From positions 32-64,031 of the forward strand of contig JBAZHQ010000001.1 in NCBI GenBank assembly GCA_041652235.1: a stretch of 64,000 nucleotides of DNA. Reading direction: 5' to 3'. Numbering within the stretch: the stretch's first letter is position 1; every line of letters begins with the position of its first letter. Both the position numbers and the translations under genes were made by a program. This document shows positions 1-64,000 of this stretch, piece by piece. Under the pieces are notes generated by a model. That model was not told the DNA's origin. It saw only the letters and a program-made list of their open reading frames with translations, and searched no databases. This DNA is from Opitutaceae bacterium (GTDB lineage Bacteria > Verrucomicrobiota > Verrucomicrobiia > Opitutales > Opitutaceae).

Positions 1-1923
1 CGATGCCGCGGTGAATCGGTACCGGCCCGCGTCGAGTCGGCATCCATAGCGAGGCGGCCCAATGCGAACGTCGGCGATTTTGAAGACCATGTTCGTCGGC
101 GAGAGGCCCGTCGGAAACTGGACCGAGGCGATGGCGTCGTTCTGGTTGCCCGTCAGGATGTCGACGTTGCCGCACAGAGAGCCGACGACGCCTCCGTCCT
201 CGTCCCGGATGGTGACTGCGCGATTGCAGTTCGCCGTGCCGTAGCCCACGACCAGGAACTGCGCGTGGTAGGTTGTGTTGGCGGCGAGCCCCGTGATGCG
301 TGCGACCCACGAGCCTCCGTTGTTGGTGTGGAGCACGTAATCCGTGCCGACCTTCATGATCTTGAAATTGAACCAGGTGCCGGTGGCCTCCGTGATCGTC
401 GTGTTGTCGATCACGAATCGCAGAGCCGCCTCCCCCTCGTTCGTGACGGCGGCGAAGGTGAACCAGAACGACACCTCGACGTCCTGGCAGTACGTACCGA
501 GTTTGAAATCAGCGGTCGCTACGTTGAACCCCACGACGCCGTTGCCGACGGCCACCCCAGCGCCCGTGAGTTGCAAGGCATGGTCGGGACCATCGACGAA
601 AGACGCGATGACCGCAGAGGTTGCCGCGCCACCCACAACCCAGTTCGTCGTGTCGCCGAGCGAGAGGTCGCTGTTGCGGTGGAGCGTGCCGGCGTTGCGA
701 TCGGCCGTCAACGCCGACATCCAGTCGTAGATTGCCTGGCCGATCTGCTGTCCAAACTCTTCCGCGGCGGCGGTGCCGAGGATTCCACCCGTCCCGCTAA
801 TCGTCGTCCGGCTCTCCATCGTGGTGGCGACGATCGCGCCGAATTGTTGACGCAACAGGTTGGCGAAGTAGCCCGTGGACGTGCCGGCGCTGGCCTGCGC
901 CCCGAGGTCCGAACGCAACGCCACCAGCGCGGCGGTGAAGTCCGTCTCGCGGTCGGCGTCGCCGGCAGACGTGCATGGGATCTGCGATGCTCCCGTTGCG
1001 CCGACGCTCGCGCCGGTTCCCGCGTTGGCGTGGAAGTCGACACACAGCGCGCAGACCTGCTGGTTGATCGCTCGGCGAATCGCGTCCCCAATGATCCTCA
1101 CTTCGATCGGCGCGTCCGAGTCCAAAATCCAGTTGCGATTGTGATTGAGCGTCTCGCTCGTTCCGGCCCGGGTCTGGCCGATCAGTTGGCCCTCGGGGTG
1201 CAAACTGGGAAAGACATAGAAGTCGGCGATTTGCAACAGCGCATTGGCGTCGTCGCTTCCGCCGACGATCCAATCGACACACCCCTTGAACGTCCACGCG
1301 CCCGTGTGCTCTCCCGCGTGGTTGAACGTGCCGAGCACGACCGCGTACTTGTCCTTGCGCGGAACGCCGTCGTTAGAAATCCGCAGTCCGTAAACCGGCA
1401 TTTGCGGGATGGCCAGACTCGTGGGCATCTGGCCGTGAACCCTGGTCCCGCCGGTGAATCCGACGACGCCGTCCGTGCCAAGCGAGAGCGGGTGCGCGTA
1501 GATGCTGTTGTCCAGCAGCGACCGAACCCAAGTCTGCATCGCCGCGACGGTCCACGGCTCGAAGGTGGCGATCAAGACGGTATCCGCCGTGAAGGCGGCG
1601 CTGTGCGAATAGATGAAGTGGGTTGCATCGGCCGTGACGCTGGAAAATCGAGTCCAGGTTGCGCCGTCGTCTTCGGAAAAGCACCAATAATCCTGCTCGT
1701 CAAACTTGTTTGCCAGCGGAATTTTCAGCGTCGGCTGGCGCCCAGCGCAGCCGGTGAGACGTGCGTGGAACCACCACCAGAGCGTCGTCGCGTCGCCTCC
1801 AGGCGTCAAGACGCAAGATTCCGTGCGCGGCGCGAACGTGATCGTGGAGGTGCCTTCGTTGATAGACGAGGCTGCTACGTCCACCCTTCCGCAGTCGCTC
1901 GGCTCATAGATTGCGAACGCCAT
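1..1923 (-). CDS. Partial (runs off window edge) virion-associated protein: M14-like zinc carboxypeptidase domain plus C-terminal beta-sandwich/lectin-like region
   Basis: Absent from the ORF track because no stop lies inside the window. My hand translation from ATG 1923..1921 stays open to nt 1 (641 codons). FNHAGEH (HxxE), LNHNRNW and VDFHAN fit the three M14 signature motifs. The + ORF 265..1926 is its antisense shadow. Confidence 0.6.
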   Translation of the reverse strand, partial: MAFAIYEPSDCGRVDVAASSINEGTSTITFAPRTESCVLTPGGDATTLWWWFHARLTGCAGRQPTLKIPLANKFDEQDYWCFSEDDGATWTRFSSVTADATHFIYSHSAAFTADTVLIATFEPWTVAAMQTWVRSLLDNSIYAHPLSLGTDGVVGFTGGTRVHGQMPTSLAIPQMPVYGLRISNDGVPRKDKYAVVLGTFNHAGEHTGAWTFKGCVDWIVGGSDDANALLQIADFYVFPSLHPEGQLIGQTRAGTSETLNHNRNWILDSDAPIEVRIIGDAIRRAINQQVCALCVDFHANAGTGASVGATGASQIPCTSAGDADRETDFTAALVALRSDLGAQASAGTSTGYFANLLRQQFGAIVATTMESRTTISGTGGILGTAAAEEFGQQIGQAIYDWMSALTADRNAGTLHRNSDLSLGDTTNWVVGGAATSAVIASFVDGPDHALQLTGAGVAVGNGVVGFNVATADFKLGTYCQDVEVSFWFTFAAVTNEGEAALRFVIDNTTITEATGTWFNFKIMKVGTDYVLHTNNGGSWVARITGLAANTTYHAQFLVVGYGTANCNRAVTIRDEDGGVVGSLCGNVDILTGNQNDAIASVQFPTGLSPTNMVFKIADVRIGPPRYGCRLDAGRYRFTAAS

Positions 1924-2417
1924 TAGTAGGTCTCCATGACCTCGTTGAGCTTGTCGAGAATCACACGGAGCGCATCGAGTTGACCGCTGAGCGTTTTGAG
2001 CGTGTCGGAGTCGGCGCCCGTGCGAGCCAACTTGGCGTTGCCGTAATCCGTGTGCGCCACCACCTCGTAAGAGTCGCCCGTCTGGGGCGTGCGAAGATTC
2101 GCCGCCCCGCCGTCAATAGTAATGCCCGTCGCGGAGCCGCCCCACGAGACACTGTCAACCCCGGCCGCAATCGCCGCATCGGGCAAGTCAAGCCGGTGTT
2201 CCGCGCCCTCAATCACGAGGATGCCGCCGTCCGCGTGCGCGGTTTCAAGTGTTGCAAGATCGCTTGGCGAAATCGCCGTCTTCGCCCCTGCTACGCCACG
2301 ACGATACCACAGTGAGAGCCCCGCCGTGGCCGACGTGACCGTGACGGGCGCTCCCGTCGCAGTTGTCCAGGCGGCGAACTGTACGGATTGATCGGCGAGT
2401 CCGGCTACGAGTTCCAT
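1923..2417 (-). CDS. Hypothetical virion protein (164 aa)
   Basis: Internal ATG (MELVAG...) of track ORF 1923..2666 shares one base with the TGA of the upstream gene (TGATG at 2415-2419). The 83 Arg-rich codons upstream look non-coding. Its TAA overlaps the next ATG (TAATG at 1921-1925). Confidence 0.5.
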   Translation of the reverse strand: MELVAGLADQSVQFAAWTTATGAPVTVTSATAGLSLWYRRGVAGAKTAISPSDLATLETAHADGGILVIEGAEHRLDLPDAAIAAGVDSVSWGGSATGITIDGGAANLRTPQTGDSYEVVAHTDYGNAKLARTGADSDTLKTLSGQLDALRVILDKLNEVMETY

Positions 2418-3136
2418 CAATACGCTCCTGCCATGCGGCGGTGTCGGCGTTGCTGCCACGGGAAACGAGCGACGTAGCTTACCGGATGATCCGCCGAGTC
2501 CCACGTCGGCGAACCCACCAGCGTCGTCGTGAGGCTTCCGAGATCGGATTCCTTGTCGTCGCGCATCGGAAGCCACCACACCGGCGTGCCGACGTCGCCC
2601 GGCTTCGCGCCGGCCACGAGCGCGGCGATCTCGGCGGCCGAGAGTGCCCGGTCCCATTTCGCCCACTCGGCCAGCGAGCCCTTGAACATGCGATCCGTCG
2701 GGGTGTAACTGCGACTGCCAAGATACAGGGCATTGCCGTCGTTGACCGCACCAAACCCGCTCTGGTTTGCCGTTCCGTCGGCGCTACCGTTGATGTATTG
2801 GGTCAAGGTTTCGCCCGCGCAAACGAGCAAAACATGCTGCCACAGCGTTGACGTGCCGGGAGTGCCCGTGGTGTCCACCACCACCGCATCGTGTGTGGCA
2901 TCGCGGATCGCAAATCGACACTTGTTCGGAATGGTCGCGTCCCCCGCCTCACCGAAGTACCAGTTGAGGCTGTTTGCCGCGTTGAGCGTGCCCCAGGACA
3001 AAAAGTATTGAAAGTAGTTGCCCGCGTTGCTCGCAATCTTCAGCCAACCGCCGAGCGACCATCTCGGCGTCAGCGTCAGCACGGCCGCGTCGGCGGCATA
3101 GAGGTATTGCGACGATCCGTTGAGAACGAGCGACAT
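2417..3136 (-). CDS. LamG / concanavalin-A-like lectin domain protein
   Basis: 239 aa with ATG at 3136. The motif GSLAEWAKWDRALSAAEIAAL is the typical LamG_3 C-terminal signature (..W.RALSAAEI..). Confidence 0.65.
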   Translation of the reverse strand: MSLVLNGSSQYLYAADAAVLTLTPRWSLGGWLKIASNAGNYFQYFLSWGTLNAANSLNWYFGEAGDATIPNKCRFAIRDATHDAVVVDTTGTPGTSTLWQHVLLVCAGETLTQYINGSADGTANQSGFGAVNDGNALYLGSRSYTPTDRMFKGSLAEWAKWDRALSAAEIAALVAGAKPGDVGTPVWWLPMRDDKESDLGSLTTTLVGSPTWDSADHPVSYVARFPWQQRRHRRMAGAY

Positions 3137-3137
3137 C

Positions 3138-4052
3138 CTACCCTCTCGCTTTCAAAATCGCGTCGATTATTTCCTCCCGCACCTCGTCGGGGTTGCAATC
3201 ATCCGTGTTTGGAACCACACCGCCCAAGCGCACGAGCGTCTCGGCGTAGCGAAGATCGTAAATCGCCTCCCGGTACGAGTCGCCGTAGAGCAACCCGAAT
3301 CGCCACGGAGCCACGCCCGTGAACCCGCGCGCAAGCGCACGGAGCCCATAGGTGAGCCGGCTGGCGTGCTGTGATCCGTAGACCCACGCCTCGCCCCCGG
3401 CTTTCCGCCACGCCACCGGGTCCACGCCAGGCACGTCGTTGAGGATCGCCAGGTCGATCTGCCCTTCCCCGACGCGCAGGCCCATCTCGGAATTGCCCTC
3501 CAACGCACACATGACGCGCAGACCGTAGCCGCGCGCCACCTGGAAACACGGCACCTGGGCGGCAAGTTCCTCTTCCGTCGGCTCGTCGTGGGCGTACACG
3601 TAGAGCGTCTTGATGCCGTGCTTCTCCAAGACCTTCAGCGCCACGGGAATCTGCGCTTCCATCTTTGGAATCCCAGACGAATTCCAGGGCATCAATCCGC
3701 GCGAGTACAGCGGCTGGTTGGACAGCCCGGCGGCCTCGCGGATGTCGAGGCTGCGCTCGAATGCGGGGGTGATCCACGGCTCCTCGCCGAGCGCCGACAG
3801 GTCAAACCACGACATCGGGTGCGTCACGCCCATGGCGGCGAGTTGCCGGCAGTGGTCCGTGAAGTCCGCCTCGTTGCAGTTGTTGCAGTTGGTTTTGAGT
3901 TGATCGCAGTAGTAGACCGAGGCCCGCAACGGGGACGGCGCGAGATCAAACGGCATCACGTCCACGCCGGCCACCGGAGAACCGTCCGGCGGGACAAGGA
4001 CACTTTTTGAGACGTATTGGCCGCGACAAGCGCGGATCGGGGTGGTGGTCAT
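3138..4052 (-). CDS. Hypothetical protein, 304 aa
   Basis: Long ORF with ATG at 4052 and protein-like composition, packed 1 nt from the next gene. No family recognised. Confidence 0.55.
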   Translation of the reverse strand: MTTTPIRACRGQYVSKSVLVPPDGSPVAGVDVMPFDLAPSPLRASVYYCDQLKTNCNNCNEADFTDHCRQLAAMGVTHPMSWFDLSALGEEPWITPAFERSLDIREAAGLSNQPLYSRGLMPWNSSGIPKMEAQIPVALKVLEKHGIKTLYVYAHDEPTEEELAAQVPCFQVARGYGLRVMCALEGNSEMGLRVGEGQIDLAILNDVPGVDPVAWRKAGGEAWVYGSQHASRLTYGLRALARGFTGVAPWRFGLLYGDSYREAIYDLRYAETLVRLGGVVPNTDDCNPDEVREEIIDAILKARG

Positions 4053-4055
4053 GGG

Positions 4056-4409
4056 CTAGCCCTTCCTACTGTTGACCTCGGCGCAATGCACCTTGATCCC
4101 GACGAGTGCATCCGCAATCTTGCCGTCGACCTCGACCCTCTGCTTGCGTTCCTCCGCCTGATCCCAGCGGATTTGCCCCTTTTCCTTTTGCAAGAGCAAG
4201 ATGATATAGAACATCAACCCCGTTGAACCCGCTTCTGCGATGAGTCGGCCCCACTCGACCGCCTGCGACCCGGGCGATGGTCCGGTCTGTGCCATCGGCC
4301 CGGCGGACAACACCATCGGCATCCCGGGCGTGGACGAGAGGAACGCGGCGGCGTTGCCGCCGACAAGCAGTAGACAGGCTGCCACCGCAGCGACTTGTAG
4401 CTTGACCAT
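4056..4409 (-). CDS. Small membrane/secreted protein (possible holin- or spanin-like)
   Basis: 117 aa with an N-terminal hydrophobic segment VAAVAACLLLVGG and a second one, LMFYIILLL. It lies next to the peptidase gene. Confidence 0.45.
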   Translation of the reverse strand: MVKLQVAAVAACLLLVGGNAAAFLSSTPGMPMVLSAGPMAQTGPSPGSQAVEWGRLIAEAGSTGLMFYIILLLQKEKGQIRWDQAEERKQRVEVDGKIADALVGIKVHCAEVNSRKG

Positions 4410-4435
4410 TCGTCTTGTCTCCGCCGCTGTTACGG

Positions 4436-5233
4436 TCAGTCTTTCGTGGCTCTAATACCGATTGCCTCGTCCGGCACCGCCTTCGTTCCGCTCCGCTCGA
4501 TCAAGTCGTTCTCGTTGTGGCTGTTTCGGATGACCCATCGCAGATTGTTCGGCTTGGACTCATCCCACACTAGACCGGCCAACTCCAGTGCGTGGCCTTC
4601 CCAGTCGTAGGCAATCTGTAGCGGATTGCCTGTCTTGAGGATCGTGACGCAATGCTGGATCATGGACGCCGCGCTGGAGTTGTCGGTATCCCACGCCTCG
4701 GCGATGCGATTCTTCAGCGCATCCTCTTCCCAGCCGTCAACGTAGGAGCGGTAGCTCCGGCTGTGCGGGTCGGGCGTGAACGCCATCGAGCATACGCCGC
4801 GCTCCATCGCCGCTGAGACGGCCGACGACAGATAGTTGCCAGCATTTGCCCAGTTGACCGACCACCCAAGGCTGACCGGCGAGAGCAAGGGGAACGCCTT
4901 GGCCTCCCTCGCCATCGCGTCCATCAGCGCCGCGACGACGGACCACGACCAGCAGTAGTTCAGGCCGTTTTGCGTCCACTGGAAGCCCGGCGGAGCCCAT
5001 GTACGGTGCTGGTGGTACATGGGGAATATCTGCCGTTCGTGGCAGTGGGCGATCACTTCCTTGTAGTCGGCCGGTAGGACCAACTTGTCCGCGAGAGCCT
5101 CGCCGCACGGAACGAGCGGGTATTGGCAGCCGTACTTGCTCTGGCGCTTCAGAACGCCCGGCTCGCCGAACTTTGCCGCTTGGTCACCGGCGATGCTTCG
5201 CCAATGCCCGTCGCAGTTGATTTGCTGGATCAT
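4436..5233 (-). CDS. Papain-like (C1-type) cysteine peptidase-like protein
   Basis: Start set to the internal ATG (MIQQINCDG) that forms an ATGA overlap with the upstream stop at 5230-5233. QNGLNYCWSWSVV resembles the QxxCxSCW catalytic Cys block, EGHALELAG the His block and WVIRNSHNEN the NSW block. Confidence 0.55.
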   Translation of the reverse strand: MIQQINCDGHWRSIAGDQAAKFGEPGVLKRQSKYGCQYPLVPCGEALADKLVLPADYKEVIAHCHERQIFPMYHQHRTWAPPGFQWTQNGLNYCWSWSVVAALMDAMAREAKAFPLLSPVSLGWSVNWANAGNYLSSAVSAAMERGVCSMAFTPDPHSRSYRSYVDGWEEDALKNRIAEAWDTDNSSAASMIQHCVTILKTGNPLQIAYDWEGHALELAGLVWDESKPNNLRWVIRNSHNENDLIERSGTKAVPDEAIGIRATKD

Positions 5234-6105
5234 TTCAGGCCCTCCAAAAGAGTCCAGAACGCAGTGGGATCGGACGGCATGGGAAACTCCTGAACCGCAC
5301 CGCCGCCGATCGGCGCGAAGGCAACCCGGGGCATCGGCTTCCCTTGAATCGCCGCGTAGAACGGCTGGAGTCCCTCGGGCACGACCGCGGGCACTTCGAT
5401 TAGCCTGCAACTTTGCCCGTTGCAAACCGTCTTGGTCGTGGCCTTCGACATCGCGTTGTAATCACGTCCGCCGAGAAAGCGGTGGCCCTTGGCCGTCAAC
5501 TCGTCGCGGAACACGAGTCCGGAGATCATGTCCACTTGGCCGCGCGGCATGTTGTCCAGGTCGTTGCTCTCATAAAACAGCACCACCTGCCATTTCGTGA
5601 CCGGCGGGGGTGGCGGTGGTGGCGGTGGTGGCGGTGGTGGAGGTACGGGACCGCTGCCCACCGTCACAACCAACTCGGCCAGTTGGTCTTGGCCCGTGTT
5701 CCAATCGACTATCACGCGATATTCGCCGGGTGCAGCGGGCGTGTACCGAATCACCGGCTGGAGGGTCGCGCCCTCGGCCGCGATGACCAGTTCCAAGCGA
5801 ACGTCGAGTGATTCCTTTGGCTTGCCCGGGGTCAGGACGTAAACGTACATCCGCCCGTCGCCCAGCGCCCACGCGAGTTGGTCCAAGAGCGGTTTGGCAA
5901 GATCGACCGGCGGAGTTCCGGTCAGCCGCCAGGTTCCTTCGGTCCCGACGGCGAGGGTCGCGGGCCCGGCAATCGTGATCGGCTGAGCCTTGGCCTGTTG
6001 GACCGGCCCATAGGCCGGTACGGTCAAGGTCGAATCGGCGGCCGGCCCTCCGCCGGCCAGAGCAAGCGTTAATAAGATCGGCAGCAAAAAGCGTTTCATT
6101 TGCAC
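5230..6105 (-). CDS. Secreted two-domain protein with a 15-residue poly-proline linker
   Basis: Signal-peptide-like N-terminus MKRFLLPILLTLALAGG, and PVPPPPPPPPPPPPPPPV in the middle. The first codon is GTG at 6105, with an ATG two codons later at 6099. Confidence 0.6.
   Translation of the reverse strand: MQMKRFLLPILLTLALAGGGPAADSTLTVPAYGPVQQAKAQPITIAGPATLAVGTEGTWRLTGTPPVDLAKPLLDQLAWALGDGRMYVYVLTPGKPKESLDVRLELVIAAEGATLQPVIRYTPAAPGEYRVIVDWNTGQDQLAELVVTVGSGPVPPPPPPPPPPPPPPVTKWQVVLFYESNDLDNMPRGQVDMISGLVFRDELTAKGHRFLGGRDYNAMSKATTKTVCNGQSCRLIEVPAVVPEGLQPFYAAIQGKPMPRVAFAPIGGGAVQEFPMPSDPTAFWTLLEGLK
5603..5647 (-). repeat. (GGTGGC)n-type simple repeat encoding the poly-Pro tract
   Basis: + strand reads cggcgggggtggcggtggtggcggtggtggcggtggtggagg. 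Confidence 0.8.
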
Positions 6106-6108
6106 ACC

Positions 6109-6204
6109 TCAGAATGGTCTCGGGCACCACCAGCAGAAGCAGAACCACGCGAGCGTGCCCAGCAGGAGCATCCACCACCAGGCACGCTGCGCTCGGTTCG
6201 TCAC
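6109..6204 (-). CDS. Possible 31-aa hydrophobic peptide (below the track cutoff)
   Basis: Hand translation from GTG 6204 gives TNRAQRAWWWMLLLGTLAWFCFCWWCPRPF, with the stop at 6109-6111. It fills the gap between two genes. Confidence 0.25.
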   Translation of the reverse strand: MTNRAQRAWWWMLLLGTLAWFCFCWWCPRPF

Positions 6205-6213
6205 GACGTCACC

Positions 6214-6633
6214 CTAGTTGGTCGGCGAGGGTTCCGCGTCGTCTTTGTCCAGGAAGATCGGCAGAATCATGGGCAGGTACTTGAGAATCAGCTCAAGCAC
6301 CTTCTGCCAGTCGATGTTCAACCGACCCCCGACGGCTCGGCAGTAGGCTGTCACGGCGGGAGACGCCGCAAGCGCTTCACGGTCAAGTGCGGCAGGCATG
6401 GTCTGAAGATCGGCCCACATATCGCGGAACAACTGCCGGATCACGGCGTCCTGGGCCGTCACCCTGACCATCGCACACAACAGGTCGTCGATCTTGGTGG
6501 CTGTCGCCACGGCCCACGGCTCGACTGTATCGACGATCTTCAGGGCGAAGTCCAGCACCTTGTCGGGATCACCGATGATGCCCTTCAAGATATTCAAGAA
6601 CATCGCAATCAGAACGTTCACCAACTTGTCCAT
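6214..6633 (-). CDS. Hypothetical protein (139 aa)
   Basis: Internal ATG (MDKLVNV) is preceded by AAGGGGAAAAGGGAGCTGATC. The N-terminus is hydrophobic (VLIAMFLNIL). Confidence 0.5.
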   Translation of the reverse strand: MDKLVNVLIAMFLNILKGIIGDPDKVLDFALKIVDTVEPWAVATATKIDDLLCAMVRVTAQDAVIRQLFRDMWADLQTMPAALDREALAASPAVTAYCRAVGGRLNIDWQKVLELILKYLPMILPIFLDKDDAEPSPTN

Positions 6634-6714
6634 GATCAGCTCCCTTTTCCCCTTAGCACTTTTGTAACAGATGATTACGGGCAAGGAGTATAAATCCCCC
6701 AATCATCTAATTCA

Positions 6715-7179
6715 CTAGAACGCCTCCAACAACGCATCAAGAATCACCTCGCCGCATTGAACCAGGTCCACCTCGCCCAACCCCAGGAATTCCCGCTGCG
6801 GTATGTTACGATCTTGAAACCCGTAATTATGCACACCAGCCCCGGGGATGCCCCCAATACCTCCGTCCTTGTCCACACCAGTGAGCAGTGCATTGCCCTC
6901 GACCCGGCTCACATGCCCACCACCCATTCCGGATGCCGCTGCCATCAGGCTACCCGATCCCTCCGTGTTTGTCTCCACCAACAACGGGTGCCCGTCTCCC
7001 TCGATCTTCCGCGTTGGCCAAGCAACGCCATCCGGATTCGACTGCAGGACGAAGTTCTCGAAGATCCCCCGATCAACAATCGGCTTGCACTTCTCCAACG
7101 CCTGCGGAATGACGTCGCGGATCCGTGATGGAATCTGGTTGAGGTCTTCGGCAAACTGTTCTATGGTCTGACGTTTCAT
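6715..7179 (-). CDS. Virion morphogenesis / tail-completion protein (Mu gpG-like)
   Basis: Start at the internal ATG (MKRQTIE) with an ATGA overlap at 7176-7179. C-terminal GFQDRNIPQREFLGL resembles the R.FLG motif of the Mu G/virion morphogenesis family. It lies downstream of the head genes. Confidence 0.5.
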   Translation of the reverse strand: MKRQTIEQFAEDLNQIPSRIRDVIPQALEKCKPIVDRGIFENFVLQSNPDGVAWPTRKIEGDGHPLLVETNTEGSGSLMAAASGMGGGHVSRVEGNALLTGVDKDGGIGGIPGAGVHNYGFQDRNIPQREFLGLGEVDLVQCGEVILDALLEAF

Positions 7180-7526
7180 AGCTGCTTCCGGGCAACAACA
7201 TCTCGGGTAATCACGTCCACACCAAACCCACTTGAAGCAAGATGGCTCACGATCACCCACACCGTGGAATCGGAGGTTGTTATTGTATCCCCTCGTTCAG
7301 GAACGACATCGCCGAGTTGTTTGCAACCAAGACACCAAACGAAATCCGTGGGCTCCAGCCCAAGGTTGCCACCAAGCATCGCCTCACGAAAATTTAGGCT
7401 CCGCACGATCGCCTTGATTCCCGTCGTCTCCTCCCCTGTGACGCTGCCGGTCAGGGTGACCTCCTGAAGATCGTCCCGCAACTCGAAATCGTCGAGGAGC
7501 ATCTGAGCGTAGTCTGGTGTGGTCAT
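7176..7526 (-). CDS. Head-tail connector-like small protein
   Basis: 116 aa, with ATGA overlaps on both sides. The call rests on its position between the capsid and gpG-like genes. Confidence 0.4.
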   Translation of the reverse strand: MTTPDYAQMLLDDFELRDDLQEVTLTGSVTGEETTGIKAIVRSLNFREAMLGGNLGLEPTDFVWCLGCKQLGDVVPERGDTITTSDSTVWVIVSHLASSGFGVDVITRDVVARKQL

Positions 7527-7756
7527 GCTGGCCGGCCCTCAAGAGGTACTTCCCAGGGACCGGCCAAAACATCGATGAGCGCGCTCAGCTCCTTCAGCTC
7601 GCGATACAAACCGTCCTTGTAGCCCACATGGTCGACGGTTCCACCACCCCCTCCGCTTATGTTGGGCCTTCCCCCCGCAGCAGATGTGCTGAGCGCCGCC
7701 AGCTCGGTCATGATCGCCGTTCGGCGAGCCACGGCGTTCTCCAGATCTGTGGCCAT
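7523..7756 (-). CDS. Hypothetical small protein
   Basis: Track ORF 7523..7765 starts at a GTG. ATG 7756 lies 9 nt after GAGGG. The protein has a Gly-rich centre, GGGGGT. Confidence 0.4.
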   Translation of the reverse strand: MATDLENAVARRTAIMTELAALSTSAAGGRPNISGGGGGTVDHVGYKDGLYRELKELSALIDVLAGPWEVPLEGRPA

Positions 7757-7828
7757 CGAAAACACCCTCGTCTAGCCCGCGTGTGCCCCGGACAGGGCCT
7801 CCGTGCCGGGATGCCGTATCGTTTTAGC

Positions 7829-8335
7829 CTACAACCGCTCTCGCTGCGATTTGGCCCTCGCTCGGGGCTTTGGCGACCGCATTGTCCTCGTCCCAGGACC
7901 GGCGACTGCCCCACGTACCTTGGGGGGTTCCACTTCAACCGGTGGTTCCGGATCGGCTACCGGCTCCTCTGGCTCGGCCGGCTGTGGTGCCGACGGCGGG
8001 GACGGCGGGACCGGCTGAAGTACCCGGGCAAGCCCGTCGGCCAATGCGTCGGCCAACCTTTTGGTTGCTCGCATCTCCTGGGTCTCGATGAACTTCTCAA
8101 GAGCGCTCTCGGGAAGTGCGGGCTGCTCGTAGGGGGGCTCGTCGGTCTCGGTGATCTCGTATGGATGGATGGTTGACGAAATTCCCATCATCCTATTGTA
8201 GATCTCCCGGGCCTCCGCAAATCGGTTTTCCCGCCCCATCGATCGCAACTTCGATCCGTCGATAACACGGGTCGCAAGCCTTCGCATCACTTCCGGCGCA
8301 TCCTTATGCACCAAAACCACCTTGATGTTTTCCAT
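7829..8335 (-). CDS. Hypothetical protein with a Pro/Glu-rich C-terminal half
   Basis: ATG (MENIKVV) at 8335 is preceded by AGCTTTGGGAAGAATAACT. The track start is a TTG. Confidence 0.45.
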   Translation of the reverse strand: MENIKVVLVHKDAPEVMRRLATRVIDGSKLRSMGRENRFAEAREIYNRMMGISSTIHPYEITETDEPPYEQPALPESALEKFIETQEMRATKRLADALADGLARVLQPVPPSPPSAPQPAEPEEPVADPEPPVEVEPPKVRGAVAGPGTRTMRSPKPRARAKSQRERL

Positions 8336-8367
8336 AGTTATTCTTCCCAAAGCTTAGGTAAAAGACA

Positions 8368-8414
8368 CCGCCCGGCAATCGATTTCGGCGGCTGAAGATT
8401 TGATTGCCGGGCGG
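8368..8414 (-). terminator. 13-bp stem hairpin about 40 nt downstream of the capsid gene stop
   Basis: ccgcccggcaatc (8368-8380) is the exact reverse complement of gattgccgggcgg (8402-8414), with a 21-nt loop. There is no obvious U-tract. Confidence 0.5.
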
Positions 8415-8454
8415 CGGACACTAGATGAACCACACCAACACCCAAAAACCGAGA

Positions 8455-9837
8455 CTAGTACGGATCCGTCCAAGTCGGAGTCGCAGCCGCGAAGCCCTGA
8501 TTCCGGATCACGTATCGGGGATCCTTGATGCCGGGCATTCCCATCTCATCGATGAACATCGAGAACACCAACCCACGATCGGCCATCTCGTAGCTGGTCG
8601 GGGCCGCACGAACAACGGTCAAGGGCATGTTCTCGACGTAGAAAAACGCCTTCTTGAAATCGCCGGAGTACCAGATCGTATCGGCAGCAGCAGCACCTGC
8701 GGCCAACAGCGTCGTCCCGCTGTAGTAGCTCAAGGACTGCTGAACGTCGATGTACTTCAGCAGGCCCTGAATGGTGCTGTCCGACGCAACGTCGATGATC
8801 CGCTTGTACGCATACTGCGAAACCATCGGCTCGTTGAATCGACCGGCAATCGGATTCTTGCCGTAGCCCAGCGGGGTTCCGACCGTCGTGGTCGCGGACT
8901 CGTCTCCCTGGCGAACCTGGGTGTCGCTGAGGAGCTTCTCGCAGATGGCCCGGCGTCCGGGCATCACCAGCAGATCACGACACTCGATCGAGATCGGTTG
9001 GCCGGTCTCCTGGTCAACCATGCGAGAGAGGAGCTGGTAGACCTTGTCCAGGCTGGTGTAGTCAACCAGATCGTTGTTGACCAGGTTGACCCAGTTCCCA
9101 GAAATCAGGAAGGTCTTGTAGTTGGTGCCATCGTAGGTGTACGTGTTTCGGATACCGAGAACGGTGTCCAGAACCAGGTACTCCTTGCGAAGCGCTAGGG
9201 TCTGCGAGACAAGCTCGGCATGCTCCAGCACCTGGCGGGTCAGATCGAACATCACAGCCTCGCGGGTCACATCGACCGCGTTCGCGCGGTTCTTCGTGAT
9301 GGGCGAGGTGACGTACCGCTCGGTCAGGGCAGCACGCGGGTGCGACTGACCAGGCTTACGCTCCTGGGCGTAGTCGCCGGGCGTCGAGACACCGATGAAC
9401 TTCTCCTGAACCTTGTTGCTCGGGATGTTCGTGCAAAGCCGGTCGGCCAGGAATTCCGGGCGGTTGTACGCCTCAAGAATCTTGACCTCCAGCAGGCCGG
9501 CGACGGTCTCGTTAAATGCCGTGATGTCGCTGAAGGTGCTCGGGACGATGTCATTCCCGGCTTCGAGAACGTCGCCCTCAAGCTCTTGAAACTTCGGAGC
9601 CGGAGACGAGAGCCTCCGCTCGATGTTCTGCTCGCCGAAGATCGCTGTCGCCAGCGCCTTGAGCGAAACACCCTCCGGCCGAATGGTCTGACTCTCCAGA
9701 ACCGGCCGGCCTTCGGCGTTGCGGTACTTGATGCCCTTCTCGTTGCGAAGGCCAAGCAAGCTATGCATCGAATGAATGAAACCGACCGGACCCCGCTCGG
9801 CATACATCCTTCGTGCATGGTCGATGGAAAACGCCAT
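8455..9837 (-). CDS. Major capsid protein (HK97-fold-like)
   Basis: 460 aa, located after the protease/scaffold and decoration genes and followed by a strong hairpin. Composition is typical of capsid proteins. No database check was possible. Confidence 0.65.
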   Translation of the reverse strand: MAFSIDHARRMYAERGPVGFIHSMHSLLGLRNEKGIKYRNAEGRPVLESQTIRPEGVSLKALATAIFGEQNIERRLSSPAPKFQELEGDVLEAGNDIVPSTFSDITAFNETVAGLLEVKILEAYNRPEFLADRLCTNIPSNKVQEKFIGVSTPGDYAQERKPGQSHPRAALTERYVTSPITKNRANAVDVTREAVMFDLTRQVLEHAELVSQTLALRKEYLVLDTVLGIRNTYTYDGTNYKTFLISGNWVNLVNNDLVDYTSLDKVYQLLSRMVDQETGQPISIECRDLLVMPGRRAICEKLLSDTQVRQGDESATTTVGTPLGYGKNPIAGRFNEPMVSQYAYKRIIDVASDSTIQGLLKYIDVQQSLSYYSGTTLLAAGAAAADTIWYSGDFKKAFFYVENMPLTVVRAAPTSYEMADRGLVFSMFIDEMGMPGIKDPRYVIRNQGFAAATPTWTDPY

Positions 9838-9941
9838 GGTAAACTCTCACTTTTCTCAAAAAGGACGTGGTGGTTAAAACTGGGGATGGCCAATGCAGGC
9901 ACAGCCTACATGACCACCCCCAGCGCTTCGGGGGCGGTCGT

Positions 9942-10874
9942 CTACGCACTCCCCTTGATGATTCCCGCAGCAAGCAACGCAGCCTGAAGAGCGTTGACCA
10001 GCGTGTTGATCGCCGTGATATCGGTGACCGTCGCTGCAAGCTGCGTGTTCAACGCGAGGATATCGACTCGGGCCGCGTTCAGGAACGCAACGGCCGTGTT
10101 GAACGCGGCGTTCGTGTTGAAGCCCCAGGCTTCCGCTGCAGCGGAGTTGGATGCCGTCGCCGCGTTGATCGCAGCACCAATCGTCATGTTGGCAACAGCC
10201 ACCGTCTTGACGATCGCGGCCTGTCCAGCACCGCTCGGCTGCACGACCGGCGTGGCATTCCAGAAACCAAGCTTCTGGGTTGCGCCGGTACCGATCTTGG
10301 TGCCGGTGGTCGTGTTGGCGACGATGTTTGCACCGTCGTCCATCGTGATGCCGGCCGTGTTCAGCACCTGCAGCGCCAGGCTGTACAACGGAAGAACCCG
10401 GCTGATCAGGCAAACCGTGACCGTGGTGACAGCGCCTCCGGAGTCCTTCAGAATGTAACCGATCGCGTCGGCTGCCGTCGTGGTCTTCTTGACCTTGGCG
10501 TCCTCCAAAGCCGTCCCGCTGGACGCCTCCGTTGCGGCAAGCATGTCGCCCTGGTAGTACGTGCCGCTTGCGATGGTCATCGGACCAACGTAGACACGAC
10601 CAACCAGAATGGTGTTTCGCTCCTGCGATGCCGACATCGCCTCCTTGGCAACGCCGAGGAATCGCGGGCCGAAGTACGCCTGGTTGGCGGCCTCGCTGCT
10701 TTGATCCGGCATCTGCGAAGCCGGGTAGGCATGGCCCTGAGCAGAGGTGTCACCGTTCTGCAACGTCAGGCTGCCCGCAGTGTCGCTCCACATCAGATCG
10801 TTGATCGACACCGCAATTCCACCGTCAAACGGGCAGTCGACTTTGTCGACATCGCCCCAATACGTAGAACTCAT
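9942..10874 (-). CDS. Head decoration / capsid-associated protein
   Basis: 310 aa between the scaffold-protease and the capsid gene. The C-terminus is Ala/Thr/Asn-rich and repetitive. Confidence 0.4.
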   Translation of the reverse strand: MSSTYWGDVDKVDCPFDGGIAVSINDLMWSDTAGSLTLQNGDTSAQGHAYPASQMPDQSSEAANQAYFGPRFLGVAKEAMSASQERNTILVGRVYVGPMTIASGTYYQGDMLAATEASSGTALEDAKVKKTTTAADAIGYILKDSGGAVTTVTVCLISRVLPLYSLALQVLNTAGITMDDGANIVANTTTGTKIGTGATQKLGFWNATPVVQPSGAGQAAIVKTVAVANMTIGAAINAATASNSAAAEAWGFNTNAAFNTAVAFLNAARVDILALNTQLAATVTDITAINTLVNALQAALLAAGIIKGSA

Positions 10875-10945
10875 CTTTACACCCTTCGAAAATGGGGGAG
10901 GTTTGGCAGGTCCGCCGAGGTGGCCCCCTGCTCGTCGCTATGAGG

Positions 10946-12133
10946 TTAGCGAGCTGCCATCAGCAGCATGGCGTCGTCCTTGAGTTGCTCCTTGGACAAC
11001 ACAGACGCGGTGCTCTTATCCTTGTCCTGGCCCTCCTTAAAGGATTCCATGACCGATCCGCTCTTCGGCTTGGCGGAATTGCCCGCACCCATCTTCGGCC
11101 AGCTCTCGGCCAGGGCCTTGCGATCCGCCACGGGCACCGCAAGCAGTGCCTTAACCCGGATCGAGGTCGGATGCACGTGCGCCGACTCGAGAACGTCCAG
11201 CGCCTGCTCATAGTCGGGCTTGGCGGCCTTGCCCTTCTGCTTCGCGGACTCTTCCGAATCGTCACCCCCGAAATCGCCGCCGAAATCGCCGCCGTCGTCG
11301 GCAGCGGGCTCCTCGGCGGCCGGCTCCTCCTCTTCGTCGGCGAGAGCCTTGATGATCGCGTCGATCTTCTTCTGCAGCTCGCTCAGCATCGATTTCCTGG
11401 TGGCCTTGTCGGTCTTGGGATCCTTGATCGCGGGAAGGTACTTCGCCAGGATCGCGTCGATGGCGACATCCACAGGATCGCTCTCAGTTGCCGCAGCAGC
11501 CCCCGCATCGACGGCTCCGTCGCCGGCCAGGCTGCCCTCGTCGGCAATCGCGTCGTCCCCGGCCATACCCTGTGTATGGGGATCATTCATACTCTCATCC
11601 TCACTTTCAAAAATAGATGAAGTGGTTGCCGGATCCGCGACAAGGTCGACGGATCGCACCCTGGTTATACTCTCGTGAATGATCCCGCCGTTCCCGTCGG
11701 GAACCTGGATCGTCTTCGCGTTGTGGGAGAATCCGAAAATCTCAGGCATCGACTCCGCAGCCTCGCAGGCACGATCCGCGAACGGGTGCGCCTTCAAATA
11801 GTGCAAGTCCGCGTACGCCCCGTCTTCGCCGATGCGGACGTTGTGGAAAATGCCGAAGCGGTCTTCGATGTTCCGGTCAACCCCAGGCGACTCCCGATGG
11901 GGGTGGTTCAGATTGCACTTGGCCCCCTCGTACATCGACTTCGCCGCCTCCAGGCACTCCTTGGAGTACCTGCCCCCGTTCTTGGACTGGAATCCGACAA
12001 CCTTGGCCCCGTAGATGATGCCGGCCTCCCGGTCAACCTTGCACGGACGGGAGGCCTGAAAGTACTCGTAGACATCCCGCTCAACCTTTCGCGGCTTGAA
12101 CGATCCCGTCTTCATATTACTGGGCTTTGGCAT
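10946..12133 (-). CDS. Prohead protease fused to an acidic scaffold-like domain
   Basis: ATG 12133 lies 7 nt after GGGAGG (the track start is a TTG). RVRSVDLVADPA resembles the S.V..PA motif of prohead proteases. The C-terminal half is acidic, Ala-rich and helical (DGGDFGGDFGGDD, EEEEPAAEEP). Confidence 0.55.
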   Translation of the reverse strand: MPKPSNMKTGSFKPRKVERDVYEYFQASRPCKVDREAGIIYGAKVVGFQSKNGGRYSKECLEAAKSMYEGAKCNLNHPHRESPGVDRNIEDRFGIFHNVRIGEDGAYADLHYLKAHPFADRACEAAESMPEIFGFSHNAKTIQVPDGNGGIIHESITRVRSVDLVADPATTSSIFESEDESMNDPHTQGMAGDDAIADEGSLAGDGAVDAGAAAATESDPVDVAIDAILAKYLPAIKDPKTDKATRKSMLSELQKKIDAIIKALADEEEEPAAEEPAADDGGDFGGDFGGDDSEESAKQKGKAAKPDYEQALDVLESAHVHPTSIRVKALLAVPVADRKALAESWPKMGAGNSAKPKSGSVMESFKEGQDKDKSTASVLSKEQLKDDAMLLMAAR

Positions 12134-12179
12134 GGTCCCGCCTCCCAAAGTTTAAGGTAAACGAAAACTTGCTCCCCGT

Positions 12180-12208
12180 ATTATACCTCAGAATCAAGGG
12201 TTCACCAA
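12180..12208 (-). promoter_or_regulatory. Sigma70-like promoter upstream of the protease-scaffold gene
   Basis: Minus strand reads TTGGTG (12208..12203), 17 nt, TATAAT (12185..12180), inside the 70-nt intergenic gap. Confidence 0.45.
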
Positions 12209-12218
12209 ACACTAGTTG

Positions 12219-12773
12219 CTAGTCTATTGGCACCACTCGACCCTGATCTACCCATTTCCGATACAAAGATCTCTCCAGATCCGCACGATGGCTCAGCCCC
12301 GGTGGAAGGTCGTTCTTGGTGTCCCACAAGTAGTTGTCGAACGTTTCCCCGGCCCACCAGCCCGCCGTGTGTACCACGGGAAATTCCTGCAGCAAACAGA
12401 CCAAGGCCATCAACCCAGTGCTCGGCCAACCGTCTTTCTGGCCAAGCAGCATCATCGCACCGATCTCGGTCTCGCGGGGTATTTGCTCCCAATCATCGTT
12501 TAGGTCGAGTCCGTACGGCCGATACCATACCTTCCTGCATTTGGCTGGGGCAGATGGCACGCATGCCGAAGCAAACCATATCGTAACCCGCGAACCCACG
12601 TCCTCGGCGTACTCCCCGCCAAACGGATGCTCGTTAAATCGCACGACTTCGCCGAACGAATCGATCACATGACCAAGTCCCCGGCCGGATAACGACTTGG
12701 TTGCGGTGACCGCGACGACGCCTCTTGGTATAGATGCGGATACCTTCCCGACTTCAGCATCAATTCCATCCAT
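12219..12773 (-). CDS. GT29-like (sialyltransferase-like) glycosyltransferase
   Basis: GLGHVIDSFGEVVRFNEHPFGGEYAEDVGSRVTIW resembles sialyl motif L (G..ID....V.R.N....Y..DVGS). WPSTGLMALVCLLQEFPVVHTAGWW resembles motif S (PSTG...A......V...G). ATG is preceded by GGAGGAGGGGG. Confidence 0.5.
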   Translation of the reverse strand: MDGIDAEVGKVSASIPRGVVAVTATKSLSGRGLGHVIDSFGEVVRFNEHPFGGEYAEDVGSRVTIWFASACVPSAPAKCRKVWYRPYGLDLNDDWEQIPRETEIGAMMLLGQKDGWPSTGLMALVCLLQEFPVVHTAGWWAGETFDNYLWDTKNDLPPGLSHRADLERSLYRKWVDQGRVVPID

Positions 12774-13414
12774 AACAGATCCCCCTCCTCATCTATGTCT
12801 AGGTGAGGATCGTTGTGAACGACCCCCTTGATCCGCAGTTGAGCCCAAAACGCGGCCATATCCGAGAAATCCTGCTGAAGGATTCTCGGCCATAGTGCCG
12901 CAACACACCCGGAAAACGCGTGAATCTGCGGCATATCCTGCGACAAACCTGTCGGAGCAACCATTTCTACCGTCCCATCCACTTGAAGATGTGCGAGAAA
13001 TCCAAGCGGGAGGGAACGAACCATAGTCTGAACAACGTCGTGTTGATCGGTCAGGGCCTCGGCTGTCCGGTGAATCAGCAGGGGCGAATAGCAGGGCGAC
13101 GTCGTCGTTGTCGAAACGATCACGTCTACCTTCCACCGCAGATGTTCTACCGCGTATAACCACGCACGATGAATCGCACGAATCGAATTTTCGTGAACCA
13201 CCGTCGGTTCCCGGCAAACTTCCACCCCGAAATTAGTCGCGACCTTTGCAATGCTGTCGTCATCCGTAACCACGATCGTCCGCCACAGAAGGCCGGCCGA
13301 TGCTATATTCCGCATCGCGTACCACATAAGTGGTTTCCCAAGCACGCGCCGCATGTTTTTCCCAGGAACTCGTGTTGACCCACCCCGGGCCGCAACAACG
13401 CTGAGCAGATTCAT
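12665..13414 (-). CDS. neuA: CMP-nonulosonic acid (NeuA-like) cytidylyltransferase
   Basis: N-terminal AARGGSTRVPGKNMRRVLGKPLMWY is the classic acylneuraminate cytidylyltransferase P-loop. The last 109 nt overlap the GT29-like gene out of frame. Confidence 0.75.
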   Translation of the reverse strand: MNLLSVVAARGGSTRVPGKNMRRVLGKPLMWYAMRNIASAGLLWRTIVVTDDDSIAKVATNFGVEVCREPTVVHENSIRAIHRAWLYAVEHLRWKVDVIVSTTTTSPCYSPLLIHRTAEALTDQHDVVQTMVRSLPLGFLAHLQVDGTVEMVAPTGLSQDMPQIHAFSGCVAALWPRILQQDFSDMAAFWAQLRIKGVVHNDPHLDIDEEGDLLWMELMLKSGRYPHLYQEASSRSPQPSRYPAGDLVM

Positions 13415-14781
13415 TTCAGATCCTCCGTGTTGATCCGATCGAACGCCATCAAGGTATTCTTGAAGTACGGAAGCGTCGTCACAGAATTTCGAAGCATGGT
13501 CTCCACGACCAGGTTTCTGCTGAATCCCCGGCTAAGCATCTGCTCCGTGACCCATTCGTTCGTCTGGCAATTCACATGGCCGTGTCCCACTTGGCCCGGG
13601 ACGGCCCAGGATAGCACCACCTGCCGTTCGGCCATCCGGCAAATATTGTCCAGCAGGGCGTCCTGGTATTGAGCCGGCACGTGTTCGCCCACCTCAAGGC
13701 ACAGGACGGCGTCTGAGGGGCGGATGCCGAGGGGCTCGGTTAGATCCGCCTCCCCATACAAACAGCCCTTGTCGGCCGTTCCTGGCGTCCCGTCGACCCC
13801 GAAAACCGGGACGCCAGCCTTGTCCAGGGCCTCGACGTACCACCCCCTCCCGCACCCCAGGTCTACCACCCGATACTCAGCAGCCCGCCACATCCGGCAC
13901 AGGGCCTTTTCCAGGCCCTCGTCGTGCTGCGCCCCGTCGGGCAGCTCCTCCAACCAGATGCCGTGATCGTCGATCTTTCCCTCGATGGCCTTCTGGGCCT
14001 CCACAAGCCGCTGTGCCGCCAAATCGCCCTTCTGGTCCACCTCCCAGTCTCCCCAGGGAGCTGCTGACGTGAACGGGATCGGACCAACATGCTGTACCGC
14101 GACCTTACGGGTCGCATACAGCTTCGCTCCGTAGCCGTGCAAGATCCGGCTGAGCATCCAATCCTCGGTCTCCGTCTGCGTCTCCCAGCCGCCCCCAGGA
14201 ACGTAGATAATCCTGTTCCGAATCTCGAAGTGGGGCTCCAGCTCGCCACTATCGCCAACCCGGTCCCAGTACTCCGGCCGCAGATCAAGCAGCATGCACC
14301 CGGTGTTCAAGAGCAGTTTGTATCCCAGCGGCCCGGATTGATCGCCGATGTCGTCGATACAAAAGGTCTCCGGCAGCTTGAAAACCTCATGCATGGTAAG
14401 CCGGCCAAGCGGGTTCCAGCGGTTGTCCTTGGCAACCGCTGTGCTGGTGGTGCCGTGCCCGTCTTTAATCGGCGACACAGCGGCTATCCAGTGTGCGCCG
14501 GTGGCCTGCATCTCTTCGTGCAGCGTGTCCAGCCACCAGGCCGATGGAATGATGTCGGCGTGCAGCATGGCCAGGTGCGTGCATTCGCTCTTCGCCCGCA
14601 GATTCAGAGCGAAGCACAGAGCGCGATTGAAGCTCAGCGCCATGTTGCTGCACGGCGACGGATCCAGCCGCATGATGACCTTACCCTCGCCCTTGCTCAT
14701 CTCGGCGAAGTACGCCTTCGCAGCGAACGGGTTGATGTCCCCGAAGCAGGGCATGTACGCAACGATCTTGTCCATCTCCAT
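13411..14781 (-). CDS. Bifunctional GT-A-like glycosyltransferase / SAM-dependent methyltransferase
   Basis: The N-terminal half has a GT2-like layout (FNRALCFALN...LAMLHADI). The C-terminal half carries methyltransferase motif I, VVDLGCGRGWY, and later LCLEVGEH. Confidence 0.6.
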   Translation of the reverse strand: MEMDKIVAYMPCFGDINPFAAKAYFAEMSKGEGKVIMRLDPSPCSNMALSFNRALCFALNLRAKSECTHLAMLHADIIPSAWWLDTLHEEMQATGAHWIAAVSPIKDGHGTTSTAVAKDNRWNPLGRLTMHEVFKLPETFCIDDIGDQSGPLGYKLLLNTGCMLLDLRPEYWDRVGDSGELEPHFEIRNRIIYVPGGGWETQTETEDWMLSRILHGYGAKLYATRKVAVQHVGPIPFTSAAPWGDWEVDQKGDLAAQRLVEAQKAIEGKIDDHGIWLEELPDGAQHDEGLEKALCRMWRAAEYRVVDLGCGRGWYVEALDKAGVPVFGVDGTPGTADKGCLYGEADLTEPLGIRPSDAVLCLEVGEHVPAQYQDALLDNICRMAERQVVLSWAVPGQVGHGHVNCQTNEWVTEQMLSRGFSRNLVVETMLRNSVTTLPYFKNTLMAFDRINTEDLK

Positions 14782-14811
14782 AACTACCCTCCCAAAGCTA
14801 AGGTTTAAAAA

Positions 14812-16179
14812 CTATTCCCCGACGCTCTCCCGATCATTGTGCGCTTCGTCAGTCCAGGCTTCGCTGATGTTGTCGGCCGTGGGATCCTCGACCTTGTACA
14901 TCTTCTTGTTCAGATAGTAGTATTTGCCGACCATACCTCTGATCCACTTAGCCCCTGGAGGCAGCACTTTAGGTACGATCCCCCTTTGTTTTTCCTGGGG
15001 GAGACTGGTAGGAGACGCTGTGGGCTTGCTGGATTCTAGGCGTCCCAACAGCTCCTTTGCCTCGTCGGCAGTCATCGCATAGTTATTGTGGTCCGTATTT
15101 TTGAAACCATACTTCTCGTAGAACCCCCTGGCCTCGTCAGAGCTGGACAGGGTGATACCCGCATTCTGCCTCACCGCATCGGCCGCCACGTGCCTGAGCA
15201 GTGCCACTCCGACGCCTCGACCCCCGACTACAGCCCCGAAGTGGTCGATGGCGATGCTACCCTCCTCCTTCGGCAGGATCGACGTCGCACCAAGGATCCT
15301 ACCCCGCTCATCCCTGATCACAACGCGGTCTGCCCCTTGTGCCATGACCGCAGCCTCAGCCTCACCGATCGCGTTCTGACTCCCCCCTGACGACCGGATC
15401 TCGTTTGAGAGCTTCTTCCATTCATTCAGCTTAGTTCGAGAAGCAACCATTCCCCCGCCGCCTACCACCTTGCTCCTTGGATGCTTTTGCTCTTCCGCCT
15501 TCTTGTTCCGTGCTCGTGTCTCAGCCGACTTCTCACGGGCTTCGTCAGTCCAGGCTTCGCTGACGCCCATCCCCCGGCCCATCTCGTACCGAAGCTCACA
15601 CCTGCACCTCGGGTGCGCCGGCGGCCCGGTTATAGACACCCGGCCCCAAACATCCCGGGACGTCCCGTTCAACGGCCTGCAAACCGGACATACCCGATCG
15701 TCGCGTGCCGTCACCCAAATCACGTCCGGGGCGTCGATCTCCCCAAGGACGACGGCGGTGCCGATCGCACCATACTCGCCGGCCGTCTTCGCCCGGGTCG
15801 TTTCCGTGATCGCGATCTTCTCGGCCCGGTCCTCACCAAACTGCGGTGCGTAGTCCGCCTCCGCTCCGTCGGCCTTTTTCTCTGATACCGCAGCCTTCGT
15901 GTTCGCCACGATCTGCTTCGCCAGCTCGCGGCTGTACCGCTCGGCCCAATCCCCGGCCTTCTTGCTGGCGTCCTTCAGGTCGACGTCGATGTGGTCCGTT
16001 AACCGGTCGAAGCTCGCCTCGTAGGTACCGGACAGCTTCTTGGCGATCTCCGCCTGAAGATCGGCCCGAAACGCGGCCCAGTCAATACTGGGCAGTTGCT
16101 TTTCGTACCGACGAAACAGCAGCAGCAGAATCGCGGCCAGCTCCAGCTCCCGCTTTTTCCGATCCTTAAGATCCGGCAT
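14812..16179 (-). CDS. MuF/SPP1-gp7-like head morphogenesis protein fused to a GNAT acetyltransferase
   Basis: DDRVCPVCRPLNG...PPAHPRCRC is the MuF signature, and GGRGVGVALLRH...ARGFYEKYGF is GNAT motif A. The two domains are separated by SEAWTDEAREKSAETRARNKK. ATG 16179 follows the upstream TAA (TAACATG). Confidence 0.8.
   Translation of the reverse strand: MPDLKDRKKRELELAAILLLLFRRYEKQLPSIDWAAFRADLQAEIAKKLSGTYEASFDRLTDHIDVDLKDASKKAGDWAERYSRELAKQIVANTKAAVSEKKADGAEADYAPQFGEDRAEKIAITETTRAKTAGEYGAIGTAVVLGEIDAPDVIWVTARDDRVCPVCRPLNGTSRDVWGRVSITGPPAHPRCRCELRYEMGRGMGVSEAWTDEAREKSAETRARNKKAEEQKHPRSKVVGGGGMVASRTKLNEWKKLSNEIRSSGGSQNAIGEAEAAVMAQGADRVVIRDERGRILGATSILPKEEGSIAIDHFGAVVGGRGVGVALLRHVAADAVRQNAGITLSSSDEARGFYEKYGFKNTDHNNYAMTADEAKELLGRLESSKPTASPTSLPQEKQRGIVPKVLPPGAKWIRGMVGKYYYLNKKMYKVEDPTADNISEAWTDEAHNDRESVGE
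14843..14867 (-). repeat. 25-nt repeat encoding SEAWTDEA, copy at the MuF-GNAT C-terminus
   Basis: gcttcgtcagtccaggcttcgctga is identical to 15539-15563. Confidence 0.9.
15539..15563 (-). repeat. 25-nt repeat encoding SEAWTDEA, copy at the MuF/GNAT junction
   Basis: Identical to 14843-14867. Related copies lie at 17262-17285, 17822-17845 and 23325-23348. Confidence 0.85.
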
Positions 16180-16180
16180 G

Positions 16181-17896
16181 TTAGAATCCCCGCATCTCCA
16201 GGTCGGTATACAAAGCGATCTCGGACGCAAACTCCCGGTCAAACGCCTCGTCCCAGGATTCCAGAACGTCGAGGGATTCCTGCACGGAAGGATCCTTGAT
16301 AAGCGTGAATGTTTTGTAGCCCGGATGTGACCGAGTCTCCGCTTTGACCTTGTAGCCGTGGCGACGTGCGATCAAAGCCGCTGCCCGACCGTACAGATCG
16401 ACGCGGCTCTCCTCGGATAAGTTGGCCAGGAAATAAAATCTCCTGGGCCTCTCCTGCGACACAAAGCTGTCCAGGGCACCTCCAACCTTCCTGAAAAGCT
16501 CGATGGCTTTCCCCTTCAGTTTTCCGGTGATGCCAAAACCGTAGCCTTCAGATGTGTCCCTGAAATCGAAGTCCCACTCGTTGTTATAATCTTTGTATGC
16601 GCGAGCCCTAAACGGGACGTCACCGACGGAAAAGGTAGTTGTGTAGTTCCCAATGCCTTCTTTCTCCATATTCATCGGCTTTGGGTTGTAGCCCGCGACG
16701 TGCGTGCCCCCAGCAGCTCGTACCGCAGCTCGGCCCGGAGTGCGCAATCTCATCATGCCCTGAGTTGGGTCAGATGTCGGCTGCGCCGGCGTCGGTGCTG
16801 GTGCCGGACGGCTAGTGGGGTTGGCCTGCTCTTTCTCGGTCGCAATAGTGCGCAGCACAGCATCCGGCCCGCCGACCCTCGCGATCTTCTCTACGTCGAT
16901 GTTCTCTTCCTGGGGCGGGGCTGCCGGCTGCGGCTGTGCCGGTCGCTCTGCAGGTTGCTGCCCGGCCGGCCTGTTGATCGGGGCAAGCCGCTCTTTCTCG
17001 GATGAAAACTGCCGAACAAGCTCGTTGGCGTTTTCCTGCCGCTGCCGTCGCGAGATGGGACGGGTTCCCGGCCTGTGCGGACGGCCCAGCTTTTCGGACA
17101 CGGCGTTGTGCATCTCGGCGTTGCGACGTCGCGTTTCCGCCGATAACTCCCGGGCGTGTTCGGTCCACGCCTCCAGCGTCTCGGCGCTTAGATCCGCTCC
17201 CCGGGACACAAGATCGAGAAGGACGGCTTCGTTCATGGGTAACTCCTCTGACTTCCTGCGGGCCTCGTCGGTCCACGCTTCATTGATATCCTCGGATTTA
17301 GGATCGAACGTCCCTCTGTTGCCTGTAGCGGATTTAATCTGATTGGGAGAGAACGCTACAAAAGTAGTTGTTGGCGGACCTCCGAAGGCAAAGTTGCGAA
17401 TGCGATATACTACCACCCCATCATGACCCTTGGCCTTTGCGGTATCAACGATCTTTTGCATGGCCTCTCGCGTGTACAGTTTGCTATTAAAATTGACAAA
17501 GAGTGGATTCTGTACCGACAAATATACAGGCTTCACGTTTAATCCGTGGCCCGACTTAATCTCACCAAACTCTGCCGCGTCTCCGCTATCGCTAGTGAAG
17601 AAAAACACCTGCTCGCTCGTTAGCTTTGACGTATTGAACGTATCAAAATCTGACTTTGTTCCGTGATAGACAACGCGAGGCTTGCCGGACGTATCAACTA
17701 CCCGACTCTTGCCAAACCATTGTCGAAACTGCGGCGTGTCGGTTTGACGAACTCGTGGATGCTTTGTCTCCTCCTGCTTGTTCCGTGCTCGTGTCTCCGC
17801 AGACTTCCTGCGGGCTTCGTCGGTCCAGGCTTCGAGAGTGTCTTCGCTGACAACAGCTCCCCGGGACACAAGATCGAGAAGGACGGCTTCGTTCAT
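16181..17896 (-). CDS. Two-cassette polyvalent protein: leader + ART-like domain, then second leader + Pro/Gln-rich linker + unknown C-terminal domain
   Basis: FRQWFGKSRVVDTSGKPRVVYHGT...FFFTSD...YLSVQNP resembles the ART-like domain of phage polyvalent proteins. The leader MNEAVLLDLVSRGA occurs at residue 1 and again at residue 221. Confidence 0.5.
   Translation of the reverse strand: MNEAVLLDLVSRGAVVSEDTLEAWTDEARRKSAETRARNKQEETKHPRVRQTDTPQFRQWFGKSRVVDTSGKPRVVYHGTKSDFDTFNTSKLTSEQVFFFTSDSGDAAEFGEIKSGHGLNVKPVYLSVQNPLFVNFNSKLYTREAMQKIVDTAKAKGHDGVVVYRIRNFAFGGPPTTTFVAFSPNQIKSATGNRGTFDPKSEDINEAWTDEARRKSEELPMNEAVLLDLVSRGADLSAETLEAWTEHARELSAETRRRNAEMHNAVSEKLGRPHRPGTRPISRRQRQENANELVRQFSSEKERLAPINRPAGQQPAERPAQPQPAAPPQEENIDVEKIARVGGPDAVLRTIATEKEQANPTSRPAPAPTPAQPTSDPTQGMMRLRTPGRAAVRAAGGTHVAGYNPKPMNMEKEGIGNYTTTFSVGDVPFRARAYKDYNNEWDFDFRDTSEGYGFGITGKLKGKAIELFRKVGGALDSFVSQERPRRFYFLANLSEESRVDLYGRAAALIARRHGYKVKAETRSHPGYKTFTLIKDPSVQESLDVLESWDEAFDREFASEIALYTDLEMRGF
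17196..17247 (-). repeat. 52-nt exact repeat, copy 1 (cassette junction with SD and ATG)
   Basis: gctccccgggacacaagatcgagaaggacggcttcgttcatgggtaactcct is identical to 17856-17907. Confidence 0.9.
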
Positions 17897-17907
17897 GGGT
17901 AACTCCT
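17856..17907 (-). repeat. 52-nt exact repeat, copy 2
   Basis: Identical to 17196-17247. It covers the RBS, the ATG and the first 13 codons of the cassette leader. Confidence 0.9.
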
Positions 17908-18184
17908 ACCGTAGCCCCGCTTCGCGTAAACTTCGGTCCATAGCGGCGTCCTGCTCCCGCCGCAGACGTTCCATCTCCAGCTTCAAAAGCTCCTGGCGAT
18001 GCTGATACTCAGCCTCGTCCCGCTGCCGCTCGATCTCCCCGATGGCCTGCTGCTTGCGGTATCCCTCCGCGTAAGCCGCCTGCATCTGCTGCTCTAGCGT
18101 GGGCTCGGGTTTAACGATCTCAACCCGTGTCGGCTTGCAGCCCAAGAGCAGGACCAACGCCATACAAACTGCTGTCGTTCTCAT
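17906..18184 (-). CDS. Small lipoprotein with a coiled-coil tail (92 aa)
   Basis: Only the last 92 codons of track ORF 17906..19000 look real. MRTTAVCMALVLLLGC carries a lipobox L-L-G-C. The ATG forms an ATGA overlap with the portal stop at 18181-18184. Confidence 0.55.
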   Translation of the reverse strand: MRTTAVCMALVLLLGCKPTRVEIVKPEPTLEQQMQAAYAEGYRKQQAIGEIERQRDEAEYQHRQELLKLEMERLRREQDAAMDRSLREAGLR

Positions 18185-20388
18185 GGATAGTTCCCCCAAA
18201 GGATTTCTGATGCCTGCTGCAACGATTCGAAGGCGGGCTGCTCCTCGCCGGATACAAACTGCTGCGCCGGCTGCTGCTCCGGCTCCTGGCCCGCTGGAAT
18301 GGATGGATCGGCTGCCACGCCAGATGGCGGCTCCACGGGCTCCGCTTTCAGGCTGATGTCGGCCTGGGCCTTCACGATCCGCTCCGCTCGGTCGGCCTTC
18401 AGCCCCAACCCCACCAGCAGCTCGGCCGCCGCCTCCGGTGCGATCGTCTTGGCCGAAACCTGCCCCAGCAGCTCGATCGCCGCCGACACCTGCGTTCCGT
18501 TCATGGCCTGCGACGACGGCACCTCCAGCCCGGCGTCGGAGTTGCTGTTTGTATCGCCTCCCTCCTCCGGCTGTTCCGGCTGTGGCTCCGGCTGTGGCGC
18601 TGTTGGCACTGGCCCCTGCACAGCCCCCTCCACGGGAGGTTCCGGCTGGCTCGGCTTCGCCCCGGACGTCGGTGGGGCCTGCACGGGTTCCGTATTGGCC
18701 TCGTCTAGGCCCCCAGCGGCCCCGTCCTGGCCCGGTTGCCCCTGGCCTTGGGCTTTGGCCCCCTTCTTCACTTCGTCGTCGTAGTCGAGCCCAGAACGGC
18801 TTGCCGCCTCGGTCGGAGACAGCAGCCCGGCGTTCATTAGCTCCAGATCCCGTTGCGTGTCCTTCGCTCGGTCCCGCACGTCGATCTGCGGCCCCGTCAG
18901 CACGAACTCCACGGCGTGTTGCAGATCCTTCCACGCGACCCGCCCAAACCGGCCGGCCTTCCAGTTGAAGAACACAACCTTCCAGTAGACCGATTTCCAC
19001 AGGTTCTCGTGCTTGAATTGCCGCTTTTCGATCTCCTTGACGAACGGGCTGCCGGCCTCAAGGATGCTCGCATAGTTGCTATTCGACGCGGACCCCGTGA
19101 TCATATGCTCGGGCATGGACCAGATCTGGGCGATCGACCGCAGCATCCCCTCAAAGATGCTGACTAGCCCGGACGCCATGCTTTGCTGGATCCACGGTGG
19201 GGGAACGAACTTCTGGTTCGCACCCAAATACAAAGTGGTCCCCGGCTGGTACGTCTGCTGGTAGCTCGTCCGTGTCCCGCCTTTGTAGGTCGCCGTATTC
19301 GTCTGCCAGTCCGCCGCCGACATAGTCGCTGAGCTTACCTGGCTCTGGGTCGTCCCCGGGGCCATCTCGCGGATCCACGCGATCGCGGATTGGATAGCCC
19401 CGGCGTGCGTCAGGTTCCGGATCATCTTGCGGGCAAGCTCGACGTCGCCGGTGACCGGCCAAAAGTCCGATACACCACGCTTGATGTTCCGGTCGGTGTT
19501 GCTCTTGCGGGACTCCATCCAGGTGTTCCCGCCGCTCGCGGGCGGGTAGCACGGGTTGGCCCCGCCAGGAAGATAGTCCCAGTCAACCGGGTCGTTCGTC
19601 CATTGCACGTAATAGCCGTGACGGTTGCACGCATCGCCCTTGGTCGTGTGGATGCCGAACGACCAGTTGCTGTCGAACGACAGCCCGCTTTCGGCCTCGT
19701 CGATATGCTCACACAACCAATCCTCAAGGTCTCGGTGATTCGTCGGCTCGCTCACCTGGTCCGGCTCGACCACGCGGATGTCTACGCGGCCCTCGCCCCG
19801 GTTCCAAAGCCCGAGATACACCTCGCCGTCCCGGATGTCGCGGCGCAGAACTTCCTGGTCCAGATCGCCGGTGATCCCGTTCAACTCGTCGAACTCGTCA
19901 AGGACGGTCTCGATCTTCCTGAGCAGCTCCTTGGGGGCGTCCCGCTTCGTCGTGACCTTCCTGGTGAACCCCGTCGAGATCGTATAGTTCTCCAGCTTGT
20001 TCAAAATTCCGAAGCAGGTCTTGTTATAGGCCGAGAGCAGCCGCACCGTACCGCGAATCGCAGCCAGCTCCGGCTCGCTGACCCAGTACGGCCAGTTGCG
20101 ACCCTCCTGCCGATCCGTCTTGCTGGTATAGGTCGCTGCGTACGCTTGGTAGCCGAAGTTGTCGCGGCGGTAATCCTGGATGTCGACGTAGTCCTCGGGA
20201 GCATACAAACCCTCAAGCACCTCCTGGTCGCCGGCGCTGCCGAAGCTACGGTTCGCCGCCGACAAAGCCAGTGCACGATCCAGCACCTTGAATTGCTCCT
20301 CCTGAAGCCGGATGTCCATCTTTAGCTGGTTGGCACGAAATTTCTGCTCCAGCACGTCCACAGCTTCGTTTTCCAGGTCGACCGACAT
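18181..20388 (-). CDS. Portal protein
   Basis: 735 aa, immediately downstream of the terminase, with a Pro/Gln/Glu-rich C-terminal tail. Size and position are typical of portals. Confidence 0.7.
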   Translation of the reverse strand: MSVDLENEAVDVLEQKFRANQLKMDIRLQEEQFKVLDRALALSAANRSFGSAGDQEVLEGLYAPEDYVDIQDYRRDNFGYQAYAATYTSKTDRQEGRNWPYWVSEPELAAIRGTVRLLSAYNKTCFGILNKLENYTISTGFTRKVTTKRDAPKELLRKIETVLDEFDELNGITGDLDQEVLRRDIRDGEVYLGLWNRGEGRVDIRVVEPDQVSEPTNHRDLEDWLCEHIDEAESGLSFDSNWSFGIHTTKGDACNRHGYYVQWTNDPVDWDYLPGGANPCYPPASGGNTWMESRKSNTDRNIKRGVSDFWPVTGDVELARKMIRNLTHAGAIQSAIAWIREMAPGTTQSQVSSATMSAADWQTNTATYKGGTRTSYQQTYQPGTTLYLGANQKFVPPPWIQQSMASGLVSIFEGMLRSIAQIWSMPEHMITGSASNSNYASILEAGSPFVKEIEKRQFKHENLWKSVYWKVVFFNWKAGRFGRVAWKDLQHAVEFVLTGPQIDVRDRAKDTQRDLELMNAGLLSPTEAASRSGLDYDDEVKKGAKAQGQGQPGQDGAAGGLDEANTEPVQAPPTSGAKPSQPEPPVEGAVQGPVPTAPQPEPQPEQPEEGGDTNSNSDAGLEVPSSQAMNGTQVSAAIELLGQVSAKTIAPEAAAELLVGLGLKADRAERIVKAQADISLKAEPVEPPSGVAADPSIPAGQEPEQQPAQQFVSGEEQPAFESLQQASEILWGNYP

Positions 20389-20736
20389 GGCTACGCTCCT
20401 TTTGATACTTCCACCGCTCGCGGCGGAGACGTTTCTTTTTCAGGGCCTTGCGGGACAGGTTCCGCTGCTTGCCTGCCCGCCTGGCGTGCTTTCGATATTT
20501 ATGCCGGTGCCTGCCCATACAAACTGCTCGCGTCCATCTTTCGCTCCTATCTTCTGGGCCTGCCTGGGGACGATGTTGCCGGGAAAGGGATCGGGCATCG
20601 TCCCCAGGGGCCAGGCTACGAACACGGTTCCCAATACACCCCGCTGTGCGGCCCACGTTGGCCCCGTCGCGGGCTTCCGGCCCCCGCCTGGTATCCTTTG
20701 TCCTACCTGCGGCCCTCGCCGCCTGTGGGGCTCCTG

Positions 20737-22275
20737 TTACATCAGCATGCCATGCGTAACGTGCTCGTCGTTGATCTCCTCCGGCGATACTCGCTGCACC
20801 CCGCACTGGAAAACGTCCCGCATCACCCGGACGGCCAGCTCCAGGGCATCCGGCCCGTCATCATACTTACAAGCCGGGAAGCCTCGCAGTTGCTCGACCA
20901 GCAGCCTGGTCCCAGGCGTGTCGCGGAATCGGAATTCCCCACGGCTCAGGTAGGGCGTCAGGGTAGCCCGGATCCGCACCAGCTTGTTTTCCCAGTTGTT
21001 CATCGGCCACACAGGCAGGGCCATTCCAGACGCCTTGCTTTGGGCGTACAGCTCGTCGGCGAGCAGCACCTGCCACATGTTGCTCTCGACGCCCACGGCC
21101 TCCGGCCTGAACCATCGAGCCAGGTCAAGCATGTCGCCAACCACCTGCACCCGGTTCCGCCGGCGCAGATCGCCCTCGACATACATAGTGCCGTCCCGGT
21201 CCAGCCCCATCAGCACGTGTGCCTGGAAGTCGCTCTTGTCGGTTTGGCCCAACGAGGGATCGCAGGTTTGAACCCGATGCACGAAGTCCTCCAGCGGTGG
21301 CCACTCCTTGAACCAAATATTGTCGCCGAAGTAGCTCGGCTCAAACTCGGCGTCCAGGATCTCGGGTGGGTTCTGCTGATACAAAGATTCCCACATCCAC
21401 TCGTAGCCCGATGCGATATACTTCGCCCGCACCGACTCAAGCCATCGTTTTGAAAACCGCTCTGGCCACAGGGCTTCACCTAGACTTCGTCCTAACGGAT
21501 CACGCTCCTCGGCCAGAGCGGGTAATCTTAGCTTCGCCCATCGCTCGCCGCCGTTTTGCATATCCTCGGCTAAGCGGCCTATCAGATCCTTGCGGTGCCA
21601 CCTGGTTGCGATGATTACAACCCAGGCGTCCGGGGCGAGCCGGGTCGACGCTGTCGATAGATACCAGCGGTAGATCTTCTCCCGGTTGGTCTCGCTCAGC
21701 GCCTCCTCCATATTCTTCAGGTAGTCGTCGATAAGCAGCCCGTGCGCGCCTCGGCCCATGATGCTGCCGCCCACGCCGGCCGCCCTTACAGCACCTCCAA
21801 CCTCCATCTGCCAACGGTGCCTAGCCCGAACGTCCTTCCGTACCTGGGCCTGCGGCCCGAATACATCCTTCCCGTATTCCAGGGTGACGTCCAAAGCTGC
21901 TTGGCTGAAATCCATGGCCAGGTCGTCCGTTGCCGAAGTTAGAATCAAATCCCTGTCCGGATACAAAGAGGCATTCCACGAGGGAAAGTACTTGCTGCCT
22001 AGTTCGCTCTTCCCGTGCCTCGGCGGCATCTCAACAAACAGCCTCCTAATCGGCTTGGCCATCTCCGTTTCCGTCAAGCCGATAACGGATCCTAGATACT
22101 GCTGGCTTTCTAGCAGCGGCCTTCCCGTTGCCATTCGCTCCAGCAGGGTATCCAGCAAGATCAAATGTTTTGCCGGCAACCACTTCCCCCTGCTGGTCGA
22201 CGTCGCTAGATATGCTGGGGAAAGTGCTGCCTCGGGAAAGTAGCTGCTGCCGCTTGAATTCGATGTACTCGCCAT
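20737..22275 (-). CDS. terL: Terminase large subunit
   Basis: Walker A-like EMPPRHGKSELG and Walker B-like GLLIDDY, followed by a nuclease-like C-terminal half. KWLPAKHLILLDTL is typical of TerL N-termini, so ATG 22275 is the only usable start. Confidence 0.8.
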   Translation of the reverse strand: MASTSNSSGSSYFPEAALSPAYLATSTSRGKWLPAKHLILLDTLLERMATGRPLLESQQYLGSVIGLTETEMAKPIRRLFVEMPPRHGKSELGSKYFPSWNASLYPDRDLILTSATDDLAMDFSQAALDVTLEYGKDVFGPQAQVRKDVRARHRWQMEVGGAVRAAGVGGSIMGRGAHGLLIDDYLKNMEEALSETNREKIYRWYLSTASTRLAPDAWVVIIATRWHRKDLIGRLAEDMQNGGERWAKLRLPALAEERDPLGRSLGEALWPERFSKRWLESVRAKYIASGYEWMWESLYQQNPPEILDAEFEPSYFGDNIWFKEWPPLEDFVHRVQTCDPSLGQTDKSDFQAHVLMGLDRDGTMYVEGDLRRRNRVQVVGDMLDLARWFRPEAVGVESNMWQVLLADELYAQSKASGMALPVWPMNNWENKLVRIRATLTPYLSRGEFRFRDTPGTRLLVEQLRGFPACKYDDGPDALELAVRVMRDVFQCGVQRVSPEEINDEHVTHGMLM

Positions 22276-22759
22276 TGTCCTCGATCACCCTCTGAAGGCT
22301 CGCTGCCGCTACAGTGAAGCTACCACGAAGGTCGATGCGTTCCGGTTCGTCTAGCCCCATCAGCTTCCGCCTGGATTCGATACACTTCTCGACGATCTCT
22401 AAGAATCTTGGATTGCCCTCACGTCCCTCAGTTGTCTCCGATACCTCTACCCCGTCCTTCGACATCCTCCGAACGATCTTAGTGCTCGGCCTCTGGCTTC
22501 TAGTCCAACCACGCCATGCCTGCCTTTCAACGGCCTCCAGCTTTTTGATCTGCTCCTCTTTGGCATACTCAAATGCCGCCACCATATCAACCCGCCATTG
22601 CTGCCGGATCGCCTTCATATCCTTACAGATCGTCGGCACCGACCAACCAACCAACGATGCTAGCTCGGATTGGTTCGAGATGCCACGCATCATATACTCG
22701 GCCACCTTCAGCCTGCGCGACTCCTTCCTCAATTGATCTGGTGTCTTTTTCCCCGGCAT
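22046..22759 (-). CDS. terS: Terminase small subunit (HTH)
   Basis: N-terminal HTH ISNQSELASLVGWSVPTICKDMKAI, with the gene directly upstream of terL. The last 230 nt overlap terL out of frame. Confidence 0.55.
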   Translation of the reverse strand: MPGKKTPDQLRKESRRLKVAEYMMRGISNQSELASLVGWSVPTICKDMKAIRQQWRVDMVAAFEYAKEEQIKKLEAVERQAWRGWTRSQRPSTKIVRRMSKDGVEVSETTEGREGNPRFLEIVEKCIESRRKLMGLDEPERIDLRGSFTVAAASLQRVIEDNGEYIEFKRQQLLSRGSTFPSISSDVDQQGEVVAGKTFDLAGYPAGANGNGKAAARKPAVSRIRYRLDGNGDGQAD

Positions 22760-22827
22760 CGCATCATCTTTCCGATCTGGATCCTTTATAGTGCAGCGGC
22801 TTTGTCAGGAATCGGGCGGTTATAGGT

Positions 22828-23415
22828 TTATCGTGCCCAGGGAGGCGTTGACAGAGAAGTAAACACCACGTAAGCATCGATACTGTCCCCACCCTGTGAC
22901 CCGTAGGGAACGTCCGGAAGCACCGCCCCGTCATATCCCTTTGCAGTCAGCTTCCGCAACAAACTTCGCACGGCGTCCTCCCCAAAGATCTCCGCATCAA
23001 AGAGGCTGGCTGGCGGTGTGTATTCAACCTCGTCGGCGTCCATTCCAATCTGCAACGCGATCTCCTTCACCACGTCAACCGGGGCGGGATTCTTGATACT
23101 GATCTTGGACGCATGAACAGCCCCGCCACCACCAAAGCGGTCGTTATACATATCGACATAGCTTGCCGCCGCGTCCTTGTCCGTGGTGTAGTATGTCACC
23201 AACTTACCCGGGCGAGCCAACCCGCCGTGATACACAGGAAGATCGACAACTGGCTTGGATCGTGACGTCCCGGGCTCGTCCTCCTGCTTGTTTCTGGCCC
23301 GCGTTTCCGCCGACTTCTCGCGGGCTTCGTCAGTCCAGGCTTCGAGAGTGTCCCGGTCGATAGCAGCTCCCCGGGCTTCCAGATCATACAAACTGCTCGC
23401 GTCCACGATCGTCAT
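22828..23415 (-). CDS. Leader-bearing ART-like protein (paralog of the first cassette of 16181..17896)
   Basis: LYDLEARGAAIDRDTLEAWTDEAREKSAETRARNKQE is followed by LPVYHGG...YYTTDKDAAASY...ISIKNPA...KGYDGAVL...AYVVF. This is colinear with VVYHGT...FFFTSDSGDAAEF...LSVQNPL...KGHDGVVV...TFVAF. Confidence 0.45.
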   Translation of the reverse strand: MTIVDASSLYDLEARGAAIDRDTLEAWTDEAREKSAETRARNKQEDEPGTSRSKPVVDLPVYHGGLARPGKLVTYYTTDKDAAASYVDMYNDRFGGGGAVHASKISIKNPAPVDVVKEIALQIGMDADEVEYTPPASLFDAEIFGEDAVRSLLRKLTAKGYDGAVLPDVPYGSQGGDSIDAYVVFTSLSTPPWAR

Positions 23416-23690
23416 GTCCTATGCTGGATGTCGTAGCCCAATCTGTGCATGGCCGCGTCCGCGATCTCCTCGGCGATCCTGGCGATCTCGCTCGCGACGT
23501 CGTCCTGCTGATCCTTCGGCATCAACGGATCGGCCAGGGTTTCTCGATCCATCAACCTGGTGGCGACGACCGGAATCAGCCCGAGATACAAACTGCGGTA
23601 CGTCGCCAGCACCATCTGCTCCTCGGTCGGCTGATGTTGTTGCTGACCAAGCAGCGGCACCATGCCCGGAGGCAATCCGTTGATCTTCAT
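23412..23690 (-). CDS. Hypothetical protein (92 aa)
   Basis: ATG is preceded by AGCTTTGGGAGAG. ATGA overlap with the next gene. Confidence 0.45.
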   Translation of the reverse strand: MKINGLPPGMVPLLGQQQHQPTEEQMVLATYRSLYLGLIPVVATRLMDRETLADPLMPKDQQDDVASEIARIAEEIADAAMHRLGYDIQHRT

Positions 23691-23713
23691 GCGACTCTCC
23701 CAAAGCTAGAAGG

Positions 23714-23992
23714 CTAATACAAACCGACGATCCCCGTCGCGGTCGTCCCGGTGCTCCAGACCAGCTTAACCAAAAGCGGATAGATCACGCCGGCCAACAC
23801 GGGAACGCTCACCACGGTATCGTCCCACATCGTGACCTTGATCACGCCGGCCACCGTTGCCAGCAGCCCACGATACAAAACAGCCGTCGTGTCCGACGGC
23901 GTCACCTCTTCGGCCCCAACAAAACAATCGATCTGCCGTTGGACCATTCCGCTGACCGGAGAGTCCAGCGGTGCGGCGGTGGGGTAGGACAT
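23714..23992 (-). CDS. Hypothetical protein (92 aa)
   Basis: First ORF downstream of the promoter at 24034-24062, preceded by CCAGGAGGCAGGCCG. Confidence 0.45.
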   Translation of the reverse strand: MSYPTAAPLDSPVSGMVQRQIDCFVGAEEVTPSDTTAVLYRGLLATVAGVIKVTMWDDTVVSVPVLAGVIYPLLVKLVWSTGTTATGIVGLY

Positions 23993-24033
23993 CGGCCTGC
24001 CTCCTGGTTTTTGAGGATGGGATACAACTCCAC

Positions 24034-24062
24034 ATTATACCCCACGACCGGCCGTTTCCCAA
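24034..24062 (-). promoter_or_regulatory. Sigma70-like promoter ahead of the packaging/head gene block
   Basis: Minus strand reads TTGGGA (24062..24057), 17 nt, TATAAT (24039..24034), in the gap after the sbcC-like stop. Confidence 0.5.
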
Positions 24063-24070
24063 CCCAAACC

Positions 24071-25792
24071 CTACACCGTCCGCACGGTAGACCCCTCGGC
24101 CGTCTTCGTCACGTGCAGCGTTCCGTCAAAGCCGAAGTCCAACGATCTGTGGTCGATGACATACACGGCCCGTCCCGTCGCTCCGCTCCGGTACTTCAAG
24201 CAGGCTAGAAGGTCGCGGACACCCTGCGGGCTCAGGTGTGCGGTGGGCTCGTCCCAGACCTCGAATCCGCATACAAACTGCTTCCGACTATTGATCAAAT
24301 TGGCCAGCCCCATCTGGGTCGCCAGCCTCAGTCGCTGCGTCACCCCGCCGCCCCACGCCTTCCACGGGGCATCCTCCGAGGTTCCGGGCGGTACCACGCG
24401 GACATTGAATCCACGGGATACACCTCCGCTTTTCGTCTCCCGGTCGACGCCCATCCGGATCTGCCACCGATCCAGCCCTAGCTGGGCCAGCCCGTTGTTG
24501 GCCTGCATCTCCAGCTCCGCCAGGCTTGCATCTAGAATCCACAGCCGCAGGTCGCGGAAGCCGCGCACCCAATACAAACAGCGCGCCTGCTCGCCCAGCA
24601 CCTGGCCGTGAACGGCCCGCGTCCGCTTTCTCGCCGCCCGGGCCTCCCGCAGATCCTCGGACACAGCATGAAGTCCCTCGCTGTGGGGGTTAAGCTCGAC
24701 GGCATACTGCTCGTCTTTGACCCGCAGCAGGTCGGCGGTGATAGACGCCAGGCTCTCCCGCAGCCCGGACGACTCCCGCTGTGCGGCCCGTAGAAGCCCC
24801 GACAAGCGATCGTTGGCGTCCTGCTCTAATCCTATAGCCGTCTCGATCCGCCGCAACTCCGCCCGCACCCGGGCCTCCTCGGCCGCAATCCGGCCATCCC
24901 AGGCTTCCCCCAGGTCCGAATCGCAGAACGGGCACCGCTGCAGCCCCCGCCTAGAGCCCAGATTCCTCAGATCATTGGTCAACATCCGATGCTGTGCCTG
25001 ATACTCAGCCAATAGTTTATCGCTGCCAGCCAGCACCTCGTGGCTCGCCTTGGCGAATCGCTCGGACCTAGCGTGCAACGAGGCATACAAAGTGCTCCGA
25101 AGCTTCAGCCACTCAACCTTTCGGCAGACCGCCTCCCGCCAAGCTGTGTGCTCGTGTCTCCACGCCGCCGACCGCTCCTTGAGGGATACAAACTGCTCCC
25201 GCATGACCTCGATGCGGCCCGACAACCTGTCGAGATCACGGCGCAGACTGTCGGCCTCGCCGCCCAGCTCGCCGGCCCGGGCCTTTGCCGCGTCGGATCT
25301 CCCCACCCAATAATCCAAGCCCAGCACATCGCTGAGTAGGGACAGTTTGTCGGCCGGCCCCAGATCCAGGAAGTAGTCCGAGAATTGGCCGAGCAGAGCA
25401 CTTTGTATGAACTCGGCCTCGCTCCGGCCAACCAGGTCGTCGACCGCCGCCTGCGTCACCGGGCTGCCATCAATGCGGATCTCGTTCGGGGCCTGCCGAC
25501 GCAGGATACTGACCGCCCGGCCGCCGATCTCCATCTCCAGTTCCACGCTCGCGGTACTCTCACCCCAAGCCACGACGTTGCCCGCACGCAGCCCCCGGGT
25601 CGTCTGGCCATACAAAGCCCAATGGACCGCATCCCATAGCGTGCTCTTGCCAACGTCGTTCCCCTGGAGGGACGTGTCGACCTCGTTGGATCCCCGGATC
25701 AGATACAGCCCGGGCTCCGATGGCAACACCACCCTCTGGTCCCGCTGCCGGAATGTCCGAAACCCGCTGAGGCATACACACAGCAGCTTCAC
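24071..25792 (-). CDS. sbcC: SbcC/Rad50-like ATPase
   Basis: Walker A GNDVGKST, a long coiled-coil middle containing CPFCDSD, signature GGGVTQRLRLA and Walker B FEVWDEPTAHL. GTG start with a GTGA overlap. Confidence 0.75.
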   Translation of the reverse strand: MKLLCVCLSGFRTFRQRDQRVVLPSEPGLYLIRGSNEVDTSLQGNDVGKSTLWDAVHWALYGQTTRGLRAGNVVAWGESTASVELEMEIGGRAVSILRRQAPNEIRIDGSPVTQAAVDDLVGRSEAEFIQSALLGQFSDYFLDLGPADKLSLLSDVLGLDYWVGRSDAAKARAGELGGEADSLRRDLDRLSGRIEVMREQFVSLKERSAAWRHEHTAWREAVCRKVEWLKLRSTLYASLHARSERFAKASHEVLAGSDKLLAEYQAQHRMLTNDLRNLGSRRGLQRCPFCDSDLGEAWDGRIAAEEARVRAELRRIETAIGLEQDANDRLSGLLRAAQRESSGLRESLASITADLLRVKDEQYAVELNPHSEGLHAVSEDLREARAARKRTRAVHGQVLGEQARCLYWVRGFRDLRLWILDASLAELEMQANNGLAQLGLDRWQIRMGVDRETKSGGVSRGFNVRVVPPGTSEDAPWKAWGGGVTQRLRLATQMGLANLINSRKQFVCGFEVWDEPTAHLSPQGVRDLLACLKYRSGATGRAVYVIDHRSLDFGFDGTLHVTKTAEGSTVRTV

Positions 25793-26766
25793 AGCATCGT
25801 CCTCCCAACCTCGGCGTCCGACGGATCCACCCGCTGCGCCTCCACATAGGCTTCAAACTGGTCGGCCGGCGCTCTGGGAACGTCGGTATCGTTGGCCAGC
25901 TTCAGCCGCTCCCGCCGCCGCTCCTGCAGCTCGATCCCACACAGGTCCAGCTCGTTTCGCTTGCAGATAGTCCGGATCGCCTGCCGATACACATCCCACC
26001 GTGAGAAGTCCGCCCGCCGCAACGACACAACGACCTTAACCTGGTCGCCGGCCCGCCACTCGGGCATCTCCTCGATCTCGTCGGGATCCCGGATCCGCAA
26101 AACCAGCTTCCGAATCGTCTCCGGATACAAACTCCAGTGCCGGCCCCCGTCCAGCATCACCACCCGGGGCTCAAACGAGTCCCCGAAATGAATCGGGTAG
26201 GGCGAACCAACATACTCGACCACGCCAACCTGCTGAGGGACATGGATGTCGCCGGCCCAAACCTTCCCCACGCCCTCCAGGGCTCTGGCTCCGACGCCGG
26301 CCAACTCACGGCCCGATTCGCTGACAGCACCGCTGAACACCTGGTGGCAGCCAACATAGTCAATGCCGATCTCCTGCATGTACTTCCGGTCGGCCCATAC
26401 AGGCTCACGGGAATGCGGGAAGAAGGCCCACCGCACGTTGCCGATCTCAACCATACGCTGTTGCGAATAGAAAAAGCACCTGGGAAGCTCCGAGATGAAC
26501 GAAAAGAACGGCTTGGATCCCTCGGCATAGTCATGGTTCCCCATAAGGATGTGGATGCCGATCCCCTCGCGAGCCAGCGCAGCCAGGGCCGATACAAGCC
26601 GGTTGACCAGGTGGCTAGAGTGATAATCTTTTTCGTCGGTGAGATCGCCGAGGATCACCAGGTTTGAGAAGCTTTGCCCCCACAGCCATTCCGTCAGAAA
26701 CGTCCAACGATACTCGTCCTTCGGACGATCCGTCAGATGCAAGTCCGCCGTGACGAGCGTTCGCAT
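25789..26766 (-). CDS. sbcD: SbcD/Mre11-like nuclease (calcineurin-type phosphoesterase)
   Basis: Internal ATG gives MRTLVTADLHLTD, ILGDLTDE and MGNHDY. RBS is GGAGAGAAGGCCA. Confidence 0.8.
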   Translation of the reverse strand: MRTLVTADLHLTDRPKDEYRWTFLTEWLWGQSFSNLVILGDLTDEKDYHSSHLVNRLVSALAALAREGIGIHILMGNHDYAEGSKPFFSFISELPRCFFYSQQRMVEIGNVRWAFFPHSREPVWADRKYMQEIGIDYVGCHQVFSGAVSESGRELAGVGARALEGVGKVWAGDIHVPQQVGVVEYVGSPYPIHFGDSFEPRVVMLDGGRHWSLYPETIRKLVLRIRDPDEIEEMPEWRAGDQVKVVVSLRRADFSRWDVYRQAIRTICKRNELDLCGIELQERRRERLKLANDTDVPRAPADQFEAYVEAQRVDPSDAEVGRTML

Positions 26767-27289
26767 TGGCCTTCTCTCCTGCGTCAATGAACGAGTTTGG
26801 GTTGGTTGCCAGCACCTCGTCGAACGAGTGAACGTAGATCGATAGCTTGGCAATGCAGGCATACACACAGTCCCGTGAATCCTCCGACCCACCTAGCGAA
26901 AGTAGCAGCGGTTTCTGCCCGTTTTCTTTTATGATCATCAGCGGCTGCTTTCCATACAGCTTCGCCTGCTCGCGGGTTTTGATCCACATCTTCGCCAGAT
27001 CCCCGGTCGTCCGGTAGAAGAGGGAATCCAGCTTCAGGCTCTTGTAGTTCTTGCACTCCACATAGAACACATCTAGGAAGTGGTGGCCTTCCGGATCGAT
27101 GGCGGCAATGTCCCCGCTCTGCACGTGCAGGGTCGTGTCGCCTTTCTTCGCCCGCGTCGTCGCCCGGCCGCCGCTCTGACTGCTGCGCCAATACAGATGC
27201 TCGGATCGCCCCCCGCTGATCCACAACGAGAGCTGCCTGCATACAAGCCGCTCAAAGCGGGAGCCTTTGGTTTTTGATGCTCGGCCCAT
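26615..27289 (-). CDS. PD-(D/E)XK-type nuclease, possible Holliday-junction resolvase
   Basis: KGSRFERLVCRQL...SGDIAAI...FYVECKNYK fits a G..FE / D / ExK layout. The 3' 152 nt overlap the sbcD-like gene out of frame. Confidence 0.45.
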   Translation of the reverse strand: MGRASKTKGSRFERLVCRQLSLWISGGRSEHLYWRSSQSGGRATTRAKKGDTTLHVQSGDIAAIDPEGHHFLDVFYVECKNYKSLKLDSLFYRTTGDLAKMWIKTREQAKLYGKQPLMIIKENGQKPLLLSLGGSEDSRDCVYACIAKLSIYVHSFDEVLATNPNSFIDAGEKANANARHGGLASDGSSEGRVSLDVSDGMAVGAKLLKPGDPRRSHRRKRLSL

Positions 27290-27369
27290 CTAGGTCTCCT
27301 TACGGGTAAAAGGTAATCGGGGGTGGCATCGCGGCTTTCGGTTACACGCTCGCTGTCGCCACACCACCA

Positions 27370-28359
27370 TCAGTATTTGCTCCGCTTCGGGGCGAAGGTC
27401 ATCTCCACGCGGTCCCACTCCCGCCGCAGCAGCTTCGAGATGCGTGCCCGCCAACGTCGGTAGTCGCGGTCGTCCAGCCCCTTCATCCACCTGTCGATAT
27501 CCCGCCACCGCCTGCAGCCGTCGACCAGGGACGACGCCGATACACCGTTCGCCTCAAGCCAGTCGCACGCGGCCTGCACGTCGTCCATCCCATAGGAAAA
27601 CAGGATGGGGAAGTCCGCCTCGCGGAACGGTGGGCCGATCTTATTCTTCTTGACCTTCGCCCGGATCTGCACGCCAACCACACGCTTGATCTTTTTCACC
27701 GTCCGCGTGATCTGCTTGAGGTGGGCCAGCCATACAATCTGCGAGGCATAGAAGTCCAACGCCCGGCCTCCCGTCCTTGTGTGCCGCTCGCCGAACATGA
27801 CGCCGATGTTGTCGCGAGTCTGCGAGATGATCACGAACGTCATACACGCCTTGCTCATCCGCTGGGTCAGCCTGCGGAATAGCTGACCCATCTGCTTCGG
27901 CTTGGTCCCGCCGAACGTGGCCTCGTCGATCTTCCGCTTTTGCTCAGCCCGATCCGATACAGCATCCAGGCTGTCGAGGATATACAGCCCCGGGCCGGTG
28001 GCCCGCCCAATCGCCGCCTCCATGTCTTCGAAGACGTCCTCGACGGTTTCCAGCCCCCGCATCATGTCAACGCGGTCCAACGGGAGCCCTAAGCTGCGAG
28101 CGTAGGGCTCGTCGAAGGCCGCCTCGGTCTCGCGATAGAAAATCTTGCCATCCGGATACAGGGCAGCGAAATTGGCCGTCGCCTCGATAGCCAGCAGGGT
28201 CTTGCCGGTGCTCTTGTCGCCCACGATGTTTACGATCCTGCCCTCCGGCCAGCCCCCACCCAGGGCGCAGTCTAGCAGCGCGCAACCGCTGCTAAACAGC
28301 TTCACCGATGCAGGTGGGTCAAAATATGCGCCGCCGCCCAGCTTCAGTCTCTTGGCCAT
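27370..28359 (-). CDS. RecA-superfamily recombinase-like ATPase
   Basis: Start at the internal ATG (MAKRLKL). LDCALGGGWPEGRIVNIVGDKSTGKTLLA is a RecA-type Walker A context, and LYILDSLDA a Walker B. Confidence 0.65.
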   Translation of the reverse strand: MAKRLKLGGGAYFDPPASVKLFSSGCALLDCALGGGWPEGRIVNIVGDKSTGKTLLAIEATANFAALYPDGKIFYRETEAAFDEPYARSLGLPLDRVDMMRGLETVEDVFEDMEAAIGRATGPGLYILDSLDAVSDRAEQKRKIDEATFGGTKPKQMGQLFRRLTQRMSKACMTFVIISQTRDNIGVMFGERHTRTGGRALDFYASQIVWLAHLKQITRTVKKIKRVVGVQIRAKVKKNKIGPPFREADFPILFSYGMDDVQAACDWLEANGVSASSLVDGCRRWRDIDRWMKGLDDRDYRRWRARISKLLRREWDRVEMTFAPKRSKY

Positions 28360-28431
28360 ACAAACTGCTCCGGCTAAAGTGTGTGACAAAAATATGGGAG
28401 GCAGGTTTGAATCCCGCCTCCCACACACGCG

Positions 28432-29385
28432 TCAGCTTTCTGCGTCCTCATCCTCCTGGGCCAGCCGCTTCAGCTTGCGGCCCTTCGCGCATACACAGAA
28501 CCCGCCCTTGCTATTGCGGCCCGTGTCCTCGCAGGCCACGCAGTCGTAGTCCTCGTCATCCTCGTCCTCATCCTCAGAACGGGATGTCGTCGTCCGGGAT
28601 CTGGTCGTAGACGCCGGCCTGCTCTTTTGCCGGCTGCGAGTAGGGCGAGCCTCGTCCTCGTCATCCTCGTCCTCGTCGTCCTCAGCCGGCTTCATCCCGG
28701 ACGCAGCCGCCGCGATCCGCTTGGCGTCGAAGTACTGCAGCACGGATTTCAACGGATTGTCAGCCACGAAGTCCAACCACTCCTGCGCCCGATCCGCGTC
28801 GTCACACAATGGCGACGGCCGACGGTCAATCTTGATGCCGATATACTTTGTCTTCAGCTTCGCCCCGGTCTTGGTGAAGGTGACGTCATAACCCTCTTCC
28901 GGATCGTCGATGAACAAAGCCTCGCGGGACCGCGCGTCGATACACAAAGTGGCGATGTCCCGGTCAACCGTCCAGGCCATGGGCCAAAGCAGGGGGCCGG
29001 CTTCCTCGTCGTCTCGGTCAATGACCCAGCACAACACGCGCTTCGTGGCGGTCAAAGCCCGGACGTAATCCTCGTCGCCGCCCTCCGCTCGATTGCGCTC
29101 CAGGCAGACCGGGCATTCCTCTCCCTTCATCTTGTCCAAGCACAGGTAGCTCTGGTTGTCGCTGCCGATGCCGTAGTGGACATAGATATCGAGCCCGTAG
29201 TGCTCGGCGTCCTCCCAGCTTGCAGGCAGAAATCGCACGCGGTTTTCGCCGTCCTTGACCTTGAAAACGGCGAAGTCCTGCTTGAAGATTGAATCGAACA
29301 TCCCGCCGCTCTGGGATGCCCGTTTCTGCACCGCAGCCTTGTCCCGCCGCCGATACTCGAATCGGCCCCGACTTCTTTTAGCCAT
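28432..29385 (-). CDS. gp32-like ssDNA-binding protein with an acidic tail and an extra C-terminal Cys cluster
   Basis: Start at the internal ATG (MAKRSRG). ENRVRFLP, Zn-finger-like CLDKMKGEECPVC, the acidic run EDDEDEDDEDE, then CVACEDTGRNSKGGFCVC. Confidence 0.55.
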   Translation of the reverse strand: MAKRSRGRFEYRRRDKAAVQKRASQSGGMFDSIFKQDFAVFKVKDGENRVRFLPASWEDAEHYGLDIYVHYGIGSDNQSYLCLDKMKGEECPVCLERNRAEGGDEDYVRALTATKRVLCWVIDRDDEEAGPLLWPMAWTVDRDIATLCIDARSREALFIDDPEEGYDVTFTKTGAKLKTKYIGIKIDRRPSPLCDDADRAQEWLDFVADNPLKSVLQYFDAKRIAAAASGMKPAEDDEDEDDEDEARPTRSRQKSRPASTTRSRTTTSRSEDEDEDDEDYDCVACEDTGRNSKGGFCVCAKGRKLKRLAQEDEDAES

Positions 29386-29532
29386 CTCATTTTCTCCTTG
29401 GTTTGATTCTGAACGCAGACCGAATCGCAGAGAGCTTTCCACCGTAGAAGGCGCGGCTCGCGATCCATACCAGGGCATAGACGCCGGCACACACCGACAG
29501 CACGCCCGCCACAACATACATGACGTTGACCA

Positions 29533-30024
29533 TCACAGCACCCTTCTTGCACGGGACGATTTTTGACGGTACGCCTCACGAAGCGCGTCGCGCCGATCGT
29601 CCTTCAACCGACCCGGCCCGGGGCCACCGACGGCATTGGTTGCAAAATAGCCAGCGACATACAAACTGCACAGATCCTTCAACACGAACGCCCGCTGGGC
29701 AAACGACTCTTTGATAGCGAACGCTTGATCCGCCGCCTCCCTGGCAGTCAGATAGGCATCGACCGCCCGCCTGTATCGCCGATCCATCTCCACCTCCGAC
29801 TTGACCATGGCCTCGGTTAGCTTCCGGTCCTCCTCGGCCGCCTCCTGGCGAATCCGCCCCTCTGCACTCGCCCAAGCCACGCTAACGGCCTCCTTCAGCC
29901 CATCGCGCACCGATACAGCCTGCGCATGATCCTGGGACACCTGGAGAAAGAGCGAAGGCTGCCGCACCAACTCCTGGTCCAGGCTATTGATGTCAATCTT
30001 GATTTCCTGGTCGTACTCGCTCAT
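29533..30024 (-). CDS. Hypothetical helical protein (163 aa)
   Basis: Internal ATG (MSEYDQE) within the recombination gene neighbourhood. Confidence 0.45.
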   Translation of the reverse strand: MSEYDQEIKIDINSLDQELVRQPSLFLQVSQDHAQAVSVRDGLKEAVSVAWASAEGRIRQEAAEEDRKLTEAMVKSEVEMDRRYRRAVDAYLTAREAADQAFAIKESFAQRAFVLKDLCSLYVAGYFATNAVGGPGPGRLKDDRRDALREAYRQKSSRARRVL

Positions 30025-30292
30025 GGGCCGCCTCCCGCTGGTTTTCCCGATCCAGCACTTTGTATGCATCCCGACAAACAGGATGCAGCAGCATCTTACA
30101 CATCTTGCAGTTATTTTCGCACTGGGCCGCCTTGTATGCGATCACATACAAATTGTGGGCCGCCCAACGCAGCCGCCTGATCCGCTGCTCCAGCCCTTCC
30201 ACCAGATCAGCCAACCGATCGCGATCGGCAAAGACCTGCTCCCAGTCTGGTGGGGCCTTCTTCCCTCGCCGAAACCACGCCTTGAGTCCCAT
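29993..30292 (-). CDS. Hypothetical Cys-containing small protein
   Basis: 99 aa containing CENNCKMCKMLLHPVC, preceded by GGTAGGAGGATGAGCG. Confidence 0.4.
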   Translation of the reverse strand: MGLKAWFRRGKKAPPDWEQVFADRDRLADLVEGLEQRIRRLRWAAHNLYVIAYKAAQCENNCKMCKMLLHPVCRDAYKVLDRENQREAAHERVRPGNQD

Positions 30293-30332
30293 CGCTCATC
30301 CTCCTACCTACACATACAAAATGCGCGCGGAC

Positions 30333-31259
30333 CTACGAAAAAATAGCCCGGCCAACAGAAAGCAACAGCGGGGCGAAGCCCTCCGACGAATGATACGGCT
30401 CCGAAAACGCGTCCATCAGTTCCAGGCCCCTACCGGCCTTCTCGTCCGATTTGATCCCCAACGCCACGGTGGTCAGGTACGCCAGGGTGACAAGCCGGAT
30501 GCTCTCGGCGTTTTGATCCCGCAACGGTGCGAGGATCTTTGCCGCCTTTGCCCAGGTCAGGCCACCCCGAACCAGCTCCCGGGCCAACGCGATCGCGTCC
30601 CCGCCCTCGTCGGCCCGCTGCAGGGCCACCAGGGCGTCCTTGGGGGCCTTGACGCTATAACACTGGGCCAAGTAGGACAACGCACGTCGGGGCGAACCCT
30701 GGGCTTGTCGGGCAAGCACCTCAATTACCTCCTGAGAGGTAGGATAGCCCTCCACCTCGACCACCTTGGTGAGCAGCATATAAAGATCGTCCACGCTGAC
30801 CGGCCGCAGCTCAACGCATACACACCGCGTCTCGATGGTCTTGGGGATCTTCCCAGCCTCGGTCGTACAAAACACCCAATACACATGCTCGGGGGGCTCC
30901 TCCACCGACTTGAGCAGGCTCTGCCACGCCTGCTTGCTCAGGGCATGGGCCTCGTCGATCACGACGACCTTGATGCCCGTCTCGCCGAAACCCTGGTAGG
31001 GCACAGACTCGGATACAGATCGCATGGCGTCGATCCCTGTGTGGGTCGCCGCGTCGATCTCTAGGAGGTTTCTGGGGTCACAGCCGACCTCGCCGGCCAG
31101 GATCCGGGCCAGGGTCGTCTTGCCGACCCCGCTCGGCCCTGTCAACAAAAAGGATCTTGCGGTCCGCTTGCGAAGCACCCGCCGAAGGCTTTTGACCGCC
31201 GCCTCTTGGCCATACACCTGTGACCATTCCGTTGGCCGATATTTCACCGCGAGATTCAT
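30333..31259 (-). CDS. Clamp-loader AAA+ ATPase (DnaX/RFC-like)
   Basis: ATG (MNLAVKYRP) lies 6 nt after AGGAGG (the track start is a TTG). KYRPTEW..V.GQ, GPSGVGKTT, VVVIDEAHAL and CTTE motifs are present. Confidence 0.8.
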   Translation of the reverse strand: MNLAVKYRPTEWSQVYGQEAAVKSLRRVLRKRTARSFLLTGPSGVGKTTLARILAGEVGCDPRNLLEIDAATHTGIDAMRSVSESVPYQGFGETGIKVVVIDEAHALSKQAWQSLLKSVEEPPEHVYWVFCTTEAGKIPKTIETRCVCVELRPVSVDDLYMLLTKVVEVEGYPTSQEVIEVLARQAQGSPRRALSYLAQCYSVKAPKDALVALQRADEGGDAIALARELVRGGLTWAKAAKILAPLRDQNAESIRLVTLAYLTTVALGIKSDEKAGRGLELMDAFSEPYHSSEGFAPLLLSVGRAIFS

Positions 31260-31260
31260 A

Positions 31261-32355
31261 CTAGTCCTCCTGATCAAGTCCGGGCAGCGTCACCCTCGCC
31301 CGTCTGTTTGTATGCCCACCAAATGCCGAAAGCCGGCTCTGCACCAAGCAGTGCGGGCTGAACCATACACGCTCCCGCATCGCGTTTTCGCGCGACTTGC
31401 TCTTCTTCCGATCCTTGCCTTTGCGAATCAATCCGTAGCCGCCGACCGCCTTCCACTCCACACACTCCCACGAGTCCGGTATATCATACTCGCCCTCGTA
31501 GCCACACAGGGCGATCCGAAGCCTGGGGTCGTCGCCATGGGCCATGGCCCAACGGTGCGCGTCGTGGCCAACGTCGCCGCTGTCGTTCGAGTACACGCCC
31601 ATCGTCCGATCGGCCGCACTGGTATAGGGCGGGTCGAGAAAGATGCCACAAGTCTTCCCGCAGGCAAAAAAGTGTGCCATCGCATCGCCGCTCTTGCCAC
31701 CGCATACACGGTACCACTCGCCGCTGCATACACGGACCCGGCGCAGCCTCATGGCCAACTTCTCGAAGTAGGCCACCAGGCTCTTAATGCCAGCACGATG
31801 CACGCCCTCGCCGCCGCCCAATTTCGGTACCTTGACGCCGACATCTTCCGCCTGCAATTCCAACCCAAAGCTCCTCCGATGCACGCCGGCTCCACCATCA
31901 CCAAGATTGGGAATCTTCTCTGGGGATTTTGCACCGTCGTCGAAGCACCAGCCACTGCCCAGCCATTGGCTCGCACCCCACACCCACCAACCCGCGATCT
32001 TGGCGTCGAAGTAGTATGGATCGGTCTTGATCTTCCGCTCGTGCCGCTTGCGGTTCCGTCGCAACCACGCATGCCGGGCAACCAAGTCGGCCTCGTTCAC
32101 AGGCCAGTCGCAGTGCATGGCGACGGCCTCGGGATCTTGCTGCACCGCTCGCCAGAAATTGCTCAGGAAACAATCTTTGTCATTGACGGTCTCGCTCCGA
32201 TTCCCGTCCCAAGGCCAGTGCGGTCTCGCCAGCAGCACAGCCATCGACCCCGCGAACGGCTCGATGTAATTTGGGACGTCCCCGAAGTGATCCCATACAA
32301 CCTGGGCGATTCCAGACTTCCCACCAAAGTACGTGAAGGGGGCTTTGAGTGTCAT
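31261..32355 (-). CDS. dam: N6-adenine DNA methyltransferase (D12/Dam class)
   Basis: YFGGKS, EPFAGSMAV and IFLDPPY motifs. Confidence 0.8.
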   Translation of the reverse strand: MTLKAPFTYFGGKSGIAQVVWDHFGDVPNYIEPFAGSMAVLLARPHWPWDGNRSETVNDKDCFLSNFWRAVQQDPEAVAMHCDWPVNEADLVARHAWLRRNRKRHERKIKTDPYYFDAKIAGWWVWGASQWLGSGWCFDDGAKSPEKIPNLGDGGAGVHRRSFGLELQAEDVGVKVPKLGGGEGVHRAGIKSLVAYFEKLAMRLRRVRVCSGEWYRVCGGKSGDAMAHFFACGKTCGIFLDPPYTSAADRTMGVYSNDSGDVGHDAHRWAMAHGDDPRLRIALCGYEGEYDIPDSWECVEWKAVGGYGLIRKGKDRKKSKSRENAMRERVWFSPHCLVQSRLSAFGGHTNRRARVTLPGLDQED

Positions 32356-32540
32356 ACAAAGTGCTCCTTGATCGCTTTGATCGTCCGGACGACTCGCTTG
32401 TACGGATGGTCACAATACAGGTGCATCGCACGCTCCGCATCCCTTCGAAGCTCGTGGGTGAACGGCACCGGACCTATCGACCCCATAAAGGCCAGAGTCT
32501 CCCAAGTCTCCCCGTCTTCGGACCATTCAATCTTCCACAT
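32352..32540 (-). CDS. Hypothetical small protein (62 aa)
   Basis: Internal ATG (MWKIEWSEDGETW) shares one base with the polymerase TGA. Confidence 0.4.
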   Translation of the reverse strand: MWKIEWSEDGETWETLAFMGSIGPVPFTHELRRDAERAMHLYCDHPYKRVVRTIKAIKEHFV

Positions 32541-35143
32541 CAATACACCTCGTCTGAAAAGTAGACTCCGATCGGTTTCAGGTCGGCCCAATTCGGGCCG
32601 ACCGCCACTTCCACGCTTAGTGGGACAACCATCCAGTCATACACGGGCCGAAGCATCTCGCGCACAATCTCCCCCGTAATCCTGTCGACCTCGTCCTTCG
32701 GCACGTAGAATGTCAGATCATCATGAATATCCAATACAGCCTGAAACGCAGGTTGATCCTCACGATCCGCCCGAACGCTCAGCCGGCTCATCGCCTCCAC
32801 AACGATGTCGCTCGCCGCGCCCTGTATGGTATTGTTGAGCAGTTGGTTCGTGCTCAACGGGGCTCGCCGCCGACGACCGGACAATCCTACGACGTACCCG
32901 TCACGGTGATAGGCAACCTGCTGCTCATCCTGCCATCGCCATACACCAGCAAACTCGCTCTTAAACTGCTCAAATAGATCCCGGCAGCAGCGTTGCAATC
33001 CACCAAGCCTCGCCGATACAGATTCATACTCAGCACCATAGAAGCCGGCTAGCACCCAGTTGCTTTTCACATCCTGCCGCAACTTCTTGATGTTCTTACC
33101 GTACCGACGATAGGTCTTCGGATCTGCCTCGGCAATTCGCTCGGCCCAATCCAGATGGATGTCCACGCGATCCCGGATCGAATCGCACAGCTTTCTATCC
33201 CGAGACGCCATCGCGATTACTCGTGGCTCGATCTGGCCATAGTCGGCCGACACCATAACGTGTTCGTGAATCTTCCAGTTCCGATCCAGCTTCGGAGTGC
33301 TAACCATCGCACGGATCCAACCATGCTCCCGCTTAGGGAAATTCTGCACGTTCGGGCTGTCAGAACTAAGCCGCCCGGTGACCGTCGCCATCGCGTTGAA
33401 ATTCGTGTGCAGCCGCCCATCCGCCGATACAAGCCCGCCGACCGGCATACACGGATCGACGTAGGTGCTCTTCTGCTTCTGCAACGTCCGCAGCTCAAGA
33501 ATCGCGTCCGCCATCGGAATGCCCATCGCCGACAATGCCGCGTCGTCCACCGAGTAGCCGGATTTATTTTTGCTTCGGTTACCCTCCGGCCGGCCCAGGA
33601 TGTCGCGGAACAGCACGGTCAGTTGCAAGTTCGACGACGGAGACAACGGCTTCCCCGTTTTCCGTTCATACAGAGCGGCCTCCTCGCTATCCTGGATCTT
33701 GAACATACAGCTCATGATCTTCCGGTCGAGCTGCTTCGAAAACTTCTCGACGGTGTCGAAGTTGACCACGAGACCTTTCTGCTGCGCCTTGACCAGGGTC
33801 AACGTTCGGCGAATCTGCATTTTGTATGTATCGAGGAGTCCCTCGGCGAGGATCTCTTCCCGCTGCTTCGCATACAGTTTGGCAGTATATTTCGCGTCGA
33901 TCGCGTTGTACCTCAGCAAAACGTCGAACGGCACCTCGGACATCTTTGACCGATCCGAGACGCCTCCGAGAGACTTGATCCGCATTCCCAGCGCATACAA
34001 ACAGCAGCTATCCAGGCTGTGGACCCCGGGATGCTCGTCGAGGATGTAGCTTTGGGCCATCGTGTCGCCCCAGCCCGTCCGCCGCCAAGGACCGTGCTCC
34101 GCATACATCCAGGTCAGCCACTCAAGCTCGAACGCTAGATTGTGCGCGACCTTCATACAGGGAGACTTCAGGAATGCCAGGACGCCCTCCCTCAACCGAC
34201 GGGCATCGTCGGCCAGCCAGCCAGCCAGTCTGTGGTGGGCCGGCGCGACCCAGGTAACCTCGCCATCGCTGACCGCGATCGACAGCCAGCCGGCCGTAGA
34301 CGGAACGAAAAAATATGGCCGCAACCCGGCCGTCTCAATATCAAACGCCACGGTGGCCTTGGTGTTGGCCCACTCCCCCAATTGGGCCAACATTCCAGAA
34401 AGCCCCCTGGAGTCCGTGGCGTAGCACACACCGCGATCCGCCCGGGTAGGGCTCTCGGGCCGAGCCCTACCCAAACCGGCCGCCAAACGGGCTGCTAGGC
34501 CCCTCAGATCGCGACGGAAGACCGGCTCCCACTCCACGGTTTCCTGGCCGCCGAACGACCTCCCGGATCGTAATACAAAAGAGGGGTGCAGGATCGGATA
34601 CACCCAGCACCTATGCCCCCCGACCCGGGCCGGCATCAACTTGCCCCGCCACTTCGTGATCGCCGTCTCCCCGGTCAGCCAGGCCAGGGCCACCGCCCCG
34701 ACCGCCAAGATCACCTGTGGCCTCGCCCGCTCAATACTCGCGACCACCCGCTTGCGGCACCGCTCGATCTCTTCCTGCGTTGGAGTCCGGTTGCCGCTGG
34801 GCCGGCACCGCACGCAGTTGTCCCAGCATACAGCCACGTCAACCCCCGCCCGCCGCATCGCCTCCCGCAGCAGCTTGCCGCTCCGACCAACAAACTGCCG
34901 CCCCTCGGAATCCTCGTCTTCCCCGGGGGCCTCGCCGAGAACATACAGAACCGGATTGGCATCCCCGGTTGGCTTCATTTTCGGATGCCGAAGCCGGTCG
35001 TGATACAAACTGCATCCAGAACAGCCCTGAGATCCTACAGCCACGAGATAGTCTTTGGCGATCGCTCGTCCCCGCGCCGGCCCGGGCCGGCTTTGGCCCA
35101 GCCGCCCGGCACGGCTCTTGGCCTCGAAAAAGCTGTCGGCCAC
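32540..35143 (-). CDS. Family-4-like uracil-DNA glycosylase fused to a 3'-5' exonuclease and family A DNA polymerase
   Basis: UDG block GEAPGEDEDSEGRQFVGRSGKLL...HPS. PolA motif A is SADYGQIEPRV, motif B RQDVKSNWVLAGFYG and motif C DIHDDL. GTG start follows AGGAGGG. Confidence 0.85.
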   Translation of the reverse strand: MADSFFEAKSRAGRLGQSRPGPARGRAIAKDYLVAVGSQGCSGCSLYHDRLRHPKMKPTGDANPVLYVLGEAPGEDEDSEGRQFVGRSGKLLREAMRRAGVDVAVCWDNCVRCRPSGNRTPTQEEIERCRKRVVASIERARPQVILAVGAVALAWLTGETAITKWRGKLMPARVGGHRCWVYPILHPSFVLRSGRSFGGQETVEWEPVFRRDLRGLAARLAAGLGRARPESPTRADRGVCYATDSRGLSGMLAQLGEWANTKATVAFDIETAGLRPYFFVPSTAGWLSIAVSDGEVTWVAPAHHRLAGWLADDARRLREGVLAFLKSPCMKVAHNLAFELEWLTWMYAEHGPWRRTGWGDTMAQSYILDEHPGVHSLDSCCLYALGMRIKSLGGVSDRSKMSEVPFDVLLRYNAIDAKYTAKLYAKQREEILAEGLLDTYKMQIRRTLTLVKAQQKGLVVNFDTVEKFSKQLDRKIMSCMFKIQDSEEAALYERKTGKPLSPSSNLQLTVLFRDILGRPEGNRSKNKSGYSVDDAALSAMGIPMADAILELRTLQKQKSTYVDPCMPVGGLVSADGRLHTNFNAMATVTGRLSSDSPNVQNFPKREHGWIRAMVSTPKLDRNWKIHEHVMVSADYGQIEPRVIAMASRDRKLCDSIRDRVDIHLDWAERIAEADPKTYRRYGKNIKKLRQDVKSNWVLAGFYGAEYESVSARLGGLQRCCRDLFEQFKSEFAGVWRWQDEQQVAYHRDGYVVGLSGRRRRAPLSTNQLLNNTIQGAASDIVVEAMSRLSVRADREDQPAFQAVLDIHDDLTFYVPKDEVDRITGEIVREMLRPVYDWMVVPLSVEVAVGPNWADLKPIGVYFSDEVY

Positions 35144-35154
35144 AATACACCCTC

Positions 35155-36174
35155 CTAGCTGATCACCCCAAGCAAAACCTGAAACGCCTCACCCTCCAAA
35201 ACAAGGCTCCGCTCCGATAGCCCGATGGATGTGGCGTCCCCCAGGTACCGTGCAAGATACTCGGCGTGTGATACAGCCCGGATCGGTACCTCACCAAGAT
35301 CGATCCGGACACTATCCTTCACCTCCGCACCCTGAAACGTCGTAGTCATCCGCAGCACGCCGGAGTCGTACACAAACTCCGTCCGATCTTTGTCGACCGC
35401 CATTGCTCGATCGATACAGCCATGCAGGGCCTCGGGGATCTCTGCCATCACGATTGAGGCGGGCTTAACCGCCTCGAAGACCCGCTCAAACTGCTTTGGA
35501 TCCGATGCCCGGCCGGTCTCGGCCTCTCGAATCGCCTGCCCATACAACCTCACGTCAGCCCTCTCCGCATACAAACCGCCGCCCTCCAAAAACCAGATGG
35601 TTCCCTTCGGCGGCATAAGCTCGCAGAACCTCGACGGCATGACCACACTATCCAGGCACGCTCCTCGCGGGATAGACACTCGCACCAAGGTAGTTTCGTC
35701 CGTGGCATACAAAGTGATCCGCCGCTTCGAAAAGGTGAAGGTAATCCCCGAGCGCAAAGGATTCTCTGGATCGCTGGACGCAGAACGGGACGCGATCCGA
35801 AGCGACCCTGTCAGACAATCGTCGATCGGGATGCTCACGCCGGACTTCCTGGGGCATACAAACGGATAGCTCTCCTCGGGAAGCAGCGCAAACCTCGCAC
35901 GAGTCCGACCGATCTTGAAAAGCACTTCAGAATTTCCCTCCCCGATCTCCAGCAACACCTGCTTCGCCGAAGAAAGGCTGAGGATAGACACCACTTCCCC
36001 GGGCACGCACCCGACGAACCCGACGTCGCACGGTGAGCGCAACGCCACGACTCCGTCATACGCAGTTACATACCCGTCCGACCCAAAGCACAGATGCGAC
36101 AAAATCGGCATCGCCCCTCGGCCCAGGGCCGGCGTCACGCGCTTCAGACACCGCAGCAAATCTTCACGATCCAT
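35155..36174 (-). CDS. Sliding-clamp (DnaN-like) protein
   Basis: Start at the internal ATG (MDREDLLRCLKRV...PILSHLCF....VTAYDG). Size and N-terminal pattern resemble beta clamps, and the gene lies next to the polymerase. Confidence 0.55.
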   Translation of the reverse strand: MDREDLLRCLKRVTPALGRGAMPILSHLCFGSDGYVTAYDGVVALRSPCDVGFVGCVPGEVVSILSLSSAKQVLLEIGEGNSEVLFKIGRTRARFALLPEESYPFVCPRKSGVSIPIDDCLTGSLRIASRSASSDPENPLRSGITFTFSKRRITLYATDETTLVRVSIPRGACLDSVVMPSRFCELMPPKGTIWFLEGGGLYAERADVRLYGQAIREAETGRASDPKQFERVFEAVKPASIVMAEIPEALHGCIDRAMAVDKDRTEFVYDSGVLRMTTTFQGAEVKDSVRIDLGEVPIRAVSHAEYLARYLGDATSIGLSERSLVLEGEAFQVLLGVIS

Positions 36175-36370
36175 CACCACCTCCTTTGCTATTAGCCGAT
36201 ACACACTGCTCGGACTCGACCAACTCCTCACGCAAAATCCGGACGTCGTCCGGAGCATCGAAACCTAGCTTAGTGCAACCACTCGTCTGGTGGACAACGG
36301 TGACCTTGATCACCTCTCCGCCGACGAGGATACAAACAGACTGCCCCACCCTTCGAGACAAAACAAGCAT
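36164..36370 (-). CDS. csrA: CsrA/RsmA-family RNA-binding translational regulator
   Basis: MLVLSRRVGQSVCILVGGEVIKVTVV....KLGFDAPDDVRILREEL aligns by eye along the whole CsrA consensus (MLILTRR.GE...IG..I.V.VL......R.GI.AP....V.REE). Confidence 0.75.
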   Translation of the reverse strand: MLVLSRRVGQSVCILVGGEVIKVTVVHQTSGCTKLGFDAPDDVRILREELVESEQCVSANSKGGGDGS

Positions 36371-36458
36371 GATCTGAACCTCCCTTTTCGGTAAAACCGG
36401 GGGAGGGAAGTCTGATAGTTGACTTCCCTCCCCACTCCCCCAAGCAGCCGACCTATTC

Positions 36459-37265
36459 CTACTCGACGATGCCCCTCTCGACCAGCTCGGCCAGCACGGC
36501 CTTCACGGCCGCAATCTGCACGTTCGCCGTCCCCTCCCCGGGAACGATGCCGCGCTTTTCCAACCGCGAGAGGATCTTCCGGGCGTCCACTTCGTGGTTC
36601 TTGGTCCACGCCGTGATGTACTCCGCCCGAATCGCCGCGTTGATGCCGACTTTCTTCGGCTTGGCCTCTTTCGCGGGCTTGGCGGACTTGGCCGCCTTCT
36701 TGGCCGGCTTGGCGGGCTTGGCCGCCTTCTTGGCCGGCTTGGCGGGCTCTTCGTCCTCCTCCTCTTCGTCCTCATCCTCCTCGTCGGCCTCGTCCTCCTC
36801 TTCGTCCTCATCCTCCTCTTCGTCCTCATCCTCCTCGTCGGCCTCATCCTCGTCGTCATCCTCCTCTTCGCCCTCATCCTCCTCTTCGTCCTCATCCTCC
36901 TCTTCGTCCTCGTCCTCGTCGGCCTCATCCTCCTCTTCGGCCTCGTCGGCCTTCTTGGCCGGCTTGGCGGGCTTGGCGGGCTTGGCGGGCTTGGCCGGCT
37001 TCTTGGCAGGCTTTGCCGACGCGTCCTCATCCGGATCGTCGACCGGCTTGTTGGCCTTGATCGCCAGCACACCGTCGTTCACCCAGTCCTGGGCGTCGTC
37101 GCTCAGGCTGTTCCAGGCCGCCTCCTCGTCCTCGGCGTCGACCGGCAGATCCAGCACCGCCTTGACCAGTCGGACCAAGAACGCCTGCCGATCCTCCTTC
37201 TTCTTCGTCTTGATTCCCGTCGCCTCGACCAGCTCCTCCAAAATCGTCTTCGTCTTCACAGCCAT
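36459..37265 (-). CDS. Hyper-acidic protein with flanking KPAKPAK repeats
   Basis: Start at the internal ATG (MAVKTKT). An uninterrupted run of about 65 Asp/Glu residues is bracketed by (A)KPAKK repeats. The N- and C-termini look globular. Confidence 0.6.
   Translation of the reverse strand: MAVKTKTILEELVEATGIKTKKKEDRQAFLVRLVKAVLDLPVDAEDEEAAWNSLSDDAQDWVNDGVLAIKANKPVDDPDEDASAKPAKKPAKPAKPAKPAKPAKKADEAEEEDEADEDEDEEEDEDEEEDEGEEEDDDEDEADEEDEDEEEDEDEEEDEADEEDEDEEEEDEEPAKPAKKAAKPAKPAKKAAKSAKPAKEAKPKKVGINAAIRAEYITAWTKNHEVDARKILSRLEKRGIVPGEGTANVQIAAVKAVLAELVERGIVE
36746..36950 (-). repeat. GAN-triplet low-complexity repeat encoding the Asp/Glu run
   Basis: + strand is (tcctc/gtcctc/atcctc)n. It also generates the poly-Ser + strand ORF 36469..37305, which is an artefact. 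Confidence 0.85.
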
Positions 37266-37358
37266 CGTAAATCTCCTTTTTTGGCCATCTGGCCATACAA
37301 AGTGAAATGGGGAACGCCCCCACAATCTTCTTCCACCACACACATACAAAATCGCACG

Positions 37359-37925
37359 CTACCCTCGACGAAAATCCTCAAGCCACTTCTCAAACATTCC
37401 ACGAAGCGGTGTTCCGGCCGGCAACCGCGCCAGCCTACACAGATACGCATTCGTCGTCTCCCGCCGACCGTCGGCGTGATTCCGGCGAGGCAGCCTCCAC
37501 CGACGCCGCTCCACGGCGTCCAAGAGCTGTCTCACCTCAGGAGGTGCATCCTGGACATGCAACCTCCACTCAATTTCGTCCTCCTCTATTAAGGGATCGG
37601 ATTCAAGCGGCTCGGTCTGCCGCCGACATTTGGCACCTCGGGTGCCACCAATGTTGACGATCCTATTGTGCAACGCGGATCGCCAAAGAGCCAGGAAGTT
37701 ATCCTCGCTCACGTCGGGGTACCTCGACCGGATCGACACAAACAACACGTACGCCTCCTGAAGCAGGTCGTCGAGATCCATCTCCCGCCTCACTCGCCAT
37801 GCCTGCCTCCTGCAGTACCAGATCGCGTACCTGTATGCCGCCTCATCCCATTCCGGCGAGGCATCCCCGGAAAACACAAACAACGATTTTACAGACGCAC
37901 GTACTCGCTCTGCAATCCTAGACAT
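37359..37925 (-). CDS. Sigma-70-family (ECF-like) sigma factor candidate
   Basis: DLLQEAYVLFVSI...FLALWRSALHNRIVNI resembles sigma region 2. The region-4-like C-terminus is weak. Confidence 0.45.
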   Translation of the reverse strand: MSRIAERVRASVKSLFVFSGDASPEWDEAAYRYAIWYCRRQAWRVRREMDLDDLLQEAYVLFVSIRSRYPDVSEDNFLALWRSALHNRIVNIGGTRGAKCRRQTEPLESDPLIEEDEIEWRLHVQDAPPEVRQLLDAVERRRWRLPRRNHADGRRETTNAYLCRLARLPAGTPLRGMFEKWLEDFRRG

Positions 37926-37973
37926 CCAGTATCCTCCCTAGATCGAAAACCGCCAGCCGCCAGAGCAACCTGT

Positions 37974-38002
37974 ATGATAAAACCCTCGGCGGCCGGTGTC
38001 AA
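37974..38002 (-). promoter_or_regulatory. Sigma70-like promoter upstream of the sigma-like gene
   Basis: Minus strand reads TTGACA (38002..37997), 17 nt, TATCAT (37979..37974). Confidence 0.55.
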
Positions 38003-38006
38003 CCCG

Positions 38007-38225
38007 TCAGTGAACGTGCCCGTCCTGCGTATGCTCGTGCAGAACATGTTGCATGCTGTGGCCAACCTCCAGCCTCGACCTCTTGCGAATGGTGGTCTCG
38101 CCGCCAACCGTATCGGCGAGCATCTTGAGCAGCCTATCGGCCGAAACATGATTCGGCCCACTCAAGTCGTCCGTGGTCACAGTGATGGTTCCGTCCTCCA
38201 GAATCTCATACTGAATCTTTGACAT
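38007..38225 (-). CDS. DUF2997-like small protein
   Basis: MSKIQYEILEDGTITVTTDDLSGPNHVSADRLLKMLADTVGGE matches my recollection of the DUF2997 pattern (short beta-hairpin I.DG.V....G..G..C......LE). Confidence 0.35.
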   Translation of the reverse strand: MSKIQYEILEDGTITVTTDDLSGPNHVSADRLLKMLADTVGGETTIRKRSRLEVGHSMQHVLHEHTQDGHVH

Positions 38226-38545
38226 CACAGCATCTCCCTCACAAAGGCCCCCTTGGTCACATTCTCGGTCTCGATCAACCAGCCGTTCAACTTCGCGGTC
38301 TGCTTGATCGCCTGCACACTGTAGGCGCGCTTCAATTCATTCACGCGAAATTGCTGCTGATCCTGGGCCACCACAACCCCAGCAGACAGATCGACGGTCA
38401 TCTCGTAGCCACCTTGGGGTCGCACTAGCACGCGAGCACCGCTCACCGCATAGGTCCAACCCAACGCCTGGATCGCCTTGATCAGCAGATCCTTGTGGGC
38501 TGCCTGAAATTCGACGGACACAGTCCGCACCTCGTAACAGGGCAT
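38225..38545 (-). CDS. DUF1257-like protein
   Basis: 106 aa with TGATG overlaps on both sides. KAIQALGW... resembles DUF1257 proteins, which accompany DUF2997 and AAA ATPases. Confidence 0.35.
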   Translation of the reverse strand: MPCYEVRTVSVEFQAAHKDLLIKAIQALGWTYAVSGARVLVRPQGGYEMTVDLSAGVVVAQDQQQFRVNELKRAYSVQAIKQTAKLNGWLIETENVTKGAFVREML

Positions 38546-39489
38546 CACAGAGTCTCCCTTTTTCTAAAGCTGATCGCACGTCGCGGCGCGACCTCCATCA
38601 AGGTATCGAGCGAAGAGATCACCCGGATCATCTCGTCCATCACCTCGCCACCGACAGCCGCCTGCCGCAGGCTACCTGCGCTCTTGCCTGCCAGCACCTC
38701 CCGCGCCTGGGAAACGAGATTTCCAAGCTCGGCGTCCCCGGTGATGTTCCGAGCCGAAAACAGATCTAAGAACTCGGTCAGCTTCGTCACCGCCGAAGCA
38801 TGAAGCCTCTTTCGACCCCCATCCGGATTCGGCATCAGCCGATCGGCGAGCCCACCAACCAGATCTCGGAATGCCTGCCGCAGGGCGGTGCGAATCTCCT
38901 CCGTGGCCTCCCGCCACGTGTTCTCGGCGCGCTTCTTTTCCACCTCCCACAGGGCCTTCCCCAGTTTGGCCTCGCTCGGGGTTCCGAAATCGAGCCACCG
39001 CCGTTCCACGGAAAAGGCTGCCCGCAGAACCGACTCCTCGGGATAGTTCCGAGGATCCCATTGATCCTTCAGCCGAATCCTGGCCTTCTCTTTCAGTTTC
39101 GGGTAGGCCGCCAGGAATTTCCTGGCGAGCCGTGCATACAAAAGATCGACCTCGTCCATGTGTGTGTTGACCGCGTCGATCAACTCAAGCGGGACCAGAT
39201 ATGTCCCGCGCTTCAGGGGGCTGGGAAGCGATCTGTTTTCCAGCCACCTCCGAGTGTCGCCGGCCAGTCGCAGCACACGTCGGTAGGATTTTGACACGAC
39301 GATGGCCTTCGTCAGGCCCAGCATCGCCTTGTCGGCGTCCGTCGACACCAGGGAGAGGTCCGCCTTGCGGCGGATCCCGGGCCGGTGGAACGTGACGTCC
39401 AGCACCACACACCTCTCCATCAAGCTCTTCGCCGAGGAGTCCACCCCAGCCAAACTGTCGGCCAGGGACAACCGTCTTCGCTTCGCCAT
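38545..39489 (-). CDS. DUF3150-like protein
   Basis: 314 aa. VLDVTFHRPGIRRKADL...LGLTKAIV...YLVPLELIDAV fits my memory of the DUF3150 layout. No search was possible. Confidence 0.35.
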   Translation of the reverse strand: MAKRRRLSLADSLAGVDSSAKSLMERCVVLDVTFHRPGIRRKADLSLVSTDADKAMLGLTKAIVVSKSYRRVLRLAGDTRRWLENRSLPSPLKRGTYLVPLELIDAVNTHMDEVDLLYARLARKFLAAYPKLKEKARIRLKDQWDPRNYPEESVLRAAFSVERRWLDFGTPSEAKLGKALWEVEKKRAENTWREATEEIRTALRQAFRDLVGGLADRLMPNPDGGRKRLHASAVTKLTEFLDLFSARNITGDAELGNLVSQAREVLAGKSAGSLRQAAVGGEVMDEMIRVISSLDTLMEVAPRRAISFRKRETL

Positions 39490-39500
39490 TTCAGTGTCTC

Positions 39501-40904
39501 CTATAAGCTGATCCGCCGACGTTGCCCAGCGTTAGGCTGTCGGCCGAAAAGGTCGCCAGTGCTCGCCCCCAGGTATCGTCCGTCCGCCTCCGACCGCAGG
39601 CTCTCCAGCTCCTGTGGTGCCGCCACGGCAACAGGCACAAAGTACCTCGCGGCCTCGCTGATGCTGCAGTCCAAATTCCAAGCAAGGTCGCAGCACGTCT
39701 TGATCTCCGCCCCAGTCCATTGGGAGTCCTGCGGCATTTCCTGTGTCGCGGCCTTCGGCAGCTTGTACTGCGTCTTGTAGTGCTTCCAGATCTTCCCCCG
39801 CTCCTCAGCCGTAGGAAGATCGAAGAAGTATGTGCCGAAATTAAACCGCCGCCGAAGCGCGGTCGGAATCCCCGCGATCGAATTGCAGGTCGCGATCCAG
39901 AGCGCGTTGTCGCTCGATACAGCCGAGATGACCTTGATCGCGTTGCGAACCGCGCCCTCGCTGGATCCGACCAGCCCGCCCTTCATCGCGTTCGAGTCCC
40001 ACGCAATCGTCGGCACCTTGGCCTCGCAGCCGACCGCTTTGGCCAGCATGCTTTTGCCGGCACCCGGTGGGCCGAGGAGAATCAACCCACGAGCGTTCTG
40101 ATCTTGCATCGATGTCAGCAGCGTTCCCAGGATCCCCTGGCTCACGCCAGAGCTGTCCGACCCCGCCCCGGACGACCCTGCCAGCATCTTTTCGATCTCA
40201 TCGATCCATACTATCGCGTTCGGCGGCCGTCGACCCTTGATAATCCGCCGCAGGAAACCCTTGATAAAATCGAGCCCACCAACATCCTTAAACGACTCGG
40301 TGCCCCGCCATACAGAGAGCCCCTTGGTTTGCTCGATCTGTTTCCGCTTCGAATCCCAGAGGTGATCCAGATCGATCCCATCCTCCCGCAGCGCCATCGC
40401 GACGGCCTGCTCAGCCGCAAAGCTCGACAACCCGCGAACCGCCTCGACCGCCTTCGCAGCCGTGGCGTCGTCCAGGGCGTCGTACCCAGCCGCCACCCGC
40501 GATCCATCACAATCCCGCACGATCGCGAGCAGCTCGTCGTCGCTCGGCAACAATTCGTCGAGCACGACGACATCGTTGATCAGCCCCGTCGGCAATTGAT
40601 GATCGCTGCCAAGCATCACCAGCATCCGATGATTCGCCTTGTAGGCGTCTCGGAGATTCCATACACCCTGCTCCACTCGCGGAGACAGGGCGAAGTACGC
40701 CGGAGCGTTTTGGTAGAACACGATCGTGTTCTCTGGATATTTCTCTGCCCGGGAGAGAAATATCGCGGGCTGCCCGATCGTGATGTCGTCGTCTCGATCG
40801 CCGGTCATACTGGCGACCTCACGGCCGGGCTCGTTGACGGGCAGAACCCCGCGACAAATATCCCATTGCACAATCGGAGCGTCGTTCCCAATCAACCCGC
40901 TCAC
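39501..40904 (-). CDS. Classic-clade AAA+ ATPase (main body)
   Basis: Walker A ILLGPPGAGKSMLAKAVG, Walker B IVWIDEIEK and SRH ATCNSIAGIPTALRRRFN. The track start is a GTG at 40904. See the N-terminal fragment 40901..40996. Confidence 0.8.
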   Translation of the reverse strand: MSGLIGNDAPIVQWDICRGVLPVNEPGREVASMTGDRDDDITIGQPAIFLSRAEKYPENTIVFYQNAPAYFALSPRVEQGVWNLRDAYKANHRMLVMLGSDHQLPTGLINDVVVLDELLPSDDELLAIVRDCDGSRVAAGYDALDDATAAKAVEAVRGLSSFAAEQAVAMALREDGIDLDHLWDSKRKQIEQTKGLSVWRGTESFKDVGGLDFIKGFLRRIIKGRRPPNAIVWIDEIEKMLAGSSGAGSDSSGVSQGILGTLLTSMQDQNARGLILLGPPGAGKSMLAKAVGCEAKVPTIAWDSNAMKGGLVGSSEGAVRNAIKVISAVSSDNALWIATCNSIAGIPTALRRRFNFGTYFFDLPTAEERGKIWKHYKTQYKLPKAATQEMPQDSQWTGAEIKTCCDLAWNLDCSISEAARYFVPVAVAAPQELESLRSEADGRYLGASTGDLFGRQPNAGQRRRISL

Positions 40905-40996
40905 CGACCGACAGTCGATGCCGGGTCTGGGGTGGCAATAGCCACGAGTGGCACGCTCACCCGACGGGCGTGCCCCAATTTGTCCAACCAGTTCAT
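40901..40996 (-). CDS. 31-codon ORF that looks like the true N-terminus of the AAA+ gene, out of frame by -1
   Basis: ATG 40996 is preceded by the conserved leader AAGGTAAGGGAGACTTGAA. It encodes MNWLDKLGHARRVSVPLVAIATPDPASTVGR and stops at 40901-40903, overlapping the GTG of the AAA ORF. Confidence 0.35.
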   Translation of the reverse strand: MNWLDKLGHARRVSVPLVAIATPDPASTVGR

Positions 40997-41015
40997 TTCA
41001 AGTCTCCCTTACCTT
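40997..41015 (-). promoter_or_regulatory. Start-associated leader, copy 1 (AAA+ gene)
   Basis: Minus strand reads AAGGTAAGGGAGACTTGAA directly before the ATG. Confidence 0.7.
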
Positions 41016-41689
41016 TACCTTGTTACGGAAAACGCGTCATACTCCAACTCTGCTCCATCGAACGTCAGAACCCCCACATAGTTGTTGCGAATCGCCTTGA
41101 TGGTCCCAGGCAGCCCGCTCGGAAGGCTCGCGAGGTAAAACCCACGCTTCGACTCGCCAAAACACAGCGGATTGCCCTTCCTGGCGATCATCAGCCGAAC
41201 GGGCTTGCGCCACAATCCCAGCATCGCCAACGGCGCGGTCGCCTGCTCGGCAGCCATCGCCGATCGCATCCCGATCTCGCCCGGGAAACGCGCGATCATC
41301 AACCCCAAGATCTCACTGTCGCATTCCGATTTCGGCCGCAGCCGGTACCGCCGAGATAGCTCGCGGTAGTTGCTCACCACCCCATTGTGTACGATCCAGC
41401 CGCTTCCGGCCGGATGGGGGTGATTGTTGCAATTATCCTCCGGATCTCCGTGGGTCGCCCATCGGCAGTGCCCGATCACCGCCAGGGCATCCCGGCATGC
41501 CTCCAGGGCCTCCAGGTTGGCCGACGCTGGGCCAGCCTGCTTGTAGGTATGGATTGCCCAAGACTGATCCACCCACGCAAGTCCGAAGGCGTGGCGGCCC
41601 CGCGTCTCGGTTTCCAGGGCGATGCGTTTCAGCCGATCGATATTCGGCCCCCGTCCGTTCTTCGTAATGAATCCGAAAATACCACACAT
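41015..41689 (-). CDS. Class II (Ntn) glutamine amidotransferase domain protein
   Basis: N-terminal nucleophile MCGIFGF, GHCRWATHG and HNGVVSNY motifs. Confidence 0.75.
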   Translation of the reverse strand: MCGIFGFITKNGRGPNIDRLKRIALETETRGRHAFGLAWVDQSWAIHTYKQAGPASANLEALEACRDALAVIGHCRWATHGDPEDNCNNHPHPAGSGWIVHNGVVSNYRELSRRYRLRPKSECDSEILGLMIARFPGEIGMRSAMAAEQATAPLAMLGLWRKPVRLMIARKGNPLCFGESKRGFYLASLPSGLPGTIKAIRNNYVGVLTFDGAELEYDAFSVTR

Positions 41690-41708
41690 GCTAAGTCTCC
41701 TTTACCTT
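41690..41708 (-). promoter_or_regulatory. Start-associated leader, copy 2 (GATase gene)
   Basis: Minus strand reads AAGGTAAAGGAGACTTAGC directly before the ATG. Confidence 0.7.
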
Positions 41709-41721
41709 TTGGGTTGCCTCA

Positions 41722-41770
41722 TCAGGTGGCGGGAACCCATCCCGCCACGACGCCCTTGCGGGCGTTTCGG
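41722..41770 (-). terminator. Two adjacent hairpins after the small gene (GNRA-loop hairpin plus a 9-bp hairpin)
   Basis: Minus strand reads ACGCCC-GCAA-GGGCGT, then GTGGCGGGA-TGGGT-TCCCGCCAC. No U-tract. Confidence 0.45.
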
Positions 41771-41771
41771 C

Positions 41772-42042
41772 CTAGTCCGCCGAGTTGATCCGATCCGCAA
41801 GCCCGCGCGCCTCCGCCAGGGCGCGTCCCAAAGCGGATCGCGGGCCGGTGTGCTCGCGGTACCCCACCCCACAATACTCGATCCGGATCCCGCGTCTCTC
41901 CGCAAGATCGCGGCGCAGCACCCGGAGCCGCTCCGCCCCCCTCGGGCACGACCTGCACCGCGACGTAGGTATCCGGCCCGCCAAATCGGTTCGCAACGCT
42001 TCCGCGTGAATGCTGACTTCTGATTTCAACATAAGCTTTCAT
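41772..42042 (-). pseudogene. Small gene apparently split by a frameshift in a G6 run
   Basis: MKAYVEIRSQHSRGSVANRFGGPDTYVAVQVVPEGG (frame of ORF 41722..42042) continues plausibly as AERLRVLRRDLAERRGIRIEYCGVGYREHTGPRSALGRALAEARGLADRINSAD (ORF 41772..42032). The frames switch at the C6/G6 run 41936-41941. Confidence 0.3.
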
Positions 42043-42074
42043 GGCTCAACTCCTGTTTGTATCCAATGCCAAAG

Positions 42075-42359
42075 TTACCGTTCCAAAACCCCTGGGCCGC
42101 TCTGGGCCGCCACCGACAAATGCCAGCCCACCACCTCGCCCATCCGATCGATGTTTGCAACCAACGCCCCCTTCCGCTCCAGCACCACGGCTGCCCGGAC
42201 CAGCCGGGCAAACCGCAGCATCTTGCTCTGCCCCAGCCTCGGCATCTGCTCGATGCTCAGGTACGCTACGGGGCCACCAACCTGCGACCACCGCGCGCCC
42301 AACTTAGCGAGCCGCAGCAGAACATCCTCTGCTGCAGCTACAAGATGACGATTGCCCAT
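42075..42359 (-). CDS. Hypothetical protein (94 aa)
   Basis: Internal ATG (MGNRHLV) is preceded by GAAAGGAGCATTCG. Confidence 0.4.
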   Translation of the reverse strand: MGNRHLVAAAEDVLLRLAKLGARWSQVGGPVAYLSIEQMPRLGQSKMLRFARLVRAAVVLERKGALVANIDRMGEVVGWHLSVAAQSGPGVLER

Positions 42360-42372
42360 CGAATGCTCCTTT

Positions 42373-43077
42373 CTATCGAACCCACCTGTGGGCCTCTTCC
42401 AATCGCGCGGGCCTGGCCTCGCCGGCCAGTACCTCACGAAACATTCTAGCGATCGTATCCCAGTAGGCCGCCTCAAGCTGCCTCGCGCGAAATTGCTTGG
42501 TCGTCTCGATGTTGTGCGCCGGCGACGTCGATCGCCCGTCGAAGTTGTCACCCATACAAAACCGCAGGGCATCGCTGTGGCCATAGTCGAGATACTCAAG
42601 AATCTCGTCCGAGGTTATCCTCTGCTCAGAAATCATCATCACCTGCGCCTCGCAGAACCGCACCCGATCCAGGGTCGCGATGGCCTGCACCGCACCCTCA
42701 AGCTTCCACGTGATCGCCGTCCGACAGTCCGCGATCGATTTGGCAACCTGATCCTGGAACGCCTTGATCTCCGCAACCAGATCTCGATCCCAGCTCGCCA
42801 GGCTCTTGAGGATCGCAGCCATCGCCTCGGCGATCTCGGGCCGGCCCCGCTCGGCGATCACCTGGCCCAACCGCTCGGCCTCGGCCTCGGCCTCGGCCAT
42901 CACGTGCTCCTCCCGGAGCCGCCGAACAACCGCATTGGCGTGGCAGACAAGCTGCGCCTTGGTCGCACGAACGCCATGGTGAGACACGTCGCATCCCCCG
43001 TCGATCAGGGCTTTGAAAAGCGACTCCTTCGTGGCGCGGCTGATCTCGTCGGTCGTCGTTTTGTACGTAAGATTCAT
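42373..43077 (-). CDS. Hypothetical helical protein (234 aa)
   Basis: Internal ATG (MNLTYKT) is preceded by TAGGAGACGAGAG. Confidence 0.5.
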   Translation of the reverse strand: MNLTYKTTTDEISRATKESLFKALIDGGCDVSHHGVRATKAQLVCHANAVVRRLREEHVMAEAEAEAERLGQVIAERGRPEIAEAMAAILKSLASWDRDLVAEIKAFQDQVAKSIADCRTAITWKLEGAVQAIATLDRVRFCEAQVMMISEQRITSDEILEYLDYGHSDALRFCMGDNFDGRSTSPAHNIETTKQFRARQLEAAYWDTIARMFREVLAGEARPARLEEAHRWVR

Positions 43078-43114
43078 CTCTCGTCTCCTATGCCAAAAGT
43101 GAATTTGCACCCCG

Positions 43115-43135
43115 GACGCCCTTGCGGGCGTTTCG
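43115..43135 (-). repeat. 21-nt hairpin repeat GACGCCCTTGCGGGCGTTTCG, copy 2
   Basis: Exact copy of 41749-41769. It sits between the amidoligase stop and the next start. Confidence 0.85.
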
Positions 43136-43161
43136 CCTGCCGCCGCAGGCTCGTCAGCGGG

Positions 43162-44016
43162 TTAGGTTTCCGCGTCGTACTTCTTGGCCAGCCGTCGAAA
43201 CTCCTTCTTGACGACCTTCTGGGTCTCGGCGTCGAGCATCCAGCCATACTGCTTGCCGTTGTGGATCCGGGCGTAGCCCTCGCCCCAAGCCAGGTAGCCC
43301 ATCAACCGCTCGGCCTCGCTTTGGCCCGGGCCGGCTTTGGCCCAGCCGCCCGTCAGCGGCTTGGGTGCCCAGCTCGGCATCCGATTCCCGTTCAAGGCCC
43401 GCTCGACCAGGCCGAGGCAAACCTGAATCCACCCGATCGCCTTGATCTCGTTCAGCGTGCCCGAGAAGGCCCGGAACTCAACCGTGTTCTTCGCCCCGGT
43501 CGCCAGGTTGCGGAGATTCAGGATGTGATAGCGATTCGCGTCCATCTGCCTCTTGGCGGCGGCCTGCGAACCGTACCGCTTGATCCCGTGGCAATAGCTG
43601 CCCCGCTCGCGATGCTTCGTGCCCGTGATCGCGTAGATCCCCGCCTCGGCGTAGGAGGTTATCGTGATCAGCCTGGCCAAGGCTTTGGCCGACCAATCCG
43701 GCCGCCACCCAACATGCACGTGGATCCCGCAGCTCTCGTTGACCAGATGGCCTTTGGCCACCAGGATCCGCATGACCTCGCGAACCTGGGCGAGTCCCTC
43801 GGCACCGCGAAGGATTGGGCTGACGATCTCGCAGCCCAGCGCACCGCTCCCCGACGGCCGGATCGAGCCATCCGATTGAGCCGTCCAGCCGGCCGGCAGG
43901 TAGGGCACCTGAATCCCGTGGCGGTACCCACCGACCACCAACCCAGCCGCAACCGAAGTCTGGGTTGCGATGGTCTCGATCTCGATCCCAAAGGTCAATT
44001 CTGTTACGTCTACCAT
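43162..44016 (-). CDS. Amidoligase_2-family (GCS2/glutamine-synthetase-like) enzyme
   Basis: FGIEIE at the N-terminus, CEIVSP, CGIHVHVG and TVEFRAF motifs are typical of the putative amidoligase family. Confidence 0.7.
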   Translation of the reverse strand: MVDVTELTFGIEIETIATQTSVAAGLVVGGYRHGIQVPYLPAGWTAQSDGSIRPSGSGALGCEIVSPILRGAEGLAQVREVMRILVAKGHLVNESCGIHVHVGWRPDWSAKALARLITITSYAEAGIYAITGTKHRERGSYCHGIKRYGSQAAAKRQMDANRYHILNLRNLATGAKNTVEFRAFSGTLNEIKAIGWIQVCLGLVERALNGNRMPSWAPKPLTGGWAKAGPGQSEAERLMGYLAWGEGYARIHNGKQYGWMLDAETQKVVKKEFRRLAKKYDAET

Positions 44017-44035
44017 CTCAAGTCTCCCTTACCTT
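44017..44035 (-). promoter_or_regulatory. Start-associated leader, copy 3 (amidoligase gene)
   Basis: Minus strand reads AAGGTAAGGGAGACTTGAG directly before the ATG. Confidence 0.7.
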
Positions 44036-44661
44036 GATCGCCAAACCCTCTGAGCGAAATGCTCAAGCAGCCCGTACCGGAGTCGAACCGGCGTCCATCT
44101 CTATTATTTTATGGACCCGCTCGGGCTGTGGGGCTCGCGTGCTAGGCGAGCCCGTGTATGCTTGTCGTCCTCTCCGCCTCCGTCCTGCAGCTCTGGCGTG
44201 GCCACCAGTGTCTTAGCCTGCTTCCGGGTTCGTTTGGGCTGCGGTATTTCAGCCTCCAGTCTCGGGTTCCCCCTGGTGCCGACCCCTCTAAACCTGCTCG
44301 CGCTTCCGGTCGGGGGTCGTCCTCGGTTTCGCCTCGCTGCCTCCTCCGCATCGTTTCCCGCACCTCTCGGGCCGCTTCTAGCTTTGCGTGTTCGTCGTTC
44401 GTTCGTTCCCTTGCCCCCTCGCCTTTAAGTATAATCTATAATCGACCCCTGGGAAGCTTCCCGGGACGGATTTTCCAAAGTATTTTTCCGCCGAGACGCA
44501 AACTGCCGCCACATATAGACTTACGGCGGGAAAAATCTTCTGCCTGACCGAAGATTTCCGAAACACAGGCCGGCCGGCCGGCTAGAAGTCCCTCAAAAAA
44601 ACGTCGTAAGTCCCTATGCCGTATAGAGATGGAAAATTCCCGAGCGTCAATCCCTCCAGGA
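44036..44661 (-). other. About 645-nt ORF-poor region, purine-rich on the transcribed strand (candidate ncRNA and/or origin)
   Basis: No convincing ORF on either strand. Contains (ACGA/GAAC)n, a GGCCGGCCGGCCGGC block, a GGGAAGCTTCCC palindrome, the AT-rich patch TATAATCTATAAT and several hairpins. Confidence 0.5.
44069..44127 (-). ncRNA. tRNA-like element lacking a D-arm (T-arm plus acceptor-like stem plus a 6-bp hairpin)
   Basis: Minus strand reads AGCCCGA-GCGG-GTCCAT[AAAATAATAGAG]ATGGAC-GCCGG-TTCGACT-CCGGT-ACGGGCT. It has a T-loop consensus and a 6/7-bp acceptor pairing but is only 59 nt, with no 7-nt anticodon loop. Confidence 0.3.
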
Positions 44662-45075
44662 TCAATCCAATCGCAGCCGCCGCTTGGGCCGGCCGGCCGG
44701 CCCGGGAACGCCCTCCTCCAGCAGCAATCGGGGCCTCGGCAGGCTGTCTAGAGCGGGTTTCGGCCGCCTGGCCCTAGGAGCCCTCGCCCGCGTTGCCCGG
44801 CCCGTCCGGGCCGCCCGGGGCCTCGTCGGGGCTGTTTCGGGCTCCTCGGTATTTGGGGATCGCAGATCCTCGCCCGGCACCACCACCTGCCCGCAATAAC
44901 CAGCCTTCCCCCTCCAAAGATATACATCGCCGCCCTCCTCGGTCTCCCGCCAAGATCGATCCCCGACCGGGGCGAAGCAGGCCAGCATCCCCGCCCGGAG
45001 CGTTTCGCCCGACCCATGAGCCACTATTCGGGGGGTAGGGTTTAGCTCGCCCCAAAACCACAGCCGCACGTGCAT
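44662..45075 (-). CDS. Hypothetical protein with an Arg/Pro-rich tail
   Basis: ATG (MHVRLWFWG) lies 1 nt after the SNF2 stop (TGAAATG). Confidence 0.4.
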   Translation of the reverse strand: MHVRLWFWGELNPTPRIVAHGSGETLRAGMLACFAPVGDRSWRETEEGGDVYLWRGKAGYCGQVVVPGEDLRSPNTEEPETAPTRPRAARTGRATRARAPRARRPKPALDSLPRPRLLLEEGVPGPAGRPKRRLRLD

Positions 45076-45076
45076 T

Positions 45077-46597
45077 TCAATGCCCTCCGCCAAGGATGTT
45101 CAGTCCGCCCTCAATCAATGATACAAATAGATCCCGACCCTCCGCCAGGTACCGCAAGATCTTCTGATCGACGGTTCGCCGCGCGAACAGATCGTAGACA
45201 AACACTCGCCGATTCTGCCCCGGCCGGTGGCACCGCTTTTCAGCCTGTGATCGCACTATAGGCGACGTTGGAGATTCATAGAAAACGACGTACCTAGCCA
45301 CCTGCAAGTTCAACCCCTGCGCCGCGCTCTGGCTGTTGGCCAGGAAGATCCGGCATTTTGGATCCGATACAAACCGACGAAACTCGCCGGCCTTGTCCCG
45401 CGTCCCCGAGTAGAGCCGCGCAAAGGCGATGCCCGCCGACCGCAAATGCGACTCAACCAGATCTCCAGAGTAGATAAACTCGTTGAAGACAACCACCTTC
45501 TCGGTCTCTGGGATCTCCTCCAGAAGGCCAGCCAACAAATCCAGCTTTGAATTCTGCTGCAGCGGAGATGGCTCGCCGTCCACCGAGACAAACCCGCTAG
45601 TGATCTGCCGAAGACGAACAAACACCCCGGTGATATCAATCAGCTTATTCTGCGTCTGCCGCACCTGGTCCATCACGGCTGAGTAGTAAGCTCTCGCCTC
45701 CTCGGACAATGAGAACGGCCGATCGACCCGAACCAGATCGGGAAGATCGAAGCACTCCTCTGAAGAATACCAGATCGACGAATGCGACAGCATCCTCCGA
45801 AGAACCGGCTCTGCCTTTCGCTTGAATGTGTAATCTATGACTCCCCAACGATTCTGCCTCGCCCGAAAAAACGCGGCCCGAAATGGTCCCAGGGTCGACC
45901 CCAGGGATTTGCCACGATCCACGCAGAAAAACTGCGGCCACAGCACGTGCGGATCGCGGCCCATCGGCGTTCCGGTCAGAGCAAGCCGCCATTGAAAGTC
46001 CCGCGTCAGCCGGCTGACGACATTGAAGGTCAGACTTCGATGGTTCATCAATGCCTGGCTCTCGTCGAAGATCGCACCGTCGAATATTTCCTCAGCCCGC
46101 TCCATCAGTACAGGATCGATCCGACGCCTGTTGCCCTGCCAAGAGCAAACAAGTGATTGTAGGCCGGCATAGGTGCATACACACAGCACTTCGTCTCCCT
46201 CCCACACGTCGGTTCGGTCTCGGCGGGATCCCGTAATGTATCCAGCAGACAGATCCGGCGCATGCCTTCCGATCTCCATCCGCCATCCTTCGATGTTCAC
46301 CACGTTCGGAACAAGAATCAACACCCTGCGTAGCTTTCCGATCTTCCGAAGGTACCGCACGGCGTCGAGAGCTACCTTCGTCTTACCGAGTCCCATATCG
46401 AACATGCAGAACAAACTCGGGTACTTCACCGCAAGGACGAAGCCGATCTTCTGATGCCGCCTTGGCTCTGTGAAGAACTTGGGGCTCTTCAGCCGCCCAA
46501 GCTCCCGGGCCAGCCGCTCGTCGGACCAGTCCTTGGCCAGGCTGAGATTTATCAACGGCTGGTTAAGGTATTTCCGCACGGCGCTCTTGAAGATCAT
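45077..46597 (-). CDS. SNF2/Rad54-family helicase
   Basis: GLGKTK, AIFDESQAL (DExx) and a helicase-C block LNLQVARYVVFYESPTSP...QAEKRCHRPGQ. ATGA overlap with the helicase gene upstream. Confidence 0.8.
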   Translation of the reverse strand: MIFKSAVRKYLNQPLINLSLAKDWSDERLARELGRLKSPKFFTEPRRHQKIGFVLAVKYPSLFCMFDMGLGKTKVALDAVRYLRKIGKLRRVLILVPNVVNIEGWRMEIGRHAPDLSAGYITGSRRDRTDVWEGDEVLCVCTYAGLQSLVCSWQGNRRRIDPVLMERAEEIFDGAIFDESQALMNHRSLTFNVVSRLTRDFQWRLALTGTPMGRDPHVLWPQFFCVDRGKSLGSTLGPFRAAFFRARQNRWGVIDYTFKRKAEPVLRRMLSHSSIWYSSEECFDLPDLVRVDRPFSLSEEARAYYSAVMDQVRQTQNKLIDITGVFVRLRQITSGFVSVDGEPSPLQQNSKLDLLAGLLEEIPETEKVVVFNEFIYSGDLVESHLRSAGIAFARLYSGTRDKAGEFRRFVSDPKCRIFLANSQSAAQGLNLQVARYVVFYESPTSPIVRSQAEKRCHRPGQNRRVFVYDLFARRTVDQKILRYLAEGRDLFVSLIEGGLNILGGGH

Positions 46598-48018
46598 AAC
46601 TCCAACCTCTTCTTCTTTCGCGTCTTCCCGCTCAGGGCCTTCCAGTAAACGGAATTCATCCGTGTCGACGAAATGCAAAACTGCCCGGTCGAGTAGCTCT
46701 GACTAAGCAGGATGGTCATTCCCTTGGCCTCGTCCCGGGCCTTCATGACGTGCAGCCGGGCAAGCCCTAGCTTCCGCTCCTCCTCGGTTTGGTTGTAGCT
46801 TATCGCCACATCGCTGGTTGCGATCTTGCTATAGTCCTCGGCGACGTCCTTCTCGGTGATTATGTTTTTCCCCAGGGCCTGCCGGTTGGTCTGGCTCACC
46901 ACCGCGACCGCGATCCGACGCTCCACGGCGATGCCCCGCAGCTCCTGAAACACGCGGCCCAGCGCCAGCCGGTACTCCTGCTTCCCATCGAGGTGCATCA
47001 GATCCGGATAGTCGATCAGCAGAAGATCCGGAACGATCTTCTGCTGCGATTCCAGAGAGTCCAAGTAGCCGATTAGCTGCTGCACGGTCAGCGCGCCGGT
47101 TGGAAACTGTCGTATCACCAACGGGCTCCGCCGGCGCAGCGCCGCTAGCTTCTTCTGAAGCCTCTCCCGCACCCGACGTGTTTCGATGATCTCGTCCAGG
47201 GCATCAACGTTGTCCGGCTCCTCGATATCCACCCCAGTAAGCTGCCCCAGCTTGTTTTCCACCAGCACCCGATACGAGACATTCCGCTCCTTGCGCTTGG
47301 TGATCCCGCAGAATGCCTGCAAGTACCGCGTCGTCGTTTTCCGCTCGCTCATCTCCAACGTGATGTGGACAACCCGCCGCCTCGCCATGATCGCTGCCTT
47401 CCCAAGCCCGATCAACCACCAGCTTTTCCCATAGTTGCTCGGGGCAATCAACAGGTTCAATTCCCCGACGGCCGGCCCGATCCGCTTTGCATCGAGCTCT
47501 TTGACCCCGGTTGGAATTGCCACCACGTCGTCCGATGCCAGATCGAAGATGTCCGTGTTCCCCAGAATGGTCCCGGGGTGAAACAGATCCAGCCGGCCCC
47601 GCATCGCTTTTTGTATGATGGCCTCGGCCTCATCCAGCTTACCTGATTCTATCAGGTCCACAGACTCCATGATCCCCTCACGAAGGGACTGCTGGCGGAT
47701 AAACGATGCCACCTTCGAAAAGACATACTCCGGGTTGATCCCGCCCTTGCAGTGCTCGATCGATAGAAACAGGCCATCCACGATATCCGCAGCCTTCGGA
47801 TCTTCTGCCCTCAGCTCATCTCGGATGTCCAGGGCATGTTCGCCCGGGGGACGACCATACAAAGTCCAGTATGTAGCAGCCTTCCTGGCCCAACCTCGGT
47901 ATGGCGGGTCGTAGATCTTCAGCGGCACCAGGGACTGAATTCGTGGACCATATTCTGTGTCGTACAAGAGCAGTGCGATGAGGCATTCCTGAAGCGTCCC
48001 CGTCAATTCTTCTCGCAT
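46594..48018 (-). CDS. DnaB-like replicative helicase
   Basis: RecA-type C-terminal domain with APSNYGKSWWLIG (Walker A) and LLLIDYPDLM (Walker B). The N-terminal helical domain fits a helicase. Confidence 0.7.
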   Translation of the reverse strand: MREELTGTLQECLIALLLYDTEYGPRIQSLVPLKIYDPPYRGWARKAATYWTLYGRPPGEHALDIRDELRAEDPKAADIVDGLFLSIEHCKGGINPEYVFSKVASFIRQQSLREGIMESVDLIESGKLDEAEAIIQKAMRGRLDLFHPGTILGNTDIFDLASDDVVAIPTGVKELDAKRIGPAVGELNLLIAPSNYGKSWWLIGLGKAAIMARRRVVHITLEMSERKTTTRYLQAFCGITKRKERNVSYRVLVENKLGQLTGVDIEEPDNVDALDEIIETRRVRERLQKKLAALRRRSPLVIRQFPTGALTVQQLIGYLDSLESQQKIVPDLLLIDYPDLMHLDGKQEYRLALGRVFQELRGIAVERRIAVAVVSQTNRQALGKNIITEKDVAEDYSKIATSDVAISYNQTEEERKLGLARLHVMKARDEAKGMTILLSQSYSTGQFCISSTRMNSVYWKALSGKTRKKKRLEL

Positions 48019-48482
48019 CTATCCAGATCTCCTCCCGCCAAAGCGGATGCCAGCAGCCCCGATTCCAGGTACCCAGGAAAATCCCGCTCTACGATCGACC
48101 AGATGCCCCGCATCCCCATCGAAATCCAGTACACAGTCAGATCCTTCTTCTGCCGGCGAATATCCGACAATACACACTGCACGAGGATGTATAGCGATTG
48201 ATTCCGCATCGGCCTCTGGCTAGGCCGGATCACCTCCTCCATGAACCCATACAAAATGCTGGCACCCGCCCGAAAGTTCGCTGCCTGCTTCGATTTCAAA
48301 ATCGCAAACAGGGGCGGGATGCCCCTGCCCCCCATAGACTCACTGATCGCAGTATACACCTGGCCAACGCGATCGTCGGTGGGGCCTACCAGAATCTCGA
48401 TCAACCCCCGAAGCAAGCCAAGCTCCCGCTTTGAGAGAAGTGGGAGCAAGGCTTGTGCGGCGTCAAAGGCTTTCTGAGTCAC
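48003..48482 (-). CDS. Hypothetical protein (possible helicase loader by position)
   Basis: 159 aa with a GTG start and a GTGA overlap. Confidence 0.4.
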   Translation of the reverse strand: MTQKAFDAAQALLPLLSKRELGLLRGLIEILVGPTDDRVGQVYTAISESMGGRGIPPLFAILKSKQAANFRAGASILYGFMEEVIRPSQRPMRNQSLYILVQCVLSDIRRQKKDLTVYWISMGMRGIWSIVERDFPGYLESGLLASALAGGDLDRCEKN

Positions 48483-48676
48483 AGCGACAGCCTCTTATGG
48501 TTTTCTTTTGCCCAGGCCACCACCGCGTCGAAATCGAATCGGATCGCGTCCTTTTTTGCGCCCGGAATCCGAATGCAGGGAATCTTCCCTGCCCGGTACC
48601 ATAGAGCAATGGTCTGCTCTGTCCGATCGAACATCTCCGCGACCTGGCGAACCGTCAGCAAAGTCTTGACGTCCAT
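48479..48676 (-). CDS. Excisionase/MerR-type HTH DNA-binding protein
   Basis: Internal ATG. LLTVRQVAEMFDRTEQTIALWYRAGKIPCIRIPG matches the Xis/AlpA-type HTH pattern. Confidence 0.6.
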   Translation of the reverse strand: MDVKTLLTVRQVAEMFDRTEQTIALWYRAGKIPCIRIPGAKKDAIRFDFDAVVAWAKENHKRLSL

Positions 48677-48692
48677 CCACACACCTCCAATT

Positions 48693-49079
48693 CTAGCCGA
48701 GCACCAGACCCACACTCATGATCTTTGCGATCGTGCCAAAGGACAGCACACCATCGACGACCTTCTTCTGGTTCGGCATCCTGTAGTTGATTCCACGCGC
48801 GGTTATCGACAGGGTGCCCTCAGAGTTGCCACGCCCGTTTTTGATCCGAACCTCCAAGACGGCATCGCCCAGCAAATCAATCGCCACGGCCGCTTTCGGC
48901 TTCGCCACCCTCGGCCTCGTCCCCACCAACCGCGATTGCCGACGAACGTAGCTTACAAGTGATCTGCTGCACCCAACCTTGATGGCGATCGCCGTACCGC
49001 AAGCTTCTCTGTCCTCGTTCAGCATCGCACGCACCATCGCCGCCTTCTTGCCCTTTTTGCCCTTGGGAAAGCCCGTCAT
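48693..49079 (-). CDS. Putative HTH regulator
   Basis: ATG 49079 lies 8 nt after GGAGG (the track start is a TTG). TAIAIKVGCSRSLVSYVRRQ is HTH-like. It is the first gene after the repeat-bearing promoter. Confidence 0.4.
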   Translation of the reverse strand: MTGFPKGKKGKKAAMVRAMLNEDREACGTAIAIKVGCSRSLVSYVRRQSRLVGTRPRVAKPKAAVAIDLLGDAVLEVRIKNGRGNSEGTLSITARGINYRMPNQKKVVDGVLSFGTIAKIMSVGLVLG

Positions 49080-49122
49080 GACCACGTCCTCCAAAGCTAG
49101 TGTCTGTTGCCCCCGTCGTTAT

Positions 49123-49150
49123 ACTATACAAGATATTCGCTCACCATCAA
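49123..49150 (-). promoter_or_regulatory. Sigma70-like promoter overlapping the proximal TACCTTGA repeat
   Basis: Minus strand reads TTGATG (49150..49145), 16 nt, TATAGT (49128..49123). Confidence 0.45.
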
Positions 49151-49211
49151 GGTACGCTCACCGTCAAGGTATCCGGGTCAAGGTACCGAGTATCCGGGTC
49201 AAGGTACCGAA
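49139..49211 (-). repeat. Operator/iteron array: four TCAAGGTA (minus strand TACCTTGA) boxes
   Basis: Boxes lie at 49147, 49164, 49178 and 49199. They are organised as 2 x 17-nt CGCTCACCRTCAAGGTA followed by 2 x 21-nt tandem GTATCCGGGTCAAGGTACCGA. Confidence 0.8.
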
Positions 49212-49340
49212 TCGGAATCCCCGCCGGCGGTGTCGCAAATGAGTAGCGACCAATTCCGCGCTCGCGGACAACGTTGCATCGGTTGCATCGCCACGAACAA
49301 GTGATCCAATCTTCGTCGGTACTGGGTGCGTATGGGTCGT

Positions 49341-49850
49341 TCATGTCTCGTACCTGGCTGTTTCCTCGTTCAATTCCAGTAGCGACACGGAACCCTCGCA
49401 TAGTCCGCGCACGAAATCGCGTCCATCCTGCCGTCCTTTATGATACGCTCCAGCGGCAATCGCCTCGACACCAGCGTAAAGGTCTCGCAGTGCCTCCAGG
49501 GTCGCCAATTCGAGGTACACGTGATTTGATATGCTGTAGTTTGCTGGCGATCCTGGGATGACCGCTTCGGTTGTATACTGCGAGGACGCCGGCTCCACCG
49601 ATAACGCAACGGTGATGTCGAAAAAAGCATCCTGAAATGCCCTTGTTAATTCGCGATCTGAGTAGCGGATGTACGGTAAGGAACCGCTAGATTTCGGCAA
49701 AAGGTACTGCTGACCAAACCTTTTACGCTGGCGCTTCTCTAACAATTTACCGGCACGGATCATGCGGCTGCAGTTGTCGCAAATCGCGTCCGCCTTCCGG
49801 TAGGCTACGATTTCTCCGCAGCCTGGGCACGGTTTTTTTGTTCTGCTCAT
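49341..49850 (-). CDS. Zn-ribbon protein (CPGCG...CDNC)
   Basis: 169 aa in the lower-GC island, preceded by GGGGAGTCGAGAC. Confidence 0.45.
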   Translation of the reverse strand: MSRTKKPCPGCGEIVAYRKADAICDNCSRMIRAGKLLEKRQRKRFGQQYLLPKSSGSLPYIRYSDRELTRAFQDAFFDITVALSVEPASSQYTTEAVIPGSPANYSISNHVYLELATLEALRDLYAGVEAIAAGAYHKGRQDGRDFVRGLCEGSVSLLELNEETARYET

Positions 49851-50091
49851 GTCTCGACTCCCCGTAATTCCCCGTCACCTCCACCGGCGCGTCCAGGCCG
49901 TGGGACCAAGCCAGGAGGAACGCAAGCCCGGTTTCATCCGTCGAACCCAACGGCCCCCCCCCTCGATCGCGGCCAACGTCCGCCATGCGCGATCACGCTG
50001 CGCGGTGACGCGAGCCAAAGTCTCGTAACTCATGGTTCGTCCCTCACTTCCAGTGTGTTGGGGTCAAGTGGGCTTGCTAAGTAGATCATGG

Positions 50092-50262
50092 TCAGTCTTC
50101 TGTGTACTCTTCTGGCATAATCACCCTATCAATAGCTGGCGTAGCGTCGTGGTTCTCACTAGCGGCGAGAACGGCCTCGGCCATCTCATCCCACTGTTCA
50201 TCGGTAGGGTTGCCGTCGCGGAACAGTCGTATGGCGGCTGCCTTGTATTCATCACACGTCAT
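50092..50262 (-). CDS. 56-aa acidic protein (below the track cutoff)
   Basis: Hand translation gives MTCDEYKAAAIRLFRDGNPTDEQWDEMAEAVLAASENHDATPAIDRVIMPEEYTED, preceded by the island leader AACCAACAGGGGAGTGACC. Confidence 0.35.
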   Translation of the reverse strand: MTCDEYKAAAIRLFRDGNPTDEQWDEMAEAVLAASENHDATPAIDRVIMPEEYTED

Positions 50263-50288
50263 GGTCACTCCCCTGTTGGTTCGTCGTC
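50263..50288 (-). repeat. Island translation leader, copy a
   Basis: Minus strand reads GACGACGAACCAACAGGGGAGTGACC before the ATG. Related copies lie at 50866-50888, 51150-51172 and 51355-51385. Confidence 0.7.
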
Positions 50289-50865
50289 AACTTTCGCGGC
50301 ATTGTTTCCAAAGCGTATTCGGATTGTGAAACGCTTTCAGAAACTCATCAATAAGCCATTCGGCCGTCGGTTGCGGTCCGATCGGCATGGCGAGTGGCTC
50401 AGGCAGCGATAGCAACTCTCGCGGTGGCGGTCCCATCAAATCCCGCCACTCCGTTGCAAGCATCTGGTCATCTGCAAACTTGACCCTCGACACCGCCTTG
50501 GCGTCTGGGAATATCTGTAACTGGCAGAGCATCCTATTGTGAATTCGACGTTCGATGTCAGCGAACTCCGGGAGTGACCTCTTCAGCGGTCGCGTGACGT
50601 CGCCCGTGTATGCCTCGGCACCGTCGTGCAACAACGCGAATCGGACCCTCATCTCGTCCCATTCCATATCGAAGTCGGCTATGTCTCCGCAGAACACCTC
50701 CGCGACGTTCAATGAGTGCTCCAGCACGCTGTAGAACCGCGAGCAGTGGCCGTTGAACCGGCAGAGATTGGACAGCGCGTGAGCGATGTCTTCAATGTGG
50801 AACTGCTCCGGCTTAGGATCGAGCAAATCGAACGCGATGCCGCTGTGTGTTTGAATCCAGGTCAT
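50287..50865 (-). CDS. HD-domain phosphohydrolase
   Basis: YSVLEHSL and ALLHDGAEAYTGDV (H...HD...D pattern). ATG 50865 follows the leader GACGAACCAACAGGAGAGTGACC. Confidence 0.7.
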   Translation of the reverse strand: MTWIQTHSGIAFDLLDPKPEQFHIEDIAHALSNLCRFNGHCSRFYSVLEHSLNVAEVFCGDIADFDMEWDEMRVRFALLHDGAEAYTGDVTRPLKRSLPEFADIERRIHNRMLCQLQIFPDAKAVSRVKFADDQMLATEWRDLMGPPPRELLSLPEPLAMPIGPQPTAEWLIDEFLKAFHNPNTLWKQCRES

Positions 50866-50906
50866 GGTCACTCTCCTGTTGGTTCGTCCTGCCAGTTTCC
50901 AGAATC

Positions 50907-51149
50907 TCAGAACTCCAGCTTCTCCACACGGGCAATCTGCTTCCGTAATGACGCCAGCTTGCGTTCCTTCAGCAGCATCGCGTGCTTACGTGCTGACTTA
51001 AGGGTGGTGTGCCAGAAGGGCTTGTGGACGTAATAGTGGAATCCACGCTCTCCCATCACCACCAACATGCTATCGCATGTGTTGGCAATCTCACCCTCGA
51101 CCTCTTTGATTCCGTCAGTAAGGGCGTGCTGTGTGATCCATACCTTCAT
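50907..51149 (-). CDS. Hypothetical protein (80 aa)
   Basis: ATG is preceded by a related leader, AGAACCAACAGGAGTAACGCGAC. Confidence 0.4.
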   Translation of the reverse strand: MKVWITQHALTDGIKEVEGEIANTCDSMLVVMGERGFHYYVHKPFWHTTLKSARKHAMLLKERKLASLRKQIARVEKLEF

Positions 51150-51354
51150 GTCGCGTTACTCCTGTTGGTTCTGCGCTACGATCAGTGTCGTTATTCAGCG
51201 ACGGACTGTCGAGCGGCTCCAGAATTTCCGTTAGTTTCAAAACCCACCATCGCTTCTGCATATCGGACAAGTGGACATTCATAAACGTCTCGTGGTGATC
51301 GTCTGCCACCGCGACGATCTGGTCTGTCACTGCCGCGATACGTTTACTAGGCAT
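51115..51354 (-). CDS. Hypothetical protein (79 aa)
   Basis: ATG is preceded by ACAAACCAAAAGGGGAGTGACGGCCG. It overlaps the next gene by 35 nt. Confidence 0.35.
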   Translation of the reverse strand: MPSKRIAAVTDQIVAVADDHHETFMNVHLSDMQKRWWVLKLTEILEPLDSPSLNNDTDRSAEPTGVTRHEGMDHTARPY

Positions 51355-51360
51355 CGGCCG

Positions 51361-52485
51361 TCACTCCCCTTTTGGTTTGTCGCCCACGCCCCGCAGCAGT
51401 TTGTGTGCGGCATTGCGCATTGTCTGGCGGAGTCGTTCGTTCTCGGCCTTCAAATCCGCAATGTGCTTCGTCATCCGGTCGATTTCTGAGTCCTTCTCGG
51501 ATGACTGCACACCGTCGATCCATCCGCATTTTCTGAGGCGTGCCAGGAAATCCATCAGTCGGACGAGCTTCGCGGCTACTTCAGAGGATTCCATCAAGCC
51601 ATCGTGACTTATTTGCTCGCTCGCGGCCTTCAGGGACTCAATATGCTTCTTGACCTCGTGCAACTGTTCGTCCAGAGTCTCCGCTGGTTCTCTAGAGCGG
51701 TCGGGAATCATGTTGTATGCGAACGAGGTGCCGTCAGCGATCTCGTCCATTAGATTCTCGTTCTCGGCCTTCAGCCGCTCGACCTCTCGCCGCGCCATCT
51801 CACACGCCGGCCCCCAGTGGTTCGCATCGTAGCCCTTGTAGTCAGTCGCGGTCTTGAGTTGCTGCTTCAGGTCGCGTACCTCTTGCTCCCACTCCGTTGC
51901 GTCCTTGTTTAGCCGCCTGTTCTCGGCCTTCAAACGCGCGTTCTCTTCCTTCATGTCCGCGTTTTCGTGACGTGCTTTCTCCAGGCCGAGTTTGCAGTTG
52001 CTGAGCAGCGACCCCATGACATCATCGCCAAGTGGCCGCGTTGTCAACTCTGCGTTGTCCGACTTCAGGCTTTTGTTCTCGGTCTTGAGTCTCTCGACCT
52101 CCTTCTTGTACGATTCGAGGATGCGGTGTTTATCCCGAACTTGCTCCTCGAATTGGTGTTTCACCCTCTTGTTCTCCGCCTTCAGGTTCTCCAACTCGTC
52201 CGGCGTCTGCCAGCCGCGATGCTTCAGAACCTCCAGCACGGCCGCAATGCCATTGCTGTCGCGACAGATGGAGCTATTACCCTTGTATGCAAACCAAGCG
52301 TTCTTGAACGCATCGTACAGCCCCTCGTCGCCCGGCAGCAGGTCGCGGAAGTAGCGGCGTATGGCTTCGGCTGCAACCGCTTGGGCCGCCTCTTCCACTG
52401 CCTGCTCGCGCACATTGCCAGCCCGATTAGACTTAGCGTAAGCGTCGTCAAATATGGCACCCAGTGTCTTTTCGTTTTCAGCCAT
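51361..52485 (-). CDS. Long coiled-coil protein (374 aa)
   Basis: Repeated LKAEN/LKTEN heptad-like segments. It is the first gene downstream of the leftward promoter at 52530-52558. Confidence 0.55.
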   Translation of the reverse strand: MAENEKTLGAIFDDAYAKSNRAGNVREQAVEEAAQAVAAEAIRRYFRDLLPGDEGLYDAFKNAWFAYKGNSSICRDSNGIAAVLEVLKHRGWQTPDELENLKAENKRVKHQFEEQVRDKHRILESYKKEVERLKTENKSLKSDNAELTTRPLGDDVMGSLLSNCKLGLEKARHENADMKEENARLKAENRRLNKDATEWEQEVRDLKQQLKTATDYKGYDANHWGPACEMARREVERLKAENENLMDEIADGTSFAYNMIPDRSREPAETLDEQLHEVKKHIESLKAASEQISHDGLMESSEVAAKLVRLMDFLARLRKCGWIDGVQSSEKDSEIDRMTKHIADLKAENERLRQTMRNAAHKLLRGVGDKPKGE

Positions 52486-52529
52486 CGCGTTTCTCCCGCC
52501 TTGAGGCTTGAGGTTTGCCCCACACCCTA

Positions 52530-52558
52530 ACTATACAAAATGGTTGCGTAGGCTTCAA
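52530..52558 (-). promoter_or_regulatory. Sigma70-like leftward (early?) promoter
   Basis: Minus strand reads TTGAAG (52558..52553), 17 nt, TATAGT (52535..52530). About 37 nt upstream of the RBS/ATG of 51361..52485. Confidence 0.5.
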
Positions 52559-52564
52559 AAAGAA

Positions 52565-52576
52565 TTCCGCGCGGAA
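52565..52576. promoter_or_regulatory. Perfect 12-bp palindrome TTCCGCGCGGAA next to the -35 box
   Basis: Read directly. It lies 6 nt upstream of the -35 hexamer, inside the 560-nt divergent intergenic region. Confidence 0.55.
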
Positions 52577-53045
52577 CGTCGGCCCCACTTTTGTCTAAGT
52601 AATGTGTGGACCTGTTCCGAGACCCGGGTATCCCCATGGCCGAAACACTGCCGGCGTCACAGCCATCGCAAAACCTCGGCCCCGGCTCCCGCTTGGGTGG
52701 GCATCTCGTAGCAGCTCAGACTCGTGGGCTCCGGCATGGGAAGCAGGACTTCCCAGCGAGTCCCACAGGGTGGGCTGCCGCACCTCAAAGATGTGGAACG
52801 GGCCAGAGGAAGTCCAGCGTGTTCGATCGTGGTGCTACCATAATAAAATCTCCCGGCTCCGCCAACCCCTGCGACCGGGGCACCCGATCAGCCACGATCA
52901 CACGGCACGCAACTCAGTACTCTGGGAGCAGAATTCGATTCTGTTAACCGCCCAAATCAAGCTGCAAGGTCAAGCTGCTAGTGTTTGATCTCCTGCTGCT
53001 GTGATCGGGTGGAATGGGGGAGGATATCACAACGGAGACGAAAAC

Positions 53046-54008
53046 ATGGACATTAGCAGCATCTTAAGTAAGAACAGCATCCCGTTTGTAGAGGAGGGAA
53101 ACAACGTCAAACGGGGGCACATAAACATCAAGTGTCCCTGGTGTGGAGACGCAGATCCAAGCCAGCATCTCGGGATCGAATTAAAGACTGGGCGGTGGGC
53201 CTGCTGGAGAAACACTCTCCACCGAGGGAGAAATCTTCAAAATCTTCTAATGAAGCTCCTTGGGTGCTCCTACGACGCCGCCAACGAAATGGTCGGCGAA
53301 TCCCGATCGTGGCGGGAAAGCCTCGGAAGGCTGACCGTCGACGTCGATGTTGCCGATGTAGAGCCGGCCGAACGAGAGAAGCCGCTGTTCCCCGGGCTCG
53401 ACGATCTGGATAAGCACCGACGAACGAGAACGTCCCCGTATAATCGGTTCTGGAACTACCTGGAGTCCCGGGGGTACAACTTCACGGACGCCTCGATAAT
53501 CGCCTGCAGATACAATTTGAAATGCGCCCTGACCGGACCCTTCAAGAACCGAATCGTCTTTCCAATCACAGCCGATCAGGATGTTGCCGGCTATGTTGGA
53601 CGTTGCATAGACGGGGGTTCTCTTCGATACCTATCGCTCCCCGGGCCGGCAGTGAAAAACAACATCCTCTGGTTTGACTCCGTTGCTTGTGGTGGACGAA
53701 GATTGTACATATGCGAAGGCCCGTTTGACGCACTGAGAATCGATTTCGCGTGTGCGTCTCAGTCCGTTCCGGATCGGGCAACATGCCTGTTTGGAACCTC
53801 GGCTACCCACGGGCAGATTTCACGGCTGTTCTCTCTCCGCTGCCGCTTCGACGAGTTCGTCGTCCTGCTCGATCGAGACGCCCTCTCGGGTGCCACGTCC
53901 TTGCGGGCAGAGCTGTCTGTATTAGGCGCGCGGGCCGTGGTGCTCCCGCCCGGAGCAAAAGACCCGGACGGTCTGACCCTCCCACAGATGCGCCGCCTCG
54001 TAACCTAG
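53046..54008 (+). CDS. DNA primase (zinc-ribbon plus Toprim, T7 gp4 / DnaG-like)
   Basis: The only convincing + strand gene. CPWCGD...H...C..N.LH zinc ribbon, Toprim LYICEGPFDALR and VVLLDRDALSG. ATG follows GGGGGAGGATATCACAACGGAGACGAAAAC. Confidence 0.65.
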   Translation: MDISSILSKNSIPFVEEGNNVKRGHINIKCPWCGDADPSQHLGIELKTGRWACWRNTLHRGRNLQNLLMKLLGCSYDAANEMVGESRSWRESLGRLTVDVDVADVEPAEREKPLFPGLDDLDKHRRTRTSPYNRFWNYLESRGYNFTDASIIACRYNLKCALTGPFKNRIVFPITADQDVAGYVGRCIDGGSLRYLSLPGPAVKNNILWFDSVACGGRRLYICEGPFDALRIDFACASQSVPDRATCLFGTSATHGQISRLFSLRCRFDEFVVLLDRDALSGATSLRAELSVLGARAVVLPPGAKDPDGLTLPQMRRLVT

Positions 54009-54216
54009 TCTGGGGGAGACTCCCTGTGTTATGTATCCCGAGACTCCGAAGTCTCCCGACTCAGGCGTCGTACCCACCAACACTGGCGTCGGTGGGCATC
54101 GCCTCGCACGGCCCCCAGCAGCCCCGCCGTTGCGTCCAGGGAAGCCCCATGGGCCTGGGAGCCCCACAGCGTTTACGGGGGCGCTAAAGGGCCTTGTAGG
54201 GCCTCCTTCGCGCGCC

Positions 54217-54258
54217 GGGCTCAGACTTGAGCCGGCCGGGCTCAGACTTGAGCCGGCC
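54217..54258. terminator. Tandem 2 x 21-nt hairpin repeat between convergent genes
   Basis: GGGCTCAGACTTGAGCCGGCC occurs twice, each forming GGCTCA-GACT-TGAGCC. The second copy contains the stop of 54242..54667. Confidence 0.55.
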
Positions 54259-54667
54259 ACTTGCCCAAGGGGCAGACCTCGGTGGCCATCCGTGCCTTGT
54301 TCGCCATCGGCCACGGGCTGTGACTGACCTTGCAGCCGCAGACGGAGCACGAGCCCCCGGCGTACTTCTCGCACGCCTGGCATGTCACCACGATCGCCGT
54401 GACCTCGCCGTCCGACCGCACCGGGCAGCCTGCCCGCGCCCAGCGGAGCAACGCCGCCGCGTAGTGGCCTGTCTTCGCCGGCAGCGACGGGCCGATGGTC
54501 TCGCGGTAGGCCGTCTCGGCGGTGGCCAGTTCCGCCTCCCGCTTCGCCCGGGCCTCGGGCGTGTCGGCGCCGGGGCAGTTGCGCCTCGGCCACTTGCCGC
54601 CGCGTTTCCACCGCCAGCCGCAAACGGTGCAGCGAGTGTTGTCGGCGTTGGGGATGCAGTCGGTCAT
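54242..54667 (-). CDS. Cys-rich small protein (141 aa)
   Basis: Internal ATG (MTDCIPN) with an ATGA overlap. Multiple CxxC pairs (CTVCGW, CQACEKYAGGSCSVCGC). Confidence 0.45.
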   Translation of the reverse strand: MTDCIPNADNTRCTVCGWRWKRGGKWPRRNCPGADTPEARAKREAELATAETAYRETIGPSLPAKTGHYAAALLRWARAGCPVRSDGEVTAIVVTCQACEKYAGGSCSVCGCKVSHSPWPMANKARMATEVCPLGKWPAQV

Positions 54668-55182
54668 TCTGACAACGTGTAGATATAGGCGGTTTGAGAC
54701 GTGCCGCCGCAAGGCGCAGCGCCGGCGCGACCATATTGAATGTCGGCGGAAATCGGGCGGCAAGGATTTCCAGCGGATGGGCGATTCCCCACAGCGTAGT
54801 AAATTACGTGCAGATGCGCGCTTTCCGTGACACCGGCAACCCACGCATCGGATCGCAACCATGCGCCGATCCGGTTGTGCACATAGGAGCCATCGTCGCA
54901 CACCTCCCCGACCCCATAGTCCCACCAACAATATCCGCTCGGATCGCCAGCGACACGCGACAGAACGTAATCGCCGTTGAGGTAGGCATATTCTGCAGTG
55001 AAGCCGTCAGCGTTGAGGTTAATTTCGTCTGGAAGTTCATCTGGGCATGATCCGCATTCGCTTGTATCTCCATCCTCACAGCACGGATCGCCGCACACCC
55101 CGAACCGCCCGAGCGGATTGAGCGCCATCCCCGGCAGCCAGAGCGTTCGGCGCGGCGTCCAGATGTGAGGAAGGGTTAGCAT
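54664..55182 (-). CDS. Hypothetical tail-module protein (172 aa)
   Basis: Internal ATG (MLTLPHI) and a Cys/Asp-rich segment CGDPCCEDGDTSECGSC. Confidence 0.4.
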   Translation of the reverse strand: MLTLPHIWTPRRTLWLPGMALNPLGRFGVCGDPCCEDGDTSECGSCPDELPDEINLNADGFTAEYAYLNGDYVLSRVAGDPSGYCWWDYGVGEVCDDGSYVHNRIGAWLRSDAWVAGVTESAHLHVIYYAVGNRPSAGNPCRPISADIQYGRAGAAPCGGTSQTAYIYTLSE

Positions 55183-55790
55183 GGGGCCATGTCCGCGTAC
55201 CAGACACCATCCGGCCGCCGGCGAATCCGAACCCACGAGCCCGACGCGATCGAGCCGGTGGTCATCGTCGGCGGGGCCTTCACGCCCTCGATATCCTCGC
55301 CCGTGTCTTCGCTCCAATCGTCCGACCAGATCGACACGGTTTGCGTCCCGTTGTACGCCAGGGCGTCGTCGAGCTTGCCCCACTTAACTAGATCGCCACC
55401 ACTAATAACCAACCCAAGCAGCAGCTTAGTTGTGGAGTTGACCACCCGCAGCACGTTGACTATTGGATTGCTATCCTTCTCGATGGTGCCCTGATCTTCT
55501 ACCCAGCCCCATTGCTCGTCAACGGCCGGGGTGCCGGTCTCGTATGCAACCAACACGACGGGGCCGAAGCACACTCGACCGAATCCACCGACGGGAATGG
55601 GCGTTGGTCCATTGACGGCATAGACAAGTCCAGCCGTGCTATCCGGCTGGGTCACCGCCACGATTGATCTGTCAAGGCCGTCCCCGCCAGTGCAAACACG
55701 ACACACATGCCGAGCACCTATCACAGCAGAACCGACATTCTTGGCCGGCCGCCAGGTGAACAGCTCAGCATCGGTCAGGCGTTGTACCAT
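55176..55790 (-). CDS. Hypothetical tail protein
   Basis: 204 aa, tightly coupled within the tail operon. Confidence 0.45.
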   Translation of the reverse strand: MVQRLTDAELFTWRPAKNVGSAVIGARHVCRVCTGGDGLDRSIVAVTQPDSTAGLVYAVNGPTPIPVGGFGRVCFGPVVLVAYETGTPAVDEQWGWVEDQGTIEKDSNPIVNVLRVVNSTTKLLLGLVISGGDLVKWGKLDDALAYNGTQTVSIWSDDWSEDTGEDIEGVKAPPTMTTGSIASGSWVRIRRRPDGVWYADMAPC

Positions 55791-57532
55791 CAGGGTGTCC
55801 CCGCACGCAGTTGATATTGATGCAAGGTCAGACGGTTGGCCCTGTTCTCGCGAAGACCGGACTTCACGCTGCCCATCAGCTTGCGGTATGTGAGGGGTTG
55901 GACGTGGCGAAGCTGCTCGCTGTTGCGGCTGACGGTGGTAGCGCAGCCGCTCTTGCCGACGCTAAAACTGATCTGTTGGATGGCTCCGTCCAACTCTATG
56001 TACTTCAGACCGGCATAGGTGATACTCTGTGGTCGGGGCGTCTGGTACTGGTTGATCAGTCCATCAAGGTAGTGATTGGCCCGCTCTTGCAGCATGTCCA
56101 AATTGCTGAGGACAATCCCCAGCTCGTAGTCGTAGCGAAACCACACATAGAGATCCGGATAGAACTCATACCTGGGCTCACCCCGATTGCCCACCTCGGT
56201 GTCTCGGTAGAAGTAGTGGCGGACTGGCGAGAAGGTGCCAGGATCCAAGATGGTGATCGCAGCCCTCAAAACTAGCTTAGCCGGCGCATAGATTCCATAT
56301 TCTGAGTTGCTGGGCTTAGAGTAGATCGGCCGATCGAAAACCACGTAGTGCCACTTCGCACTGCCTAGTTGCATCTCGCCGCCGAGGTGCCAGTTGACAT
56401 TATGTAAGGCTGCATCTTCCTGCTCGTCGTAGGAGATGACCGGATCAAACTGGTACGGTGCAATGTTAAACGTCCTTACATTGTTGCCGGTGCCCCCGTC
56501 AAACTCATTGTAGAATATGCCCCCGATAACTGCGGCCGAACATCGTCGCTGCTCTTCGGAGATGTTCCAGTCCTCAACAACGTACTCGCACTGAGTGTCC
56601 TCAATCCTAATCTGCCAGGGGTACTGTACCTCGCTGTTATCATTTCCGTGGCTATCCACAAACCCAGGCACCCGCAGCGGGAACTTCACTCGGTAATACC
56701 GAAACACCGATTGCAGAGCGAAGTTGCGCTCCTTCAGATTGTCGATGCAATCGTAGCCGTAGAGGTCCGCCCACTCCCAACCCTCGTCCGGCTTGTAGCT
56801 CAGATCGTCAATGGCCTTGATCGTGTTCTTTCGATCGTTTTCGATCCCGCACGCCTCCAGCTCCATATCAACCTGATACCTGGTCGGCGGCCCAACAACA
56901 CAGATGCGACGAGGGATGGCTGGGATCTCCAACGCTCCGCTGCTCGTCACCACGTCAGGCGTCTCGGGCAGCTCTGCACCAATTCCGACTCTGCAGATTC
57001 GCACCCGGTTGTCCAGTCCCAGTACCACATTGAATCCAAACTGCCCGCACATATCTTCTAGGACGGCTGCCGGCAGAGCCTTGTCCCACATCACCTCGGG
57101 CCGTTCGGTAGTTGGCAGTGCGCTGACATCATAGTCCGTCTCTCCCATTGCCAATAAACAGGCGGTGGCCAAGTCCTGCAACGTCGCCTCGGTCACGCGA
57201 ATGAGCGAGTTATCCTCGTAGTGCAAATTGGCTCCCTTGCTGATCTCGCCCCCGCCCCCACTAGACTGCCACAGCCACCTGCGATCGACGATCGCCAGCC
57301 GCCAGACCAGGCCGCTCTTGTTCCGCTCAAAGCTGTTTGTAAGCAGCTTAGCGTTGGGCCATTGGAGAGTGGTCTCGCCATCGAAGAAAACCAGCGTGCC
57401 GATTTCTGCGGTGAGGTGTAGCTGGGGTGCAATGGTCAGTGTAGCGGTAGACGGGGAGACTCCAACCGCGAAGGATATAGAGCCCTCCACGATCTGATTG
57501 ATGCCCGGGAAGTAAGCTAAGCCCTGTCTCAT
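55790..57532 (-). CDS. Tail tip / baseplate protein
   Basis: Internal ATG (MRQGLAYF) with an ATGA overlap. 580 aa, located downstream of the tape measure and the Dit-like gene. Confidence 0.5.
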   Translation of the reverse strand: MRQGLAYFPGINQIVEGSISFAVGVSPSTATLTIAPQLHLTAEIGTLVFFDGETTLQWPNAKLLTNSFERNKSGLVWRLAIVDRRWLWQSSGGGGEISKGANLHYEDNSLIRVTEATLQDLATACLLAMGETDYDVSALPTTERPEVMWDKALPAAVLEDMCGQFGFNVVLGLDNRVRICRVGIGAELPETPDVVTSSGALEIPAIPRRICVVGPPTRYQVDMELEACGIENDRKNTIKAIDDLSYKPDEGWEWADLYGYDCIDNLKERNFALQSVFRYYRVKFPLRVPGFVDSHGNDNSEVQYPWQIRIEDTQCEYVVEDWNISEEQRRCSAAVIGGIFYNEFDGGTGNNVRTFNIAPYQFDPVISYDEQEDAALHNVNWHLGGEMQLGSAKWHYVVFDRPIYSKPSNSEYGIYAPAKLVLRAAITILDPGTFSPVRHYFYRDTEVGNRGEPRYEFYPDLYVWFRYDYELGIVLSNLDMLQERANHYLDGLINQYQTPRPQSITYAGLKYIELDGAIQQISFSVGKSGCATTVSRNSEQLRHVQPLTYRKLMGSVKSGLRENRANRLTLHQYQLRAGTP

Positions 57533-58791
57533 GCTGAAATATCCAAGGTATGCCCCGCCGCAATATCGATGGTGACATCCGCCGGCTTGCAAGCGTTGAG
57601 GACGATGCCGTTGGAAAGAGTAACGACGCCGTATGGATCTTTGTAGCTGGCACCAGCATTCATCGTGAAGTTCGTGATGGTCTTGGCTGCCAGGCTCTTG
57701 GCATGATCATACACGGCCTTGGCGAGCATCACGAGCGTCGTGAACGTGCCGGTGCTCTGGTCAATCAACGTCCCACCTACCGTCCCGGTGCCGACGGTCG
57801 CGGACCCACCAACCGTCGTTTCACCATCGTACTGAGTGAATGTGGTGACGTTGGACGCAAAGCTCAGCTTGCCGCCGGCCTTGAGGATCGTAGTCAAGGT
57901 AGCTCCCGATCCGACGGTCACATTCGCATCGCCCAAAACACTGGTGAGGTAGCCGATCGTTAGCGTGGCCACGACGGACGTCTCGCCAGTGAAGAAAGCG
58001 ATGCCAACAGCGCCCTTCAGCACCGTCACTGTGTTGCTGGCGTGGCTACCCTTCAGCAGCACCGCTGGAATGTAACTCTCAGCCTGCGATCCCGCGTTGA
58101 CGATCTGGGCTGCTGTCTGGACAGAACCCACGTCAATCTTGATTCTACCGCTGCCCACTCCGTCGCCCTCGCCGATCCGCAACAAGGTAGCGCCAACCTG
58201 TAGGTACTGATCGCGGTACTCGTGGTAGGCACTGCTCCCGCTGCCGTTGGTTTGGGGTAGCCCAATATATCCTGTGTAAGATTGCTTGATGATCAAGGCC
58301 GCCAGGGTAACGGCATCTAGTGCATCCAGTCCGTACAACACAGAGCTGGCGTTGTTCTCGAACACCAGGGTATCGGTGTCGACGGGCAGCACGCCGCCGC
58401 TGTAGTTAGCGAGGGTGGAGGCGTCGTTCGGCCCGGACGAAACGGTGTCCGGCGTCAGCTCGATCGTCTCGTCGTCGTCTGGGATCGAAGCGACGGTGCA
58501 AGTGAACGGCTTGCCGGGCACGTCGGCGGTCAGTGTGAACGTCCCATCCTCGTTGTCTGCCGCTGTGATCTCGGCAAACTCCGGGGCGATGGCGGAAGTG
58601 AGCGCGTTCCAGGCTGCCACGCAGGCGGCTGCCGCGATCACATTCGTTGCGCCACCAGACACTACCGACAGGGTCTTGCTGCCGATCGTGAACGTGAACA
58701 CGTCATCGGCCGCGACCGTCCCGCCGATCGTTACCAGATCAACCTGGGCAACCGCTGCGGCATCGCCCCGCCATGTAATTGTGGATCCCAT
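57529..58791 (-). CDS. Tail tip protein with a Gly/Thr/Val-rich beta-helix-like repeat region
   Basis: 420 aa with a repetitive T/V/G/S-rich C-terminal half. Confidence 0.45.
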   Translation of the reverse strand: MGSTITWRGDAAAVAQVDLVTIGGTVAADDVFTFTIGSKTLSVVSGGATNVIAAAACVAAWNALTSAIAPEFAEITAADNEDGTFTLTADVPGKPFTCTVASIPDDDETIELTPDTVSSGPNDASTLANYSGGVLPVDTDTLVFENNASSVLYGLDALDAVTLAALIIKQSYTGYIGLPQTNGSGSSAYHEYRDQYLQVGATLLRIGEGDGVGSGRIKIDVGSVQTAAQIVNAGSQAESYIPAVLLKGSHASNTVTVLKGAVGIAFFTGETSVVATLTIGYLTSVLGDANVTVGSGATLTTILKAGGKLSFASNVTTFTQYDGETTVGGSATVGTGTVGGTLIDQSTGTFTTLVMLAKAVYDHAKSLAAKTITNFTMNAGASYKDPYGVVTLSNGIVLNACKPADVTIDIAAGHTLDISA

Positions 58792-58795
58792 GTTA

Positions 58796-59539
58796 TCATC
58801 CTAAGTGAAAAACAACGCCGGCAGATGCGTTCGGATAAGCACCCAGCGGCACGTTTGCGGAGAACTCGTAGGCCCAGGAAGTGGTGCGCTTGCCGTACAA
58901 ATCAGACGGCTTTTCGTAGGTTATGTTGCGGCGATCGCCATGTTCCCATTGGGGCCAGATTGGAGGTGACGGTGGCCAATGCCCCAGATACTCATTGCGG
59001 TGAGCAGAATCCGGAACACAAACAGCAGAGCCGCGCTGGGAACATCGAACGACCGATTGCTGCATGAACATCTGCTGCTGCGGTGGGCCGTTCAGCACCT
59101 CTAAGAATCCCCACACTGGTCCCCCGGTGCCCGTGAACGACAAAGACTCGGACCAGCTCAACAGGACGCTTCTATCCGTATATGCATACTCGCCCTCGAC
59201 CGCCAGGGTATAGCTGCGAAAGGTAGAATTTTCGGCCCCGTTCCCCTTGGGAAAATGTGGGGGCAGAACCACGCGGGTACCGTTGATCGTCTCGGACGAT
59301 CGGAGAATATGGCTAGACCCCGACAGGTACAAGTCCAGTCCGTTCACGCTGTAGGCAGCCAGCAGTGCAGCGACCTTGCTATTCACATCTGAGACCGACG
59401 TCCCGTGCAGCCGCCCGTTGACCGTCCATCGCTCACGGACAGCATACATGCGACCCAGCTCGGACACGAGACCGTCTCGGGAGATGCTTACCTCAGCATC
59501 ACCGACGTCGTGCTGATAATTGCCATAGATTAGGTTCAT
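58796..59539 (-). CDS. Distal tail protein-like
   Basis: 247 aa, immediately after the tape measure (ATGA overlap). The call is based on position. Confidence 0.45.
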   Translation of the reverse strand: MNLIYGNYQHDVGDAEVSISRDGLVSELGRMYAVRERWTVNGRLHGTSVSDVNSKVAALLAAYSVNGLDLYLSGSSHILRSSETINGTRVVLPPHFPKGNGAENSTFRSYTLAVEGEYAYTDRSVLLSWSESLSFTGTGGPVWGFLEVLNGPPQQQMFMQQSVVRCSQRGSAVCVPDSAHRNEYLGHWPPSPPIWPQWEHGDRRNITYEKPSDLYGKRTTSWAYEFSANVPLGAYPNASAGVVFHLG

Positions 59540-61572
59540 CCGGCCTGCACCCCCTCGCCTATGCCCTTCTGCTCGATCTGCTCCCGCAGCTTTGTTAGTT
59601 CTCGGTCAAACCGATCGGACTGGCTAGTGAACAACTCCCGCAGCAGATCGGCAAGTCTGACCGACATGGAATCTGCAGCTTGTGCAGCCGCATCCTTAAT
59701 TCCCTGGATCTTCGTTTCCGTCGCGGCAATGCGCTTTTCCTCTTCGGCCGCTTTTGCCTTCTGATCCTCAACGGCCTCTGTACCTATCCCAAGACCGGAC
59801 AGGATGCCCTCCCGCTCTGGGTGCCGCTGCCGCAATGCATCCAGCCGTTCCTTTGCCTTCTCGGCAGAAGAATGCTGGGCGAGGAATGCTATTTGACGAT
59901 CGGTAGCGGTCCCCGATGCCTCGGCCTTCAACGCCGCCGACAACTTTGCTCTCATAGCCGGATCGGTCGCTAACTGGCCGGCCATAGAGTTTCCGGCCTG
60001 CTGCAATGCCGCTGCATTAGACAGGTGCGCCTCCCGCATCTCCTTCAGCTTGCCAAGGTACTCCTCAGCATATTGTATCTGCCGCTGATACTGCCGCTGC
60101 TCTTCGGCACCGCGTTTCTGTGCGGCATCCTGAAGACGCCTTTGAGCGTCTTCCTGCGCCTTCTCTGCCTTCTGTAGATTGGCCTCCGCCTCGCCAGACC
60201 CTTTTGTTAGCGATCCGGCCCCCATCGCCGCTTCCCGCGCCTGCTGCTCCAGTTTGATCCCGTGCTGACCCCCAGTCATCAGCAGATCATGACCTGATCC
60301 AACGACGCGTTTGTAGCCGGCCCACCAACCCTCGTTAGCATTCGGCAACCAATGGCCATATTCGGCAACCCGCTGCTGGGCTGCCGCTGAATGGCTAACA
60401 CCAAGGTTAGCAGCGTTCCGGGCCGCCTCAGCCTTTCTAGTCGCCTCAGCCACCTCTGTTTTTCGCCGGGCCACCTCTGCCGCAGCGCGGGTCTCCTCCC
60501 CACGCATAGCCTGAAGCCCGGGCTGCCCCTTCGCCCAATCACCTGCAATAGCGGCCTCAACGGCGTTGTACCCAGCGGCACCCGGCTCCCGCTTTTCGCG
60601 GTAGGGGGCGATGGCCCCGGACCACCGCCAGGTCATCTTCGAGAGGATAGGCTGCCGGGCGGTTTGCCATCGCTGCGAATGCTCGGCCTGCCGCTCAGCG
60701 TAGTCCTGCTCTAGCCGACGTTGATTCGACTCCTTTGCGTACTCCAGCTCTGCTATCCGACTAGCGGCTGCCTCGCTAGCTTGAGTCTGCCCTCTGCCGG
60801 CTTCGGTTGTGCCAGAGAAGATGCCCAGCCGCTCTTTGGTACGGGACTCCTCAAGCCTCGGTCCCAGAGTACCTAAGTAGTACCCTGCTGCCGTCCCTCC
60901 CACCACGGCCGCTGCTGGTGCCGCCAAGCCGGCCAACGCCGTCGTGCCCCCAGTACCCAAAGCGCCCGCGAGCTTTGAGCCCAGGCCGCTACGTGCCAGC
61001 ATTCCGTGAGCACCCTCGACCGCCACCAAGGTACGAATGAGCTTTTCGGAATCCTTCTGGCCGACGGACAGCATGAGCGCGAGGCCACGGGTCATCTCCA
61101 TCGACCGCTGCATGGCCTGGCTAACCTGCCGCTCGGCCGCTACCTGTGCAGCCGCCGCCTCTCGATGGGCTTTTTCCCGCTCCTTGATCCCGTTCTTGAT
61201 GGCGTCGGACGCGCGCTTCGCCTCGGCCATCTGATCCCTAGAAGCCTGCTTGTTTAGCTCCGCCGACCGCTTAGCCTGCTCGTTCTCCCACGCCTGCTGC
61301 TGTTGTAGATCGGCTTTGTGTTGCCGCTCGTGCTCCCTCCGTCGCTGCTCAACCCGATCCTGCATCGACTGGCCGGTCGTAGCTGAGCCCTTATGGGCCT
61401 TTGCCTGCTCCTCAAATACCGCCGCAGCCGCCTTTGCCGATTCCGCAAACGACTGCTGAATCTCCTTCTGAGCCTTCTTAACCTGATCGACCAACGACTT
61501 CAGGTCTTGGGAGACGGACTGACCCATCTCCGTCTGGAGCACAAAGACAACTTCTCGCCTTGATTCAGCCAC
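59536..61572 (-). CDS. Tape measure protein
   Basis: 678 aa with Ala/Gln/Glu/Arg-rich coiled-coil composition and a hydrophobic Gly/Ala segment (GALGTGGTTALAGLAAPAAAVVGG). It follows the chaperone pair. GTG start. Confidence 0.7.
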   Translation of the reverse strand: MAESRREVVFVLQTEMGQSVSQDLKSLVDQVKKAQKEIQQSFAESAKAAAAVFEEQAKAHKGSATTGQSMQDRVEQRRREHERQHKADLQQQQAWENEQAKRSAELNKQASRDQMAEAKRASDAIKNGIKEREKAHREAAAAQVAAERQVSQAMQRSMEMTRGLALMLSVGQKDSEKLIRTLVAVEGAHGMLARSGLGSKLAGALGTGGTTALAGLAAPAAAVVGGTAAGYYLGTLGPRLEESRTKERLGIFSGTTEAGRGQTQASEAAASRIAELEYAKESNQRRLEQDYAERQAEHSQRWQTARQPILSKMTWRWSGAIAPYREKREPGAAGYNAVEAAIAGDWAKGQPGLQAMRGEETRAAAEVARRKTEVAEATRKAEAARNAANLGVSHSAAAQQRVAEYGHWLPNANEGWWAGYKRVVGSGHDLLMTGGQHGIKLEQQAREAAMGAGSLTKGSGEAEANLQKAEKAQEDAQRRLQDAAQKRGAEEQRQYQRQIQYAEEYLGKLKEMREAHLSNAAALQQAGNSMAGQLATDPAMRAKLSAALKAEASGTATDRQIAFLAQHSSAEKAKERLDALRQRHPEREGILSGLGIGTEAVEDQKAKAAEEEKRIAATETKIQGIKDAAAQAADSMSVRLADLLRELFTSQSDRFDRELTKLREQIEQKGIGEGVQAG

Positions 61573-61576
61573 GGCT

Positions 61577-61972
61577 CTAAACCCTGGGCAGCATTAACGA
61601 CGCCAGAATGCTCTGGCTGGTCAGTCTGTCATGCGAGGTAAACAACTCGTACAGCATAGCAAAATTCTGTTCCGCCACATCGTCCACCTGTCTCGGCATC
61701 ACCCGATGAGCATAGTAACACTGCAGCGTCATCTGGTTTCTGGCGGATAGCTCCGACCCTCGCCCGATTCTCGGGCTCTTCTCAGCCGAGCCATTACACT
61801 TCGGACATGAGTGGCAAGGGGGCGACGATCCTTTCGGACGCGCGATCGGCTTCCCAGTCGTGTGGTCTCGCACGATGGTGCCGGTCTCGGTATTGAATAT
61901 CCAACGCAGGCAGGCATCACATGATCTCGCGGCAGCGCTGGGGTGTGATAGTAGCAGCAACACCCCAGCCAT
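61577..61972 (-). CDS. Tail assembly chaperone extension (gpT-like, expressed by -1 frameshift)
   Basis: In the -1 frame relative to 61972..62436. Its ATG lies 3 nt past the slippery site. Confidence 0.6.
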   Translation of the reverse strand: MAGVLLLLSHPSAAARSCDACLRWIFNTETGTIVRDHTTGKPIARPKGSSPPCHSCPKCNGSAEKSPRIGRGSELSARNQMTLQCYYAHRVMPRQVDDVAEQNFAMLYELFTSHDRLTSQSILASLMLPRV

Positions 61973-62436
61973 CAGTTTTTTCGGTTGGTCTCGTCTCGAA
62001 CATCACCAACCAGACGATTTTCGTCGATCGCCTGGTTAGCCAGCCCGCCCTCCTCGGCTACCGTCTCGGCAGACCAATTGGGATCGATGTCCGTTGGGAT
62101 CGTGCCGCTGACGATGCCATACATCTTCCAGAACACTTCCGGCGATAGATGCCGGACGGCATCAAGATCGAGTGCCACAGGGTCGCCATTTCGGTCGACA
62201 ACATCCCAGGACACCAATCGGCTAAACAACACCTCGGATCGTTTCAGGAAGTTGGCCGGGTTGCGGGGGGTATCGACCAGGTTTGCCAGCCCGGCGTTGA
62301 AGCCGGCCTGCTGCACCGCCGTCATGGGTCGATAGCTGAACCGCACCTCTTCGTTCAGCCCGGGCCGGGCCTCCACGAATCCAGGCATCGTGTAGCCATC
62401 GTTCGGAATGTAGTTTCTCGGTTTGTGATTTTCCAT
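61972..62436 (-). CDS. Tail assembly chaperone (gpG-like)
   Basis: 154 aa between the tube and tape measure genes, ending in the slippery site. Confidence 0.65.
   Translation of the reverse strand: MENHKPRNYIPNDGYTMPGFVEARPGLNEEVRFSYRPMTAVQQAGFNAGLANLVDTPRNPANFLKRSEVLFSRLVSWDVVDRNGDPVALDLDAVRHLSPEVFWKMYGIVSGTIPTDIDPNWSAETVAEEGGLANQAIDENRLVGDVRDETNRKN
61975..61981 (-). promoter_or_regulatory. Programmed -1 frameshift slippery heptamer A_AAA_AAC
   Basis: Minus strand reads CGA AAA AAC TGA. The heptamer is in the zero frame immediately before the stop. After the slip the frame reads AAA AAA CTG ATG GCT..., which is the downstream ORF. Confidence 0.7.
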
Positions 62437-62466
62437 CGGACTCTCCCCGAAGTAGTGAAGTGGTTG

Positions 62467-63312
62467 TTACGCAAACGCGATGTCGTCCGTTGTGTTGATG
62501 GCCGATCCGCTGACCTTGGTCGCCATCATATTCAGGGTCAGCAGAGATTCCCCGCCCTTGTTGGCGATGTCGGGCGTCTCGGCCGGCACCTGCAGCCTGG
62601 CAAACGTGAACGTGCAGGAGTTGGTTCCGTTGTTCAGCACCAACGTTCCCGCCGCTCCACCAACGGCCTGATCATACAAAGCATAGTTAGTGTCGTTGTA
62701 CGGATGGGTGGACATCAGTTGGATCGTGCGGTCCATCTCGACTACCTGAGCCAGGGTCGTGCTGTTCAGGAATCGTTCGGCGTCCAGGTGGTTGTCGATT
62801 ACGAGCTGGAAGTTCTGTGTCTCGCGGGCGGCGCTCACCAGGGTCAAAACCATGTCGGCCAGAATAAACGGAATCGCACTGTTAGGTGCGGGGGCCGTAC
62901 CAGTGTTCGTGACCTCCGTCTTGCCGACGATGTCCAATGAGCAGGAAATGATCCCACCCTGCGTTCCCGCAATCGTCGCCCGACTGATCTTGCATCCTGT
63001 GTACGTGTCAACCTTGATGTGCCGATTGACCACGGTATTGAACTCGGTGAGTCCTTCGGCAGCGTTTCCGGCCGGCCCAATGGCCAACGCCATGATAACC
63101 ACCAGTTCCGCGTAGGACGGTTCCAGCATAACCGAACCGCCGATCCGCTGCGGGCCTTTGCGAATGTCGGTGTCGAAATGGGCTCGCGTAGCTCGCAACC
63201 CATTTCGCTGCAGCAGCACCTCTTTCTTCCCAATAGAACAGCTTATTGCGCTCATGGCCGTGCCGTTCAAGCCGATCGAGGTCAGCGCATTGGGGGTGTA
63301 ATAGACAGTCAT
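62467..63312 (-). CDS. Major tail (tube) protein
   Basis: 281 aa, upstream of the chaperone pair. The call is based on position. Confidence 0.5.
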   Translation of the reverse strand: MTVYYTPNALTSIGLNGTAMSAISCSIGKKEVLLQRNGLRATRAHFDTDIRKGPQRIGGSVMLEPSYAELVVIMALAIGPAGNAAEGLTEFNTVVNRHIKVDTYTGCKISRATIAGTQGGIISCSLDIVGKTEVTNTGTAPAPNSAIPFILADMVLTLVSAARETQNFQLVIDNHLDAERFLNSTTLAQVVEMDRTIQLMSTHPYNDTNYALYDQAVGGAAGTLVLNNGTNSCTFTFARLQVPAETPDIANKGGESLLTLNMMATKVSGSAINTTDDIAFA

Positions 63313-63322
63313 CTAATCGCTC

Positions 63323-63889
63323 CTATGTTAGGCCACGAGGTTCGCGGCATCTGAACTTCAGCAACAAAGCGGACGCCAGGACATTTTGTCCCCAAGCAAT
63401 GGGTATCACGGTTTCAGCCGGCTCGACGGTTCCGATGATCACCTCGGGCACGCCAGTCAAACGTTGGTTCTGGAATGCGTGCGATATCTTTTCCTGCCAC
63501 AGGCTCATCACGTCCAGGTTCAACTCCAGCGTGGCCTCGGCGTTGTCCTTCATGACCATAGTAACCAGGCACGGTCTGTAATAATCATCCCGATCCGTCA
63601 CGCCCTCGTTAGACGGCGCAGCTACTCGTTGCGGCGTGATTATTATGCACGGTAGGGCAACCGCCTGATCCGCCCGGCTAAAGATGCGGGTCATGGGCAG
63701 CTTCTTTACCACGATAGACTGGGCTGCTAATGAGACGTCATCCCCACCACCAGGATCGTGAACGACCGGGAAGCTGATGCTCGCTATTCTTGTTTGGACC
63801 GCAGCCAAGCATCGGTAATGCACGCTGTCGTCCGGAGACACAGCGGTGCCTACAACACCTGGCGGGTTCCATAATCCAATCGCTATCAT
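63323..63889 (-). CDS. Tail terminator / head-tail joining protein
   Basis: 188 aa, upstream of the tube gene. Confidence 0.4.
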   Translation of the reverse strand: MIAIGLWNPPGVVGTAVSPDDSVHYRCLAAVQTRIASISFPVVHDPGGGDDVSLAAQSIVVKKLPMTRIFSRADQAVALPCIIITPQRVAAPSNEGVTDRDDYYRPCLVTMVMKDNAEATLELNLDVMSLWQEKISHAFQNQRLTGVPEVIIGTVEPAETVIPIAWGQNVLASALLLKFRCREPRGLT

Positions 63890-64000
63890 TCTTCCGGCAC
63901 CGTCCCCGTTATAGTTCGGGCACCCGTTACTGGGTTGTAGGTCACGGACAGCGCGGTGGTCGATCCGTCCTGCCGCTTGAACACCGCAGTATACGTCCCA
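63886..64000 (-). CDS. C-terminal 37 codons of a gene truncated by the window edge
   Basis: Hand translation gives ...GTYTAVFKRQDGSTTALSVTYNPVTGARTITGTVPEE, with a stop that forms an ATGA overlap at 63886-63889. Confidence 0.35.
   Translation of the reverse strand, partial: GTYTAVFKRQDGSTTALSVTYNPVTGARTITGTVPEE

What the first reader, a model, noticed from the sequence alone, without database searches (positions are those of the whole stretch)
7604..62680. Over-represented, strand-biased, frame-independent AT-rich word ATACAAA (coding strand GCAGTTTGTATG) in a GC-rich genome
Reading the + strand by eye, I found ATACAAA starting at these 44 positions: 7604, 12261, 13756, 14357, 16208, 18162, 18252, 19228, 20203, 20517, 21379, 21961, 23386, 23586, 23717, 23873, 24271, 24572, 25085, 25186, 25610, 26125, 28358, 29659, 30146, 30314, 32354, 33995, 34573, 35003, 35569, 35707, 35856, 36330, 37295, 37344, 39136, 42554, 45121, 45367, 47857, 48249, 52533 and 62674. 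I may have missed some. The reverse complement TTTGTAT occurs only at 16592, 18548, 25402, 30059, 31307, 33821 and 42056 (7 sites). As a rough estimate assuming about 20% each of A and T, a given AT-rich 7-mer should occur only once or twice per strand in 64 kb. Ten sites share the 11-mer ATACAAACTGC (18162, 18252, 20517, 23386, 23586, 24271, 25186, 28358, 29659, 35003), and 20517 and 23386 share 21 nt (CATACAAACTGCTCGCGTCCA). All surrounding genes are on the minus strand, where the word reads TTTGTAT, usually followed by G or C. It falls in all three reading frames. Frame xTT-TGT-ATx gives ..VCM.. at 18162 and 28358. Frame TTT-GTA-Txx gives QFVS/QFVC at 18252, 24271 and 25186. Frame xxT-TTG-TAT gives ..LY.. 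at 23386, 25085, 26125 and 29659. It uses codons that are otherwise uncommon here and also occurs in intergenic DNA (30314, 37295, 37344, 52533). Selection is therefore acting on the nucleic acid rather than on the protein. The 5-mer core ATACA is denser still. I read 12 copies between 26860 and 28495 and none in the opposite orientation there. I read only about 4 in the tail module (55.8-64 kb), and the 7-mer is absent from the 49.3-52.5 kb island. The signal thus marks the 12-48.3 kb replication, recombination and packaging block. Candidate roles are all inference. One is a polar Chi/KOPS-like signal for the phage SbcCD/RecA/SNF2 machinery. Others are a site-specific nick or primase site, the target of the Dam-like or another modification enzyme, a minimal -10-type element used like T4 late promoters, or an mRNA (UUUGUAU) recognition site.
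Basis: partly seen in the sequence, partly recalled or inferred. Interest (0 to 1): 0.85.

Follow-up and report, generated by a model that had tools for sequence, protein, structure and literature searches.

The report
Phage promoter word multiplied inside genes
A 66-kb phage has written about 130 copies of a short word (TGTAT[G/C], often TTTGTAT) into its replication and packaging genes, even changing amino acids to do so; the word is the front half of the family's promoter box, probably read by a sigma factor the phage encodes itself.

Summary
All 44 ATACAAA positions are exact; the opposite orientation has 9 copies, not 7. In genes the word occurs 36 times against 2.6±1.6 in synonymous shuffles. 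The frame skew (25/8/3) and most of the 44:9 strand ratio reflect coding opportunity: within 12.2–48.5 kb the 7-mer fills 57% of possible sense positions and 38% of antisense positions, against 11% and 0% outside. A shorter core, TGTAT[G/C], is truly strand-specific and confined to 18.2–36.4 kb. There TGTATG fills 83% of possible positions, and the polymerase has nearly twice as many compatible residues as 24 orthologs. In the closest relatives the same word is the front half of intergenic promoter boxes (TTTGTATAGT…SD…ATG). The dense core begins just downstream of a conserved gene (37359–37925) that I identify as a divergent ECF-like sigma factor. Block limits coincide with promoters and a terminator. 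Best reading (about 0.4): a sigma-read, −10-type element multiplied inside the middle-gene block. Primase-site, dispersed-operator and Chi-like readings are not excluded. The intragenic expansion is unique to this phage among about 90 related loci.

The parts
12261..48255 (-). Outer block: holds 40 of the 44 sense copies of TTTGTAT. Extended form C-W-S-TTTGTAT-S.
   Evidence: the word fills 34/60 possible sense positions here against 2/19 outside
14317..47616 (+). Nine opposite-orientation copies of TTTGTAT (14317, 16592, 18548, 25402, 30059, 31307, 33821, 42056, 47610), with the same flanks.
   Evidence: 8 in CDS against 0.92 expected; 9/24 possible positions used against 0/12 outside the block
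18181..36370 (-). Dense core (csrA-like gene, clamp, PolA, MTase, clamp loader, SSB, RecA/UvsX, PDDEXK, SbcD, SbcC, small genes, TerL, portal). 87 sense TGTAT against 10 antisense; TGTAT[G/C] 73 against 9; mean spacing 211 nt.
   Evidence: TGTATG fills 38/46 possible positions; 42/48 [L/M/V]-Y positions encoded -TG-TAT; abrupt onset at 36.37 kb (2 then 11 per 1.7 kb)
37359..37925 (-). 188-aa divergent ECF-like sigma factor, the candidate reader of the word.
   Evidence: syntenic orthologs in 21 loci; 61-member profile hits SigE at E=7e-4; Pfam Sigma70_r2 in orthologs (best E 3.4e-5); AF2 model pLDDT 88 whose top fold matches are mostly sigma factors (none individually significant)
37295..37350 (-). 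Two tandem boxes (ATTTTGTATGTGTGTGG... and CACTTTGTATGG...) between the sigma-like gene and the next gene (SD + ATG at 37265).
30314..30320 (-). Box ATTTTGTATGTGTAGGTAGGAGGA, 22 nt upstream of the ATG of ORF 29993-30292. Homologous to site 37344 and to the L134/L135 promoter cassettes.
52530..52558 (-). Consensus promoter TTGAAG-17-TATAGT, whose -10 region reads TTTTGTATAGT (site 52533). Lies upstream of the first gene of the early region.
49123..49150 (-). Consensus promoter TTGATG-16-TATAGT (CTTGTATAGT), at the upstream edge of the outer block.
37974..38002 (-). Strongest consensus host-type promoter (TTGACA-17-TATCAT, 11/12), directly upstream of the sigma-like gene.
36392..36434 (-). Terminator-like 13-bp hairpin plus T-tract, immediately before the csrA-like gene and the onset of the dense core.
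   Evidence: read from the sequence
12180..12185 (-). TATAAT box in an AT-rich island (12151-12270) at the downstream edge of the block, ahead of the head genes.
53001..54008 (+). DnaG/T7-gp4-type primase with a zinc-binding motif; the only plus-strand gene. Relevant to the rival explanation.
35155..36231 (-). Sliding clamp (processivity factor). With the clamp loader at 30333-31277 it gives T4-like replication machinery.

Best explanation
The word is the recognition core of a -10-type promoter box used by this phage family (TTTG-TAT-A/G...). It is most likely read by RNA polymerase carrying the phage's own divergent ECF-like sigma factor (gene 37359-37925). In this one phage the front half of the box, TGTAT followed by G/C and often extended to C-W-S-TTTGTAT-S, has been multiplied about 130-fold inside the genes of the early/middle block. 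The dense, sense-strand-only core begins just downstream of the sigma gene.

Proposed working: host RNA polymerase transcribes the sigma gene from the consensus promoter at 38.0 kb. Sigma-loaded polymerase then engages the boxes at 37.3 kb and, repeatedly, the many gene-internal copies on the non-template strand. These would act as weak internal start sites or sigma re-engagement sites. That would keep co-directional transcription of this long block high and processive despite internal terminators (36.4 and 28.4 kb).

Shown: the excess; the selection at nucleotide level, including amino-acid replacements; the identity of the word with the promoter box of relatives; the sigma-like nature and position of the gene; and the coincidence of block limits with transcription landmarks. 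Inferred: that this sigma reads the word, and what the internal copies do.
For: (1) The same 7-mer is the front half of intergenic promoter-type cassettes in the closest relatives (L134, L135, L129: TTTGTATAGTGGTAGTAG.GG or TTTGTATATCTA..AGGAGG, then ATG). In the window it is in sites 52533 and 49130 (with -35 boxes) and in 30314 and 37344.
(2) No conserved position lies 4-45 nt upstream of the 53 sites, so this is a -10-only type element.
(3) 37359-37925 is sigma-like: a 61-member family profile hits only ECF SigE among solved structures (E=7e-4, region 2 and linker). Pfam Sigma70_r2 hits 5/10 close orthologs (best E 3.4e-4) and 2/61 family representatives (best E 3.4e-5). The AF2 model has pLDDT 88, and sigma factors dominate its top fold matches.
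(4) The gene is syntenic in 21 family loci, and a TTGTATA box lies 13-42 nt downstream of it in L134 and L135 as in the window.
(5) Block limits coincide with transcription landmarks: promoter P49.1 and the HTH gene at the upstream edge, the hairpin at 36.4 kb with an abrupt onset (2 then 11 sites per 1.7 kb), and the TATAAT at 12.18 kb at the downstream edge.
(6) Five sites lie 22-30 nt upstream of start codons (null mean 1.0, P=0.004).
(7) The core word is sense-only (P=1e-8), as expected for something read on the non-template strand or driving co-directional transcription.
(8) Late structural genes in the same orientation are at baseline.
Against: About 75% of copies are deep inside genes, with no start codon nearby.

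The base after TAT is G/C in 47/53 sites and A in only 8/119 TGTAT (P=1.7e-5). The position equivalent to -7 is not T (8/44). So the internal copies look like deliberately incomplete -10 boxes and may not open DNA.

Nine full-length copies in the antisense orientation are also selected, which is awkward for promoters.

Relatives with the orthologous sigma and the same box show no intragenic expansion (z<=3.2 against about 21), so an additional lineage-specific cause is needed.

The sigma assignment rests on weak-to-moderate statistics: the window protein itself hits no Pfam model, and no single Foldseek hit is significant. ECF sigmas normally also need a -35 box.

No transcription data exist. 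Gene calls are my own.
Confidence: 0.4

Rival explanations
1. Dispersed operator sites ('stoperator'-like). A sequence-specific DNA-binding regulator occupies the word where it overlaps the -10 of the promoter boxes. It also binds the many copies inside the transcribed block, blocking or modulating elongation to shut down the early/middle genes (late in infection or in a carrier state).
For: The same asymmetric word occurs at promoters and, dispersed, in both orientations with a bias towards the sense strand. The full 11-nt form with conserved flanks suggests a protein-sized site. Block limits follow transcription units. A after TAT is avoided, as if to avoid creating promoters. An HTH_17 protein is encoded at the upstream edge of the block.
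Against: No repressor or integrase was found. The ORF divergent from the early promoter is not coding. The 5/6-mer layer, at 83% saturation and strictly on the sense strand, is not what a duplex-binding protein predicts. Known stoperators are mostly intergenic and number a few dozen.
Confidence: 0.15
2. Priming sites. The phage's own zinc-finger DnaG/T7-gp4-type primase recognises 5'-TGTAT(G/C)-3' on the lagging-strand template. The 3' G/C is cryptic, and the primer is pppAUACA, or pppAUACAAA at the long form. Because such an AT-rich word is rare in a 60% GC genome, selection created more copies.
For: The primase has a zinc-binding motif and TOPRIM, and a DnaB helicase is encoded. The site grammar matches known primases: a T templating the initiating ATP, followed 3' by a variable non-copied base. 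This follows established knowledge of T7, T4 and DnaG sites (PMC2910064 for T7). The sense strand is the lagging-strand template for a fork moving with transcription. Onset is abrupt at 36.4 kb and the decline downstream is gradual, as for a unidirectional origin. Spacing is slightly regular (CV 0.81). Selection is for density.
Against: The model does not explain why the word equals the promoter box of relatives. About 27 kb of the genome that must also be replicated is at baseline. There is no switch of strand on the other side of the putative origin. Relatives with a 49-51% identical primase show no enriched word in the same block.
Confidence: 0.15
3. Chi-like polar signal. The word attenuates a host RecBCD/AddAB-type exonuclease, or loads RecA/UvsX, on the DNA end that enters the cell first. 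If packaging is headful from a pac site near the terminase genes and runs with transcription, the last-packaged, first-ejected DNA is roughly 36 to 18 kb. The strand ending 3' at that end is the minus strand, which matches the orientation.
For: The word is a short, over-represented, oriented oligomer. The core straddles the terminase region, and density declines gradually from 23 to 12 kb, where successive headful ends would fall. The phage has SbcCD, RecA/UvsX and SSB, and no recognised nuclease inhibitor. Lineage specificity would follow from host specificity.
Against: The packaging mode and pac site are assumptions; TerL has no close solved relative. The sharp boundary at a terminator (36.4 kb) and 83% saturation over 18 kb are not expected. 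The identity with the promoter box is unexplained. The host is unknown (only a binning label, Opitutaceae), so the host genome could not be tested.
Confidence: 0.08
4. An mRNA element (UGUAU[G/C]) bound or cut by an RNA-binding protein or RNase. It would control stability or translation of the DNA-metabolism and packaging messages.
For: The core layer is on the sense strand only, differs from gene to gene, and respects operon limits. A CsrA-family RNA-binding protein is encoded exactly at the onset.
Against: Genuine antisense copies with the same flanks are selected. CsrA proteins read GGA sites (established knowledge). Relatives L003 and L134 also have a csrA-like gene but no marked expansion. 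No hairpin or other RNA structure accompanies the sites (P=0.23).
Confidence: 0.07
5. Target of a site-specific DNA modification or nicking enzyme. Candidates are the amidoligase/GATase/AAA cassette that replaces the 7-deazaguanine genes of relatives, the D12 methylase, or the PDDEXK nuclease. More sites would give more protection or more nicks.
For: The cassette is lineage-specific, as is the expansion. An HD dNMP phosphatase hints at non-canonical DNA.
Against: Modification would not need one orientation, nor would it stop at operon limits. No link between any of these enzymes and the word could be shown.
Confidence: 0.05

Closest known systems
T4 late promoters (TATAAATA), read by the phage sigma gp55 with the sliding clamp as activator
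   Same: A short -10-only box without a -35. A phage-encoded small sigma-like protein. T4-like clamp and clamp loader are present. All copies that look functional are co-oriented with the genes.
   Different: The word is different. The sigma here is ECF-like by profile, not a detectable gp55 homolog. Copies lie mainly inside replication and packaging genes and are missing from head and tail genes. The downstream half of the box is G/C. Density (one per about 200 nt) is an order of magnitude higher.
Stoperators of Cluster A mycobacteriophages (L5 gp71 repressor sites)
   Same: An asymmetric site present at promoters and in dozens of dispersed copies through transcribed DNA, with an orientation bias relative to transcription.
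   Different: Stoperators are 13 bp, mostly intergenic, spread over the whole genome, and belong to a temperate life style with a known repressor. Here most sites are in coding sequence, none are in the late genes, and no repressor was found.
Sigma-dependent pause elements (-10-like sequences on the non-template strand, as at lambda PR')
   Same: A partial -10-like word on the non-template strand of transcribed DNA, acting after initiation.
   Different: Known cases are single, promoter-proximal elements that keep A(-11) and T(-7). Here there are about 90 copies spread over 18 kb, and T(-7) is absent.
Primase recognition sites of T7 gp4 (5'-GGGTC, TGGTC, GTGTC) and T4 gp61 (5'-GTT)
   Same: A 5-6 nt oriented word with a variable 3' base, and a zinc-finger primase encoded by the phage.
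   Different: Those sites are not known to be enriched or regionally confined, and they are unrelated to promoter boxes.
Chi, KOPS and other architecture-imparting sequences; uptake sequences; cyanobacterial HIP1
   Same: Short words pushed far above expectation at the nucleotide level, in all reading frames.
   Different: Those are genome-wide and shared with or set by the host. USS and HIP1 are not oriented. Here the signal is confined to part of one phage genome, and HIP1 itself is not enriched.

Membership tests
T4-type late promoter (gp55-dependent, -10-only) | Short conserved box at -10 with no conserved -35 element | tested here: met
   No position from -45 to -4 exceeds 0.2 bits over 53 sites; the conserved span is C-W-S-TTTGTAT-S
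T4-type late promoter (gp55-dependent, -10-only) | Read by a phage-encoded gp55-family sigma | tested here: inconclusive
   A sigma-like gene is present, but it groups with ECF sigmas. No binding data exist.
T4-type late promoter (gp55-dependent, -10-only) | Placed upstream of late (structural) genes, mainly between genes | tested here: not met
   Most sites are deep in genes: only 8 of 44 lie within 60 nt upstream of a start, and half are more than 230 nt from the next one. Head and tail genes are at baseline.
T4-type late promoter (gp55-dependent, -10-only) | Activation by the sliding clamp through a co-activator | not testable with these tools
   Clamp and clamp loader genes are present; no gp33-like gene was recognised
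Sigma70-type -10 hexamer (TATAAT) | T-A-T at positions -12 to -10 | tested here: met
   Invariant by definition of the word
Sigma70-type -10 hexamer (TATAAT) | A/T at -9 and -8, and T at -7 | tested here: not met
   The base after TAT is G/C in 47/53 sites. T at the -7-equivalent position occurs in 8/44, which is background. Full TATAAT or TATAGT occurs on the sense strand at only 5 places, 4 of them predicted promoters.
Cluster A stoperators | The same asymmetric site at an early promoter and in many dispersed copies within transcribed DNA, oriented with transcription | tested here: met
Cluster A stoperators | A cognate repressor or immunity gene | tested here: inconclusive
   Only an HTH_17 protein was found. 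The divergent ORF 52602-52988 is non-coding. No integrase was found in 64 kb.
Cluster A stoperators | Sites mainly in short intergenic gaps | tested here: not met
   36 of 44 sense copies fall inside called genes, and two more after re-annotation
Primase recognition sites (T7 gp4 type) | The phage encodes a zinc-finger primase | tested here: met
   phrog_47 E=1.6e-37; CPWC...C..NTLH motif; EGPFD TOPRIM
Primase recognition sites (T7 gp4 type) | Sites serve lagging-strand synthesis over the whole replicon | tested here: not met
   0-12.2 kb and 48.5-64 kb are at baseline
Primase recognition sites (T7 gp4 type) | Primers start opposite the site | not testable with these tools
   Needs biochemistry or Okazaki-fragment mapping
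Chi / polar architecture-imparting sequences | An over-represented oligomer with strand skew along the whole replicon | tested here: not met
   The excess is regional. The 7-mer skew is largely coding opportunity (P=0.15). Only the 5/6-mer is skewed, and only in 18.2-36.4 kb.
Chi / polar architecture-imparting sequences | The same word is enriched and skewed in the host chromosome | not tested
   The host is unknown. The contig carries only a MAG label, 'Opitutaceae bacterium'.
Uptake sequences / HIP1-type iterated words | Genome-wide, both orientations equal, shared with the host | tested here: not met
   The signal is regional and oriented. GCGATCGC occurs 5 times against 6.2 expected.

The most novel reading that the evidence does not exclude
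The phage has evolved a gene-internal 'sigma code'. A deliberately incomplete -10 box is written every 200 nt or so on the non-template strand of its middle genes, at the cost of amino-acid changes. Its own sigma factor therefore stays on, or keeps re-engaging, the elongating polymerase. That could exclude host NusG/Rho, read through terminators, or couple transcription to the sliding clamp. This would be a mode of processive transcription control not described for any phage. An alternative that is equally new: one word serves as both promoter core and primase start, tying transcription to lagging-strand priming.
Probability: 0.2. Interest if true: 0.85.

Novelty: new variant of a known kind. 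Interest (0 to 1): 0.66.

Why it matters
Short promoter-like words are normally kept out of coding sequence. Here one is driven to near saturation (83-88% of all possible positions over 18 kb), with proteins rewritten to carry it, in one lineage of a widespread family of uncultured phages that encode their own small sigma factor. If the sigma link holds, this gives a directly testable system for three questions:
- how a minimal sigma reads a -10-only box;
- what repeated non-template-strand contacts do to an elongating polymerase;
- how strongly a nucleic-acid signal can override protein sequence.

It is also a caution for genome scans. A raw strand ratio and frame count can mislead unless they are normalised by what the proteins allow.

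Tried and rejected
- **Codon or codon-pair usage.** Rejected by synonymous and codon-order shuffles, and by the baseline seen in head and tail genes of the same phage.
- **Avoidance of the palindrome GTAC inflating GTAT.** Rejected: GTAC occurs 166 times against 184 expected.
- **General shift to T-ending codons in the core.** Rejected: only Tyr after -TG is affected (93% TAT), and the word falls in three frames.
- **Hairpin followed by the word (terminator or hairpin pause).** Rejected: upstream folding energy equals controls, P=0.23. The excess of 'terminator-like' hits arises because the word supplies the T-tail.
- **HIP1 or a cyanobacterial signature.** Not enriched.
- **A small RNA carrying the complementary seed, possibly released by the hammerhead ribozyme.** No candidate found.
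- **Helical phasing.** None found; spacing is only marginally regular.
- **Close relatives for positional conservation.** Logan contigs L008 and L009 are the same phage (100% and 99.99% identical), so they give no contrast. A scan of viral contigs for GAGCAGTTTGTATG returned only single chance hits.
- **Analogous words in relatives.** The strongest ones are other things: an iteron-like array (L149), dipeptide effects (L204, L184, L146), and ordinary -10 boxes (L211).
- **Hidden intragenic bias in relatives.** At most z about 3.
Unlikely: CsrA has GGA specificity, and relatives L003 and L134 also have a csrA-like gene without a comparable expansion.
- **ORF 52602-52988 as a divergent repressor.** Not coding.
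The single-sequence structure was too poor to use.
- **Automated screen for words concentrated upstream of starts.** It mostly recovers Shine-Dalgarno words.
- **Literature search on the word itself.** Returned only primer sequences.

Full report
**What the window is.** The 64-kb window (GC 60.1%) is almost the whole of a 65.9-kb metagenomic phage contig. The contig was deposited in a MAG labelled 'Opitutaceae bacterium', and the same phage was assembled independently from SRR18595300.

All genes but one run on the minus strand. In the direction of transcription the order is:
- tail genes, 64-55 kb;
- a plus-strand DnaG-type primase, 53.0-54.0 kb;
- a small early region with an HD dNMP phosphatase, 52.5-48.5 kb;
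- DnaB, an SNF2 helicase, and an amidoligase/GATase/AAA cassette;
- a 188-aa protein, an acidic protein, and a CsrA homolog;
- clamp, PolA with an inserted UDG domain, a D12 methylase, clamp loader, SSB, RecA/UvsX, a PDDEXK nuclease, SbcD and SbcC;
- TerL, portal, an ADP-ribosyltransferase protein, a MuF-like protein, and three sugar or methyl transferases;
- head genes, 12-0 kb.

No deposited phage is close; TerL is 30-34% identical to cyanosiphoviruses.

**What had to be corrected.**

*Frame.* I counted every place where the protein could carry the word through synonymous codons and asked how often it does. Inside 12.2-48.5 kb the word fills 23/35, 7/16 and 3/6 of the positions in the three frames; outside it fills 2/19. 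So the 25/8/3 frame skew reflects coding opportunity: Leu-Tyr is common and x-Cys-Ile/Met is rare.

*Strand.* The same normalisation removes most of the strand bias of the 7-mer: 34/60 sense against 9/24 antisense (P=0.15), with 0/12 antisense outside. Same-composition control words have a median of 0%. The nine antisense copies carry the same flanks, so they are genuine sites. Over all 53 sites the element is C(40)-A/T-G/C-TTTGTAT-G/C(47).

**A second, stronger layer.** The 5-mer TGTAT occurs 119 times on the sense strand and 31-32 times on the other. The 75 copies lacking the TT prefix are concentrated in 18-36 kb and fall in all three frames. In 18.2-36.3 kb:
- TGTAT outside the 7-mer fills 55/128 sense positions against 5/75 antisense (P=1e-8);
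- TGTATG fills 38/46 and TGTATC 28/48, against 6-12% outside;
- 42 of 48 [Leu/Met/Val]-Tyr positions are encoded -TG-TAT;
- the next base is A in only 8 of 119 cases (P=1.7e-5).

The proteins have been altered to carry the word. The polymerase has 30 TGTAT-compatible positions against 16.5±3.7 in 24 orthologs, 12 TGTATG-compatible positions against 2.9±1.7, and three Cys-Met dipeptides against a mean of 0.2. Antisense-compatible positions are unchanged at 18 against 19±4.

Density starts abruptly at 36.37 kb (2, then 11 sites per 1.7 kb). It stays at 4-8 per kb to about 23 kb, then declines gradually to 12 kb. Mean spacing is 211 nt, with CV 0.81 and no helical phasing.

**Mundane causes excluded.** I excluded host codon-pair usage, GTAC avoidance, a general codon shift, an accompanying hairpin, and HIP1. 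Head genes do prefer C-ending codons, and they lack the G3>C3 skew of the block: 0.00 against +0.16 to +0.23. Translational selection or a different module history may therefore contribute to the absence of the word from structural genes.

**Relatives.** A polymerase alignment retrieved 80 family loci with 10-kb flanks. Other loci came from the primase and from single proteins.

None shows a comparable intragenic excess. With synonymous shuffles the best cases are z about 3 (L136, L134), against about 21 here.

The closest relatives use the same word differently. In L134 (63% polymerase identity) and in L135/L129 (60%), it lies mostly between genes, in cassettes such as aacTTTGTATAGTGGTAGTAGAGG and TTTGTATATCTA..AAGGAGG, followed by ATG 15-25 nt later. 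These are -10-type promoter boxes extended by TTTG, usually without a good -35.

The window has clear homologs:
- TTTTGTATAGT, with TTGAAG 17 nt upstream, at 52.5 kb;
- CTTGTATAGT, with TTGATG, at 49.1 kb;
- ATTTTGTATGTGT.GG.GGA.GA at 37344 and 30314.

Five sites lie 22-30 nt upstream of start codons (P=0.004). The gene-internal copies are thus the front half of the family's promoter box, with the -10 left incomplete.

**A candidate reader.** The 188-aa protein at 37359-37925 has no Pfam hit of its own. The evidence that it is sigma-like is as follows:
- It has syntenic orthologs in 21 family loci and 585 representatives in a 1.8-billion-protein library.
- Five of ten close orthologs hit Sigma70_r2 (best E 3.4e-4), and 2 of 61 family representatives do (best E 3.4e-5).
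- A 61-member profile finds ECF sigma factor SigE as its only significant match among solved structures, across region 2 and the linker (E=7e-4).
- An alignment-based model (pLDDT 88) has sigma factors as most of its top matches in the PDB and phage sigma proteins at the top in BFVD. No single match is significant.

I accept it as a divergent ECF-like sigma factor.

Its gene follows the strongest host-type promoter in the window (TTGACA-17-TATCAT, 38.0 kb). It is followed at once by the tandem boxes at 37.3 kb, and then by the acidic protein gene, a terminator hairpin (36.39-36.43 kb), and the onset of the dense core. In L134 and L135 a TTGTATA box also lies just downstream of the ortholog.

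The outer block is bounded by the 49.1-kb promoter and by a TATAAT box at 12.18 kb ahead of the head genes.

**Interpretation.** Three observations point to a transcription-level element read by sigma-loaded polymerase, with confidence about 0.4:
- the word is identical to the promoter box of relatives;
- a phage sigma gene sits at the onset of the dense core;
- three block limits coincide with transcription landmarks.

What the internal copies do is inferred. They may be weak internal starts or repeated sigma re-engagement sites on the non-template strand that keep this 36-kb co-directional block transcribed through its internal terminators.

Several points count against a simple promoter role: the G/C after TAT, the lack of T at -7, the depth of most copies inside genes, the nine antisense copies, and the absence of an expansion in relatives that have the same sigma and box.

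**Rivals.**
- *Dispersed operators (0.15).* This explains both orientations and the avoidance of A, but no repressor was found.
- *Priming sites (0.15).* The phage has a zinc-finger primase, and 5'-TGTAT(G/C)-3' fits the 'T plus cryptic 3' base' grammar of known primases. But 27 kb of the genome lacks the word, and the link to the promoter would be a coincidence.
- *Chi-like signal for the first-entering end (0.08).* Orientation and position fit a headful model, but that model is assumed and the host could not be tested.
- *mRNA element (0.07).* This is weakened by the antisense copies.
- *Modification or nick target (0.05).*

**Novelty.** Promoter boxes and phage sigma factors are known. A promoter-derived word driven to 83-88% saturation inside genes, with amino-acid changes, in one lineage only, is not something I could find described. 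I rate it a new variant of a known kind, with moderate-to-high interest.

Noticed in passing
window 41708-41772 (-): Type II hammerhead ribozyme (Rfam RF02276, 47.6 bits, gathering 37) in the gap just upstream of the glutamine amidotransferase gene (start 41689). It would cut the polycistronic RNA there.
   Followed up: partly
window 36164-36370 (-): Phage-encoded CsrA-family RNA-binding protein (PF02599, E=3.9e-16), directly after a terminator hairpin and before the clamp gene. L003 and L134 have one at the same place.
   Followed up: partly
whole window: Many 6-bp palindromes are almost absent: CAGCTG 0 against 18.6 expected, GGGCCC 1/23.5, CTCGAG 1/15.5, AGGCCT 1/14, CCGCGG 3/34, GAGCTC 1/9.2. 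GCGC occurs 237 times against 375. This is classic restriction avoidance and implies a host rich in type II systems.
   Followed up: no
window 39501-44016 (-); L001 4772-7647; L007 5064-7740: Between the SNF2 helicase and the clamp, this phage has an AAA ATPase, a GATase and an amidoligase. Relatives L001 and L007 carry QueD/QueC/FolE (7-deazaguanine) genes at the same place. This looks like a swapped DNA- or protein-modification cassette.
   Followed up: no
window 32540-35143 (-): The family-A DNA polymerase carries an inserted family-4 UDG domain between its exonuclease and polymerase domains. This is conserved across the whole family (50 hits).
   Followed up: no
L149 20326-21695 (and L150): Fifteen of the 17 copies of AGTGTGCC in L149 (none on the other strand) form an array spaced at multiples of about 36.4 nt, each preceded by CCAAA, in a largely non-coding 1.4-kb stretch of a relative. 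It looks like an iteron or centromere-like array.
   Followed up: partly
window 20517 and 23386: Two genes begin with the same peptide, MDASSLY (21 identical nucleotides, including the word). One is a short ORF between TerL and portal.
   Followed up: no
window 12219-14781 (-): A sialyltransferase-like glycosyltransferase (GT29), a cytidylyltransferase and a SAM methyltransferase lie between the head-morphogenesis genes and the head genes. They may serve virion or cell-surface glycan modification.
   Followed up: no
window 16181-17896 (-): A 571-aa protein with an ART-PolyVal ADP-ribosyltransferase domain and a weak N-terminal Lsr2-like hit, next to the MuF-like gene. It is probably an ejected protein.
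   Followed up: no
window 28392-28426 (-): A very strong terminator-like hairpin (14 pairs plus T-tract) lies only about 33 nt before the recA/uvsX start. That start is the ATG of a copy of the word (28358), which implies read-through or antitermination.
   Followed up: no
window 52486-53000: About 500 nt without coding signal lie between the early promoter and the divergently oriented primase gene. This is a candidate regulatory or origin region.
   Followed up: partly
window 0-12.2 kb against 12.2-48.5 kb: Third-position GC skew is about 0 in head genes and +0.16 to +0.23 in the block, with the word masked. This indicates different codon selection or different histories of the modules.
   Followed up: partly
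whole contig: The phage contig is deposited as part of a bacterial MAG (proteins MFA52622xx, locus tags WC378_). It is either a binning artefact or a hint at the host.
   Followed up: no

Follow-up and report, generated by a model that had tools for sequence, protein, structure and literature searches.

Three minus-strand genes within the head-morphogenesis operon of a phage genome form a cassette that we read, at about even chances, as a late-expressed glycan-decoration module acting on the virion. In this proposal, the GT-A-like domain of a 456-aa fusion protein would attach a sugar to a virion protein, most likely the capsid or a decoration-type protein, and the fused methyltransferase would O-methylate the sugar placed there. 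With CTP, a NeuA-like enzyme would activate a 2-keto-3-deoxy acid sugar made by the host, for which Neu5Ac, legionaminic acid, pseudaminic acid and possibly Kdo are candidates. A minimal GT29-like enzyme (mini-GT29) would then transfer the activated sugar with inversion, His162 of its motif VS serving as the catalytic base, and would add it either as a glycan cap or straight onto protein. If this is true, the particle wears an acidic, methylated, sialic-acid-like glycan coat. A CMP-ulosonic-acid branch (NeuA-like plus GT29-like) for phage virions is not described in the literature that we searched. Gene context favours the virion over the host surface as the target, a reading taken from gene position alone, and accessory genes can also gather at module junctions.

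Phage genome and layout of the cassette

The window, by which we mean the whole 64-kb stretch of DNA analysed, belongs to a 65.9-kb contig assigned to an Opitutaceae MAG. The genome is that of an uncultured, lytic-type tailed phage with a probable host in Verrucomicrobia, the host assignment being based on metagenomic binning. The phage has its own replication set, comprising PolA, a DnaB-like helicase, a RecA-like protein, a gp32-like protein and a clamp loader. The ORFs scanned gave no match to an integrase family, and on these grounds lysogenic seroconversion is less likely.

The cassette genes run in the same direction and occupy positions 12219-14781, where the sequence-only reading had placed three sugar-handling genes (Table 1). 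They are flanked upstream by a MuF-GNAT gene and downstream by a gene for a putative scaffold/protease. The first flank was borne out by PF04233, and the MuF-GNAT protein also matches head-morphogenesis PHROGs, while the protease-scaffold label given to the second rests on position and composition. This 400-aa protein had no Pfam match and no PDB sequence match; it is 44% identical to the product of the gene after MuF in the contig L014 and 60% identical to that of the gene after GT29 in the related phage fragment L016. The cassette genes are packed tightly or overlap between the MuF and scaffold/capsid genes, and a scan of the block 9800-18200, which includes the cassette, showed no terminator-like site on the minus strand. 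The cassette is bracketed by a direct repeat of a leader/RBS motif: CTTTGGGAGG has only two exact sites in the 64 kb, at the leader 14788-14804 and at 12141-12150, and the similarity of the copies extends beyond the exact match. No membrane-like segment was predicted in any of the three cassette proteins, and all three are predicted from sequence to be soluble. When we scanned about 60 window ORFs of at least 150 aa with Pfam, no NeuB/NeuC or other sugar-synthesis families were found, in agreement with the earlier statement that the window has no NeuB/NeuC.

Table 1. Coordinates of the cassette, its domains and motifs, and the surrounding head genes in the window
Feature	Position	Strand	Remarks
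Major capsid protein	8455-9837		PF25209 match
310-aa protein, decoration-protein position	9942-10874		Between putative scaffold/protease and capsid genes
Putative scaffold/protease, 400 aa	10946-12148	-	Named from position and composition; 10946-12133 from the ATG at 12133
Second leader/RBS copy, ACCTTAAACTTTGGGAGG	12141-12158	-	Directly upstream of the putative scaffold/protease ATG at 12133
Minimal GT29-like (sialyltransferase-fold) glycosyltransferase, 184 aa	12219-12773	-	
Sialylmotif VS, H162...E167	12273-12290	-	
Sialylmotif III, YLWD	12321-12332	-	
Sialylmotif S	12357-12428	-	
Sialylmotif L	12576-12719	-	
NeuA-type CMP-ulosonic-acid synthetase, 249 aa	12665-13414	-	Start overlaps upstream stop by 4 nt (ATGA)
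GT-A-like/methyltransferase fusion protein, 456 aa	13411-14781	-	
Class I SAM methyltransferase domain, residues ~294-445	13447-13902	-	
GT-A/GT2-like domain, residues 1-290	13912-14781	-	Weak PF00535 matches in homologues
Leader/RBS motif, ACCTTAGCTTTGGGAGG	14788-14804	-	Directly upstream of the GT-A/methyltransferase start
MuF-like head-morphogenesis protein fused to GNAT acetyltransferase domain	14812-16242	-	PF04233 E=8e-9, PF13673 E=2.5e-8
Portal	18181-20388		

The three predicted enzymes

The two halves of the 456-aa protein, described in the sequence-only reading as a GT-A/methyltransferase fusion, fared differently. The C-terminal half is assigned to the class I SAM methyltransferases by its motif I, VVDLGCGRGWY (residues 305-315, 13837-13869), by PF13489 (29.3 bits vs 27) and PF08241 (24.9 vs 21.2), and by matches of PDB class I methyltransferases at about 1e-4. 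Residues 1-290 had no Pfam match and no PDB sequence match, and a GT-A/GT2-like domain is weakly supported there: PF00535 was weakly matched by 16 of 34 homologues of this domain (best E=2.3e-5) and is precomputed on three further ones, and H74-A-D76, E206-D207 and H231 are candidate GT-A motifs, invariant together with W208. The domain has more than 146 homologues, stand-alone or fused to PF13578, PF01596 or PF13489 methyltransferases, and in one homologue it is joined to a PF03567 sulfotransferase.

The P-loop ARGGSTRVPGKN noted earlier in the NeuA-like gene is present at residues 9-20 of the 249-aa protein (13355-13390), which matched PF02348 (CTP_transf_3) above threshold (E=4.4e-19, 69.6 bits vs 22.6) and found mouse CMP-Neu5Ac synthetase as its best PDB match (1qwj, 6.7e-15). 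When profile A5, which contains three ordinary NeuA-family sequences, was compared with known structures, NeuA structures matched over the full length at 6e-44 to 1e-31, and KdsB matched at 3.9e-16 at best, across the N-terminal half to two-thirds of the profile. These comparisons place the protein in the NeuA/KdsB family, closer to NeuA. Like the CMP-sialic acid synthetases (NeuA and the mammalian CMAS N-domain; PseF, LegF, KdsB), it belongs to the PF02348 fold family and has the P-loop ARGGSxxxPxKN, a TSP motif and a DID metal site; R10, K19, T105-S-P107 and D206-I-D208 are conserved with its relatives. It differs from them in having SG for NG in the sugar-binding region and in a C-terminal tail of about 20 residues that overlaps the next gene. 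Its nearest relative in a word-indexed homologue search was 27% identical (E=1e-7), its identity to named NeuA-family proteins was at most 29%, and the NeuA-like copies in the loci L017 and L018 were 44-47% identical to it. Every NCBIfam cutoff for a substrate-specific equivalog was missed by far (PseF, 58 bits vs 205.7; KdsB models, 35-52 bits vs 155-281), and the sugar could be a nonulosonic acid (NulO) or possibly Kdo.

The 184-aa protein scored 47 bits with PF00777 (GT29), for which the gathering score is 23 (E=2.9e-12); all 55 aligned family members matched PF00777 as well. Its alignment-based AlphaFold2 model had a pLDDT of 86.2 and a pTM of 0.82. When we searched the PDB with this model using Foldseek, ranks 1-30 were all GT29 (probability 1.0, query-normalised TM 0.52-0.72), GT42 CstII came at rank 35, and the fold was GT-A variant 2; viral GT29 proteins in BFVD also matched. 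Profile and fold searches agree with the GT29-like assignment made in the sequence-only reading, and we classify the protein, on sequence and model, as a GT29-type enzyme with predicted transferase activity. That reading had named a 184-aa protein outside GT29 and a cytidylyltransferase in an unrelated family among the outcomes contrary to it; the placements obtained were GT29 and NeuA/KdsB.

Sialylmotifs L and S, which had been claimed from the sequence, were both found. First, motif L, the CMP-donor-binding segment from Rossmann beta1 to the KTT-type strand (residues 19-66, VVAVTATKSLSGRGLGHVIDSFGEVVRFN...DVGSRVTIW), aligns with that of ST6Gal1 and with the family consensus. Second, motif S reads W116-P-S-T-G120 ... 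H135-T-A-G138-W, with G120 invariant across 55 sequences and G138 nearly so. Third, motif III is Y148-L149-W150-D151 against H-Y-[YF] in the family; the general motif, (H/Y)-Y-(Y/F/W)-x, permits Tyr in first place, Leu in second place deviates, and Y-[LI] is likewise found in the two closest relatives. Finally, motif VS is H162-R-A-D-L-E167, in which His162 and Glu167 are nearly invariant in the 55 sequences and invariant in the 8 closest, and the catalytic role of the motif VS His has been described (PMC10225777).

The protein thus resembles the eukaryotic and viral GT29 enzymes (ST3Gal-I, ST6GalNAc-II, ST6Gal-I, ST8Sia-III; those of pox- and herpesviruses) in its fold and in having motifs L, S and VS, the last with its catalytic His and its Glu. 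It differs from them in its length (184 aa vs a catalytic domain of about 270-300 aa), in its YLWD motif III, and in having no membrane anchor, stem or L-S disulfide cysteines. V19/V20 stand at the motif L position of the disulfide Cys, and the maximum 19-residue Kyte-Doolittle average is 1.33, with no membrane segment predicted, both as expected of a cytoplasmic prokaryotic enzyme.

The NeuA-like gene runs at its 3' end into the 5' end of the GT29-like gene, with an overlap of 109 nt (12665-12773, minus strand). The ATG at 12773 is preceded by the Shine-Dalgarno-like GAGGAGGGGG, and residues 18-35, encoded within the overlap, align with sialylmotif L both in ST6Gal1 and across the family, which indicates that the long 184-aa start is right. 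For the same reason we rejected the public 149-aa gene call P0001, whose start is truncated. Homologous NeuA/GT29 gene pairs overlap too, in L017 (by 16 nt) and in L018.

The 184-aa protein belongs to a family of about 180-aa "mini-GT29" proteins (86 clusters at 50% identity, E<=1e-3), members of which also occur as tandem duplications and fusions. GT29-like proteins are less rare in prokaryotes and phages than the sequence-only reading supposed, and bacterial ones had been reported as early as 2018 (PMC5811610). That report, Petit et al. 2018 (PMC5811610), described proteobacterial ST-like sequences and does not contain the word 'phage'; the other GT29 papers that we read mention GT29 in passing or in bacterial or plant settings only. 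The window's enzyme shares with bacterial GT29-like proteins a prokaryotic GT29 domain with sialylmotifs, associated glycan-tailoring domains and a predicted use of CMP-activated ulosonic acids, with Kdo a plausible donor; it differs in being phage-encoded, stand-alone and equipped with its own CMP-sugar synthetase in a head operon. GT29 enzymes can use CMP-Kdo (PMC13171606, PMC11288761), which leaves room for a sugar other than a nonulosonic acid; for plant GT29-like proteins a role in CMP-Kdo transfer has been proposed (PMC11288761).

We also considered that these genes might be a decaying or non-functional acquisition without a current role, the 184-aa protein being a truncated sialyltransferase remnant. 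It falls short of the eukaryotic GT29 catalytic domains by about 100 residues and its motif III is off consensus, the NeuA-like gene is highly divergent, and low GC3 suggests a foreign origin. However, about 180 aa is the normal length in the 86-cluster family, which also has tandem duplications and fusions. The catalytic motifs are invariant, a compact model was obtained with high confidence, and the ORFs are intact with a Shine-Dalgarno-like site upstream. In addition, orthologous NeuA+GT29 pairs at 42-51% identity retain all motifs, indicating purifying selection, and we regard decay as highly improbable.

Related loci

Comparison with other loci pointed to different histories for the two parts of the cassette. 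A GT-A-like gene, with or without a methyltransferase, lies within the head module in six of six other phage contigs examined. Five of them, which are unrelated (L009, L012, L013, L061 and L062), keep it at a fixed position, in the order portal, Phage_capsid_4 capsid, small ORF, GT-A-like gene and Phage_cement_2. In L014, whose head proteins are related to those of the window, the order is MuF, protease-like gene, GT-MT and capsid. The GT-A/methyltransferase gene is thus an old, long-standing resident of the head modules of many phages.

The NeuA+GT29 pair has a GC3 of 0.60-0.64, compared with 0.73-0.81 in neighbouring genes, and it recurs in other contigs, so that it looks like a later, mobile and compositionally distinct two-gene addition. 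These observations contradict the view of the cassette as one insertion. L016 carries a nucleotidyltransferase-like gene, GT29 (46% identical), scaffold/protease and a 310-aa homologue (69% identical) in the window order, and the pair is kept in L017 and L018. A NeuA-type gene was present in 8 of 39 metagenomic mini-GT29 loci, as direct neighbour of the GT29 gene in 4, and a CMP-sugar synthetase gene adjoins or overlaps GT29 in the window, L017, L018, L019, L032 and L039; the seven mini-GT29 loci on IMG/VR viral contigs (L002-L008) contained no NeuA-like or GT-A-like gene. In a low-GC aquatic phage lineage the mini-GT29 gene follows TerL, indicating that the family is not head-bound everywhere.

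The closest arrangement known to us from the literature is that of Cluster O (Corndog-type) mycobacteriophages, in which the portal and capsid-protease genes enclose genes for an O-methyltransferase and for three glycosyltransferases (PMC4351075). The window cassette likewise lies in the head block, upstream of the protease/scaffold gene, with glycosyltransferases and a methyltransferase co-transcribed with structural genes, as the gene layout suggests for the window. It differs in the fusion of the methyltransferase to a glycosyltransferase-like domain, in the extra CMP-ulosonic-acid branch, and in its host, probably a Gram-negative Verrucomicrobium and not an actinobacterium. No homology was detected: neither the GT29-like protein nor the GT-A-like domain had a tblastn match among 50,697 GenBank phage records.

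Candidate targets of the predicted glycan

Seroconverting phages are well known, and the cassette might instead modify the host envelope, a serious rival that we rate as clearly less likely than decoration of the virion. At the cytoplasmic face, a CMP-activated acid sugar and a methylated sugar would be joined to precursors of the host's LPS, capsule or S-layer, and receptor masking would lead to superinfection exclusion or spare the progeny from adsorption to debris, or other surface properties of the host would change. Bacterial GT29-like domains sit in multidomain polysaccharide-type enzymes, fused to GT2, pyruvyl transferase or methyltransferase, and the capsule locus of E. coli K6 encodes a GT29-GT107 protein (PMC13171606). 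Among species-representative genomes, the close GT29 subfamily had four matches, every one in a Verrucomicrobiota MAG, suggesting a host-derived gene for host-type glycans, and cyanophage KdsA/KdsB with glycosyltransferases have been read as modifying the host cell wall (PMC12801897). However, the cassette lies in the late head operon, the phage has a full replication module, and late expression would leave little time to remodel an envelope. Its three soluble proteins are accompanied by no flippase, acyltransferase or membrane protein, and a GT-A-like gene fixed between capsid and cement genes in five unrelated contigs is hard to explain by an envelope target.

A non-structural target, either hypermodified bases of phage DNA or internal or ejected head proteins such as MuF-GNAT and the ADP-ribosyltransferase, seems improbable to us. 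The window encodes an Amidoligase_2 and a glutamine amidotransferase, and enzymes of these types occur in base-hypermodification systems. The cassette directly follows the genes for packaged/ejected-type proteins, MuF-GNAT and ART-PolyVal, and in the low-GC aquatic phages mini-GT29 lies a few kb from a Tet/JBP dioxygenase gene. Phage glycosyltransferases have been described as hypermodifying DNA (Pyle et al. 2024, as cited in PMC12619734). On the other hand, searches of the window brought up no hydroxymethylase, Tet/JBP or DNA glycosyltransferase family, we know of no CMP-ulosonate-dependent DNA glycosyltransferase, and the genes conserved next to members of the GT-A-like family encode capsid and cement proteins and do not belong to DNA metabolism.

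For decoration of the virion, the motility-associated factor (Maf) flagellin glycosyltransferases offer a functional analogy: they attach Pse, Leg, Neu5Ac or Kdo by direct O-linkage to Ser/Thr (bioRxiv 10.1101/2020.06.03.131540), which is a cytoplasmic transfer of CMP-activated ulosonic acids onto a self-assembling protein, as would be capsid decoration. The window's transferases are not of this family; no Maf/MptE-like Pfam family was among the matches at E<=0.1. When the 184-aa model was compared with the structures in BFVD, an MptE-like phage protein appeared as a marginal match at rank 20.

Position of the cassette in the phage genome

The sequence-only reading had placed three sugar-handling genes inside the head-morphogenesis block, and three minus-strand ORFs encoding proteins of 184, 249 and 456 amino acids were found at exactly its coordinates. 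In the direction of transcription, the portal, ART-PolyVal and MuF-GNAT genes lie upstream of this cassette, and the genes for a putative scaffold/protease, a 310-aa protein and the major capsid protein lie downstream (Table). The cassette genes and their direct neighbours are co-directional and tightly spaced, with a 30-nt gap before the cassette, overlaps of 4 and 109 nt within it, and an 85-nt gap behind it. A promoter and terminator scan of the coding strand of the block gave no convincing internal signals and no terminator-like site. The 400-aa and 310-aa proteins downstream had no sequence relatives in the PDB, and the protease label of the former therefore remains putative.

The window also encodes PolA, a DnaB-like helicase, an SNF2 helicase, RecA-like, gp32-like and SbcCD-like proteins and a clamp loader. 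Since this replication module is present, and since no integrase family was found among the ORFs scanned and no tRNA in the window, we consider the window to be the genome of a lytic-type tailed phage. In the family A DNA polymerase, the 3'-5' exonuclease domain is preceded by an N-terminal uracil-DNA-glycosylase-superfamily domain (PF03167, E=1e-22). The replication side also contains two proteins, GATase_6 (a glutamine amidotransferase) and Amidoligase_2, of a kind that is found together in systems for peptide tagging or base hypermodification; Tet/JBP and hydroxymethylase families were not seen in the window.

The 456-aa product is identical to MFA5262191.1, which is annotated as 'MAG: ... 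[Opitutaceae bacterium]' and lies on a 65,917-bp contig, indicating that binning had assigned the phage contig to a Verrucomicrobial MAG. The cassette is matched at 100% identity by a Logan contig of 4.7 kb, which thus adds no independent evolutionary information. The phage is present in the samples SRR18595300 and JGI 3300014205. When 50,697 GenBank phage records were compared with the 8-21 kb region of the window by megablast, no match was obtained, and tblastn of the same records with the GT29-like protein and two relatives, and with the GT-A-like domain and one relative, gave none either.

Two of the neighbouring proteins, the MuF-GNAT fusion and the 571-aa ART-PolyVal protein, are likely packaged or ejected effectors. 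A peptide motif, (L/S/N)EAWT(D/E)(E/H)A, usually followed by R-x-KSAETRARNK, occurs in six copies. The ART-PolyVal protein has three of them, the MuF-GNAT protein two and a 195-aa ORF one, and they tend to fall at what look like domain boundaries. The motif could serve in protease cleavage or as a linker, or it could direct the packaging or targeting of internal head proteins.

Table. Coordinates of the cassette and of other features in the window.
Feature	Position	Strand	Remarks
Tail-region protein	2417-3136		
Major capsid protein	8455-9837		downstream of cassette; PF25209
310-aa protein	9942-10874		downstream of cassette
400-aa acidic Ala-rich protein, putative scaffold/protease	10946-12148		downstream of cassette; likely start ATG at 12133
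Direct repeat, copy at scaffold/protease start	12141-12158	minus	
GT29-like protein, 184 aa	12219-12773	minus	cassette
NeuA-like protein, 249 aa	12665-13414	minus	cassette
GT-A-like+methyltransferase protein, 456 aa	13411-14781	minus	cassette
Direct repeat, copy at 456-aa protein start	14788-14804	minus	
MuF head-morphogenesis protein fused to GNAT acetyltransferase domain	14812-16242		immediately upstream of cassette
571-aa protein with ART-PolyVal ADP-ribosyltransferase domain	16181-17896		upstream of cassette; beside portal
Portal	18181-20388		upstream of cassette; PF05136
Large terminase subunit	20737-22275		
195-aa ORF	22828-23415		
EAWT-motif copies	14842-14862, 15538-15558, 17153-17173, 17261-17281, 17813-17833, 23323-23343	minus	
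Family A DNA polymerase	32540-35143		
Glutamine amidotransferase (GATase_6) and Amidoligase_2	41015-41689 and 43162-44016		
Tail tube protein	62467-63312		

Enzyme families of the three products

The proposal that the 184-aa protein resembles GT29 sialyltransferases was borne out by the Pfam GT29 model PF00777 (47 bits at E=2.9e-12; gathering score 23) and by fold comparison. A word-indexed homologue search returned matches from the same phage only, and when HMMER was run against the full set of 1.84 billion cluster representatives, 86 relatives were obtained at E<=1e-3, mostly of 170-200 aa, which we call mini-GT29; all 55 aligned relatives matched PF00777 individually. GT29 is defined by four sialylmotifs (PMC10225777). 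In the 184-aa protein, motif L corresponds to residues 19-66, motif S to W116-PSTG ... G138-W and motif VS to H162-xxxx-E167, both residues of which are nearly invariant in the alignment, while the motif III position reads Y148-L-W-D compared with H-Y-[YF] in the family. AlphaFold2 on the single sequence was unusable (pLDDT 31), and with the 55-sequence alignment it gave a model with pLDDT 86.2 and pTM 0.82. When this model was compared with the PDB using Foldseek, ranks 1-30 were all GT29 sialyltransferases (ST6GalNAc-II, ST3Gal-I, ST6Gal-I and ST8Sia-III) at probability 1.0 and query-normalised TM of 0.52-0.72, and CstII, a GT42 enzyme from bacteria, ranked 35th. The top predicted viral structures were herpesvirus and poxvirus sialyltransferases, Mimiviridae GT29 and a few uncultured-Caudovirales proteins.

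Compared with eukaryotic GT29 enzymes, the 184-aa protein lacks the membrane anchor, the stem and the conserved L-S cysteine pair, and it has no predicted hydrophobic segment. It amounts to a core that is soluble and cytoplasmic and about 60% as long as the catalytic domain in eukaryotes. The unit of about 180 aa also occurs in tandem duplications (P0017, 539 aa, and P0026, 511 aa, two relatives each with two domains of about 180-200 aa) and in fusions whose partner is GT2, a polysaccharide pyruvyl transferase or a methyltransferase, which shows that it is an autonomous, self-sufficient domain. By family, we regard the protein as a genuine minimal GT29-type enzyme. A truncated pseudogene was ruled out, as the length is the same family-wide and the catalytic motifs are kept; that the cassette as a whole is non-functional seems to us very improbable indeed.

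The GT29-like start, an ATG at 12773, is preceded by GAGGAGGGGG, and residues 18-35 align to motif L, so the long form is correct despite the 109-nt overlap with the NeuA-like gene. Public calls shorten both members of the overlapping pair (12665-12773), the GT29 to 149 aa (P0001), which drops its first beta strand and Gly-rich loop, and the NeuA to 220 aa (P0208). Both calls thereby lose the N-terminal nucleotide-binding motif, indicating that automated annotation under-reports the NeuA+GT29 pair.

For the 249-aa protein, the suggested kinship with CMP-nonulosonic acid synthetases was likewise supported (PF02348, E=4.4e-19). Its closest solved relative is the N-domain of mouse CMP-Neu5Ac synthetase (1qwj, 6.7e-15); structures of KdsB and of NeuA from bacteria come next. 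The P-loop ARGGSTRVPGKN, TDD, TSP and the DID metal site are kept in its relatives; KdsB carries a different motif in place of TSP. A profile built from the window protein, its 44% identical relative in L017 and three ordinary NeuA-family proteins, which bias it, matched NeuA structures over the full length (6e-44 to 1e-31). With KdsB, the match reached 3.9e-16 at best and was confined to the N-terminal half to two-thirds of this profile. Against the NCBIfam equivalogs, the protein scored far below every cutoff. Judged by sequence, its family, NeuA-type cytidylyltransferase, is secure, and a nonulosonic acid is the favoured substrate. Kdo is possibly the substrate instead, particularly since CMP-Kdo transfer has been credited to GT29-type enzymes in bacteria and plants (PMC13171606, PMC11288761).

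The 456-aa protein had been described as a GT-A-like domain fused to a class I SAM methyltransferase. The methyltransferase part stood, as the C-terminal third matched PF13489 and PF08241 above cutoff and contains motif I, VVDLGCGRGWY, while the N-terminal 290 residues could be called a GT-A-like glycosyltransferase only as probable. These residues had no Pfam match of their own, a PDB sequence profile search gave noise only, and the alignments that hhalign made with single GT2-containing proteins were of low probability. The domain belongs to a family of more than 146 homologues of 35-60% identity, either stand-alone (250-290 aa) or with a C-terminal tailoring domain; PF00535 (GT2) was matched weakly by 16 of 34 stand-alone members, with a best E of 2.3e-5. 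H74-x-D76, E206-D207-W208 and H231 are invariant in the family and appear to resemble GT-A metal and base motifs. The C-terminal partners include O-methyltransferase types (PF13578/PF01596), PF13489 and, once, a sulfotransferase, and this swapping of sugar-tailoring partners is the best indirect argument for a glycosyltransferase role.

Recurrence and origin of the cassette genes

A GT-A-like gene, with or without the methyltransferase, was located inside a phage head module in 6/6 other contigs examined. Five unrelated phage contigs of 50-62 kb (L009, L012, L013, L061 and L062) share the order portal, Phage_capsid_4 capsid, small ORF, GT-A-like gene, Phage_cement_2 and head-tail genes, with a separate S49 protease present or absent beside the capsid. 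The contig L014 has the order portal, MuF, 374-aa protein, GT-A-like+methyltransferase gene, 235-aa protein and capsid, and identity to the window counterparts is 27% for its capsid and 44% for its 374-aa protein. The GT-A-like genes thus appear to form a family of head-module enzymes that is widespread and has not been described.

The NeuA+GT29 pair also recurs. In two loci, a NeuA-like gene is followed by a GT29 gene, with identities of 44% and 42% in L017 and of 47% and 51% in L018, where the two genes overlap as well. Among 39 metagenomic mini-GT29 loci, a NeuA-type gene occurs in 8, directly abutting the GT29 in 4, and these counts are lower bounds as many loci are short. A related phage, L016, has the order 232-aa gene, GT29 (46%), scaffold/protease (60%) and homologue of the 310-aa protein (69%). 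Its 232-aa product was not counted as a cytidylyltransferase; its alignments are colinear through the P-loop and the TSP equivalent and non-significant against both the PDB and the NeuA profile.

Three observations bear on the origin of the cassette. First, the GT-A-like+methyltransferase gene and its relatives share the head-module contexts described here. Second, no NeuA or GT29 gene was found in any GT-A-like locus, and none of seven IMG/VR mini-GT29 loci holds a NeuA or GT-A-like gene, indicating that the two parts of the cassette are separable. Third, GC3 is 0.60 in the NeuA gene and 0.64 in the GT29 gene, compared with 0.73-0.81 in the GT-A-like+methyltransferase gene and the head genes. 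Based on these observations and on the recurrence of the NeuA+GT29 pair, we suggest that the GT-A-like+methyltransferase gene is an old resident of the head module, and that NeuA+GT29 is a later two-gene addition. The ART-PolyVal gene also has a low GC3 (0.63). A leader/RBS direct repeat of 17-18 nt, ACCTTA(G/AA)CTTTGGGAGG, brackets the cassette on the minus strand, directly preceding the GT-A-like+methyltransferase and scaffold/protease starts, and these are the only exact CTTTGGGAGG sites in the 64 kb. The repeat could have been left by insertion of the cassette, or both genes could simply share a strong signal for translation.

When one genome for each of 185,579 species was searched with subfamily-specific patterns, the close GT29 subfamily was found in four Verrucomicrobiota MAGs only, two from Opitutales, one from Chthoniobacteraceae and one unclassified. 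Some of their contigs (L057-L060) may be viral, as binned phage, and the Verrucomicrobiota-only matches are consistent with the Opitutaceae bin of the source contig. In a low-GC aquatic phage lineage (IMG/VR contigs L002-L008, GC 30-36%), mini-GT29 holds a conserved position, separated by a few small ORFs from the preceding large terminase subunit gene and followed by unknown, probably structural genes, with no NeuA-like gene nearby. Genes for a Tet/JBP dioxygenase, ParB and a PD-(D/E)XK nuclease lie just upstream of it in L006 (2819-15153).

Proposed glycosylation of the virion

The enzymes of the cassette are real and their combination is unusual. In the mechanism that we propose, the host would supply a free ulosonic acid, since a Pfam scan of window ORFs of at least 150 aa found no sugar-synthesis genes, and the NeuA-like enzyme would convert it to the CMP-sugar. 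The GT-A-like domain would add a neutral sugar, the fused methyltransferase would methylate it, and the mini-GT29 would transfer the CMP-sugar with inversion, using His162 as the base, as in GT29 (PMC10225777). The acceptor would be a head protein. Direct O-linkage of CMP-ulosonic acids to a protein that self-assembles is exemplified by Maf enzymes (bioRxiv 10.1101/2020.06.03.131540).

All three proteins are predicted to be soluble. Their genes are placed in the late head block, and on this gene context we infer an acidic glycan on the virion, which is the key claim. We give virion glycosylation an even chance of being the function of the cassette. Modification of the host envelope, raised in the sequence-only reading and to be weighed against the same solubility and gene placement, seems unlikely, and DNA or internal head proteins as the target distinctly improbable. 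Within virion glycosylation, we put forward tentatively that a tailed phage sialylates its own capsid, such that mini-GT29 and a phage CMP-nonulosonate synthetase using host sugar cap a methylated glycan made by the head-module GT-A-like+methyltransferase protein, a member of a family that would itself be widespread, undescribed and active on capsid or cement proteins.

Most of what is known so far about glycosylated particles of tailed phages comes from mycobacteriophages, in which the modification alters antibody recognition, and the best precedent for the cassette is a Corndog-type (cluster O) mycobacteriophage. The kind of system, a head-operon glycosylation cassette, is known, and what appears new is the CMP-ulosonic-acid/GT29 branch and the fused glycosyltransferase-methyltransferase family. 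Bacterial GT29-like sequences were reported in 2018 in a paper that does not contain the word 'phage' (PMC5811610), and the other GT29 literature examined mentions the family in passing or in bacterial or plant contexts only. Among the top matches for phage-encoded sialyltransferases or CMP-sialic acid synthetases, 'phage-encoded' was absent; a search on phage acylneuraminate cytidylyltransferases gave incidental papers only, and one on nonulosonic acids on phage capsids gave just a review on sialic acids as pathogen receptors. A few uncultured-phage proteins carry a GT29 label in database entries.

If the proposal is true, no earlier phage particle would have been found to bear a nonulosonic-acid glycan, and phages would be part of the gene flow that yielded eukaryotic sialyltransferases, on whose proposed bacterial origin the mini-GT29 family bears. 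A CMP-ulosonic-acid branch, sialic-acid-like or Kdo, would widen virion glycosylation to phages of Gram-negative environmental hosts and to acidic sugars, which would affect the charge and stability of particles, their loss to grazing or adsorption, and how they are recognised by immune systems. The mini-GT29 family, at about 180 aa, defines a minimal soluble GT29 catalytic core of use in enzymology and glyco-engineering. The GT-A-like gene, with or without the methyltransferase, between capsid and cement genes of many uncultured phages points to a common, unstudied head-modification system.

In the tail region, a separate protein contains a concanavalin-A-like/Laminin_G_3 domain (E=1.4e-18) and is possibly a carbohydrate-binding receptor-recognition protein.
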